Below are positions 1 through 34,026 of a DNA stretch of 34,026 nt, piece after piece. The stretch lies in the NCBI GenBank assembly GCA_020350905.1, contig CP070843.1, positions 1,074,584 through 1,108,609 of the forward strand. The letters are read 5' to 3'. Every line of letters begins with the position of its first letter. Position 1 is the stretch's first letter. The notes below the pieces were generated by a model. The model did no database searches and was not told the origin of the DNA. It worked only from the letters and a program-made list of their open reading frames with translations. Source of the DNA: Deltaproteobacteria bacterium (lineage in GTDB: Bacteria; Desulfobacterota; Syntrophobacteria; BM002). A program made the position numbers and the translations under genes.

Positions 1-1
1 C

Positions 2-541
2 TCGGCTGCACGCTGCAATCTGGCGGCAGTGAACTACCATTTTGGCAAGAAAGAAAATCTTTATCTGGAGGTTTTCCGTTCTCGTTGGGCACCCCGTGCT
101 ACGCGAATACGTGAGAGTTTCAGGAAGGCCTTGGCGGGGCAAGACTCCCTGTCGCCCCCCAAAGTAGTGAGGGCTCTGGCCCAGGCCTTCGTGGAAGGCC
201 CGCTATCGGATGAAGAGCGTCTTCGCCATAGTCAACTAATGACCAGGGAAATGACCAAACCCACCAGGGCTTTTGAGCTTGTGGCCCAGGAGGTAATTCA
301 ACCCTTTTTCAAAGAGTTTGCCGACAAGTTGCGTTCTATTCAAACCGATAAAGTGGGCCAGGAACAGATGCTGCTCAACACCTTCAGCATCTTCTCAATG
401 GTGCTTTATTTTAATTTCGCCAGAGTGGCGGTCAGTCGTCTCACCGGACGTGAATATGACACCGCTTTCAGGGCTCGCTTGGTGGAACAGATCACTCAGT
501 TTTCTCTTCAAGGTTTGGGTGTAAGTGAAATGGAGGCGTAA
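2..541 (+). CDS. TetR/AcrR-family transcriptional regulator, 5'-truncated by the window edge
   Basis: The frame stays open back to base 2 (SAARCNLAAVNYHFGKKENLYLEVF...). The LAAVNYHFGxKExLY block is the typical end of a TetR HTH, so the track's M at 29 is an internal GTG (Val). Stop TAA is at 539-541, 2 nt before the efflux OMF start. Confidence 0.85.
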   Translation, partial: SAARCNLAAVNYHFGKKENLYLEVFRSRWAPRATRIRESFRKALAGQDSLSPPKVVRALAQAFVEGPLSDEERLRHSQLMTREMTKPTRAFELVAQEVIQPFFKEFADKLRSIQTDKVGQEQMLLNTFSIFSMVLYFNFARVAVSRLTGREYDTAFRARLVEQITQFSLQGLGVSEMEA

Positions 542-543
542 AG

Positions 544-2022
544 GTGAAGCGCTCATTGATGTATACTCACATGGCCCTGATTGTTATCTTCATAGTGACT
601 GGTTGCATGAAGCTGGGCCCCGATTATCAAAAACCCGATATTGGTTTTCAAGTGCCTGCGGGTTACCAGTACACCCCCACCGAACTGGCGATACCGGAGC
701 CTGTTGACCAGTGGTGGCTTATTTTCAATGACCCGGAGTTGAATCAGTTAGTGGAAGAGGTGCTTAAAAACAACCTGGATCTAAGAATTGCTACAGCGGC
801 GGTCCTCGAGGTACGAGCGCAACTGGTTTCAACCCGGGCCGATCGTTTTCCTCAGGTGAACATTCAGGCTGGAGCAGAGAGACAGCAAAGACCGGAACAG
901 GTTTCAGTGCCTGGGCAGGCCTTTTCCGTCGATAGAGAAATTACAACGTATGATCTATCATTGCCCGCTTCCTTTGAGATTGACCTATGGGGTCGTCTTG
1001 CTCGGGCCGAAGAGGCTGCGCGGGCTAATCTGCTGGAAGCCGAGGAAGACCGTCGCACCGTGGCTCAAACCGTGGTGGCGGAGGCCATCACCCTCTATTT
1101 GCAGATGGAGTCTTTTGAGCGGGCAATAGAAATTGCCGAACGACTGGTGGAATCCTTCCGCCGCAGCCTGACTCTCGTGGAGAGCAGATACAAGAGAGGC
1201 CTGACCTCTGTCTTGGACGTAAGACAGGCCCGAAGAGTTCTGGCCGGGGCCCAAGCAACTCTTCCGTCCCTGCGACAAGACTTAGGCACCACGCAACAGG
1301 CACTGGCCGTCCTCTTGGGACGCTATCCCGAAACCCGGCCACCTCGGCTGCAGCCGGAGGACTATTACAAACGACTTGATCCAGTGCCACCGGGTCTGCC
1401 CTCTGAACTCCTGCTTCGACGCCCGGACATCAGAGCCGCCGAGGCACAACTGGTGGCGTTGAACGCTCTGGTTGGTGTGGCTAAGGCCAGCCGCTTCCCC
1501 CGGATTGTATTGACAGGCACGTACGGCTACACCAGCGAAGATCTAGACCGGCTTTTTAAGCCCGAAAATGAATTGTGGAACATTGCTCTGGGCATAGCGC
1601 AGCCACTATTTGATGCTGGCAAGTTGCAGGCAGGCCAACGGGCGGCTGAGGCAAGATACCAACAGGGGGTGGTTACCTACGCCAAAACAGTCCTAACCGC
1701 CTTTGCTGAAGTAGAAGGCGCCTTCCTGACTCGGGAGGAACAGTTGAAACGTCGGGATTATGTGGTTAAGTTTCTGCGTGAGGCGCGAGAGGCACAGAGG
1801 ATAGCTGAGAGTCGATATGAAAAGGGACTGGTTGATTTTCTCACTGTATTGGACACCCAGCGGACCAGATTTCAAGCCGAAAGTGATTTGGTGGATGTTG
1901 ATTTCGTGCTTCTCAACAACCGCGTCAATCTCCACCGGGCTCTGGGCGGCGGCTGGGCGTATCCGGGGCCGGTCATGGTTAAAAAGCGAAATGAAACCAC
2001 GAAGAACACGAAGGGAGATTAA
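544..2022 (+). CDS. RND efflux outer-membrane factor lipoprotein (NodT family)
   Basis: GTG start. Signal peptide with lipobox ...FIVTGC, followed by GPDYQKPD, which is typical of NodT lipoproteins. Two OEP-type helical repeats. First structural gene of a tripartite efflux operon. Confidence 0.93.
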   Translation: MKRSLMYTHMALIVIFIVTGCMKLGPDYQKPDIGFQVPAGYQYTPTELAIPEPVDQWWLIFNDPELNQLVEEVLKNNLDLRIATAAVLEVRAQLVSTRADRFPQVNIQAGAERQQRPEQVSVPGQAFSVDREITTYDLSLPASFEIDLWGRLARAEEAARANLLEAEEDRRTVAQTVVAEAITLYLQMESFERAIEIAERLVESFRRSLTLVESRYKRGLTSVLDVRQARRVLAGAQATLPSLRQDLGTTQQALAVLLGRYPETRPPRLQPEDYYKRLDPVPPGLPSELLLRRPDIRAAEAQLVALNALVGVAKASRFPRIVLTGTYGYTSEDLDRLFKPENELWNIALGIAQPLFDAGKLQAGQRAAEARYQQGVVTYAKTVLTAFAEVEGAFLTREEQLKRRDYVVKFLREAREAQRIAESRYEKGLVDFLTVLDTQRTRFQAESDLVDVDFVLLNNRVNLHRALGGGWAYPGPVMVKKRNETTKNTKGD

Positions 2023-2148
2023 ACCAAGAAGAACACGAAGGGGCACGAAGAAGATTTCAGATTGTAGATTGGCACAGGTGTGAACTGGAAGATTTCGCAA
2101 TCTGTGATCATCAATCTGAGATTACATCCCTTCGTGCTCTTCGTGGTT
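1995..2148. repeat. Long imperfect palindrome spanning the OMF stop and the OMF-MFP spacer
   Basis: The 22-nt arms aaccacgaagaacacgaaggga (1995-2016) and tcccttcgtgctcttcgtggtt (2127-2148) are 21/22 complementary. Nested inner pairs are cagattg 2058-2064 and tagattg 2065-2071 versus caatctg 2098-2104 and 2112-2118. gaagatttc is a direct repeat at 2050-2058 and 2088-2096. gaagaacacgaaggg is repeated at 2001-2015 and 2029-2043. Confidence 0.7.
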
Positions 2149-2182
2149 AAATACAACCTGCGCAAATGGAGACTTACCCAAT

Positions 2183-3388
2183 ATGAGTCCCAGGAAAAAA
2201 CGATTTGTTCAGTTTGGCATTAGTGTGGTTCTCATCGCCGTGGGTGTCGTGGGCTTTCTTGTAATGACGGCGAGTAAACCTGAAATGAAGAAGCGCAAAC
2301 CTCCCGCCCCTGTGCCAATGGTGCGGACCATCCAGACAAATAGAGGTCCGCAGACCGTGTACATCAGGGGCGAGGGCACGGTTCGACCATTGCGAGAAAT
2401 CAATCTGGTGCCGGAAGTGGGCGGCAAGGTGGTACGCGTGTCTCCAGCCTTGGTTAATGGAGGCGTATTTGGAAAAGATAACACTTTGCTTCAAATCGAC
2501 CCGGTGGATTACGAGTTGGCCGTAACCCTGGCCAAAGCCAAGGTAAAGGACGCTGAGAGTCGGCTCGAATTGGCCGAGGAAGAGGCCTTAGCAGCAGTGG
2601 AAGAGTGGCGTTTACTCTATCCAAATAGTTCCAGCGAAGATAAAAAGCCTCCGGCTCTCGTGGCCAAGGAACCACAGTTGGCAGCAGCACAGGCTAGATT
2701 GGAGGCTGACAAGGCGGACCTACGCAAAGCTCTCTTGAATCTGGAACGCACCAGACTGAAGGCCCCTTTTGATGGACGAGTGGGTGAGGAAAAAGTCGAT
2801 ATTGGTCAATATGTCTCTCCTGGTCAGACCCTGGGGACTCTCTATTCCACTGAGGCGGCCGAGATTGTTGTGCCTCTCGAAGGGGGAGATTTGTTCTGGT
2901 TTGATGTACCCGCTTTCACCTCAACAGATGGACGTGGGGCTTCTGCGGTGGTTCGGGCCAGTATTGCGGGCCGTGCATTGAGTTGGCCAGGGAAAGTAGT
3001 CCGGACTGAAGGAAGGTTGGATGAGCGAACGCGGATGATTCATGTGGTGGTGCGGGTGGATAAACCCTATGCCAGGAAGCCGCCACTCGTCTTCGGGCTT
3101 TTTGTAACGGTGGAGATCGAAGGCCGCAAAATCGAGAACGCAGCGATTATTCCTCGCGGAGCACTTCATCAGAGCAATGTCGTCTGGGTATTAGACAAAG
3201 AAAGTCGTCTTCGCTTCCGAGAAGTGGAGGTTGCCAGGGTTCAGGGTAACGAGGTTCTTGTTACCAAGGGTTTAGCGGATGGAGAAACAGTGATCACAAC
3301 GCCTCTGAAGGCTGTTACCGATGGGATGGCCGTACGTAAAGTGTCAGAGCGATCAGGGGTCAGCAATGAGCGGTCAGCGGCCAAGTAA
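2183..3388 (+). CDS. RND efflux periplasmic adaptor (membrane fusion protein, HlyD/AcrA family)
   Basis: N-terminal membrane anchor (FGISVVLIAVGVVGFLVM), a coiled-coil hairpin region (AKAKVKDAESRLELAEEE... AQARLEADKADLRKA), then LKAPFDGRVG beta-barrel motifs. Lies between the OMF and RND genes. Confidence 0.93.
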   Translation: MSPRKKRFVQFGISVVLIAVGVVGFLVMTASKPEMKKRKPPAPVPMVRTIQTNRGPQTVYIRGEGTVRPLREINLVPEVGGKVVRVSPALVNGGVFGKDNTLLQIDPVDYELAVTLAKAKVKDAESRLELAEEEALAAVEEWRLLYPNSSSEDKKPPALVAKEPQLAAAQARLEADKADLRKALLNLERTRLKAPFDGRVGEEKVDIGQYVSPGQTLGTLYSTEAAEIVVPLEGGDLFWFDVPAFTSTDGRGASAVVRASIAGRALSWPGKVVRTEGRLDERTRMIHVVVRVDKPYARKPPLVFGLFVTVEIEGRKIENAAIIPRGALHQSNVVWVLDKESRLRFREVEVARVQGNEVLVTKGLADGETVITTPLKAVTDGMAVRKVSERSGVSNERSAAK

Positions 3389-3443
3389 GAACTCGGAACT
3401 TTCACAATTTTGGATTTCTGATTTCGGTATGTTTTCTAATAAT

Positions 3444-3500
3444 TTTAGGCAATTTAGCTCACTTTAGTGAACTTTAGGCATTTAATATACTTTAGGCACC
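3444..3500. promoter_or_regulatory. Helically phased TTTAG(G) direct repeats in the MFP-RND spacer, with a possible internal promoter
   Basis: TTTAG starts at 3444, 3453, 3463, 3473 and 3491, giving spacings of 9, 10, 10 and 18 nt. ACTTTAGGCA occurs twice (3471-3480, 3489-3498). TATACT at 3486-3491 is a plausible -10, with TTTAGT 17 nt upstream. The function is not demonstrated. Confidence 0.35.
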
Positions 3501-3520
3501 TATTCAACTGAGGGCTTACT

Positions 3521-6500
3521 ATGAAAGGCGCCGTTGCCTGGTTTGCCGAGAATCACGTTGCCGCCAATCTACTGATGCTTTTTCTCTTGTTGGCCGGTGC
3601 GGTAACAGGGCTGACCACCAAGCTTGAGATATTTCCCGAGACCTCACTGGACATGATTTCCATCACCATGGAATACCCCGGTGCTTCGCCGGCAGAGGTT
3701 GAGGAGGCCATCGTCCGGAGAATTGAAGAAAAAGTGGCGGGGTTGGCCGGCATCAAGCGGATTGATTCAGTAGCCAGAGAATCGTTTGCGACGGTTACCA
3801 TTGAGGTCGTGAACGATTGGGATTTGCAGGAACTCCTGGATGAAGTAAAGGCAGAGGTAGACCGGATCACCACCTTTCCCAACGAAGCCGAAGAGCCGAT
3901 TGTCCGAGAAGTGACCCGGCGGCGCCAGGTTCTGAATGTCACGGTCTTTGGCAATGCACCTGAGTCAACGATCAAACACCTGACTGAGAGAATAAAAGAC
4001 GACATAACCAATTTGCCTGGCATTACCCTGGCCGAACTCGCAGGTCTCCGCAAGGGAGAAATTCACATCGAAGTCTCCGAGGAATCTCTCCGGCGTTATG
4101 GTCTCACCTTGGGCAGGGTCGCCGAGGCGGTTCGAAGGGCGAGCCTGGATCTGCCGGCGGGTAGCGTCAAGACGGCGGGGGGCGAGATCCTGGTCAGGAC
4201 CAAGGGTCGTCGTTACTACGCGGCGGACTATCGAGATATCGCTGTAATTTCCAGGACCGATGGCAGCAAGGTCACTCTTGGCCAGATCGCCGAGCTCAGA
4301 GATGGCTTCGAGGATGTGGATCTTTTTACCAGATTTCAGGGCAAACCAGCCGGCCTTATCGAAGTCTACAGGGTTGCCGATCAGAACGCCCTGGAAGTGG
4401 CCGCTACTGTCAAACAGTATATCGAGGAGATCAGGCCAAGCCTGCCAGAAGGAGTGGACATTAGTATCTATCGGGACAGGTCGAGAATACTGAAAAGCAG
4501 AATTCGGCTGTTGCTGAAAAACATGGCCCTCGGCCTGATCCTGGTGAGTATACTCCTGGGAATGTTCCTGAATGCGCGCCTTGCCTTTTGGGTCACCCTC
4601 GGGATACCCATATCCTTTATGTTTGGGCTGATGGCCTTGCCCACCTTTGACGTCTCCATCAACATGATCTCCCTGTTCGCCTTCATCATGGTTCTGGGTA
4701 TCGTGGTGGATGACGCTATAGTCGTGGGTGAGAATATTTTTCGGAGGCAGGAGGAGGGGCTCGAACCTCTGGAAGGAGCAGTGCAGGGCGCGCTGGAGGT
4801 AGGGCGGCCGGTGATTTTTGCAGTCCTGACCACGGTGGCTGCCTTCTATCCCCTACTCTTGGGTAGTGGCGTCATGGGGAAACTCATCCGCAACATTCCC
4901 ACTGTGGTCATTCTGGTGCTGCTGGGCTCTCTGGTGGAATGTTTGTTGATTCTCCCGGCCCACCTGGTGGCATCCAAACACCGAGCAAAGCGAAGCATGG
5001 AGGAAAAGCGCACGGCCCGCTGGCTGAAATGGTTCATCAGGCGGCCTTATAGCTGGGCGGTGGATTTTTGTGTGCGCTGGCGTTATGCCACAGTTGCGCT
5101 GGGTATCGCCATCTTGTTGGTGACTGTGGGAATATGGCAGGCAGGCTGGATCAAGTTTACCCTTTTTCCAAAGGTTGAAAGTGACTTTTTGAGATGTAGA
5201 TTGACCATGCCGGCAGGTACACCTGTGGAGCGGACAGCAGAAATTGCCGGTCTCTTGGAGCAGGCCGGTAAAGAGGCCCTGGCCGAAGCAGACGAGAAGC
5301 GGTCCAAAGATGCGCCCTCGCTCTTGAAGGGTATCATCACCAGAGTAGGGCGGCACGGCAGAGGGAGCGGTCCGATGGCCAGTGGACCACAGTCGGGGAG
5401 CCATTTGGCCCAGATCACAATAGAGCTCCTAGAGGGAGAGAAAAGGGATGTGACCGCAACTCAACTCGGCAACCTATGGCGCCAGAAGGTGGGCGTTGTA
5501 CCGGATGCCGAGGCCATTTCTTACCAGAGTGTACTCTTCAGCGCCGGCAATGCCGTTGAGATTCATATGTCGCTGGACGATCACGACATGCTGGAGGCGG
5601 CGGCAGAGGAACTGCAAGCGGAGCTTAAAACCTACCCCGGGGTATTCGATGTAAGTGACAGCTTCCTACCGGGCAAAGACGAGATGCAGCTCAAACTGAA
5701 ACTGGCTGCCCGCAGTTTAGGTTTGACCCTGGATGATCTAGCCAAGCAGGTCCGGCATGCTTTCTACGGTGCCGAGGCCCTCCGCTTGCAGCGTGATCAG
5801 GATGAGGTCAAGGTTATGGTACGGTACCCGGAGTCCAAGCGTAAGTCTCTGGGTTCCGTTGAGGATATGTACATCCGGACGCCGGACGGCTCCGAGGTCC
5901 CGTTCAACGAGGTGGCCGAAGTGAAAATGGAGGAGGGCTACGCCGCTATCGAACGAGCTCAGCGTTTCCGGGTAATCAAGGTGACGGCTGACGTGGATGA
6001 GACTATCACCAACGCCAATGAAGTGCGTGTAGATCTGGAAAGTCGGGTCATGCCGAAACTGAAACTGCGTTATCCAGGCTTGCGCTACACCATGGAAGGG
6101 GAAGGAAAGGAACAGAAGGAGTCCCTGGACGATATTATCAGTGGCTTTGTTATCGCGCTCTTTCTCATTTACGCTCTGTTGGCCATTCCGTTCAAGTCCT
6201 TTTCGCAGCCCTTTGTGGTCATGTCGGCCATTCCTTTCGGCATCGTGGGCGCTGTGTTCGGACATTTGCTCATGGGTCTTAACCTGAGCCTTTTAAGTTT
6301 GTTTGGCATCGTCGGTCTGACTGGCGTGGTGGTCAATGACTCCCTGGTGCTGGTACACGCTACCAATCGTATTCGCAGAGAGGGCGCCAGTGTACATGAC
6401 GCTATTACTCGGGGTGGGGCCCTGAGGTTCAGGGCCGTCATTCTAACTTCTTTGACTACCTTTGCCGGCTTGACGCCAATGATTTTGGAACGCAGCCTCC

Positions 6501-6664
6501 AGGCTCAATTTCTCATACCCATGGCCGTCAGTCTCGGGTTCGGTGTACTATTTGCCACCTTCATCACCCTGCTCCTGGTCCCCTGCGGCTACGTGATCCT
6601 GGATGACTTACAGAAACTTGTGGCGAAGCTGAAAGCTAAGGTCACTTCACGCGCTACAGCATGA
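3521..6664 (+). CDS. RND efflux permease (AcrB/AcrD/AcrF family inner-membrane transporter)
   Basis: 1047 aa with a 12-TM architecture and two large periplasmic loops. Conserved TM4/TM10-type blocks VVDDAIVVGENI and GVVVNDSLVLV. GAGGG Shine-Dalgarno 8 nt upstream. Confidence 0.97.
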   Translation: MKGAVAWFAENHVAANLLMLFLLLAGAVTGLTTKLEIFPETSLDMISITMEYPGASPAEVEEAIVRRIEEKVAGLAGIKRIDSVARESFATVTIEVVNDWDLQELLDEVKAEVDRITTFPNEAEEPIVREVTRRRQVLNVTVFGNAPESTIKHLTERIKDDITNLPGITLAELAGLRKGEIHIEVSEESLRRYGLTLGRVAEAVRRASLDLPAGSVKTAGGEILVRTKGRRYYAADYRDIAVISRTDGSKVTLGQIAELRDGFEDVDLFTRFQGKPAGLIEVYRVADQNALEVAATVKQYIEEIRPSLPEGVDISIYRDRSRILKSRIRLLLKNMALGLILVSILLGMFLNARLAFWVTLGIPISFMFGLMALPTFDVSINMISLFAFIMVLGIVVDDAIVVGENIFRRQEEGLEPLEGAVQGALEVGRPVIFAVLTTVAAFYPLLLGSGVMGKLIRNIPTVVILVLLGSLVECLLILPAHLVASKHRAKRSMEEKRTARWLKWFIRRPYSWAVDFCVRWRYATVALGIAILLVTVGIWQAGWIKFTLFPKVESDFLRCRLTMPAGTPVERTAEIAGLLEQAGKEALAEADEKRSKDAPSLLKGIITRVGRHGRGSGPMASGPQSGSHLAQITIELLEGEKRDVTATQLGNLWRQKVGVVPDAEAISYQSVLFSAGNAVEIHMSLDDHDMLEAAAEELQAELKTYPGVFDVSDSFLPGKDEMQLKLKLAARSLGLTLDDLAKQVRHAFYGAEALRLQRDQDEVKVMVRYPESKRKSLGSVEDMYIRTPDGSEVPFNEVAEVKMEEGYAAIERAQRFRVIKVTADVDETITNANEVRVDLESRVMPKLKLRYPGLRYTMEGEGKEQKESLDDIISGFVIALFLIYALLAIPFKSFSQPFVVMSAIPFGIVGAVFGHLLMGLNLSLLSLFGIVGLTGVVVNDSLVLVHATNRIRREGASVHDAITRGGALRFRAVILTSLTTFAGLTPMILERSLQAQFLIPMAVSLGFGVLFATFITLLLVPCGYVILDDLQKLVAKLKAKVTSRATA

Positions 6665-6714
6665 TTCAACTACTTTCGTTTCAATACTGCCATCTGCTAG
6701 CTGCCAGCTGCTCT

Positions 6715-7563
6715 CTATCTTCTTGGGTATCTGCGATCGAAACCACGCCCCCTGGCAGCCTTTCTCTTCAGTCTTTTCAGCATTTCTGCAAAGCGGCTAA
6801 TAGTCTGGAAATAGGCCTCGCCACAGCGCAACAGGATGTCATTGTGACCGCAGCCAGGGGCGAGCAACAGCTGCTTTCTCATGGAACCCGAGTTTGCAAG
6901 TAAAATATCAGCATCCTCTAGAGGGATTATCTCGTCCTTTTCGCCATGAATAATGAGGGTGGGCTTCCCTATATCTCTAATCTTGCCAAAATTCCCGAAG
7001 CCATCCATTTCGGAGATTCCCAGGGTGTTCGTTGCCACTCCTAACCGATTGAGGAGGGGAACGGTCCTTGCGAAAGCACTATCGAGTATCAGGCCAGCAA
7101 TCTCGCCTTGATAGCAGCAGGCTATTTCTAGAACCGGTGCGCTTCCAAGAGATCTTCCCATGATGATAATTAGCCCGGTTCGGCCCTGGCCCTCCAGCCA
7201 ACACCGCACCTCTCTGAAGGCGGTGTGTGAGTCAGAAAGCAGGTTGCTGGCGGTGGGTAATCCAGTGCTCTGTCCGTAACCCCGGTAATCCACCACTAGA
7301 AAACTGATTCCGTAGTTGTTGTACACCGGCCCGATGGCGTCATAGTCGCTTGCGATCTCACCATTACCGTGAAAAAAGAGAATATGGGGCTCTCCGGGGT
7401 CAGCAGGATAGAAGCGTGCGCCCAGTTGCACCCCTTCTTCAACAGGTATGAAGAAATCAAGGGCACCCTGGGACGCAGCTTGTACGTGATCCTTCCGAGG
7501 GTGAAACAAGTACTTCAGTACCGCTGGCTGATCCAGCGATGATACATCGCAACCTGGTCGCAT
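6715..7563 (-). CDS. alpha/beta hydrolase
   Basis: HGNG oxyanion motif (FFHGNGE), nucleophile elbow GRSLG, and C-terminal Asp/His (EKDEII, GCGHND). GAGGA Shine-Dalgarno 7 nt upstream of the ATG. Confidence 0.88.
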   Translation of the reverse strand: MRPGCDVSSLDQPAVLKYLFHPRKDHVQAASQGALDFFIPVEEGVQLGARFYPADPGEPHILFFHGNGEIASDYDAIGPVYNNYGISFLVVDYRGYGQSTGLPTASNLLSDSHTAFREVRCWLEGQGRTGLIIIMGRSLGSAPVLEIACCYQGEIAGLILDSAFARTVPLLNRLGVATNTLGISEMDGFGNFGKIRDIGKPTLIIHGEKDEIIPLEDADILLANSGSMRKQLLLAPGCGHNDILLRCGEAYFQTISRFAEMLKRLKRKAARGRGFDRRYPRR

Positions 7564-7597
7564 TAGCGTGTCCTCTTTCCTCTTTCATTCGCGTAAT

Positions 7598-7618
7598 AGA
7601 TATGAGATGTGAGATACA
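7598..7618. repeat. Heptamer tandem repeat AGATRTG x3
   Basis: agatatg agatgtg agataca, followed by an A8 run. Lies in the leader/promoter region of the 6715-7563 gene. Confidence 0.6.
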
Positions 7619-7832
7619 AAAAAAACATGTCCGTCTCAGATTTCACATCCTCAATCCGAAATTCTACCCCATGCTCGATGGCTAAAGTCTGTTGAGCCGG
7701 TTAGGCTCACTTAGCCGGTTTTGCCGGACGGATTTAGCAATCAGCTGTTAGCCGTCAGCGATCAGCTTAATTTCAAATGTCCTATAGGAGTAAGCTTCGC
7801 TTGCGATCTTAACGCTCCTACCTATTACAACG

Positions 7833-7878
7833 AATGACAGCGCAGCGTAGTGACCTAATGACGCCGAAGGCTAGTGAC
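7833..7878. repeat. GTCAT/ATGAC-box mosaic element, half copy A
   Basis: Two 24-nt units, aATGAC-N10-aGTGAC-NN: aatgacagcgcagcgtagtgacct and aatgacgccgaaggctagtgaccc. Its reverse complement shares gtcactagccttc with copy B. Confidence 0.75.
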
Positions 7879-7926
7879 CCACATCGCCTTACGCCCTGTG
7901 CCCTAAGCCTTGCACCTCTCCTCATT

Positions 7927-7968
7927 CCGCAATCCGCAATCCGCAATCCCAAATCCCCTCATCCCACA
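7927..7968. repeat. Heptamer tandem repeat CCGCAAT x3 plus degenerate units
   Basis: ccgcaat ccgcaat ccgcaat cccaaat cccctca tcccaca. It sits immediately 3' of the M55 peptidase stop on the minus strand. Confidence 0.75.
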
Positions 7969-7980
7969 TCGACTATCCAT

Positions 7981-8913
7981 TCATCTTCTCCGCTTGCTCT
8001 GCGGTAAATATTTGTCTTTCTTGAGCCTTCGGCGTGCCCAGGCCAGGCCGAGCCGGCCAGTCAGGTTATACAAAAATAGCCCGAATGGAAGAATCCTCAC
8101 CGTTAGAGGTGTGAGATAACAGAGCCTGATGAGATCTCTGTAGAGTTCATGGATGCCATCAGCCTCAATGAAAATTCGAGCACCCTCGTGGTCAAAGCCC
8201 CACCTTCGCGCAAGGTTTTGGGCTGTGATTTCGCCACCCCGCCAGGTCACTTCTGCCTGAAAGGGACCATGCGGAGTATATGGCTCCGTTGCCCCGTTGT
8301 TGAGGGAGTGCAGCGCAGCGCTCACTAGGCCGGACCGCCATGATTCGACATCAAACAGTTCAGGACCGGCAGACTTGTCAATTGGATAAGAATCTATTTT
8401 CCTGATTGCAGCTCTTGCCTGTGCACAGGCAGTGGGGCAGCCCGAAAAGAAGATGGGTCTTAACCCATAAGGTGCCAGCGATGCCGAAAAAAGCTCAACC
8501 TCGGCCAGCGGCTTTCTATTCACCTCTAGCCAGCTTATGCGTGAGGTAAGGGTATGAGCCATGAACCCCTCAGTACCTGAAGCAGCATGCAGGCCCAGAA
8601 ACATGACGGCCTGTGCGTTGCCCGGATCTCCTATGCCAGGTGCCGGTCCGCGCTTGTAGCCCAAGACAACCTGAGCTCTCGGATCGATCAGTTCCGAGAG
8701 AAGATTGTAGCCGGTTCGGTGGAAGTCCTTCACTGTGACATGCTTAACACCCGCATCAAGAAGGGCCCTGACCACAGCGTTGACATCCAAGCTCATTTCA
8801 ACACAAGCTTGGCTCCACTCATCGGTCATAAATGATGAGGCTCGATAGTCCCAGCAGCCCGAACTTCCCTCGATGTCGGCGATTATGAGGATATTGTCGA
8901 AGTCAGTTGACAT
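7981..8913 (-). CDS. M55-family (DppA-like) D-aminopeptidase
   Basis: The N-terminus ILIIADIEGSSGCW matches the DppA/M55 DMEG(I/V)xG metal-binding start. The length (310 aa) is compatible with the family. Confidence 0.8.
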   Translation of the reverse strand: MSTDFDNILIIADIEGSSGCWDYRASSFMTDEWSQACVEMSLDVNAVVRALLDAGVKHVTVKDFHRTGYNLLSELIDPRAQVVLGYKRGPAPGIGDPGNAQAVMFLGLHAASGTEGFMAHTLTSRISWLEVNRKPLAEVELFSASLAPYGLRPIFFSGCPTACAQARAAIRKIDSYPIDKSAGPELFDVESWRSGLVSAALHSLNNGATEPYTPHGPFQAEVTWRGGEITAQNLARRWGFDHEGARIFIEADGIHELYRDLIRLCYLTPLTVRILPFGLFLYNLTGRLGLAWARRRLKKDKYLPQSKRRR

Positions 8914-8957
8914 ATTTTCTCGTTGGTCATGTAGATCTTTGATTATTTTACCATCAG

Positions 8958-9074
8958 GTCACTAGCCTTCACTGTCATTACGCAGCGTTGTCAAGCATGG
9001 TAATCTATTGTAACGATCGAATGACAGCCGCAAGGCATAGTGATGGCGTAGCCAAGTGACGCGAAGCATATGAC
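8958..9074. repeat. GTCAT/ATGAC-box mosaic element, copy B
   Basis: Left half: GTCAC 8958, GTCAT 8974, GTCAA 8990. Right half: ATGAC 9021, GTGAT 9039, GTGAC 9056, ATGAC 9070. Small hairpin ggc-gta-gcc between boxes. cgaatgacag is shared with copy A. Confidence 0.75.
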
Positions 9075-9099
9075 TAATCGGTGCCTACCTCAAAGGTAG

Positions 9100-10047
9100 T
9101 CAAATAACGAAGACCATCTTCCCTCGGGTACGCGAGGACTCACTGAGTTCATGGGCTCTTCTGGCTTCTTCTAGGCCAAAAGGAAAAACCTGGGAGAGGC
9201 GAGTCTTAAGGCGTCCTTGCTCTACCATCCGGGCCAGTTCAGTTAATTGGGTACTGTTGGGGGCCACGAAAACAAACTCTTTATCTATATCCTTTCTTAT
9301 TAATCCAGTGGGATCATCCACAATTGATATGAGTCGTCCCCCTTTGTTGACAATATCAGCACTTTTTTCGAGAACTTCTCCGCCCACACAATCAAAAACT
9401 ACGTCCACGCCATCTGGGTACTCTGAGCGGACCGAGTTGCGGAAGTCCACGTGGTTGTAGTCCACTACCTGGGTCGCCCCCAGGTCTTGTACATATTCTT
9501 CGTTGCGACCACTAGCCGTTCCCCACACCACAGCCCCATGATCTTTTGCCAACTGTACCCCGAAGCCTCCCACTCCTCCTGCCGCAGCATGGATTAAAAC
9601 GGTTTCTCCCGGGTTGATTTTAGCAGCATCAAATAGAGACTGGTAAGCAGTTAGTGCAGCAAGTGGAATTGAGGCAGCCTCTTCAAAGGAGATATTTTTC
9701 GGCTTTATAGCCGCATGTTCTTCTTCCAGCACAATGTATTCTGCGTATGCACCTCCCTGAACCATGGGTTTGCGGCAGTAAGCAAAAATCTCATCTCCCT
9801 GTCTAAAACGTGTCACCGCTGGACCGGCCTGTTCCACAATTCCCGCCGCGTCCCAACCCAGGATGATTGGAAACTCGTATGGAAAGAGATCTTTTATATA
9901 TCCTTCCCGGATCTTCCAGTCCACTGGATTGATCCCGGCCGCTTTCACCCTAACAAGAATTTCTCCTGGCTTGATCTCAGGTACGGGTAGATTCATGAGT
10001 TGCAATGTATCTCGGCCGCCGAACTCATTTATTGCTATGGCTTTCAT
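9100..10047 (-). CDS. NADPH:quinone oxidoreductase / zinc-type alcohol dehydrogenase superfamily (MDR) protein
   Basis: GroES-like N-terminal domain plus the Rossmann motif AAAGGVGGFGVQLAK. AAGGAGG Shine-Dalgarno 7 nt upstream of the ATG at 10047 (MKAIAINEF). The track ORF extends 7 codons further, to 10068. Confidence 0.92.
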   Translation of the reverse strand: MKAIAINEFGGRDTLQLMNLPVPEIKPGEILVRVKAAGINPVDWKIREGYIKDLFPYEFPIILGWDAAGIVEQAGPAVTRFRQGDEIFAYCRKPMVQGGAYAEYIVLEEEHAAIKPKNISFEEAASIPLAALTAYQSLFDAAKINPGETVLIHAAAGGVGGFGVQLAKDHGAVVWGTASGRNEEYVQDLGATQVVDYNHVDFRNSVRSEYPDGVDVVFDCVGGEVLEKSADIVNKGGRLISIVDDPTGLIRKDIDKEFVFVAPNSTQLTELARMVEQGRLKTRLSQVFPFGLEEARRAHELSESSRTRGKMVFVI

Positions 10048-10193
10048 ATGCAAGCCTCCTTTTCCCACAAGACAGTTTGCTGAGTATGTTGTATTCTTTA
10101 GCCTGGATAATTCAGTAATACTTGATAACTTGCAGCTCGTATAGATTTATCTCTGATAAGCATTCACAGGAGGTCAGTCAAACTACAGCCCGC

Positions 10194-10242
10194 TAACGGT
10201 ATGGCGGTACGGGCTGGTGAACCATTCGTACGGCTACCGTTA
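10194..10242. promoter_or_regulatory. Stem-loop/palindrome abutting the RBS of the cyclodeaminase-like gene
   Basis: taacggta (10194-10201) pairs with taccgtta (10235-10242) perfectly. The inner pair is gtacg (10207-10211) with cgtac (10227-10231). It ends 2 nt before GGTGGAGG. Confidence 0.4.
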
Positions 10243-10259
10243 AGGTGGAGGTGCTGATT

Positions 10260-10856
10260 ATGAGCGACTCGTTTCTGGAAGCCATTGCCAGACCAGAGCC
10301 TGTGCCGGGTGGTGGTGCAGCAGCAGCCCATGGAGCCTGTGTGGGGTTGGCGCTTCTCGAGAAAATTGTCCTGGTTGAACTGCGGCGCAGTGATATTCCT
10401 TCTGAGTCTCGCTGGCAGAATTTGCACGAAGAGGTGAGAAGATCATCGTCCACCCTCCTCCAACTTCGTGATGAAGACGGCGAGGCATACGTGCGTTTTG
10501 CCCGGGCGAAGACATTCGGAAAGAGTGCTGATGTAATTCTCGAACCGCTGAAGCAAGCAATCGAATGTCCCATAAAGATTATGGAAGAAGCCCATAAAGG
10601 GTTGCGCCTGGTGGCCAGGGCGGCAAAACACTGCAAGGGTCATCTCCTTGCAGACCTGCTGGTGGTCTGCGAACTTCTCCAAGCTGCGATCCATGGAACC
10701 TATGGGATAGCTCAGGCAAATCTAGCTGTAATGCGGGACCCCGCCCTCCACAGTCGCTATCAAAATAAGCTAGACCAGGTTCAAGGAGAAAGCCGCGAAC
10801 TCTTCAGATCTGTGGAGAGAGACATATTGGCAAGAGCGAAAATCAGTAAGGAATAA
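10260..10856 (+). CDS. cyclodeaminase/cyclohydrolase family protein (FTCD C-terminal-like)
   Basis: The N-terminal PEPVPGGGAAAAHGACVGLAL matches the P-x-PGGGS/AAAA signature of formiminotetrahydrofolate cyclodeaminase-like proteins. The ATG at 10260 follows GGTGGAGG. An alternative GTG lies at 10245. Confidence 0.85.
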   Translation: MSDSFLEAIARPEPVPGGGAAAAHGACVGLALLEKIVLVELRRSDIPSESRWQNLHEEVRRSSSTLLQLRDEDGEAYVRFARAKTFGKSADVILEPLKQAIECPIKIMEEAHKGLRLVARAAKHCKGHLLADLLVVCELLQAAIHGTYGIAQANLAVMRDPALHSRYQNKLDQVQGESRELFRSVERDILARAKISKE

Positions 10857-10900
10857 GCGGTGAGCAGTACTGGCGGAATAGAAATTCCAGATGACAAAGA

Positions 10901-10986
10901 CTGAGGTTTCAGGTTTCAGTTTTTTTGTTTTTCTTCCCTGACACCTGACATCTGAGACCTGACACCCGACACCTGAAACCCTGAGA
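10901..10986. repeat. Palindromically arranged heptamer arrays (GGTTTCA / CTGACAC) between convergent genes
   Basis: Left: ctgaggt ttcaggt ttcag, then T7GT5. Right: ctgacac ctgacat ctgagac ctgacac ccgacac ctgaaac cctgaga (10938-10986). The left array is the reverse complement of the CTGAAAC-type units. Confidence 0.75.
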
Positions 10987-11064
10987 TTTCTCCTTCGGAG
11001 TCCCCACCCTCTGGGCGGGGCCCCGGTTTGGTGCTTGGAATTGGATATTTTTCAGTGCTCTATA

Positions 11065-11910
11065 TTACTCTATCTCACGTCGCACAGCGTCTTCGGGGGC
11101 CGTTTCGGATTGCGCACGGCCTTTGCCTGTGCGCACGCCTATGAGCACCAGAAACTTACGGCGAATCTCACGCAGCGGCTTGCCGATGCGGCGGCCGAAC
11201 CGGATAGTCCAAGGCCGATATCTCTCCAGATCGAGCTGTTCAGGGTTGAGCAGATCCGGCCGACAGTCTCTGTAGTGTTTGAGCACATGGTAGTCGTCCA
11301 TGTCCTGCAAAAGGCGAAGTAGTACTCGCATCGGCCAACCATTGCCCGGCCACCAACCCGGCAGGTTGAGGCTGATCTGGAAGTCTATCAGGTAAGGCTT
11401 GGCATCATCCCCGACAATGATATTCTGGCGTTTGCTGAGGTCAACGTAGGCAAGGTCGCGCGCATGCATATCCTCGATCAATTGCTGGAGTATCGGAAAA
11501 AAAGTATCATTGACCGGCTCGCGTCTCTCCAAGGGATGGCCGGCCACATAGTCGTGCGTAACAGCGTGTGTCTGGCTTACGCCATTGATCGTCAGGTCGC
11601 CGCTGTAGGCGGGGATGTTAGGTAAGTCGTTCAACCGTTGCAGCATACGGGTCTCACGTCGCCCCAGCCTCCTGCCCAACCACTTCATCGGCAGCCCAAA
11701 AACCGATTGCTGACGGTTGAACTTGGCGACAACCATGCCTCGCGGACCTTGGTACAGCGCAGTGGCCGCCCACGAATCGTGCTTCAGAATGTCAACCCTA
11801 CGATAGGAATGGTTGTCAATCTCGACCTGCTCCGGGGGATCGGCTTTGCCTAAAGCGCGAAACACTCTTGGCCTCGGTTGAGCCGTTTGGGCAGGCTCCC
11901 GGTTTTGCAT
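11065..11910 (-). CDS. atypical protein-kinase-like protein (Kdo/WaaP/RIO-like fold)
   Basis: HARDLAYVDLSKRQNIIVGDDAKPYLIDFQIS resembles a kinase catalytic loop followed by a DFG-like LIDF. I picked the ATG at 11910 (MQNREP...). A TTG at 11925 is also possible. It lies 44 nt downstream of the PP2C gene's stop. Confidence 0.7.
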   Translation of the reverse strand: MQNREPAQTAQPRPRVFRALGKADPPEQVEIDNHSYRRVDILKHDSWAATALYQGPRGMVVAKFNRQQSVFGLPMKWLGRRLGRRETRMLQRLNDLPNIPAYSGDLTINGVSQTHAVTHDYVAGHPLERREPVNDTFFPILQQLIEDMHARDLAYVDLSKRQNIIVGDDAKPYLIDFQISLNLPGWWPGNGWPMRVLLRLLQDMDDYHVLKHYRDCRPDLLNPEQLDLERYRPWTIRFGRRIGKPLREIRRKFLVLIGVRTGKGRAQSETAPEDAVRREIE

Positions 11911-11954
11911 GGAGAATACCCCCAATCCGTATCGGTCAAGTCGCTCTTGGTAGC

Positions 11955-14087
11955 TTACAGTAGCACCTTAATCACCACAATTGTGATGTCGTCTTCTTGC
12001 TCTCTGCCCCCACGAAAGTCGCTGACTTCCTCAAGCACAGCGTCTTGAATGGCTCCAGCGGAGTTGTGATGGTTATTACGGATGATTTGGGAAAGACGGT
12101 CTTTACCGAACATCTCTCCCTCTCCGTTGTGGGTCTCCCAGATACCGTCCGTACCGATGAGAATAATTGTCCCGTCCGTTTCGATGGTCTTTTCAACATG
12201 TTCGTAACAATAGTCTTCCTCCACCCCTAAGACCATTCCTGGCCCCATGAGCTCTTCCAGGGTCTCAGTGGCGGGATCGTAGAGGAAGGCTGGATCGTGT
12301 CCGGCTCTGACCCAACTGATTACGCGTGAGTCCTCCTCTATCATAAGAAAGAACAGGCTTATGAACCTGCCGCTATCTCTCACATCAACGGAGAGAAGAC
12401 TGTTGACTTGAGTGAGACTCTCGGCCAGATTTTCCGGTCTCGTCACCAGCCCCCTTATGAGCCCCCTGGCTGTGGCCATGAGCAAAGCGGCCCCAACTCC
12501 ATGGCCCGTGACGTCGCCCACCACAATGCCATAGCGGGCGCAGTCTTCATCCTCACAGGGGAAAAAGTCAAAGTAGTCCCCACCAGTCTCGTCGCAGTAG
12601 ACGCTCTTGGCAGCAATATCAAAGCCGCGTAAGTTTGGTATCTCCTGGGGCAGGAGATTTTGTTGCACTTCCTTGGCCACTTCCAGAGACTTACGGATTA
12701 GTATTCTGTCTTCGAGCTGCGGAACCATTTCATTGAAGGTCTTCGCCAGCAGATCGCGTTCATCGCCTGTTTTTATGTTGATTCGTGCAGAGAAATCGCC
12801 CTTTGCCAGACGCTTGACCGCCTCAACCATGACGAAGAGAGGCCTGATCATGGCGTGGGCGAACCACAGACCGGCCAACATAAGCAAGAGAATCACTCCA
12901 ATGGCAACAACCCCGGTAATCAGCCACTGTTCTTTAACCATTGAATGTAACGATTCTCGTACCCGTTCAAACTGCTCCAAAATAATCCTTTTGGGTACGA
13001 TGAGTATAAGATTCAAGTCGTCACCGGCGTGACCATAGGCCCAGACAGAATCCACACCGAAATAAGGCATGTCGATGTAGCCGGCTTGTCTGGCTTTGAT
13101 TTCTCCTTCCAACAATTCCATGCTCTCAACATCTGAAGATGCGAGTCGTTCCACCCCCATCGCGCCGCTCCAGGCAGCGGCATTCTCCACATAGTCTTTT
13201 TGAGCTATTATCCAGAGGCCGTACTCACCGGTCTCTTCTTTTACCCCTGACCAGACAAGGAAAGAGCGCATGGCAGTTGACCACTGAGAAGATAATTCAT
13301 GAACCTGTAAAACCTCTGAAAGAAGCACGTCAATGGCGGCTACTCCTGCAAATGAACCGTCAGAGTGACGGATGGGCATAGAGGCAGTCATGATGACCTG
13401 ACGTGTAGAGACATCTATGTACGGGGTGCTCCAGGCCAACTCACCCTTTTCTCTGGCCAAGATATACGATGGACGAGTTTGTGGGTTGTACGTGGAAGGA
13501 TAGCCGCCGTGGCCGGGATAAGCTGCGTGAACGCCGCTCTCCAGGCTGACATACTGCCAATAGAGGATGTCGCCCAATTGGTTCTCAAACTCACTGTGCA
13601 CAGGAAGAAGTCTTCTCAGGCGACCAATGTCAGTTGCTACATACCGCCAGTCAGCTCCCGGTAGAACCAAAAAGACCTGATGACCGAAGCTCACAACCAT
13701 TGGTTCAGTTCCATCCCCAGCAGCACCTCTGATATGCTTGTGAGAAAATACGATATCTTTAGGAGCCTTGGTGGGGTTGTCGTAGTCATCAGCAAAATAG
13801 ACCTTAGCAGCGCCCTTCGGCGGTTCGGACAAAAAGCGCTCCGCATCTCTGGCAATGATTCTCAGTGTGAGTTCCAGCACTTCTTTTTCACGGCCAAGTA
13901 TCTTGGCATAGTCCGTTGCTGTTTGCTTGAGTTCTCTGCTGACGATTTCGGTCCGGTTCTTTTTTGCCAAACCGGATATGGTTTCACCCATTCGTACAAT
14001 TCCCCGTTGACCTACTAAAGTAACAACGAGAAGAGGCGCAAGACTGAAGGTCATAAAGAATATAAGGAATTTCCAGCGAACGCTCAT
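11955..14087 (-). CDS. Cache-HAMP-PP2C (SpoIIE-family) sensor protein phosphatase
   Basis: TM1 (FLIFFMTFSLAPLLVVTLVG), a periplasmic domain of about 340 aa (Cache-like), TM2, HAMP (RPLFVMVEAVKRLAKGDFSARI...FNEMVPQLEDR), then PP2C/SpoIIE motifs (GGDYFDFF, GDVTGHGVGAALLMA, GTDGIWE, EDDITIVVIKV). The ATG at 14087 is preceded by GGAGATGG. The track's 21-codon extension to 14150 runs into the repeat element. Confidence 0.92.
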   Translation of the reverse strand: MSVRWKFLIFFMTFSLAPLLVVTLVGQRGIVRMGETISGLAKKNRTEIVSRELKQTATDYAKILGREKEVLELTLRIIARDAERFLSEPPKGAAKVYFADDYDNPTKAPKDIVFSHKHIRGAAGDGTEPMVVSFGHQVFLVLPGADWRYVATDIGRLRRLLPVHSEFENQLGDILYWQYVSLESGVHAAYPGHGGYPSTYNPQTRPSYILAREKGELAWSTPYIDVSTRQVIMTASMPIRHSDGSFAGVAAIDVLLSEVLQVHELSSQWSTAMRSFLVWSGVKEETGEYGLWIIAQKDYVENAAAWSGAMGVERLASSDVESMELLEGEIKARQAGYIDMPYFGVDSVWAYGHAGDDLNLILIVPKRIILEQFERVRESLHSMVKEQWLITGVVAIGVILLLMLAGLWFAHAMIRPLFVMVEAVKRLAKGDFSARINIKTGDERDLLAKTFNEMVPQLEDRILIRKSLEVAKEVQQNLLPQEIPNLRGFDIAAKSVYCDETGGDYFDFFPCEDEDCARYGIVVGDVTGHGVGAALLMATARGLIRGLVTRPENLAESLTQVNSLLSVDVRDSGRFISLFFLMIEEDSRVISWVRAGHDPAFLYDPATETLEELMGPGMVLGVEEDYCYEHVEKTIETDGTIILIGTDGIWETHNGEGEMFGKDRLSQIIRNNHHNSAGAIQDAVLEEVSDFRGGREQEDDITIVVIKVLL

Positions 14088-14145
14088 AGGCCATCTCCGA
14101 TGATGGTGCAAGGGGCAGGGCAAAGTAGGCACTAGGAGCCTACAA

Positions 14146-14309
14146 GTCATTACATTTCGCCCAAGCGCGCTTCATTGTCACTTGGGCTGGCGCCCGTCAT
14201 TTATGGTCATTTGTGGTTATTTGCCAATTCATCATCACTAATCATAACGACCTAATGACAACAAATGACAGCGAAGCGTAGTGACGGCCACATCTAGTGG
14301 CCAAATGAC
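14146..14309. repeat. GTCAT/ATGAC-box mosaic element, copy C
   Basis: GTCAT-type boxes at 14146, 14177, 14196 and 14206. ATGAC-type boxes at 14255, 14265, 14281 and 14305. Hairpin GGCCAC-atcta-GTGGCC at 14286-14302. Shares an exact 25-mer with copy E and exact 27- and 22-mers, inverted, with copy F. Confidence 0.85.
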
Positions 14310-14324
14310 TATAAGAGAACGCAG

Positions 14325-14364
14325 AGGATATTCATAGTTAAAAACATTGTTAGACTGCCTGCTT
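14325..14364. repeat. Inverted-repeat arm flanking fabH (3' side of the gene)
   Basis: aggatattcat-N16-agactgcctgctt. It is the reverse complement of 15436-15475 at both conserved ends (11/11 and 13/13), with the same 16-nt spacer length. It ends 8 nt from the fabH stop. Confidence 0.8.
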
Positions 14365-14371
14365 TATCGCT

Positions 14372-15376
14372 CTACCAATGAAGCAGCGAGGCTGCCCAGG
14401 TGAAACCAGCCCCAAAGGCAGTCAGAAGTACGAGATCGTTTTCCTTTAATTTCCCTAGTTTCAGAGCCTCATGCATACAAATGGGTATGGTGGCGGCTGT
14501 GGTGTTACCGGTCCAGGCGATGGTGTTTACCACCTTTTCTTCAGGGATGCCCAACTGGGACGCCACCATTTGATTGATGCGCATGTTGGCCTGATGGGGC
14601 AAGAGCAAATCCAGCTCCGCCACTGCTTTACCAGCTTCTGACAAGACCTGGTGGCTCACTTCAACCATGCGGGTGATCGCATGTTTGAATACCATCCGTC
14701 CGTTCATTTGCGGGTAGTGCCTGCCTTGATCGAGGCTTTCGTGCGAAATCCTTGGGTGGTGTGCGCTGGCAGGATACTCTGTCCACAGTTCCTTTGCGTA
14801 CTTTCCCTCTGCATGCAGAGCGCTTGCCAGTATGCCTGGGTGGCCATCGGGGGCCGGGCCCACCACCGCTGCTCCTGCTCCGTCACCGAACAATACTGAC
14901 ACGTCTCGGCCGCTGAAGGTAAAATCTAGAGCCGTGGAGTGAATCTCCGAGCCGACAATGAGGATACGTTCATACTGGCCACTTTTTATCAAACTATCAG
15001 CCATGGCAAGGCTGTATATAAAACCCGAGCATTGATTACGGACATCCAAAGCACCGATAGTTCTGCCACCGAAGAGCCTATCTTGCAAGAAGCAGCCATT
15101 GCCAGGAAAGAAATAGTCCGGGCTTAAGGTGGCATATATGACGAAGTCGATATCATCAGGGCTGAGCCCGGCATTGTCGATAGCTTCTCTTGAGGCGTGT
15201 ACTGCAAGGTCAGTGCCGGTTTCCCCCTCTGAAACAAAGCGCCGGGTCAGGATTCCAGTTCGTTGCCTGATCCATTCGTCAGAGGTTTCCAGTTCCTCGA
15301 TGGCTTCGAGTTCTTGGTTTGTAACTTCTCGCTCCGGCAAATACATACCCACGCCGAGAATTCTTGTTTGTCTCAT
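14372..15376 (-). CDS. fabH: 3-oxoacyl-ACP synthase III (KAS III, FabH-like)
   Basis: Catalytic Cys in RNQCSGFIYSL, His in LLPHQAN, Asn in TGNTTAATIP, and C-terminal GAGFTWAA. GGGGAGGA Shine-Dalgarno 7 nt upstream. It is an orphan gene, with no other fab genes nearby. Confidence 0.92.
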   Translation of the reverse strand: MRQTRILGVGMYLPEREVTNQELEAIEELETSDEWIRQRTGILTRRFVSEGETGTDLAVHASREAIDNAGLSPDDIDFVIYATLSPDYFFPGNGCFLQDRLFGGRTIGALDVRNQCSGFIYSLAMADSLIKSGQYERILIVGSEIHSTALDFTFSGRDVSVLFGDGAGAAVVGPAPDGHPGILASALHAEGKYAKELWTEYPASAHHPRISHESLDQGRHYPQMNGRMVFKHAITRMVEVSHQVLSEAGKAVAELDLLLPHQANMRINQMVASQLGIPEEKVVNTIAWTGNTTAATIPICMHEALKLGKLKENDLVLLTAFGAGFTWAASLLHW

Positions 15377-15435
15377 AGAAATCCTCCCCGGTATGCAGGG
15401 ACACCCTGATAATTAACCACATACACCGCATGGCG

Positions 15436-15475
15436 AAGCAGGCAGTCTGACGACCTACTATACGATGAATATCCT
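15436..15475. repeat. Inverted-repeat arm flanking fabH (5' side of the gene)
   Basis: aagcaggcagtct-N16-atgaatatcct, the partner of 14325-14364. It starts 60 nt upstream of the fabH start codon. Confidence 0.8.
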
Positions 15476-15494
15476 TGGAGTTAGCTCATAGTTA

Positions 15495-15696
15495 TTTGGC
15501 CACTGCAAGTGGCCGTCAATACGCTACGCTGTCATTATGCCTTCGGCATCATTTATGGTCATCAGGTAATGCACTACGCTGTCATTCATCGTTAACTGTA
15601 ATTGTGGCGTTAAACCAACTTAATGACGGCCGTAAGGCCGTATGACGGGCGTTAGCCCAACTGACAACGGAGCGCGCAAGCGCGAAGTGTAATGAC
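15495..15696. repeat. GTCAT/ATGAC-box mosaic element, copy D
   Basis: Left: tttGGCCACtgcaaGTGGCC, then GTCAA, GTCATT, GTCAT, GTCATT, with ctacgctgtcatt repeated at 15524-15536 and 15574-15586. Right: ATGAC-GGCCgtaaGGCC, ATGAC-GGGCgttaGCCC-aacTGAC, and ATGAC at 15692-15696. Confidence 0.85.
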
Positions 15697-15756
15697 TGCT
15701 AGTACCCAGCTGATTAGGCGCCAATCACCTTTAGATGCACACCATTGCCGCACCAT

Positions 15757-16566
15757 CTAAAGTAACGTCAAAATAAACACGGTCATCTCCTCGACAACCC
15801 TGTCTGTAGCCTCTTTATGAGGTATATGAGCGCAGTCTGGAATAAGGAGAGACGTGGCGGGGCCCGCTACTCGACGTGCTATGGCCTCCACCTGAGCCTC
15901 AGTACCGTACTGATCGTCTTCGCCTTGTATCGCCAGAACCGGGCACGTGACCCTTGGTAGGCAATCCTCAATATTCCAATGTTTGAATTCGAGGGACAGC
16001 CAGGTCTCACACCATGCCCTAAAAATCGCTTCGGTGTTACTATCGTGATAACGTGCCAGCTTTTCTTTGAGGTCTGTGGTCTGGTAGGCTTGCACGGCCT
16101 GTCTAATACCTTCCAGGGTGATCTCTTCCACGAAAACATGTGCAGCTTCGGTAATGAGCCCTCGGACCGATTCAGGATATTCTGCTGCAAAAATCAGGGC
16201 AATAGAGCCGCCATCGCTGTGGCCAATGAGGATGGTGTCGTCTACGCCAGAATTCTTGAGAACCTCGGGTAGGGTGTCCAAAGCCTCATCATGAACATAT
16301 CTGAGTGTTCTTTGGACATCGATGGGATCAGATTTGCCATGTCCCCAGCGGTCATACACCAAACCGTTACAGCCAGTTTCCTCTAACAGGACTTCAGGGA
16401 AGGCATGCCACATTTCAATAGAACCCAAGCCCTCGTGGAGAAAAACAAGAGTGGGACGGTCGTCCTGCCCATCGTTCTCCGGCTGGGTAAGCTTCCTCAC
16501 TCGGAGCTTGTGGCCCGCGGCATGAATGAAGAAATCCTCTTTCAGCAAACTACCTTTGGTACTCAT
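15757..16566 (-). CDS. alpha/beta hydrolase
   Basis: HEGLGS oxyanion region, nucleophile elbow GHSDGG, and C-terminal GEDD and CAHIPH. I chose the ATG at 16566 (MSTKGSLL). The track's 26-codon N-terminal extension to 16644 is encoded by repeat copy E. Confidence 0.86.
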   Translation of the reverse strand: MSTKGSLLKEDFFIHAAGHKLRVRKLTQPENDGQDDRPTLVFLHEGLGSIEMWHAFPEVLLEETGCNGLVYDRWGHGKSDPIDVQRTLRYVHDEALDTLPEVLKNSGVDDTILIGHSDGGSIALIFAAEYPESVRGLITEAAHVFVEEITLEGIRQAVQAYQTTDLKEKLARYHDSNTEAIFRAWCETWLSLEFKHWNIEDCLPRVTCPVLAIQGEDDQYGTEAQVEAIARRVAGPATSLLIPDCAHIPHKEATDRVVEEMTVFILTLL

Positions 16567-16605
16567 ATGGGTCTCTAGCTTTTTCAAGCGGAGGAGTAAG
16601 CAAAG

Positions 16606-16775
16606 GTCATAACACTTCGCGCCTCTTGGGCGCTTCGTTGTCACTTGGGCTGGCGCCCGTCATTACGCCTCGCGGCTGTCATTAAATTGTCTCAACTCTA
16701 AAATGACAATTAACTAACTAATGACAGCGGAGCGTAATGACAGCCACGTCAGTGGCTTGATGACTACCTAATGAC
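16606..16775. repeat. GTCAT/ATGAC-box mosaic element, copy E
   Basis: Collinear with copy C over the left ~60 nt, including the exact 25-mer at 16640-16664. Right half: ATGAC at 16703, 16721, 16737, 16761 and 16771. The last box overlaps the final codons and stop of the 16768-17745 gene. Confidence 0.85.
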
Positions 16776-17745
16776 CATGTGTTACTTTCTGCAAGAGCTC
16801 CCTATAGTACACATAATTCTCATAAGGTACATCGGCCCGGACCCGTCCGTCAGCCAAGGGCACATAGCCACCGTCGGCAACTAGTGGTGGCACCTTCTCT
16901 TCCACCTCCTGCCGAACTGCTTCCTTGTCCCGCCGGAGGGTGTCAAGATCTATCCCACCAATCAACCTTAAATTGCGGCCGAATTCTCGGCGGAGATCCC
17001 GATAGTCCATTGCTTCTATGTTAACTTCGCAAGCCCACAAACAATTGAATCCCCACTTGAGCATGCTCGGAATGAGGGCTCGAGCATTAGCATATGTCAC
17101 GAGAACTATAGTCTCTACTTTATATTTATGAAGGACGTCAAGAACTGGTTCATAGCTCCTAAGTACCATGTCTTCATACATGTGTGGCGATATGAGAGGG
17201 CCATAATTGCCGCCAATGGGCTCACTGAAAAGTGCTGCGTCCACAACGACATCCTTTAGTACCCGTTCCGCCAACCCGGCGGCAAATTCCCCCTGGATTG
17301 TCATGGCCTCACGGACAAATTCAGGATCATCAATAAGTAGATCCATTAGTTCTGAAAACCTGCGCCAGTCGTAAACACCCATAGACAGAAAAAAGCCCCG
17401 GTGGATTCTAAGCATGAGTGGATAGTCTCGGTTTTTCCAACTGCGGACTTTTTTTGCCCATCCCCTGGGCAAACGGCCCCGTCCATAGGGGACCAAACGT
17501 CGAAAGAGTTCCTTCAGGTCGGATCGCGATCTGGGCCATTTAGTGAATTTTGGCCGAGGCTCCAAGTCTACCTCGATCACCTCCCGCTGATCAGAGGGAA
17601 ACATCTGGGCAATATCAGCATCCTTTGGTAATCCCTGCTTGCGCCATTCCCTTAACACTTCTCTCCGGATGCCCTCCTCGAAATAGGGCACGCGGTCGGG
17701 GCTGCCGTAGCGCATTGTCTCAAGAAATCGTTCGCGACTATTCAT
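16768..17745 (-). CDS. uroporphyrinogen decarboxylase (URO-D) family protein (MtaA/CmuA-like)
   Basis: The N-terminus MNSRERFLETMRYGSPDRVPYFE is typical of URO-D-like/methylcobamide methyltransferase-like proteins. GAGAGAA Shine-Dalgarno upstream. Confidence 0.85.
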   Translation of the reverse strand: MNSRERFLETMRYGSPDRVPYFEEGIRREVLREWRKQGLPKDADIAQMFPSDQREVIEVDLEPRPKFTKWPRSRSDLKELFRRLVPYGRGRLPRGWAKKVRSWKNRDYPLMLRIHRGFFLSMGVYDWRRFSELMDLLIDDPEFVREAMTIQGEFAAGLAERVLKDVVVDAALFSEPIGGNYGPLISPHMYEDMVLRSYEPVLDVLHKYKVETIVLVTYANARALIPSMLKWGFNCLWACEVNIEAMDYRDLRREFGRNLRLIGGIDLDTLRRDKEAVRQEVEEKVPPLVADGGYVPLADGRVRADVPYENYVYYRELLQKVTHGH

Positions 17746-18036
17746 AGATCAATTCTCTCGCCCGCTCGATCTGCTCGCTAGAGCCCGCAGAGAACGCAGT
17801 AGAGAAAAGTGTGGGGATCACTTGTCACCGCCCGCAAAGCGGGCAGTCCCGATGCCACCGCATCTGGACAAGTGGGGAGCCCTTGATGGCCAGAATAAGC
17901 AAGCTTATTAGTGTCCATCAAGCACACCCCACTCAGCCTCCAAGCGATCCCTCCTCAATATATACCTTTACCTACATAACTTCATAGTTATTGAGCTCTC
18001 AGAGTTTCGTTGAGCTCTCTGAGTGATAGATTAACC

Positions 18037-19713
18037 CTATGACGAGCCTAACTTAAAATGAAACATTTCCCGGACAGTTTGCCGGTATTTTTTGATTTCA
18101 GCTTGGCGCCGGGCGCGGCTCCACCCAAGAGTCTTGCCCATGAGTTTGGCTGCAACCACTTCCAGTCCACCTACGCCGTTGAAGTGTAACAGATCTGTTC
18201 GCCTGCTCATGAAGTCTTCCAGGGTGAGGGCCATCTCATCCTCTACCCCATAAATGACCTGGGCTTTGATTACCCGACAGCCCGGACCCAATGGTTCCAA
18301 GAGCTTTCGCTCACTCAAACCCAGTGCCAGGATCTCCATGTGATTTCGACCGTAACTGTGGATTAGGTGCTCTATACTCGTCAAAGATAACCCCCATCGG
18401 GTTTTGAGACCAAGGGATTGGGCTTTGAGATAGGAGGGAAAATCGATCATCTCCCCACCCGTCAGAGGTACCTCGTCAGTAGTGCAGGTCTGAAATTCAC
18501 CCTCCAACAGATGTCCATAACGCTCCAACACTTGATCAATCAGGTTTTTTGCCATGGTGCGATGGGTTGTGAGCTTACCTCCGGCTATGACAGCGAGTCC
18601 ACCATCGTATAAACCGATATAATAGTCGCGGCTGACCTTTGATGGATCACCCTCCTCCATGATCAAGGGTCTGAGACCAGCCCAAGAAGACACGATATCG
18701 TCTGGGCCAAGATTGACCGATGGGAAAGAATTGTTCAGTGCATCGAGAAGGTAATCGACGTCAGCAGCTTCCACCAAGATCTTATCCAGCGAGCCGGAAT
18801 AATCAGTATCAGTGGTTCCCACATACGTAAACTGTTCGAGAGGTACCACAAATATTATACGCTTGTCCGTAGTGGGCACCACCACCACTTTGTTTACCTT
18901 GAGCCGACTTTCGGGAAAGACCAGATGAACGCCCTTGGTTGGTCGTATAGCAGGCCCGGGATCGGAGTGAAGTTTGAACAGTTCTTCCGTCCAAGGTCCC
19001 GCAGCCACCACTACTACTCGGGCGCGAATTACCCCCTGCTTGCCTTTCATTACCTCACGGAACTTTACTTCATTGAAAGGATCCTTATCCGTGTCCAACC
19101 CTTCTGCCTGAGTGTAATTGGCCACCACGGCCCCGTACTCGTGGGCTGATTTGACCGTGGCTAGGGTAAGGCGAGCATCATTCACGAGACAATCGTAATA
19201 GATGAACCCCCCGGAGAGATTTTCCTTCCGCAGTAGAGGTTCCTCATGCAATAGTTCTTCAGCCGACAGGTTATGGTGACGTCCTAAAGAGCTATCGCTT
19301 GCCAAAAAGTCGTAGCCGAACAGCCCGATATGCATCTCGAGCCGCCCTTTCCAGCCCGAGTAAATGGGTATCAGATAGGGGGCGGAATGCACCAGGTGCG
19401 GGGCCAGGTGGAGAAGCTTCTCTCGTTCGGATAAAGATTCCTTCACCAAACCGATGTCCAGCTGTTTGAGGTAACGTAATCCGCCGTGAATCATTTTGGA
19501 GGACTTGCTGCTGGTGCCGCTGGCAAAGTCCGCCTTTTCGATGAGGGCTACCTTTATACCGCGCATGGCAGCGTCTCGCGCTATGGCAGCCCCGGTAATA
19601 CCTCCCCCAATCACGGCAAGGTCGAACTCCTCCTCCTGCATTCTTTTGAGGTTGATCTTCCTGGTTCTTGGGGAAAAATTCCCACTCGAGGATCTGGTTT
19701 TCAACCGCAGCAT
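18037..19713 (-). CDS. glpD: FAD-dependent glycerol-3-phosphate dehydrogenase/oxidase
   Basis: FDLAVIGGGITGAAIARDAAMRGIKVALIEKADFASGTSSKSSKMIHGGLRYL is the GlpD N-terminal FAD signature. The ATG at 19713 lies 1 nt after the upstream gene's TAA (19715-19717). An alternative start is M25 at 19641. Confidence 0.92.
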   Translation of the reverse strand: MLRLKTRSSSGNFSPRTRKINLKRMQEEEFDLAVIGGGITGAAIARDAAMRGIKVALIEKADFASGTSSKSSKMIHGGLRYLKQLDIGLVKESLSEREKLLHLAPHLVHSAPYLIPIYSGWKGRLEMHIGLFGYDFLASDSSLGRHHNLSAEELLHEEPLLRKENLSGGFIYYDCLVNDARLTLATVKSAHEYGAVVANYTQAEGLDTDKDPFNEVKFREVMKGKQGVIRARVVVVAAGPWTEELFKLHSDPGPAIRPTKGVHLVFPESRLKVNKVVVVPTTDKRIIFVVPLEQFTYVGTTDTDYSGSLDKILVEAADVDYLLDALNNSFPSVNLGPDDIVSSWAGLRPLIMEEGDPSKVSRDYYIGLYDGGLAVIAGGKLTTHRTMAKNLIDQVLERYGHLLEGEFQTCTTDEVPLTGGEMIDFPSYLKAQSLGLKTRWGLSLTSIEHLIHSYGRNHMEILALGLSERKLLEPLGPGCRVIKAQVIYGVEDEMALTLEDFMSRRTDLLHFNGVGGLEVVAAKLMGKTLGWSRARRQAEIKKYRQTVREMFHFKLGSS

Positions 19714-19714
19714 G

Positions 19715-21367
19715 TTAGCTCCCCAACAGCTTCCCCGGATTCATGATATTATTGGGATCCATTTTGTTTTTCAGATGGGCAAGAAGTGACAAGCCCTCTG
19801 GGCCGAGATAAGAATCCAGCCAAATCTTGTGCATGCTGCCGATTCCATGGTGATGGCTCAGAGCCCCCCCGTGTTTCAGAATTGTCTCTGTGGCCGCCTC
19901 TTTAACAATCTGCCATTGCTCCAGTTCCTTCCCCACCTGCTGCTGAGCCATGAAGGTAAAATATAAAGAAGCGCCATCAGGATAGGCATGGGAAAGATGG
20001 GTAAACACCAGCGCGCCCGGCGCAGTATCGAGGATTGATTCAGATAGTGCTAGGCGCACCGCTTTATACAATTCTGGAAGTTTTTCCCAAGGGGCAGCAG
20101 TCTCCACAGTGTCCACCATCACGGAGCGGTCCAGCAAGTCATCTCGCAGATACGGGTGTCGAAAACGTTCTTTCATCCACTTTATGGCAGGGAGGCCGCC
20201 CAGCAGAACCCCATCTTTGGCATAGCGGCGTGTCTCCCGTTTCGTCACTAGAACGAGGTTGCGCGGCCCTTCAAAAATCAAAAGCAAGAGCGCGCTCTTT
20301 TCCAGGTTGAAACCCCGGAAACGTATGTACCATTGCCCCAAGAGTTCAGTAAATGATTGGCGCGGTGTCTTGCTCAGCCTCAGGGCCACTGCCGTTTCTT
20401 CTGGGTCGGCAAGCCGCAACACCGCAGGACGCAGGCCCGCCTGGAGCATATCTCGCACGGCACCTACTCCTGCAGAAAAGTCATGAAACAAATACGTAGC
20501 GAAGGCACGATGTTCTGGTATGGGATGGAGTCGAACTACTGCCTGAGTGATAATCCCCAGGGTACCCTCGGAGCCAATCAGGCATTGGAGCAGTGAGGGA
20601 CCTACCGCATCCGCCGGCACAGTGGGTAAATCCAAGATGCCGGTTGGTGTGATAATACGGAGGCTAACCACCATATGCTCTATTTTTCCATATTTGGTGG
20701 AGTTCTGACCGGCCGAGCGTGTGGCGATCCATCCGCCCAGGGTGGAAAACTCGAACGATTGAGGGTAATGGGCCAAGGTGAAGCCACTACCATTTAGTTC
20801 TCTCTCCAAGTCTGGTCCCAGAATACCGCTCTGGACCCGCGCGGTGTTGGACGCGCGATCAATCTCAAGAACACGGTTCAACCGCTGTAGATCAATGGTA
20901 AGGACTGGTTTGTCGACTGAAGGAGGCTCGACGCCTCCAACCACCGAAGTGCCGCCGCCAAAGGGCACGATAGTCCAACCTCGTTCCGAAGCGAATTCGA
21001 GCAGCGCTTTGATCTGTTTCTCGTTTTCGGGAAAAATCACAGCATCGGGTGCAGCTTCCACCCTACCGTGTCGGATTCTCAGCAGATCCAGATAAGATTT
21101 TCCCAGAGCATGAACGAGTCTATCCGAATTTTCAGTACTGACGGACTCATCACCACATATCTTTTTGAGCCGAGCAAGGTCTGATTGTGCCAGTCGGGCA
21201 GGTGGCACTGGTATGTCGTTGAGGGAGGAAACCCGTGGGGATTGTTGGAGTGGTCCTAGTTTGCTTTCGAGAAACGACCAAAAATAGTGTGGGTCGGCCA
21301 GAGCGTACCTCTCATTCTCTAGGCCCCAGCCCCACCATTTCATCTTTTCGGGGTTATCAAAAGACAT
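19715..21367 (-). CDS. FAD-linked oxidase, alkyl-dihydroxyacetone-phosphate synthase (AGPS)-like
   Basis: The N-terminal KWWGWGLENERY resembles the AGPS WNGWGY motif. The FAD-binding PCMH domain follows (IVPFGGGTSVVGG), then a C-terminal HHHGIG motif. Confidence 0.88.
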   Translation of the reverse strand: MSFDNPEKMKWWGWGLENERYALADPHYFWSFLESKLGPLQQSPRVSSLNDIPVPPARLAQSDLARLKKICGDESVSTENSDRLVHALGKSYLDLLRIRHGRVEAAPDAVIFPENEKQIKALLEFASERGWTIVPFGGGTSVVGGVEPPSVDKPVLTIDLQRLNRVLEIDRASNTARVQSGILGPDLERELNGSGFTLAHYPQSFEFSTLGGWIATRSAGQNSTKYGKIEHMVVSLRIITPTGILDLPTVPADAVGPSLLQCLIGSEGTLGIITQAVVRLHPIPEHRAFATYLFHDFSAGVGAVRDMLQAGLRPAVLRLADPEETAVALRLSKTPRQSFTELLGQWYIRFRGFNLEKSALLLLIFEGPRNLVLVTKRETRRYAKDGVLLGGLPAIKWMKERFRHPYLRDDLLDRSVMVDTVETAAPWEKLPELYKAVRLALSESILDTAPGALVFTHLSHAYPDGASLYFTFMAQQQVGKELEQWQIVKEAATETILKHGGALSHHHGIGSMHKIWLDSYLGPEGLSLLAHLKNKMDPNNIMNPGKLLGS

Positions 21368-21674
21368 AGAAGACCTGATTTATTTGCACCTGGTAGTTTT
21401 GCTGAGGACATGGAATGCTGGAATATTGGAGTAATGGAAATAGAACTCCCAGCCCAACATTGCTCTATTCATTACTCCTCCTTCCAACTTTTTCTCCTCA
21501 ATTTCTGCATTATTCCCAGCAGAGTCAAGCAGTTTTCGGCTTTGAGCTCAGAAAAGCGCCGTGAAAACAATATTTGTGGGAGAACCTTTCCCGCCCGCCT
21601 CGCCTGCGCGGCTCGTGATGGCGGGCAGGTAGCCTCGATAGAGCTGCCTGTAAAAAAAATCCTCCAAACATCGA

Positions 21675-21708
21675 CTATACTCCTAGCAATCGTTGTTCTA
21701 GGATATAG
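21675..21708. promoter_or_regulatory. Near-perfect palindrome upstream of tal (candidate operator)
   Basis: ctatactcctag-N11-ctaggatatag. The arms are complementary apart from one extra c. It ends 35 nt upstream of the tal ATG. Confidence 0.35.
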
Positions 21709-21743
21709 TTAGAAAATACACTTGCTTTCATTGGAGGATCAAA

Positions 21744-22868
21744 ATGACAAAATTGCATGAATTAGCTGAACTTGGTCAGGCAATCTGGCTCGACTACATA
21801 AGCCGTTCCCTTATTACGTCCGGCGAACTACAAAAACTGGTTGATCAGGGGCTGCGGGGGGTAACCTCCAATCCATCCATCTTTGAAAAAGCCATTGCTG
21901 GGAGTGCTGACTACGATGACGATTTGAATCGCCTCGCGAGTGATGGAAGATTGGTGGCAGAAATATATGAGGACCTGGCTATGGCCGACATCCGGAGCGC
22001 AGCCGACATATTGCGTTCGGTCTACGAAAAGAGTGAGGGTGCTGATGGCTTTGTGAGCCTCGAGGTAAATCCGGCGCTGGCTCACGACACCGAGGCTACC
22101 ATTGAGGAAGCACGTCGCCTCTTCGCTTCCCTGGAGCGACCGAACGTGATGATCAAGGTGCCGGCAACACCCGCCGGCCTACCAGCCATCGCGACCCTCA
22201 TCGGCGAGGGTGTAAGCGTCAACGTAACCTTGATCTTCTCGCTCGAGCAATACGAGGCTGTGGCCACGTCCTATATTGCCGGGTTGGAAAAGCTGGCATT
22301 AGCAGGCGGTGAGGTAGGCAGAGTGGCGTCCGTGGCTTCCTTTTTCATCAGCCGGGTTGATACCGCTGTGGATAAGGCTCTTGAAGAGATTGGTAATATT
22401 GAGATACAAGGCAAAATCGCCATTGATAATGCCAAAATTGCCTATGGTCGCTTCCGCGAAATCTTCAACTCCGAACGCTGGCAGGAGTTAGCCACTGAAA
22501 ACGCTCGGGTACAGCGCCCCCTGTGGGCAAGTACCAGCAGCAAGAATCCTGCTTACCCAGATACCCTCTATGTGGATAACCTCATTGGGCCTGACACGGT
22601 CAATACGCTGCCGCCGGCCACCCTGGATGATTTTCTGGATCATGGCACAGTAGCTACCACTGTGGAGACTGATGTTGATGGGGCTCACATGCGCATGGCT
22701 GAACTTGCCGAGCTTGGCATCGACCTGGACGGTATCACTAATAAGGTACTGGACGAGGGCGTTGCCGCCTTTGCAAAATCCTTTGAGGGGTTGATTGCCA
22801 GCATTGCTGAGAAACGTCAAGATTTGCTCGACGAGTTGCAGCAGGTGTCAACTAGCTCAGGTTCATAA
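21744..22868 (+). CDS. tal: transaldolase
   Basis: GQAIWLDYISR...GVTSNPSIFEKAI, and the Schiff-base lysine context VMIKVPAT. GGAGGA Shine-Dalgarno 6 nt upstream. Confidence 0.94.
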   Translation: MTKLHELAELGQAIWLDYISRSLITSGELQKLVDQGLRGVTSNPSIFEKAIAGSADYDDDLNRLASDGRLVAEIYEDLAMADIRSAADILRSVYEKSEGADGFVSLEVNPALAHDTEATIEEARRLFASLERPNVMIKVPATPAGLPAIATLIGEGVSVNVTLIFSLEQYEAVATSYIAGLEKLALAGGEVGRVASVASFFISRVDTAVDKALEEIGNIEIQGKIAIDNAKIAYGRFREIFNSERWQELATENARVQRPLWASTSSKNPAYPDTLYVDNLIGPDTVNTLPPATLDDFLDHGTVATTVETDVDGAHMRMAELAELGIDLDGITNKVLDEGVAAFAKSFEGLIASIAEKRQDLLDELQQVSTSSGS

Positions 22869-22996
22869 GAGGTTACGTGGGCTCGTGTCCCACTTTTAAT
22901 CTCTTTGCCTCTTGAACTTCTGGTCGAAAGTCTTAATTTTGCTACAATACAGATGGTGTACATACAAGAATAATTCCACTGGAAAGGGACAATCTT

Positions 22997-24454
22997 ATGG
23001 CGGAATATGATTTCGATATAGGCGTTATCGGCGGGGGAGCAGCGGGGCTGACCGTAACAGCAGGAGCAGCTCAGGCTGGAGCCAAAACTCTTCTCATTGA
23101 AAAAGAAAAAAAACTTGGAGGAGACTGCCTTCATTATGGTTGCGTGCCGAGCAAAACCCTTATCAGAACGGCTCACGTTTACCATCTGATGAGAAACTCC
23201 AGGGAGTTTGGGCTTCCAGGTGTTGACCTGCCGCCTGTTGATTATCGGGAAGTGGCAATGAGAATTCAATCGGTCATCAGCACCATTCAAGAACACGATT
23301 CTGAGGAAAGATTCTGTAAGCTCGGGGCTAAAGTTGAATTCGGCGAGGCCACCTTTGTGGATGAACACTCCATTCGGTTAAACGGAAAGACCATTAGTGC
23401 AAAGAATTGGGTGCTGTCCACGGGCTCGTCCCCTGGTATCCCTTCCATAGAAGGGCTTGATAAGACCCCTTACATCACCAACAAAGAAATCTGGTCCCTC
23501 GATCATTTGCCGAAATCTTTGATCATCCTTGGTGCCGGCCCCATAGCCATGGAAATGGCACAAGCATTCAATCGTCTTGGTTCAAAAGTAACTGTGGTTC
23601 AGCGCAGCAATCAGATCTTGAGCAAAGAAGACAAAGACATGGCTGACACAGTCATGGAGGTTTTACACTCCGAGGGGGTAACATTCTATCTCAACTCTTC
23701 AGTGATGAGTGTGCGGGACCTAGGGAGTGAGAGAGAGGTGGTTGTAAAGAGTGGTGCTAAGAATACGACTGAGCTCAGGGGAGAAAAGATCCTGGTCGCC
23801 ATGGGTCGAGAGGCCAATGTGACAGGTTTAGGTTTAGAAGGTTTGGGCATAGATTGCACTGGGAAAGGCATCCAGGTGGACAACCGCTTGAGGACAAAAC
23901 AGAAGCACATTTATGCAGCAGGAGATGTCACCGGCCAATATCAATTTACCCACGCTGCCGGTTATGAGGGAGGCATTGTCTTCACCAATGCTATTTTTCG
24001 TCTTCCCAGAAAAGTAGATTACACTTTTCTGCCGTGGTGTACATATACGGACCCTGAGCTCGCCAGCATTGGTATGAATGAAAAAGCGGCAGAAGCTGCC
24101 GGAATCGAGTACGTCGTATGGACCGAGGAGTTCAAAGGTAACGACAGAAGTCTGGCGGAGGGCGAGAGAGTCGGCAAGATCAAGATGATTCTGGACGAAA
24201 AAGAGAAGCCCATAGGTGTACAAATACTGGGGCCTCAGGCAGGAGAACTGCTCAGTGAATGGGTGGCGGTATTAAACGGAAAGATGAAGCTCTCCACCCT
24301 GGCTTCTGCCGTACATCCCTATCCGACTCTCGGTGAGATCAACAAGAGGGTCGCAGGAAATTTTTTCTCACCCAAAATCTTCTCAGAGAGGGTAAAGAAA
24401 GGATTGAAGTTCTTCTTCAATTTGAAGGGAAGGGCCTGCGGAGACGACGCATAG
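22997..24454 (+). CDS. FAD-dependent pyridine nucleotide-disulfide oxidoreductase (dihydrolipoyl dehydrogenase/mercuric-reductase-like)
   Basis: GVIGGGAAG FAD motif, redox-active GGDCLHYGCVPSK (C-x4-C), a second Rossmann motif LGAGPIAME, and a C-terminal dimerisation domain with HPYPTLGE. Confidence 0.92.
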   Translation: MAEYDFDIGVIGGGAAGLTVTAGAAQAGAKTLLIEKEKKLGGDCLHYGCVPSKTLIRTAHVYHLMRNSREFGLPGVDLPPVDYREVAMRIQSVISTIQEHDSEERFCKLGAKVEFGEATFVDEHSIRLNGKTISAKNWVLSTGSSPGIPSIEGLDKTPYITNKEIWSLDHLPKSLIILGAGPIAMEMAQAFNRLGSKVTVVQRSNQILSKEDKDMADTVMEVLHSEGVTFYLNSSVMSVRDLGSEREVVVKSGAKNTTELRGEKILVAMGREANVTGLGLEGLGIDCTGKGIQVDNRLRTKQKHIYAAGDVTGQYQFTHAAGYEGGIVFTNAIFRLPRKVDYTFLPWCTYTDPELASIGMNEKAAEAAGIEYVVWTEEFKGNDRSLAEGERVGKIKMILDEKEKPIGVQILGPQAGELLSEWVAVLNGKMKLSTLASAVHPYPTLGEINKRVAGNFFSPKIFSERVKKGLKFFFNLKGRACGDDA

Positions 24455-24523
24455 AGCGAAGAGCATGGCGCATGGCGTTTCAAGGGTGTCATGTTAATAA
24501 GCTCGACTGCCATTCGTAGCCAA

Positions 24524-24673
24524 TTGGCCACGAACGTGGCCGTCATTATGCTTCGCTGTCATTTGTTGTCATTAGGTTTTTATCATGCTGGACCATTAAC
24601 GACGCCAACGGAAAATGACCATAAATGACGGGCGACAGCCCAAATGACTCAATGACGGCGCAGCCCAAGTGAC
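24524..24673. repeat. GTCAT/ATGAC-box mosaic element, copy F (inverted relative to copy C)
   Basis: ttGGCCACgaacGTGGCC-GTCATT-atgcttcgct-GTCATT-tgtt-GTCATT ... ATGAC-cataa-ATGAC-GGGCgacaGCCC-aaATGAC-tca-ATGAC-GGCgcaGCC-caaGTGAC. The 27-mer at 24550-24576 is the reverse complement of 14251-14277. The 22-mer at 24613-24634 is the reverse complement of 14191-14212. Confidence 0.85.
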
Positions 24674-24742
24674 AACAAGCTCAGCACCAGACATTGAGAA
24701 GATCTGCAGACTATCGTTCAGGAGTGAGAAGGAGTAGGTACT

Positions 24743-25654
24743 ATGAGAATAGCTATGATCGGGTTGGGGCGCATGGGAATGAATATGGCAAAACGGATCC
24801 TCCAGGGTGGCCATGAGGTTGTAGCCTATAACCGGACCCCCAGCAAAACCGAAGAGATTGTCAAAGAGGGTGCGATAGGGAGCTTTGCACTGACCGAACT
24901 CGTTGACAAGTTGACCGCGCCACGGGTGGTTTGGCTCATGCTTCCCGCTGGCAAACCGGTTGATGACCATCTTGACCAGCTCTTGGAGTTGCTTGCCCCG
25001 GGTGACATCGTTATCGACGGGGGGAACACCTACTACAAAGATGATATTCGTCGGGCAGAGATGCTGGCTGAAAAGGCAATCAAGTTCATGGATGTGGGAG
25101 TAAGCGGCGGCATCTGGGGGCTCGAGGTTGGTTATTGCATGATGATGGGTGGAGAGCGAAGCGTCTACGAGCATCTTGAACCCATTTTCAAAACTCTTGC
25201 GCCTGAGGACGGCTACCTCTATTGTGGCCCCACCGGTGCCGGGCACTTCGTCAAGATGGTTCATAATGGCATCGAGTACGGCATGATGCAGGCCTACGGG
25301 GAAGGATTCGCCATTATGGAGGGATCATTTTATGCTGAGTTTCTAGATTATTCTCAGGTTGCTCATCTCTGGAATCAGGGTAGTGTTATTCGGTCCTGGC
25401 TGTTGGAGCTGCTAGAAGCAGCCTTTGGCAAAGATGAACGGCTAACTAAAATTCGTGGCTATGTGGAAGACTCTGGGGAGGGACGTTGGACCGTGCAGCA
25501 GGCTGTGGAGAGCGGAGTATCAGCCCCGGTTATAGCTCTTTCACTTTTCAGAAGGTTCCGATCGAGGGAGGAAGATGCCTTCGAAGATAGGGTTCTCGCC
25601 GCCCTTCGGCGGGAATTTGGTGGGCACGCAGTCAAGACTTCCGAGCGCAAGTAA
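24743..25654 (+). CDS. gnd: 6-phosphogluconate dehydrogenase (decarboxylating), short ~300-aa form
   Basis: MIGLGRMGMNMAKR NAD(P) fold, GGNTYYKDD, VSGGIWG and GAGHFVKMVHNGIEYGMMQAYGEGF. GAAGGAG Shine-Dalgarno upstream. Confidence 0.92.
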   Translation: MRIAMIGLGRMGMNMAKRILQGGHEVVAYNRTPSKTEEIVKEGAIGSFALTELVDKLTAPRVVWLMLPAGKPVDDHLDQLLELLAPGDIVIDGGNTYYKDDIRRAEMLAEKAIKFMDVGVSGGIWGLEVGYCMMMGGERSVYEHLEPIFKTLAPEDGYLYCGPTGAGHFVKMVHNGIEYGMMQAYGEGFAIMEGSFYAEFLDYSQVAHLWNQGSVIRSWLLELLEAAFGKDERLTKIRGYVEDSGEGRWTVQQAVESGVSAPVIALSLFRRFRSREEDAFEDRVLAALRREFGGHAVKTSERK

Positions 25655-25782
25655 CAACAGAAGTACTTTCATCTCTCACAGAGCTCACGGAGTACTCTGA
25701 GGACTCGAGCTACCGGAGGGAGCGGGCGAGAGCTAAACAGAGATTTTACGAAGAGCAAAGGCATGGTACGTTTACCACCTAG

Positions 25783-25820
25783 CTTGTTGGCCGGTGAAGC
25801 CGGTGGCCGCAAGGTTTTTT
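25783..25820 (+). terminator. Probable rho-independent terminator after gnd
   Basis: A GC-rich interrupted stem (cttgttGGCCGGtgaaGCCGGtGGCCgcaagg) followed by TTTTTT (25815-20). Confidence 0.55.
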
Positions 25821-25951
25821 GAATTTAATCCGGACGGAATGTAATCTATCTGCTGTGGTTACGACATATGGTCAAAAGTAAACAGAACATTACAGGTACT
25901 CACAAAGAAAACAAACTAAAAAGTACAGCAATTGAACTTGAGGGAGAGAAC

Positions 25952-26650
25952 ATGGCACAAGCAATAGAGTCTGCAACTCCACGTCGCAAGAAAGCCATGA
26001 TGAAAGCATTGATATTTGTGGCTTTTATTATAACAGCCATCTACATTATTAAGTTCACGCCGGTTCAAGGGTATCTTACAGCAGAGGCATTGGGCCGCTT
26101 CCTGGATATGGCCGGGTTTTGGGCCCCTGTTGCTTTCGTATTATTTTATGCTGCGGGCATATGTCTTTTCGTGCCTGGAACGCTACTAACCGGTATAGGC
26201 GCTGCCATTTTTGGGGCCTATTGGGGGTTTCTCTATGTCTGGCTTGGAGCTATGGTAGGCGCCAGTGCAGCCTTTTGGATCGGGCGCACTCTAGGTAGAG
26301 AATTTGCAGCCTCGCTGATCGGGGATAAGTTGAAGAAATATGACGATTCTATTGAGCGGAACGGATTTGCCGCCACACTGTACCTGCGGCTTCTCTACTT
26401 CCCATTCACACCCATGAACTTCGGCATGGGCCTCACCAAGGTACGTTTTTGGGACTACTTTTTTGGTACGGGGCTGGGCATCATTGTCGGGACCTTTATC
26501 TTCACCTTTTTCATCGGTACACTGAAGGATGTCTGGGTTTCAGGAAACTGGGGTGAACTGCTATCTTTCAAGGTTTTCTTTTCCATAGGGTTATTTATCT
26601 TTTCACTCTTTATTCCGAAAATTATAAAAAAGATTAAAGGTGAGCAGTAG
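25952..26650 (+). CDS. TVP38/TMEM64 (DedA-related, SNARE-associated) family membrane protein
   Basis: Polytopic membrane protein with a glycine-rich re-entrant style segment (FVPGTLLTGIGAAIFGAYWGFLYVWLGAMVGASAAFWIGRTLGR). The ATG at 25952 follows GAGGGAGAG. The track ORF begins 28 codons earlier, at 25868. Confidence 0.85.
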   Translation: MAQAIESATPRRKKAMMKALIFVAFIITAIYIIKFTPVQGYLTAEALGRFLDMAGFWAPVAFVLFYAAGICLFVPGTLLTGIGAAIFGAYWGFLYVWLGAMVGASAAFWIGRTLGREFAASLIGDKLKKYDDSIERNGFAATLYLRLLYFPFTPMNFGMGLTKVRFWDYFFGTGLGIIVGTFIFTFFIGTLKDVWVSGNWGELLSFKVFFSIGLFIFSLFIPKIIKKIKGEQ

Positions 26651-26697
26651 AAAGTTGAGAATAAGAATAGCCGCCTAGACCAATAAGGAACAAAAAA

Positions 26698-26731
26698 CCC
26701 CAGACACTGAAGAGAGTGGTCGGGGCTTTTT
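26698..26731 (+). terminator. Rho-independent terminator after the TVP38-family gene
   Basis: CCCC(a)GACact ... agt(g)GTCGGGG stem with one bulge, followed by CTTTTTGTG. Confidence 0.7.
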
Positions 26732-27321
26732 GTGTCGATCTTGTGGGCTAGATATGGTGGCCGTTTTTTATAAGACTAAGTGTGAATGGAAGTATGAGAT
26801 CTATATTTTCAGTAGATCAGTGATGACTTTAGATAATAACGACTGATTTTTCTAAAGGTGATTGTTTGTACTGATATCACTCAGGTTGGGGTGGTGGAAA
26901 TAGAAACAAATTTCGAATTCTTCTAGATTGTCCTGGTTTGCAGTCATTTCGCAGAGATCTTGGTGCAATGGTTTTCTCTTCTAACAGGGCTTCTCAGGAG
27001 TCCAACACATCATCATAAATTCTTAACTTTTCAATGTCAGTCTCAGTGTAAGGGGGTCAGGTCAGTTTTGTAATTGCTTGATTTTATTAAAAAAGTCAAG
27101 ATTTTTTGAACTTTGCGCAAAAATTATGGTTTCTGTTGCCAGCGGCTAAGAAAGTAGGCTAACCTTAACGCTTCAATATTCCACAGGCAGGTGGGGTAAA
27201 GGTAAGATTTCAAGATGTTAAGATTTTGAGTCGTTCAAAAACTCAAACTTGATAGCAGTTATCGCAAATTCTGAACTGGCTAAGGTACACGCAGGATTTA
27301 GTGGCGTCTGAAGGGAGTTAT

Positions 27322-28620
27322 CTATGTAACTCTGATGACCACGAGGGTAATATCATCCTCGGGTTTAAGGCCAGATCTGAAACTCTCTAAATCGTTATAG
27401 ATGGCGTTGACAATGTCGTCTGCTTCCGCACTCGCGTTCTTGCGGAAGATGCTGTGGAAGCGCTCCTTGCCATACATCTCTCCATCTCTGTTGAAGGACT
27501 CCCATATTCCGTCAGTTCCTATGGCGATGATTTGTCCGCTGGTAAGTTCTGTTTTCAGGTTTTCCTCGTAGGCAAATTCTTCATCGAGGCCGAGGGCTAG
27601 TCCTCTGCCTTTTAGTTCCTCAAATTGGTCCTTAACCGGATCGTATATTATGGCCGGGTCATGACCGGCACGAACCCAGCGAAGATTTCCACTGTCAGTA
27701 TCAATGGTCATGTAGAGCAAGGTCATAAACCGACCTGTATCGAGGACATCCCGGGTTAAGTGGCGGTTCATCTCATTGACAATTTGAGAAATACTCCCAG
27801 GTTGAGAGGAGCGCATGCGGAGAAAAGTGCGAGCTGAAGTCATAAGGAGAGCTGCATCAACTCCGTGGCCGGTGATGTCTCCAACCACCACAGAAAATGG
27901 CCTGTCGGGGTACTCTTCGCCCAACAGATAGTCGAAATAGTCTCCGCCGATTTCCTCACAGGGGATGCTCCTCCCTGCTATATCGAGTCCGTTAATACGG
28001 AGATTCTTCTGTGGTAGGAGACTTTTTTGAACTTCTCCGGCAAGTTCCAGTGCTTTCTTGTGCTCAGTAATATCAACGAGGACTCCCTGAGTCTGTGTTT
28101 TGATGCCGTTGGCATCCTTGACAACGGATGTCTGGTCTTTTATCCAACGGACTTCACCACTCTTGGTTAGAATGCGATAGATCTGAGTGTATTCTTCCAC
28201 ATCTTTTTCAGCGTAATCTCTTATTTCCTCTTCAAAACGAGCCAAATCATCTGGGTGTACTATATCTTTGTAGTCCATGGTTCCATATAGAAGCCCATCA
28301 GTGGTATATCCAAATCGAGCTATATTGCGAGAAAAATAAAGCAAACTTGGTTGATCTCCTAATAGTCTTCGAAAAAGGATAACAGGACTTTTGTCGATAA
28401 TGACATTCGCCATGCGAAGCATTTCTTCGGTTCGGTCACGCTCAGCGCGCTCCTGAGCATATTCTCGGCTCTGTTTTTCAAACTTTTCTTCTAGCTCTCC
28501 GTACAAATTCTCAACTTTCTCTAAACGGCTTCGCAAACCTTCGGCTTCAGCTGCTTTCTGCTGCAATGAGTTCAATTTTTGGAGGAGTTCTTCTTTTGAT
28601 TTGGTGTCATCAGATGTCAT
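27322..28620 (-). CDS. coiled-coil/PAS-domain PP2C (SpoIIE-family) protein phosphatase
   Basis: N-terminal coiled coil (KEELLQKLNSLQQKAAEAEGLRSRLEKVENLYGELEEKFEKQ), a PAS-like core (VRWIKDQTSVVKDANGIKTQTQGVLVDITEHK), then PP2C motifs (GGDYFDYL, GDITGHGVDAALLMT, GTDGIWE, EDDITLVVIRV). I chose the ATG at 28620 (MTSDD). A GTG lies at 28644. Confidence 0.9.
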   Translation of the reverse strand: MTSDDTKSKEELLQKLNSLQQKAAEAEGLRSRLEKVENLYGELEEKFEKQSREYAQERAERDRTEEMLRMANVIIDKSPVILFRRLLGDQPSLLYFSRNIARFGYTTDGLLYGTMDYKDIVHPDDLARFEEEIRDYAEKDVEEYTQIYRILTKSGEVRWIKDQTSVVKDANGIKTQTQGVLVDITEHKKALELAGEVQKSLLPQKNLRINGLDIAGRSIPCEEIGGDYFDYLLGEEYPDRPFSVVVGDITGHGVDAALLMTSARTFLRMRSSQPGSISQIVNEMNRHLTRDVLDTGRFMTLLYMTIDTDSGNLRWVRAGHDPAIIYDPVKDQFEELKGRGLALGLDEEFAYEENLKTELTSGQIIAIGTDGIWESFNRDGEMYGKERFHSIFRKNASAEADDIVNAIYNDLESFRSGLKPEDDITLVVIRVT

Positions 28621-28907
28621 GGCAAATTTCCTATTAAAGTTCACTGCAGGTGCCCAAAGAACACTTTAGAGACTTAATTTTCAAATAAGATATACCATAT
28701 TCCTTCTAAACCAAGAAAGAGGACGGTTTGCAAATATCTGAACTTTCGGAAAATCAAAGATATGAAAAGTAAATCGAAACGTTTTGGTGGGATGCCAGAG
28801 TTTACATAAATAGCAGGAACCAAAAACTTTGAAGCCAGCGCCTCAACAACCAAATCTAGTACGAAATGCACTTTTATCAAATTAAGTTAGGTTATTGCAT
28901 AAGAGCT

Positions 28908-29708
28908 TTACTCTATTATGATGTCTCCGCAAACATATCTGGACGCCACCTCATTCGCGAACCGCACTGCGTCCTTAAAAGTCTTTCCATTCATAAGGGC
29001 ACAGTAAAAGCCTGCACGGAATGAATCTCCCGCTCCGATTGTTCTAACAACATTATTAACCCTTTTTGCTTGAATACTAATTTCTTCGTTTCTGTGAATC
29101 AGCCTCGCCCCTTCACTCCCCAGAGTTAAAACAATCCGTATTTTAGGTTCGCCCACAAGTTTCCGGATGAACCCATACTCGTTCTTATTACAGAAAAGCA
29201 GGTCCGCATATTTTAGTAGTTTCTGCAGAATTCCCTTGTCGTACTTGTAGAAAACCTCCTGCCCAGGGTCCAAAGCAATTCTTCCTCTCACCTTCTCAGC
29301 AACTTCAAGATATGATTCTGGAGACCCTGTGCAGAAATGAGTCCACTTCGCTTCGCCGAAAGATTGCCAGCGCGCATTATCCATGGGGCCTTGATAGATT
29401 GCTGCGATCTGCTCATTGCCGTCATCTATTATGTAGCAGAATGGACCGTCATCGTCTCCAAAAAGCACGCCATCTACACCCACACCGTTCCTTCTGAGTT
29501 TCTCGACGCATTCCTTTAGGGATTTGCCGACTGCCGAGTAAATATGCACACTCACTTCGAGCTTGGCTGCTATCATTGCGGTGTTGAAAGCGGTTCCCCC
29601 GCAGCATACTTCCCTATCAGTAACTGCAACTGATCCAACCTCTGGGATGTATGGTACGCGGAGAATTACGTCGCGATTAATATGCCCAAAAACGTTCAGA
29701 AACGGCAT
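28908..29708 (-). CDS. PfkB-family carbohydrate/nucleoside kinase
   Basis: Ribokinase-like fold motifs: N-terminal GHINRDV...GGTAFN and C-terminal TIGAGDSFRAGF (the GAGD anion hole). Confidence 0.88.
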   Translation of the reverse strand: MPFLNVFGHINRDVILRVPYIPEVGSVAVTDREVCCGGTAFNTAMIAAKLEVSVHIYSAVGKSLKECVEKLRRNGVGVDGVLFGDDDGPFCYIIDDGNEQIAAIYQGPMDNARWQSFGEAKWTHFCTGSPESYLEVAEKVRGRIALDPGQEVFYKYDKGILQKLLKYADLLFCNKNEYGFIRKLVGEPKIRIVLTLGSEGARLIHRNEEISIQAKRVNNVVRTIGAGDSFRAGFYCALMNGKTFKDAVRFANEVASRYVCGDIIIE

Positions 29709-29837
29709 CTTCCCAGTGCTTTCAAGATCCTTTTCTTAAATTAGGGGATTCCTGAGCCTGATTAGTATCTACTACTATACCAGAAACTCAACACCGTTGG
29801 TTCATGAGTCTTTTAACCGCTGATTCTTACGGCTGTG

Positions 29838-30125
29838 TCAGCAGCCTGTCTTCGGTTCTGACTTTGGCAGAGGAGCATCCCTTGGATTGCCTAGCTTTTC
29901 CTCAATCCACCATTCGTAGAAAGAGCAACGTCTTGTCTCCTGCCAGTGCAACATAGGATCCGTTCTCAACCGACATTGGCAATCGGTGGTGATGTAGGGG
30001 CAATCACGGGGGCACTTCGACGAAACAGGACCACCAGGGATAAAACGCTGTCTCTTAAGGGCCTTGACCGTTTTGCGCTTGCCTCCGCGCCATGCTTTGC
30101 CGCGTTGTTTAGAGTTCTTTCGCAC
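29838..30125 (-). CDS. hypothetical small basic Cys-rich protein (orfF of the unknown module)
   Basis: 95-aa ORF with a GTG start. The N-terminus is Lys/Arg-rich, followed by C-x3-C-x6-C-x-C (KCPRDCPYITTDCQC) and a Trp-rich tail. The nearest AGGAGG lies 17 nt upstream, which is too far, so the start and coding status are uncertain. Confidence 0.4.
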   Translation of the reverse strand: MRKNSKQRGKAWRGGKRKTVKALKRQRFIPGGPVSSKCPRDCPYITTDCQCRLRTDPMLHWQETRRCSFYEWWIEEKLGNPRDAPLPKSEPKTGC

Positions 30126-30245
30126 GTTATCTATGTTCCAATACCTCCTGGGAGATCTACTGACTTAGTGGCTATTTCCGAACGCCTTCACATAAAACGT
30201 CCAATAGGTTCCTACTTCTGAGTGGTAAGGTCTAGACAAGGCCCA

Positions 30246-30653
30246 TTACAACTTCCCTACTGCCTTGAACCCCTCAGGGGCATCCTGACCACTATCAAAG
30301 AAGCTCGCTTCCACCCAGTCATTCATGGCTTTGGTTAGAATCCTTTCCAAGTCCTTTTCTCGGTATTTAATGACCGTCTGTGCTACAAAGGGAAAGAGAA
30401 CGGAATCTGGCTCATCAATTGAGCCCTCCGGTCTTGACTGGGCAGGCTCTGCGAATACCATGACCCAAGCTATAGGTACTCTCCCCTCATGCCGCAGTGC
30501 TTTTATAAGCTCCTCGGCAAGGGCCTGGTAGACTTTGCTTCTGACTCCTCCCTCAATATTTACGGACTCCCGCAGATTGCGCTCGTCTAGCCGCTGTCTC
30601 CCATCTCGGTAAGCTTTCTTTTCCTTATTCCAGTTACGCAGCTGACTCACCAT
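30246..30653 (-). CDS. hypothetical protein (orfE of the unknown module)
   Basis: The ATG at 30653 is preceded by GGAAGGAGAG and overlaps the end of orfD by 20 nt. An alternative ATG lies at 30692. I recognise no motif. Confidence 0.6.
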   Translation of the reverse strand: MVSQLRNWNKEKKAYRDGRQRLDERNLRESVNIEGGVRSKVYQALAEELIKALRHEGRVPIAWVMVFAEPAQSRPEGSIDEPDSVLFPFVAQTVIKYREKDLERILTKAMNDWVEASFFDSGQDAPEGFKAVGKL

Positions 30654-30951
30654 ACTCTCCTTCCGCCAAGGCGAATTTACCCTCCTCGACATGTATCAGC
30701 CCTGAACGGATCATCTCAGCCACAATATTGTCTATGTGCGCTTGAATGGCTTGGTTTAGCTCTTTTTGTTGGAGATTTTTCGGGATAGCCTCTTTTAGCC
30801 ATCCTACGGCGCGGGACAAACTCCCATCCTCTGAAGCCCAGAATATAATGGTCAGAACCGGTAAGGCCTCTGCTGACGGACGGCTGGGATGTCCCTCGTA
30901 CCAAGGCTTGTCTTTGCGTCTCACAATAAGTCTGTTGCCGTTGTCTCCCAT
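30634..30951 (-). CDS. hypothetical protein with a possible C-terminal winged-helix (orfD of the unknown module)
   Basis: The ATG at 30951 is preceded by AAAGGAGGG at 12 nt. The frame stays open up to a GTG at 31092, so the start is uncertain. The C-terminal IVAEMIRSGLIHVEEGKFALAE looks like a wHTH wing, by eye only. Confidence 0.55.
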   Translation of the reverse strand: MGDNGNRLIVRRKDKPWYEGHPSRPSAEALPVLTIIFWASEDGSLSRAVGWLKEAIPKNLQQKELNQAIQAHIDNIVAEMIRSGLIHVEEGKFALAEGEYGESAA

Positions 30952-31058
30952 GTTATTTATTTCCCTCCTTTTTCTGCTCATCTTTATAAGTGTCTTGGCC
31001 AAGGCCCATTGGCGCTTGCTTCGAGTGGATAGATATGTTGGTATAACCTCACCTGGCC

Positions 31059-31406
31059 TCACCTCCACACTTTTCCGTTGAGGCTCACGCACGGCTCGTC
31101 ATCCCGTGCCTGTCCGAGATCCTGAATAAAGAACTCTAGGCTGTCCTCAAGGCAGACCGGACAGCGCGCCCGCATCATGTCCTTGACCAGCGACTGCTTG
31201 CTGTCCACCAATTTCCGAACCCGAAAGTGGTCGGGGCAGTTTCTACATGTCTCGGTGATAAGCCACCATCTGACCCTCCTGGCGCGCATGTGCATAAAAA
31301 GATCAGGCGAGCCGATCGGCTCATAGTTAACGCCATGGTCGGTCGGGGGTATGAATTCGCACGAAAGATGTTTCTTTTCGGGTCTTTTCTCAACTACTTC
31401 CGACAC
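31059..31406 (-). CDS. hypothetical zinc-ribbon-like protein (orfC of the unknown module)
   Basis: The GTG at 31406 is preceded by GAGGAGGGAGAG (core about 8 nt upstream). It contains CRNC-x24-CPVC, that is C-x2-C ... C-x2-C. Confidence 0.65.
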   Translation of the reverse strand: MSEVVEKRPEKKHLSCEFIPPTDHGVNYEPIGSPDLFMHMRARRVRWWLITETCRNCPDHFRVRKLVDSKQSLVKDMMRARCPVCLEDSLEFFIQDLGQARDDEPCVSLNGKVWR

Positions 31407-31445
31407 CGTCTCTCCCTCCTCTTGGTTAAAACAAGTCTTCCTTAC

Positions 31446-31631
31446 CTATGCGGTGATGACGAACTTTTTGGATGTTTTCTTGGGCAGCAACATTTCGAGC
31501 TCCGTCAGAACAAGATTCAGAATACCTATGGCTTCCCTGATGCTTTGAGTTATGTAGAATTTTCCGTGAGCGGTCATTCCTTTTTTCCAACTAATGAGAC
31601 TATCCATCATAATTTTTGCATCATTGATCAA
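31446..31631 (-). CDS. hypothetical 61-aa ORF (orfB), in frame with orfA across a single TGA
   Basis: A TTG start directly abuts the TGA of orfA (31632-31634) in the same reading frame. There is no Shine-Dalgarno of its own. It may be the C-terminal half of a 134-codon gene. Confidence 0.4.
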   Translation of the reverse strand: MINDAKIMMDSLISWKKGMTAHGKFYITQSIREAIGILNLVLTELEMLLPKKTSKKFVITA

Positions 31632-31850
31632 TCACATGGCTTCCACGTTGAGATCTTCGTAGTTTACGTCTGACTCGGTATAATGCCGACAGCAGTTCAC
31701 TCGGAACCAGGCTGCAGCTAGGCTCTTCGAAATTTCGATCCCTCTCATTGCGCCCCGCTCAATTTCTTTGAGCACAGATTTCAGGATCCTCAAGGTCTCA
31801 TAGAGGTGCCCTATAGCCTCGAGGGGTTGAGTTGCGGTCAGATTTGGCAT
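31632..31850 (-). CDS. hypothetical 72-aa ORF (orfA, first gene of the unknown module)
   Basis: The ATG at 31850 is preceded by GGAGGAG at 9 nt. The track ORF starts at a TTG at 31886. It is predicted to be helical and ends at a TGA. Confidence 0.5.
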   Translation of the reverse strand: MPNLTATQPLEAIGHLYETLRILKSVLKEIERGAMRGIEISKSLAAAWFRVNCCRHYTESDVNYEDLNVEAM

Positions 31851-32620
31851 TGTCTCTATCTCCTCCAAGTAAGTGGGAGCGGACAATTTAACTTCGAGGC
31901 AGACGTCGGGAATTCAAGCCGGCTTCGAAGCCCACTAAATCACGGTTCTTTGCAGGAGCAATGATCGGAGTAAAACCAAGCGCATCAACAAGGGGAGTTT
32001 ATGTTGAGGGGAGATTAGGTGTGGTTCAAGAGGTACATTATAAGCATTCGATGGAATACTACTGATTGTGAGCCCGAACACCCACTCCTTGTTGGTGCAG
32101 ACTCGAAAATGGTTCTTTTTTCACACATTTTTTTATTCATGATGACGGCAACTTATTGTTCTTCGTTACATTCTAATTATAAGATACATAGGCGCATTTT
32201 GCAATCCAAGTTCCACCCACTTTTTGTAACCAATTCGTTCAAAAGCTGAGCGTACGGAGGGCAGTTATAAGTATCCTGTATCCCTACTAGTTTTGCGTGA
32301 TATTGTAGATAACACACAAGACAGTTCGTCGCCAGGAACCTATTTATCTTATGGTATTCAAATAGGTAGTGTGGAAACACCACCATCTAGATACTGTGCC
32401 AAACTGCTGTGATCGGGAAATGAAAGTATCTTGCCTTATATTGAGATGTCAACATGTTAAGAGCTGAAAATCATATGGTGAGTCGGTTTGGAAAAAGGAA
32501 CGACCTAATATCTCATTTGATTGAGTTATATAAAGCCCTATCCAGCGGGAACTCACTTCAAGGGAGTTCTATTATCTCTTAGACCGATGGTATGATAGAA
32601 ATAGCTGAGGATTCTGCGAA

Positions 32621-32896
32621 ATGATTTGGATGGCTGAAAAGAGAGTATTCCAGCTCATATTTGATTTGGGATTCGAAAGCCTAGAGATACCCGTCCGCGT
32701 GAAATTCGAGTTTGAGGTCAAAGAAGGAAATTTAGTCCCTGACTCGCTCACCAAGACTATGCTTTACAACAAACAGCTCCTAAAGCGACGTTACCCAAAC
32801 TTGGACCACGCAGGCTTCCAACGCTCAATAGAAAGTAAGGTAGACAATGAGATTCAAAAACACCTCCAAGAGCACGGATTTATAGCACGGGTTTAG
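32621..32896 (+). CDS. hypothetical 91-aa protein
   Basis: An ATG with GAGGA 9 nt upstream. The composition looks protein-like (KFEFEVKEGNLVPDSL...). I recognise no family. Confidence 0.45.
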   Translation: MIWMAEKRVFQLIFDLGFESLEIPVRVKFEFEVKEGNLVPDSLTKTMLYNKQLLKRRYPNLDHAGFQRSIESKVDNEIQKHLQEHGFIARV

Positions 32897-33122
32897 ATAT
32901 GACAACAGCACTCCCACTTTCCCCTATACTGAACCCCTTTTTGTCAAGACTAGCGATGGCTTCCGATGTCTTCCAGAGGAACAAAACTCTACAAAATCAA
33001 AATGTTGCCTTAGTTTGAGACAAAAACTAGGGTAAATTGGAAGTACTTTTGGAGTCAAAAATGAACTGTCGAGATTAGTGTTACACCGGGAAGATGAAAT
33101 ATGGTTTCTGTTTACAGACATC

Positions 33123-33857
33123 TTAATTTTCGATCATCGCCTTCAGTCTCAACGCGTCCTGCGCCGCATAGCCTGCTTGATCATTGTCAAAGTAGCAGTA
33201 AATTTCTTTTCCTTCTCTGGTCCGACTTAGAAGGTCATCCGCCCACCACGCAAGTTGGTCTGTCTCATATTGACCCCGGTAGGGGCCACTGGGACCATGC
33301 AGTCGTATGTAGATCAAGCCACTGGTCACCTTCTTCGGGGAGAGTCGACGGTCGAAATCGTAGATGCAAAAAGTCGCCCCGTGCTTGCCTAATGCATCGT
33401 AGGCCCTAGCATCGAACCAGCTGGAATCACGAAACTCGAATGCATACCTATAGCCTGTGGGGAGAGCTTCCAGAAACGCTTCCAACCGTCGAGGATTAAA
33501 ATTCCATTTCGGTGGCAACTGAAATAGGATCGGACCTAATTTTTCGCCTAACACGCTTATTCTCTCAAGAAATTTGGACACCGGCCCCTCTGGGTCTTTC
33601 AGTTTCTTCATGTGAGTAATGTAGCGACTCGCTTTGACCGCGAAGATAAATCCCGAGGGGACAGCATCCCTCCAGCGAATCAAGGCTTTCTCACTCGGTA
33701 ACTGATAGAAGGAGTTGTTGATCTCTACTGTGTGGAAATGGCCAGCATAATAGTCCAAGAAATCCTTCTTTGAAATACCTTCGAGATAAAAGGGCCCCTT
33801 CCAATGTTCGTAATGCCAGCCGGATGTGCCAATATGAATAAGCTCACGTTTTGCCAT
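33123..33857 (-). CDS. DUF72 (YecE-like) family protein
   Basis: IHIGTSGWHYEHWKGPFY...HFHTVEINNSFYQLP...FAVKASRYITH...LGPILFQLPP are the characteristic DUF72 blocks. Confidence 0.92.
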   Translation of the reverse strand: MAKRELIHIGTSGWHYEHWKGPFYLEGISKKDFLDYYAGHFHTVEINNSFYQLPSEKALIRWRDAVPSGFIFAVKASRYITHMKKLKDPEGPVSKFLERISVLGEKLGPILFQLPPKWNFNPRRLEAFLEALPTGYRYAFEFRDSSWFDARAYDALGKHGATFCIYDFDRRLSPKKVTSGLIYIRLHGPSGPYRGQYETDQLAWWADDLLSRTREGKEIYCYFDNDQAGYAAQDALRLKAMIEN

Positions 33858-34026
33858 TATATTCTAGTCGTCGAGGGCCAGTATGTACTGATGACGATGA
33901 TGAAAAGCGAAAGCGAGATGCACCAAAGAAAAAAGTGCGTAGCTCCAAGCCGCGGGCATTTTCGCTTATCGTTATGAGTTCTGGCCGTCAGCGCTTCAAT
34001 CAGAGTTCATATTCCCCCTCCATATC

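Follow-up and report, generated by a model that had tools for sequence, protein, structure and literature searches.

What kind of repeat are the six GTCAT/ATGAC-box elements, copies A–F, of the window (the whole 34,026-nt stretch of DNA analysed here), and to which gene, if any, do they belong? The first-pass annotation had compared them with REP/BIME or MITE-like mosaics of an undescribed family. We examined their anatomy and dispersal and the gene that similar arms enclose elsewhere.

Anatomy and dispersal of the elements

The six copies (Table 1) are genuine members of one repeat family, and the details first described for them were reproduced, with the extent of copy A and the palindromic shape qualified below. 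The 25-mer at 14177-14201 is identical to that at 16640-16664, the 27-mer at 14251-14277 and the 22-mer at 14191-14212 are exact reverse complements of 24550-24576 and 24613-24634, respectively, the four mini-hairpins lie where they had been placed, and the extra shared words tcatagttatt and gagaacgcag match exactly. A repeat search of the window recovered the family and its inverted relations independently. Runs of at least four same-strand GTCA or TGAC boxes occurred 10 times, compared with 0.28 expected (maximum 2, 200 shuffles), and a 22-nt module, AATGACAGCGNAGCRTANTGAC (M1), occurred five times compared with 0.00 expected. All six copies are intergenic, each between co-directional housekeeping genes; copy B, for example, has M55 peptidase and ADH genes, one on each side.

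Table 1. Repeat features of the window
Feature	Position	Strand	Description
Copy A, half copy	7815..7878	+	Leader CTACCTATTACAACG, then four-TGAC-box array
Tandem heptamers	7926..7956	+	(TCCGCAA)x3 then TCCCAAA; TRF
Copy B	8958..9074	.	GTCA arm 8958-8993, TGAC arm 9021-9074
Inverted heptamer arrays	10904..10980	.	(AGGTTTC)x2.9 then (CCTGACA)x6.3; TRF and box-run count
Copy C, full polar element	14146..14309	+	GTCA arm 14146-14209, centre, TGAC arm 14256-14309
Copy C extension beyond boxes	14310..14364	.	Inverted repeat with 15436-15494, bracketing a FabH-like gene
Copy D, full polar element	15495..15696	-	Inverted relative to C
Copy E, full polar element	16606..16775	+	Oriented as C
Copy F, full polar element	24524..24673	-	Inverted relative to C; flanked by Pyr_redox and 6PGDH genes

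The full copies had been read as long imperfect palindromes. A GTCA arm is indeed followed by a TGAC arm in five of the six copies, but the full copies are polar rather than simply palindromic, with one end of the form GTCAyTTGGGCT..CGCCCGTCATT and the other of the form AGCGTAGTGAC-GGCCAC-N5-GTGGCC-AAATGAC. C and E point one way and D and F the opposite way; the inversion of F relative to C, noted before, was thus borne out and applies to D as well. The TGAC arm of C contains M1 (14264-14285) and the GGCCAC-atcta-GTGGCC hairpin, and that of B contains the mini-hairpins GCCGCAAGGC, GGCGTAGCC and GCGAAGC. In folding, z scores were obtained of -4.5 (RNA) and -3.75 (DNA) for C and -2.75 (RNA) for D. 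Copy A, the exception, is a half copy as described, with a TGAC arm only (AATGAC-AGCGCAGCGT-AGTGAC-CT-AATGAC-GCCGAAGGC-TAGTGAC), but the extent assigned to it, 7833-7878, was too short: a conserved leader occupies 7818-7832, and the repeat that contains copy A covers at least 64 nt and up to ~200 nt (~7744-7948). Dozens of near-identical half copies were detected in Desulfobacterota MAG loci, and blastn matched copy A to more than 30 loci at 87-94% identity. The inverted heptamer arrays at 10904..10980, in which TGAC boxes recur with a period of 7, likewise have a two-arm architecture and no gene.

The repeat unit of the family is NAATGAC with an optional mini-hairpin directly 3' of it, short, composed of G+C and with C(GNA)G or GNNA as its loop; in an element, a GTCATT arm precedes an AATGAC arm. 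Among 362 distinct spacers, the hairpin started 0 nt past TGAC in 229 and ended exactly 3 nt ahead of the next box in 165. A perfect 3-bp stem was present in 53% of non-M1 12-nt spacers, compared with 14.6% in a partner-shuffled control; the stems covaried (GGC..GCC, 27; GCC..GGC, 18), and GNA loops predominated. Many arrays consist of boxes only, and the window copies have mixed periods (8, 10, 16 and 26 nt) with hairpins embedded. The arms of many copies are complementary only at the boxes, which speaks against their forming a long, perfect stem for RNase III. Judged from sequence alone, the form of boxes and hairpins points to single strands; d(GCGAAGC)-type hairpins with C(GNA)G loops are exceptionally stable in ssDNA.

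The family is dispersed well beyond the window. Other genomes, from several phyla, contained M1 in at least 119 stretches, compared with ~4-9 chance matches expected over the whole collection by our own estimate, and the module is multi-copy in several Desulfobacterota MAGs, in the isolates Fibrella aquatica, F. forsythiae and F. arboris, and in the Nitrospinia MAG OFTM173. By blastn, the window elements matched dozens of loci in other genomes at 80-94% identity. Searched against Rfam, the whole window produced nothing at the gathering threshold and 7600-17000 nothing at E<=5, and no description of the family, or of a pairing of a PF05635 gene with these repeats, was found in the searchable literature. 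The idea of an undescribed REP/BIME- or MITE-like mosaic is supported, neither of the outcomes named as refuting it (a catalogued match or confinement to the window) having been seen. Gene-less elements had a GTCA run followed by a TGAC run 42 times and the reverse order 6 times, and in 66 of 76 cases the genes on their two sides pointed the same way. These genomes also contain a REP-like hairpin of another kind, CTGTAGGAGCAAGCTTCGCTTGCGA.

Presence/absence polymorphism was observed in a syntenic relative (L093), which has copy D but neither B nor C in the orthologous spacers. Copy D is 85% identical to its orthologue, with a central indel of ~45 nt, compared with 75-79% for the flanking genes. 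Neither a target-site duplication nor a clean empty-versus-filled junction was found. The inverted-repeat pair around the FabH-like gene (101 nt, 79% complementary, shared words AGGATATTCAT and AGACTGCCTGCTT) retains its D-side partner in L093; the copy C extension is no general component of the family.

The PF05635 gene between the arms

A cognate RAYT or Y1 transposase had been expected, and none turned up in ~0.8 Mb around 119 copies; the gene enclosed by such arms in metagenomic loci is instead a ~120-aa PF05635 gene (23S-rRNA IVS protein S23p/Avd family), which encodes a four-helix bundle. No PF05635 gene was found in the window itself. In L050 (Nitrospinia), L085 (Deltaproteobacteria) and L113 (Bacteroidetes), a PF05635/TIGR02436 gene lies exactly between M1-containing GTCATT and AATGAC arms. 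We then used an unbiased sample of 80 metagenomic loci chosen by protein pattern only, 72 of which had both full flanks. In these 72, the 150 nt upstream of the gene contained 4.29 GTCA versus 0.61 TGAC and the 150 nt downstream 3.82 TGAC versus 0.33 GTCA, against a background of ~0.8 (GTCA and TGAC summed) 500 nt from the gene. At least three boxes were present on one side in 90% of these loci (65/72) and on both sides in 56%. The first TGAC box adjoins or provides the stop codon, at a median distance of 0 nt, the start codon follows the last GTCA box by ~42 nt, and in many PF05635 proteins the C-terminal tail (..NDSEANDGEAQ and stop) is translated array. The M1 core was found directly downstream in sense orientation in 10 of the 80 loci and upstream in antisense in 2, and none was found in the wrong orientation or elsewhere in the remaining 139 kb. 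Clear arrays were missing at ~10% of gene loci, and a few were reversed or one-sided (L158, L167, L214, L147). The half-copy leader CTACCTATTACAACA was not found beside four-helix-bundle genes, except for one loose opposite-strand pattern match (L145) with no box following.

Neighbouring genes were co-oriented with the PF05635 gene upstream (57/62) and downstream (58/65) and, in the cassettes examined, were ordinary operon genes. More than 4400 homologues of the protein were detected at E<=1e-20, and the best 120 of these were 71-100% identical and came from Cloacimonadota, Bacteroidota, Marinimicrobia, Verrucomicrobia and Proteobacteria. One identical protein (P0083) occurred in at least six different gene contexts, and the lengths of its arrays varied widely. 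In these comparisons, the gene behaves like a mobile, horizontally transferred one. To our knowledge, the four-helix bundle is no known transposase or recombinase fold. The only solved structure matching the protein was PDB 2GSC (E 8e-8), that of the related Xanthomonas campestris XCC0516, a homopentamer.

Two PF05635 subfamilies other than that of the GTCATT/AATGAC arms (SF1) are flanked by boxes of their own. SF2 has CGATTGC-type heptamers upstream and GCAATCG-type heptamers downstream, and SF3, which matches PF22296 (bAvd) in addition to PF05635, is preceded by GCAGTAR and followed by YTACTGC. The type of box goes with the subfamily of the protein, on the strength of few independent contexts (~7 for SF2 and ~3 for SF3), several of them one-sided. 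The window's tandem heptamers at 7926..7956 have the box type (GCAATC/CAAATC) of the SF2 downstream arm, as in the flanks of L184, L220, L232 and L234; the gene is absent here.

A proposed gene-bearing cassette and its alternatives

We lean towards the explanation that a modular repeat family has a cassette carrying the PF05635 gene and that the six elements are its MITE- or REP-like members without the gene, and hence non-autonomous, the arms probably being cognate sites of the protein. The full-length cassette would consist of a GTCATT-box array, a ~40-nt leader, the ~120-aa PF05635 gene and an AATGAC-box array starting from the stop codon, and reshuffling, gain and loss of units would give the mosaic appearance. 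Since the gene was present in only 4 of the 119 loci sampled by element, action in trans is assumed, not demonstrated.

The same vast excess of gene-less arrays is also what would be expected if the arrays were host-maintained or self-expanding simple-sequence structures, perhaps stabilising mRNA, serving as RNase III sites or, like STRR, prone to slippage, at the centres of which four-helix-bundle genes merely insert preferentially. The window elements would then never have been cassettes and would be unrelated in origin to the protein. This is possible, and it accommodates the hypervariable array length, which fits slippage, the location of the gene beside or within a complete palindrome in L158 and L167, and the Xanthomonas and Nostoc heptamer repeats, which lie between aligned ORFs, often as inverted pairs, without link to a gene (PMC4692102). 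We nevertheless consider it unlikely: the stop codon and C-terminal tail are built from the array itself, three subfamilies with their own boxes would require three matching insertion specificities, and the same boxes and M1 accompanying a 71-100% identical protein across phyla are easier to understand if gene and arms travel jointly.

More doubtful still is mobilisation of REP/BIME type by a RAYT (Y1 HUH transposase) encoded elsewhere, with TGAC as the counterpart of the conserved tetranucleotide beside each hairpin and the four-helix-bundle association incidental. No Y1 transposase was detected in ~0.8 Mb around the 119 copies (a weak test, given the query sequences used), and the hallmark position of a RAYT, between inverted arms, is occupied by PF05635 in 65 of 72 loci. 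Although the elements are extragenic, mosaic and of alternating orientation, with a short hairpin directly adjoining a fixed tetranucleotide and C(GNA)G loops whose stability in ssDNA would suit a single-strand transposition intermediate, and although the genomes contain the separate REP-like hairpin, hairpin-free, box-only arrays are common. Near-identical modules also occur in different phyla, whereas REPs are typically lineage-specific. Local duplication, low complexity or chance similarity confined to the region, which the apparently locally duplicated inverted repeat around the FabH-like gene might suggest, is refuted by the shuffles, the external module copies and the blastn matches.

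Known systems and a possible mode of spread

S23p-bearing IVSs have been called selfish elements; they end in inverted repeats, are excised by RNase III and carry tandem heptamers (GACAGAT) in variable number ahead of the ORF (PMC4990558). Like these IVSs (Leptospira, Coxiella and Xanthomonas-type), the cassettes have a PF05635 ORF between two complementary arms, variable-number short tandem repeats ahead of it and a sporadic distribution suggesting horizontal transfer. However, the IVSs are located in 23S rRNA helices 9, 25 or 45 and have one unique 28-bp stem, whereas the present elements lie between protein-coding genes, have arms made of modular short-box arrays plus mini-hairpins, and include a large excess of gene-less copies.

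REP/BIME/REPIN elements with RAYT are similarly extragenic, high-copy mosaics in which short hairpin units occur in either orientation, with a cognate gene between inverted repeats that is far exceeded by gene-less repeats; here, in contrast, the flanked gene encodes a four-helix bundle instead of an HUH Y1 enzyme, each unit comprises a heptamer-like box, to which a 9-17-nt hairpin may be added, without a conserved GTAG, and modules are common to several phyla. MITEs are also short, non-coding, dispersed in intergenic DNA, bounded by inverted arms and polymorphic in presence among relatives, and the present elements, like them, may have arisen by deletion from an element with a gene, but neither a DDE nor any other known transposase was identified as their parent, no target-site duplication was seen, and their ends are variable-length tandem arrays.

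Intergenic heptamers linked to no gene are known from Nostoc (GGGGAYT) and Xanthomonas (GGGAATC) (PMC4692102) and from Beggiatoaceae (TAACTGA) (PMC4679880). These and cyanobacterial STRRs resemble the present arrays as short tandem units between aligned ORFs, often in inverted pairs, with variable copy number and a patchy phyletic distribution like that of horizontal transfer; the window copies differ in their mixed periods and embedded hairpins. Some of the SF1 arrays, as in L143, are simply (GTCATTG)n, a unit which we take to be that of STRR2, TTGGTCA. DGR Avd, a basic pentamer to which both nucleic acid and reverse transcriptase bind, has a homologous four-helix-bundle fold, and SF3 matches bAvd as well; unlike DGRs, the cassettes examined had neither a reverse transcriptase nor a template or variable repeat beside them.

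If the six elements are gene-less members of a PF05635 cassette family, their boxes would be cognate cis sites of a multimeric four-helix-bundle protein, an inference made without binding data, and would probably be recognised in single-stranded form, whether as RNA or as ssDNA, where the mini-hairpins may fold out and leave a uniform box spacing of 3-4 nt. Lying between co-directional genes, the elements would be co-transcribed, and pairing of their arms may produce a branched stem resembling the one in rRNA intervening sequences; RNase III processing is inferred, in the absence of cleavage data. The relation of arms to protein may resemble that of REP/BIME to RAYT. By a mechanism that is likewise inferred, as there are no transposition data, the cassette and its gene-less copies, which far outnumber it, would spread within genomes and between phyla.

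PF05635 genes between box arms

The best-supported reading of the six GTCAT/ATGAC-box elements of the window (copies A to F) is that they belong, as members without a gene, to a family of cassettes in which the arms serve as cognate sites of PF05635 proteins (the 23S-rRNA IVS protein S23p/Avd family); binding, processing and mode of spread are not shown. ORFs were clustered across loci that carry M1, a 22-nt module of the box family (AATGACAGCGNAGCRTANTGAC). Apart from large ordinary families and a syntenic PilZ set, which made up most of the outcome, the clustering yielded a small protein in four loci that matched PF05635 (23S_rRNA_IVP, E ~1e-26) and TIGR02436 ("four helix bundle protein"), and whose sole solved relative is XCC0516 of Xanthomonas campestris (PDB 2GSC). 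In loci from three phyla (L050, L085 and L113), the gene of this subfamily (SF1) was enclosed precisely by a GTCATT arm on one side and an AATGAC arm on the other, and these arms included M1.

A repeat-independent test, a protein-pattern scan of metagenome contigs, returned 80 loci, 72 of which had both full flanks. In these 72, the 150 nt upstream of the gene contained 4.29 GTCA versus 0.61 TGAC, and the 150 nt downstream contained 3.82 TGAC versus 0.33 GTCA; 500 nt further out, the two motifs summed to only ~0.8. At least three boxes were present on one side in 90% of loci. The first TGAC box abutted or supplied the stop codon (median 0 nt), and the last GTCA box lay ~42 nt ahead of the start codon. 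The M1 core occurred just downstream in sense orientation in 10 of the 80 loci and upstream in antisense orientation in 2; it was found in the wrong orientation in none of the 80, nor anywhere in the other 139 kb. In many SF1 proteins the C-terminal tail is translated AATGAC array (..INDKEINDN* or ..LNDSEANDGEAQ*; L140-L219, e.g. L191, L149, L144 and L217); a box (TAATGAC or aaTGAc) provides the stop codon, and array growth therefore alters the protein tail. The gene was co-oriented with its upstream neighbor in 57/62 cases and with its downstream neighbor in 58/65, and gene-less elements lay between co-directional genes in 66 of 76. No PADLOC match linked the gene to defense systems, and no SF1 gene was detected on plasmids or phages at the thresholds used.

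Across phyla the SF1 protein varies unusually little, and it recurs within genomes. The best 120 of its homologs share 71-100% identity and belong to Cloacimonadota, Bacteroidota, Marinimicrobia, Verrucomicrobia and Proteobacteria. One identical 124-aa protein (P0083, L130-L139) was present in at least six different gene contexts, with arrays of an 11-nt unit that ranged from ~4 to >20 units. At P0083 loci the same upstream gene was also joined to differing downstream genes between assemblies, a pattern suggestive of misassembly caused by the repeats, or of recombination.

The loci also contained two PF05635 genes that are more distant, and the repeats at their flanks were of other kinds. SF2, whose homologs include those of Lentisphaerae, Patescibacteria, Acidobacteria, Verrucomicrobia and Desulfobacterota, had CGATTGC-type heptamers upstream in 6/7 contexts and GCAATCG-type heptamers downstream in 4/7. 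SF3, whose homologs also match PF22296 (bAvd), was preceded by GCAGTAR and followed by YTACTGC in each of the three contexts examined. That box type is specific to the PF05635 subfamily is a wider rule resting on a smaller sample. Viral contigs yielded three SF2 loci and no SF3 loci. SF2 genes (L226-L231; L234) were also seen wedged between a type I restriction hsdR gene and an N6 methylase gene, and directly after a PhdYeFM/PIN toxin-antitoxin pair. Counted as 90%-identity clusters, S23p and free-standing Avd-like proteins run into thousands: >4400 for SF1 (at E<=1e-20), 7992 for SF2 and 2222 for SF3.

The order of events could have been the reverse, with arrays present first and genes inserting into them as into a landing pad. 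This remains possible, though we consider it unlikely: against it, the stop codon and tail of the gene are themselves made of array, and such insertion would need three matching specificities.

The box unit and comparison with known systems

All intervals between successive TGAC boxes in 120 sequences were surveyed. Their lengths peaked at 4, 6-7, 12, 19-20 and 26-27 nt and the majority ended in AA, which defines the box as NAATGAC. Longer spacers consist of a hairpin plus 3 nt. Of 362 distinct hairpin-bearing spacers, 229 have a stem that begins directly after TGAC and 165 have one that ends at a distance of exactly 3 nt from the following TGAC. A perfect 3-bp stem was present in 53% of 97 distinct non-M1 12-nt spacers, compared to 14.6% (max 23.7%) in a partner-shuffled control, and these stems covary (GGC..GCC, 27; GCC..GGC, 18). 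Loops were GAA, GCA and GTA, and GNNA tetraloops were also present. The precise placement of these fold-out hairpins, together with the tolerance of very different box spacings, points to a single-stranded substrate, for which there are no binding data. The arms are often complementary at the boxes only, a pattern more in keeping with recognition by a protein than with selection for a long duplex.

At the level of whole elements, GTCA arms preceded TGAC arms 42 times versus 6 in the reverse order, and full copies are polar, with two unlike ends. RNA folds of copy C (z -4.5) and copy D (z -2.75) beat shuffles, as did the DNA fold of copy C (z -3.75); the predicted fold is a stem made chiefly of box-to-box pairs, plus side hairpins. 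M1 was also found tandemly iterated, as repeated AATGACAGCGAAGCG with decayed copies such as AATAACAGCGTAGCA, in Mucilaginibacter terrigena (L040, 3557-3640) and downstream of the gene in L113, so single modules can amplify in place. We rejected classical terminators or sigma-70 promoters as the identity of the elements: sigma-70 promoter-like sites within them did not exceed shuffles, and a few mini-hairpins scored only as weak terminator-like sites, on the strand opposite to the local genes.

The first-pass annotation had likened the elements to REP/BIME or MITE sequences. They do share an extragenic location, high copy number and mosaic structure in both orientations with REP/BIME. However, the REP/BIME unit is a 20-40 nt imperfect palindrome with a conserved 5' GTAG, whereas the elements here are built from NAATGAC, with or without a hairpin of 9-17 nt, and M1 reads GTAG, GTAA, GTAT or GTAC. 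The gene enclosed by REP sequences encodes a Y1 (HUH) transposase, the RAYT. No Y1 transposase was detected by phmmer in ORFs of the 119 loci, a weak test given the query sequences used; the gene that did emerge, between inverted arms in relatives, was PF05635, which holds the RAYT-like position. A REP/RAYT system as the explanation of the elements appears quite improbable. In the best-supported reading, the relation of the arms to PF05635 parallels that of REP/BIME to RAYT.

MITEs have terminal inverted repeats and a target-site duplication and derive from an IS with a known transposase. The arms here are inverted and no target-site duplications were seen at array ends; an IS parent is lacking, PF05635 being all that the candidate parent carries. 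Intervening sequences (IVS) of 23S rRNA have in common with the full-length relatives, though not with the six window copies, a PF05635 ORF between complementary arms; they are located in helix 9, 25 or 45, whereas the elements here lie between protein-coding genes. Diversity-generating retroelements carry a reverse transcriptase and a TR/VR pair by Avd, none of which was found among Pfam-annotated neighbors. Integron attC sites (R''-L''...L'-R', GTTRRRY core) were ruled out because the GTCAT/ATGAC boxes do not fit and no integrase was present among the scanned window ORFs.

Window elements and their turnover

The coordinates and exact matches reported in the first-pass annotation (a 25-mer, two reverse-complement blocks, four mini-hairpins and two extra shared words) were all correct, and a repeat search of the window independently recovered the direct and inverted relations among the copies. 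Chance or local duplication as the source of the similarity is excluded by 10 runs of at least four same-strand GTCA or TGAC boxes in the window versus 0.28 (max 2) in 200 shuffles, by five M1 occurrences in the window versus 0 expected, by M1 in at least 119 stretches from a collection of species-representative genomes (chance matches in the whole collection estimated at ~4-9) and by blastn matches in the loci of other genomes. Among the matches listed, M1 was multi-copy in Desulfobacterota MAGs (ALJrbin.32, ALJrbin.12, MFD09779.bin.3.209, bin617, BM002 and Syntrophobacterales bins), in Fibrella aquatica, F. forsythiae and F. arboris, and in Nitrospinia OFTM173, and the same box grammar was present in all M1 contexts. 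The proposal that the family is undescribed is supported: Rfam gave no match in the window at gathering threshold and none at E<=5 in the elements, and sequence words put to the literature brought up nothing but primers and shRNAs.

Each of the six copies occupies a spacer between co-directional genes of ordinary chromosomal type, including an RND efflux system, M55 peptidase, ADH, SpoIIE-type phosphatase, FabH-like KAS III, alpha/beta hydrolases, GlpD, transaldolase and 6PGDH. Neither a PF05635 ORF in the six copies nor rRNA in the window was found. The form of copy A is very common in Desulfobacterota MAGs. The idea that the half-copy leader CTACCTATTACAACA is what remains of a four-helix-bundle ORF at its 3' end found no support, and TATGAG..GGATATT..AGACTGCCTGCTT beyond GTGGCC-AAATGAC is not a general terminal module, being present only in C, D, the L093 ortholog and, weakly, L091.

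The nearest relative, a Desulfobacteraceae MAG (L093), shares synteny with 8504-16336 and is 69-81% identical there in nucleotide sequence. Its orthologous spacers lack copies B and C, whereas copy D is present at 85% identity, versus 75-79% for flanking genes, with a central indel of ~45 nt. Together with the dispersal of M1, this indicates that the family is neither local nor static. The D-side half of the inverted repeat around the FabH-like gene is also kept in L093, which lacks C, suggesting that copy C arose by inverted copying of D plus its flank.

Box elements, neighboring repeats and subfamily box sequences (window coordinates)
Feature	Coordinates	Sequence	Remarks
Tandem 27-mer	1984-2037	AAGCGAAATGAAACCACGAAGAACACG (85%)	End of outer-membrane efflux gene
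22-nt inverted repeat	1995-2016/2127-2148		95% complementary; efflux gene end and spacer before HlyD-type gene
Hairpin	7781-7812	CCTATAGGAGTAAGCTTCGCTTGCGATCTTAACGCTCCTACC	Immediately precedes copy A; near matches CTGTAGGAGCAAGCTTCGCTTGCGA in L007, L058, L069, L096; resembles Pseudomonas-type REP sequences
Copy A	7833-7878	Leader CTACCTATTACAACG	TGAC arm alone, preceded by conserved leader
Gene-less tandem heptamers	7926-7956	Perfect (TCCGCAA)x3-3.4, then TCCCAAA / TCCCAAATCC	Directly after copy A; SF2-like, box type matching SF2 downstream arm (GCAATCG/CAAAATC)
Copy B	8958-9074
Gene-less inverted heptamer pair	10904-10980	(AGGTTTC)x2.9, T-rich gap, (CCTGACA)x6.3	Between FTCD_C gene and the next gene; TGAC boxes at period 7; similar arrays in L001, L064, L067
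Copy C	14146-14309
Inverted repeat	14310-14364/15436-15494		Brackets FabH-like gene (14372-15376); reaches ~55 nt past C and D boxes
Copy D	15495-15696
Copy E	16606-16775
46-nt inverted repeat	17755-17800/25687-25732	CTCTCGCCCGCTC.../...GAGCGGGCGAGAG	76% complementary; joins intergenic regions 7.9 kb apart; unrelated to box family
Copy F	24524-24673
SF1-type boxes		(CTAATGAC)n; TGAC-GCCGAAGGC-AAATGAC
SF2 downstream boxes		(GCAATCG)n
SF3 downstream boxes		(YTACTGC)n

A possible class of selfish cassettes

Within the literature searched, S23p IVS have been reported only inside 23S rRNA (PMC4990558), heptamer arrays without a link to a gene (PMC4692102, PMC4679880), and PF05635 otherwise only as Avd-like or as an annotation (PMC10053308, PMC8700078). 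On that basis, we rate the window elements as IVS/S23p-type selfish elements with REP/MITE-like gene-less copies. The IVS precedent has arms, excision by RNase III, variable heptamers ahead of the ORF and a protein of this same family (PMC4990558), which makes an RNA-level stem with RNase III processing plausible for well-pairing copies, on the strength of predicted folds only. The chance that the pairing of protein and boxes constitutes a separate, new class is also substantial.

More tentatively, PF05635 proteins and their subfamily-specific box arrays could constitute a very widespread, unrecognized class of selfish cassettes, in which recognition of the arms in trans, on single-stranded nucleic acid, would fall to a small multimeric protein in place of a classical transposase, and arm decay or independent spread would give rise to many intergenic heptamer and short-box arrays. 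This is possible, but we would not yet call it probable. If true, STRR-like, GGGAATC-like and TGAC-box arrays, including the six window elements, would be among its products.

Annotation would gain as well, as arrays break assemblies, lengthen ORFs spuriously, make C-terminal tails variable, and mark operon-internal insertion points. A protein with its own cognate repeat would lead to a concrete binding experiment and a genome-scale census. Three old loose ends would thereby become directly testable: the role of S23p/Avd-like proteins, the origin and movement of rRNA IVS, and the origin of intergenic short tandem arrays, which are abundant and patchy in several phyla.

What the first reader, a model, noticed from the sequence alone, without database searches (positions are those of the whole stretch)
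29838..31886. Compact six-ORF minus-strand module with no recognisable family: the best candidate in this window for an undescribed system
**What is seen.** Six co-directional small ORFs (72, 61, 115, about 105-152, about 135-148 and 95 aa) are packed with operon-like junctions:
- A and B abut, with a TGA followed directly by a TTG.
- B to C has a 39-nt gap.
- The open frame of D overlaps the end of C.
- D and E overlap by 20 nt.
- E to F has a 120-nt gap.

Four of them carry strong Shine-Dalgarno sequences: GGAGGAG for A, GAGGAGGGAGAG for C, AGGAGG for D and AAGGAG for E.

**What I can and cannot recognise.** I could not match any product to an enzyme or structural family. Only generic features are visible:
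- C-x2-C-x24-C-x2-C in orfC.
- A possible winged helix at the end of orfD.
- A basic N-terminus plus C-x3-C-x6-C-x-C in orfF.

**Context.** The module sits in the compositionally patchy right third of the window. A 734-bp AT-rich non-coding stretch lies upstream, and a PfkB kinase and a PAS-PP2C phosphatase lie downstream on the same strand.

**Inference only.** This could be an accessory module of a regulatory, addiction or defence type, or a remnant of a mobile-element early region.
Basis: partly seen in the sequence, partly recalled or inferred. Interest (0 to 1): 0.75.

Follow-up and report, generated by a model that had tools for sequence, protein, structure and literature searches.

The report
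Conserved small-gene operon with long leader
The six "ORFs" are really a promoter, a long conserved untranslated leader and three solid small genes (zinc-ribbon, winged-helix-like, unknown), plus one broken gene and one doubtful ORF; this operon of unknown function occurs only in a narrow group of sediment Deltaproteobacteria.

Summary
The ORFs exist at the stated coordinates, but the anatomy differs from the finding.

- **A and B:** these are one 134-aa gene, cut here by an in-frame TGA where relatives have a Gly codon.
- **C, D and E:** C is 115 aa with an invariant Cys4 zinc ribbon. D is 105 aa and winged-helix-like. E is 135 aa and overlaps D by 17-20 nt. All three are real genes (dN/dS 0.1-0.3) and recur together in other contigs.
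- **F:** its DNA is conserved, but it does not evolve like a coding sequence.
- **Upstream "non-coding stretch":** it holds a consensus sigma-70 promoter and a ~325-nt leader as conserved as the proteins. The leader always sits 5' of whichever gene comes first (AB, C or D).
- **Variants:** the unit occurs in at least 12 genomic contexts with parts missing. D is the part nearly always kept; E is never without D in cellular contigs.
- **Family searches:** Pfam, PHROGs, NCBIfam, PADLOC, Rfam, PDB and Foldseek gave no significant match. The only leads are E versus a myophage tail tube (E 0.009) and D versus PqqD or winged-helix folds.
- **Source:** a 3.65-Mb Deltaproteobacteria MAG, where A, C, D and E are annotated as hypothetical proteins.

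My best guess, with low confidence, is an autoregulated D-E (+C) regulatory or addiction-like module. It is genuinely uncharacterised and moderately interesting.

The parts
32176..32204 (-). Sigma-70-type promoter, TTGCAA-17 nt-TATAAT
   Evidence: The consensus scan found it. Both hexamers are conserved in nearly all nine aligned loci.
31851..32175 (-). Conserved untranslated leader of about 325 nt, always 5' of the first gene of the unit
   Evidence: - blastn identity to other loci is 68-87%.
- nhmmer finds it in 14 loci at E 1e-72 to 1e-102.
- Every reading frame is broken in some loci.
- There is no Rfam match.
- Fold z-score is -1.0, and RNAalifold gives no covariation support.
31446..31850 (-). 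Gene AB (134 codons), interrupted by an in-frame TGA at 31632-31634.
   Evidence: - The gene is uninterrupted in L016, L008, P0122 and P0123.
- It is frameshifted in L013 and L019.
- Only the 72-aa A part is annotated, as UCF03083.1.
- There is no family or PDB match.
31059..31406 (-). Gene C, 115 aa, Cys4 zinc-ribbon protein
   Evidence: - It has 24 homologues at 65-97% identity.
- C54, C57, H60, C82, C85 and C106 are invariant.
- dN/dS is 0.11-0.21.
- The product is identical to UCF03082.1.
30634..30951 (-). Gene D, 105 aa, with a conserved N-terminal PWYExHPSRPS motif and a winged-helix-like C-terminal half. It is the most widely kept part.
   Evidence: - It has 43 homologues.
- dN/dS is 0.21-0.30.
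- Weak matches go to winged-helix families and to a PqqD-family chain at E 0.023.
- AlphaFold2 pLDDT is 67.
- The product is identical to UCF03081.1.
30246..30653 (-). Gene E, 135 aa, with a basic helical N-terminal half and an acidic C-terminal domain carrying PIAWVMVFAEP. Its start overlaps the end of D by 20 nt.
   Evidence: - It has 26 homologues.
- Only 7 clusters exist among 1.84 billion representatives.
- dN/dS is 0.17 for deep pairs.
- The only PDB match is the A-1(L) tail tube, at E 0.009.
- The product is identical to UCF03080.1.
30126..30245 (-). Conserved E-F spacer
   Evidence: It is 81-82% identical to L003 and L014. Its first ~45 nt are also shared with L005.
29838..30125 (-).
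   Evidence: - Nucleotide identity to L003 and L014 is 87-88%.
- Differences by codon position are 7/10/12 and 6/11/8.
- dN/dS is 0.32-0.51 with low dS.
- The start codon and two Cys are not conserved.
- The region is absent from L005 and L016.
- The product is not in the protein collection.
- Fold z-score is +1.3.

Best explanation
**Shown**
- This is one transcription unit, restricted to a narrow lineage of sediment Deltaproteobacteria (Syntrophobacterales-like).
- Its order is: consensus sigma-70 promoter, conserved ~325-nt untranslated leader, then small genes AB, C, D, E and a conserved 3' region ("F").
- In this genome AB is inactivated by a stop codon.
- C (zinc ribbon), D and E are intact and under purifying selection.
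- The D/E overlap of 17-20 nt is conserved.
- The unit recurs in many genomic contexts as deletion variants. The leader and D are almost always kept.

**Inferred**
- The D/E overlap couples their translation.
- D is a small winged-helix DNA-binding protein that binds the promoter or leader of its own operon and forms a complex with its partner E.
- C is an accessory zinc-ribbon nucleic-acid-binding or protein-binding subunit.
- The unit acts as a self-contained, autoregulated accessory module of the addiction (toxin-antitoxin-like) or small-regulator type. E would be the active partner that D keeps in check.
- This would explain why E is never found without D, while D often survives alone.
For: **The genes are real**
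- Homologue counts and dN/dS support C, D and E.

**Gene order and coupling**
- C-D-E or D-E recur in L003, L004, L005, L013, L014, L021 and two JGI contigs, always with the 17-20-nt D/E overlap.

**Promoter and leader**
- They are conserved and always placed first.

**D as a DNA-binding protein**
- Weak but repeated winged-helix-type matches: PCI, HTH_ParB, SelB wing, Rrf2 and Mnd1, and a PqqD-family chain.
- The C-terminus has a GL(I/V)xxEEGKFALxxG pattern.

**Accessory behaviour**
- There are at least 12 different flanking contexts.
- L013 is 97% identical, and L005 is 86-92% identical across the segments it shares. Both have unrelated flanks.
- Variants lacking AB, C, E or F exist, and E is truncated in L008/L009.
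- AB is broken in three loci.
- D stands alone in L006/L007 and L017/L018.
- In every cellular locus where upstream DNA is available, E has D upstream.
- A homologue of E lies on a phage-like contig.
Against: - No toxin, antitoxin or defence model matches any product.
- The fold of E is unknown: AlphaFold2 pLDDT is 50, and Foldseek found nothing significant.
- D's winged helix is not predicted with confidence, and Foldseek found nothing.
- A 325-nt conserved leader and a conserved 3' region are not typical of toxin-antitoxin operons.
- No integrase or transposase lies in the window, and no flanking repeats of note were found around the unit. The way it spreads is therefore unexplained.
- DUF72 lies near the unit both here and in L008. 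This hints at partly vertical inheritance.
- Two contexts place the unit directly before RpoD-like sigma genes, which suits a host-regulatory role.
Confidence: 0.35

Rival explanations
1. It is a vertically inherited, lineage-specific host regulatory operon. Small transcription factors (C, D, E) are expressed from a regulated long 5' UTR and act on host genes, possibly together with RpoD-like sigma-70 paralogues. The different contexts reflect low synteny and paralogy, not mobility.
For: - Leader-C sits directly before a 508-aa sigma-70 gene in L001/L002. Leader-D-E' sits before a 529-aa sigma-70 gene in L008/L009.
- DUF72 (70% amino-acid identity) and a VTT-domain gene lie near the unit both in L008 and in the window.
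- The window is ordinary chromosome without mobile-element genes.
- C, D and E are under purifying selection.
- Nothing was found in phage, plasmid or viral collections.
Against: - Sigma-70 is adjacent in only 2 of at least 12 contexts, and none lies in this window.
- Near-identical copies (97%, and 86-92% by segment) have unrelated flanks.
- Frequent decay of AB and E is unexpected for a core regulator.
- The family is tiny: one hit among 185,579 species genomes.
Confidence: 0.3
2. It is a remnant or domesticated piece of a phage or other mobile element. E would derive from a tail-tube-fold protein, and C and D would be former early-region regulators.
For: - The only PDB match of the E profile is the tail tube of Anabaena myophage A-1(L), chain 8kee_S. 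It scores E 0.07 and improves to 0.009 with a more diverse profile.
- That alignment shares the EELI...PIAWVxVFxxP segment, and hhalign gives 86% probability. The chain is identified in PMC10966104.
- 9 of 27 family members touch the PHROG tail-tube family 35249 at E of at least 0.13.
- Homologue P0093 lies on phage-like contigs with RNR, ThyA and Tmk genes.
Against: - All matches are borderline.
- The AlphaFold2 model of E is unreliable and gave no tube hit.
- P0093 is not in a recognisable tail module.
- tblastn against 50,697 phage records found nothing.
- No other phage gene lies in the window or in any related locus.
Confidence: 0.15
3. It is a RiPP-like cluster. D would be a PqqD-type leader-peptide recognition element, and a small ORF would be the precursor.
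For: The D profile matches a PqqD-family chain (9x8z_B) at E 0.023 over about 40 residues.
Against: - No Pfam PqqD hit appears among the families listed for the 44 members.
- No radical-SAM, cyclodehydratase, protease or transporter gene is adjacent in any locus.
- F's Cys residues are not conserved.
Confidence: 0.03
4. The ORFs are chance open frames and not genes.
For: This applies only to F: it has no third-position excess, its start is not conserved, and two pipelines did not call it.
Against: C, D and E have many homologues, low dN/dS and conserved starts and overlaps, and they are annotated proteins.
Confidence: 0.02

Closest known systems
Type II toxin-antitoxin operons, including three-gene forms with an extra regulator
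   Same: - Small co-directional genes with a conserved start/stop overlap.
- The first partner is probably DNA-binding.
- A strong promoter.
- Many genomic contexts.
- Copies that decay, with the first gene surviving alone.
- A homologue on a phage-like contig.
   Different: - No sequence or fold match to any known toxin or antitoxin family.
- A long conserved untranslated leader and a conserved 3' region.
- No test of toxicity.
Phage tail tube proteins (myophage A-1(L) gp10, PDB 8kee chain S; PHROG 35249)
   Same: About 70 residues of E align with the tube protein, including the EELI...PIAWVxVFxxP segment. The lengths are of the same order (135 versus 167 aa).
   Different: - The statistics are borderline: E 0.009 in PDB and 0.13 in PHROGs.
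- No sheath, tape-measure or baseplate genes are nearby.
- E carries a basic helical N-terminal half that the match does not cover.
- The predicted structure is unreliable.
PqqD-type recognition elements and small winged-helix regulators
   Same: The C-terminal ~45 residues of D align with the last helix region of a PqqD-family chain. D also weakly touches several winged-helix Pfam families.
   Different: - No match reaches significance.
- No RiPP enzymes are nearby.
- D has its own invariant N-terminal motif (PWYExHPSRPS) that is unknown elsewhere.
Long regulatory 5' leaders of bacterial operons (riboswitch or attenuator type)
   Same: It is a conserved untranslated segment of about 325 nt between a promoter and the first gene. 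It has a possible long-range helix, CAACAAGGAG with CTCCCCTTGTTG.
   Different: - No Rfam family matches.
- No significant fold stability or covariation was found.
- No intrinsic terminator is seen.

Membership tests
Type II toxin-antitoxin system | Two adjacent, co-transcribed small genes with coupled translation | tested here: met
   The D/E overlap of 17-20 nt is conserved in at least 8 loci.
Type II toxin-antitoxin system | The toxin belongs to a known toxin superfamily | tested here: not met
   E has no significant hit in Pfam, NCBIfam, PADLOC, PHROGs, PDB or Foldseek.
Type II toxin-antitoxin system | The antitoxin has a recognised DNA-binding fold | tested here: inconclusive
   D has only weak winged-helix-type matches. 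Its AlphaFold2 model has pLDDT 67 and shows no clear winged helix.
Type II toxin-antitoxin system | The toxin arrests growth and the antitoxin neutralises it | not testable with these tools
   This needs expression experiments.
Known or candidate anti-phage defence systems (PADLOC-DB v2) | A significant match to a system's protein models | tested here: not met
   The best hit is A/AB versus PDC-S70, at E 3.5e-4 to 5e-3 and 15-18 bits, covering about 55 residues of a 161-aa model. PDC-S70 is described as a PIN-nuclease gene (PMC12988326). The match covers only about a third of that model, which is too little to place AB in the family.
Phage tail tube protein family | A significant profile match | tested here: inconclusive
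   PDB hmmsearch gives E 0.07, improving to 0.009. hhalign gives 86% probability. The best PHROG 35249 E-value is 0.13.
Phage tail tube protein family | Neighbouring tail genes (sheath, chaperones, tape measure) | tested here: not met
   None is present in the window or related loci. None is recognisable next to the phage homologue.
PqqD / RiPP recognition element | A PqqD-domain match together with adjacent RiPP-modifying enzymes | tested here: not met
   The only match is a PDB chain at E 0.023. PqqD is not among the Pfam families listed for the 44 members. No enzymes are adjacent.
Cys4 zinc ribbon (structural class only) | Two CxxC pairs conserved across the family | tested here: met
   C54, C57, C82 and C85 are invariant in all 24 sequences.
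Zinc-binding anti-sigma factors (ZAS) | An H-x3-C-x2-C motif and a gene adjacent to its ECF sigma factor | tested here: not met
   C carries C-x2-C-x2-H instead. There is no Pfam zf-HC2 hit. The sigma genes next to C or D in L001 and L008 are RpoD-like with regions 1.2-4, not ECF.
Any Rfam RNA family (for the leader and the F region) | A covariance-model match | tested here: not met
   There are no hits at gathering score for the whole window. At E up to 10 on 29700-32500 there is only one chance snoRNA hit.

The most novel reading that the evidence does not exclude
The promoter-leader-C-D-E unit is a new kind of self-contained accessory or conflict module. In this reading, a protein distantly derived from the phage tail-tube fold (E) is held in check by a small winged-helix partner (D). 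A long conserved leader RNA or DNA segment would then be the sensing or control element, or the element that lets the unit spread.
Probability: 0.12. Interest if true: 0.7.

Novelty: new variant of a known kind. Interest (0 to 1): 0.45.

Why it matters
If the inferred mechanism holds, this would add a new protein family set to the small autoregulated or addiction-type modules. One partner may descend from a phage tube protein, and the leader is unusually long and conserved.

More modestly, the work does the following:
- It corrects the gene model of a closed MAG genome: one split gene, one doubtful ORF and one unannotated regulatory leader.
- It defines three uncharacterised protein families and one non-coding element.
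- These can now be searched for, and tested, in sulfate-reducing and syntrophic sediment bacteria.
- Their link to RpoD-like sigma paralogues in two loci is a testable lead.

Tried and rejected
**Family scans**
- Pfam, PHROGs, PADLOC and NCBIfam scans of all products gave nothing significant.

**Structure**
- AlphaFold2 gave pLDDT 67 for D and 50 for E, too poor for fold assignment.
- Foldseek of both models against PDB, and of D against BFVD, found nothing at E <= 0.001.
- The IS200-type TnpA hits for E (TM about 0.37) were rejected. The model is unreliable, and E has no conserved His or Tyr motif.

**PDB profile searches**
- Profiles of C, D, E and AB gave only the two weak leads.

**Phage, plasmid and viral collections**
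- DNA and protein searches against phage and plasmid records found no match.
- IMG/VR scans for C, D, E and two leader patterns gave none, or chance 16-mers only.

**Small ORFs inside the leader**
- These were rejected because every frame is broken in L001, L006, L008 or L016.

**RNA structure**
- The leader and the F region show no fold stability, covariation or Rfam support.

**F as a remnant of the sigma-70 gene**
- There is no similarity.

**Element boundaries**
- No tRNA gene was found in the window.
- No terminal direct or inverted repeats of note were found around the unit.

**PDC-S70 (PIN) membership of AB**
- Rejected as too weak and too partial.

**Phage contig**
- The neighbours of the E homologue on the phage-like contig are uninformative.
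Full report
**1. What is in the sequence**

The junctions and Shine-Dalgarno sequences are also as described.

The products of A (72 aa), C (115 aa), D (105 aa) and E (135 aa) are identical to UCF03083.1, UCF03082.1, UCF03081.1 and UCF03080.1. These carry locus tags JSV14_05405 to 05390 in a "MAG: Deltaproteobacteria bacterium" with a 3,647,774-bp contig. All four are annotated "hypothetical protein". This fixes the source and supports the short starts of D and E. B and F are not in the 15-billion-protein collection.

The rest of the window is ordinary chromosome. It holds RND efflux genes, metabolic enzymes and two SpoIIE-type phosphatases, but no integrase or transposase. There are no tRNA genes.

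**2. A and B are one broken gene**

- L016 and L008 carry a single 134-aa ORF that aligns with A followed directly by B.
- Cluster relatives at 90% identity or more (P0122, P0123) are also uninterrupted and read ...NVEAMGLINDA....
- The window has TGA where they have GGA or GGG, a single G-to-T change from GGA.
- L013 and L019 carry frameshifts in the same gene.
- AB is therefore decaying in several lineages, unless these are assembly errors.
- AB has no family or PDB match.
- Its weak PADLOC hit is to PDC-S70 (E 3.5e-4 to 5e-3, about 55 residues). That model is described as a PIN-nuclease gene (PMC12988326). The match covers only about a third of that model, and I do not accept it as membership.

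**3. C, D and E are real, conserved and linked**

| Gene | Homologues | Identity | dN/dS against the window copy |
|---|---|---|---|
| C | 24 | 65-97% | 0.11-0.21 |
| D | 43 | 57-97% | 0.21-0.30 |
| E | 26 | 54-99% | 0.17 (deep pairs) |

- All homologues come from metagenomes or MAGs, and none has a Pfam domain.
- C keeps C54, C57, H60, C82, C85 and C106 invariant.
- D keeps an N-terminal PWYExHPSRPS motif and a C-terminal ...EMIRSGL(I/V)xxEEGKFALxxG segment.
- E has a basic helical N-terminal half (pI 9.9) and an acidic C-terminal domain (pI 4.7) carrying GRxPIAWVMVFAEP.
- D and E overlap by 17-20 nt in every locus where both are present.
- The family is very narrow. Only one of 185,579 species genomes, a Syntrophobacterales MAG, has C. 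The E profile finds only 7 clusters among 1.84 billion representatives.

**4. F is doubtful**

- The E-F spacer and the F frame are 81-88% identical to L003 and L014 at the DNA level. That is at or above the level of the neighbouring genes.
- Differences are spread evenly over codon positions: 7/10/12 and 6/11/8.
- dN/dS is 0.32-0.51, with a dS well below that of C, D and E.
- The GTG start is GCG in L003, and two of the four Cys are replaced.
- JGI and NCBI did not call the ORF.
- The frame nevertheless stays open in all four copies.
- The region does not fold better than shuffled sequence, with z +1.3.
- It is absent from L005 and L016.
- I treat it as a conserved 3' element of unknown nature.

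**5.

- blastn of related loci against the window showed that about 350-410 nt upstream of A (window 31850-32290) are 68-87% identical in L001, L003, L005, L006, L008 and L014.
- In those loci the segment lies directly before C or before D, because AB, or AB and C, are absent.
- The alignment starts with a consensus promoter, TTGCAA-17-TATAAT, at window 32204-32176.
- A leader of about 325 nt follows, running to the start codon of whichever gene is first.
- nhmmer finds this leader in 14 loci at E 1e-72 to 1e-102. It does not find it in L017-L019 or in the phage contigs.
- All reading frames in the leader are broken in some loci, so it is non-coding.
- It has no Rfam match and no unusual stability, with z -1.0.
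- RNAalifold gives a weak consensus of -13 kcal/mol with no covariation bonus. It does propose one plausible long-range helix, CAACAAGGAG with CTCCCCTTGTTG.
- Its conservation, at the level of the proteins, is far above what the synonymous divergence (dS 0.5-1.0) predicts for free sequence. Its role (operator array, 5' UTR control or something else) is not resolved.

**6. Variants and contexts**

Arrangements seen:

| Arrangement | Where |
|---|---|
| leader-AB-C-D-E-F | window, L013 |
| leader-AB-C-D, then a possibly E-like 104-aa ORF | L016 |
| AB-D | L019 |
| leader-C-D-E-F | L003, L004, L014 |
| leader-C-D-E | L005 |
| C-D-E (DNA not available, so the leader could not be checked) | one JGI contig |
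| D-E | a second JGI contig, L021 |
| leader-D-truncated E, then an RpoD-like sigma-70 gene | L008, L009 |
| leader-C, then another RpoD-like sigma-70 gene | L001, L002 |
| leader-D alone | L006, L007 |
| D alone, after an unrelated Cys-rich ORF | L017, L018 |

- The flanking genes differ in almost every case.
- L013 is 97% identical to the window only from 29660 to 32508. That span includes the first 16 codons of the PfkB gene. Both flanks are unrelated.
- L005, at 86-92% identity across its shared segments, also has unrelated flanks.
- Some synteny does exist. L008 carries AB, D, E', a DUF72 gene (70% identical) and a VTT-domain gene in one neighbourhood, but in a different order.
- The pattern looks like one ancestral operon that is copied or rearranged and then loses parts. 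The leader and D are the most persistent pieces. In cellular contigs E is never seen without D.

**7. Leads to function**

- **E.** Its only PDB match is the tail tube of Anabaena myophage A-1(L), 8kee chain S (identified in PMC10966104).
  - The E-value is 0.07 and improves to 0.009 when distant relatives are added to the profile.
  - hhalign probability is 86% over about 70 residues.
  - 9 of 27 members touch the PHROG tail-tube family at E of at least 0.13.
  - The one viral homologue, P0093 (54% identical to the C-terminal half of E), sits on phage-like contigs with RNR, ThyA and Tmk genes. It is not in a recognisable tail module.
- **D.** It weakly matches a PqqD-family chain at E 0.023 and several winged-helix Pfam families.
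- **Structure.** The AlphaFold2 models are poor (D 67, E 50), and Foldseek found nothing.
- **Collections.** Nothing was found in phage, plasmid or IMG/VR collections.

**8. Interpretation**

Shown:
- The unit is a real, narrowly distributed operon with a promoter, a long conserved leader, three sound genes, one broken gene and one doubtful ORF.

Inferred:
- D is a small DNA-binding protein that controls the operon and pairs with E.
- The unit behaves as an autoregulated accessory (addiction-like or small-regulator) module.
- I give this mechanism about 0.35.

Rivals:

| Rival explanation | Confidence |
|---|---|
| Host regulatory operon linked to sigma-70 paralogues | 0.30 |
| Phage-derived remnant with a tube-fold protein | 0.15 |
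| RiPP-like cluster | 0.03 |
| Chance ORFs (refuted for C, D and E) | 0.02 |

**9. Novelty and score**

- No component belongs to a described family. The general kind, a small co-transcribed regulatory or addiction operon, is familiar.
- The unusual features are the long leader that outlasts the genes, the conserved non-coding-like 3' region, the borderline tube-protein link and the two sigma-70 contexts.
- Such uncharacterised small operons are common in MAGs, and no mechanism is demonstrated.
- I score interest at 0.45.

Noticed in passing
L010 4029-9212 (also L011, L012): These phage-like contigs carry RNR, ThyA, Tmk and NUDIX genes. They encode a 1727-aa protein with topoisomerase-IB/tyrosine-recombinase-like and RNA-ligase-like matches, just upstream of the E homologue P0093.
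   Followed up: partly
L001 9999-11525 and 19557-end; L008 10631-12220: Several RpoD-like sigma-70 paralogues, 47% identical to each other, occur in the same metagenome. Two of them lie directly downstream of leader-C or leader-D-E' units.
   Followed up: partly
L017 5514-5849: An unrelated Cys-rich 111-aa ORF (CPFYGDC...CEECP) sits directly upstream of a stand-alone D gene that lacks the leader.
   Followed up: no
L016 2192-2506: A 104-aa ORF follows D. Its VGFCLVFFDP segment resembles E's IAWVMVFAEP, so it may be a very divergent E.
   Followed up: partly
L005 about 2205-2260: Short tandem GAGCATAGCG-like repeats begin about 45 nt after the E stop codon, at the point where similarity to the window ends.
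   Followed up: no
window 32621-32896 (+): A 91-aa ORF lies on the opposite strand between the unit and the DUF72 gene. It has no family match and no identical protein in the collection.
   Followed up: partly
window 11955-14150 and 27322-28644 (both -): The same 34-kb window holds two SpoIIE/PP2C phosphatases with sensor domains, one dCache-HAMP and one PAS.
   Followed up: no
L008 8961-9458; L001 11571-11666: A Host_attach/baeRF-family-12 gene lies just upstream of the leader in L008. A 32-residue fragment similar to it lies just after the sigma-70 gene in L001.
   Followed up: no
L013 7244-7291: L013 keeps only the first 16 codons of the PfkB gene, 100% identical to the window, before unrelated sequence begins. 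This marks either a rearrangement breakpoint or a chimeric assembly.
   Followed up: partly
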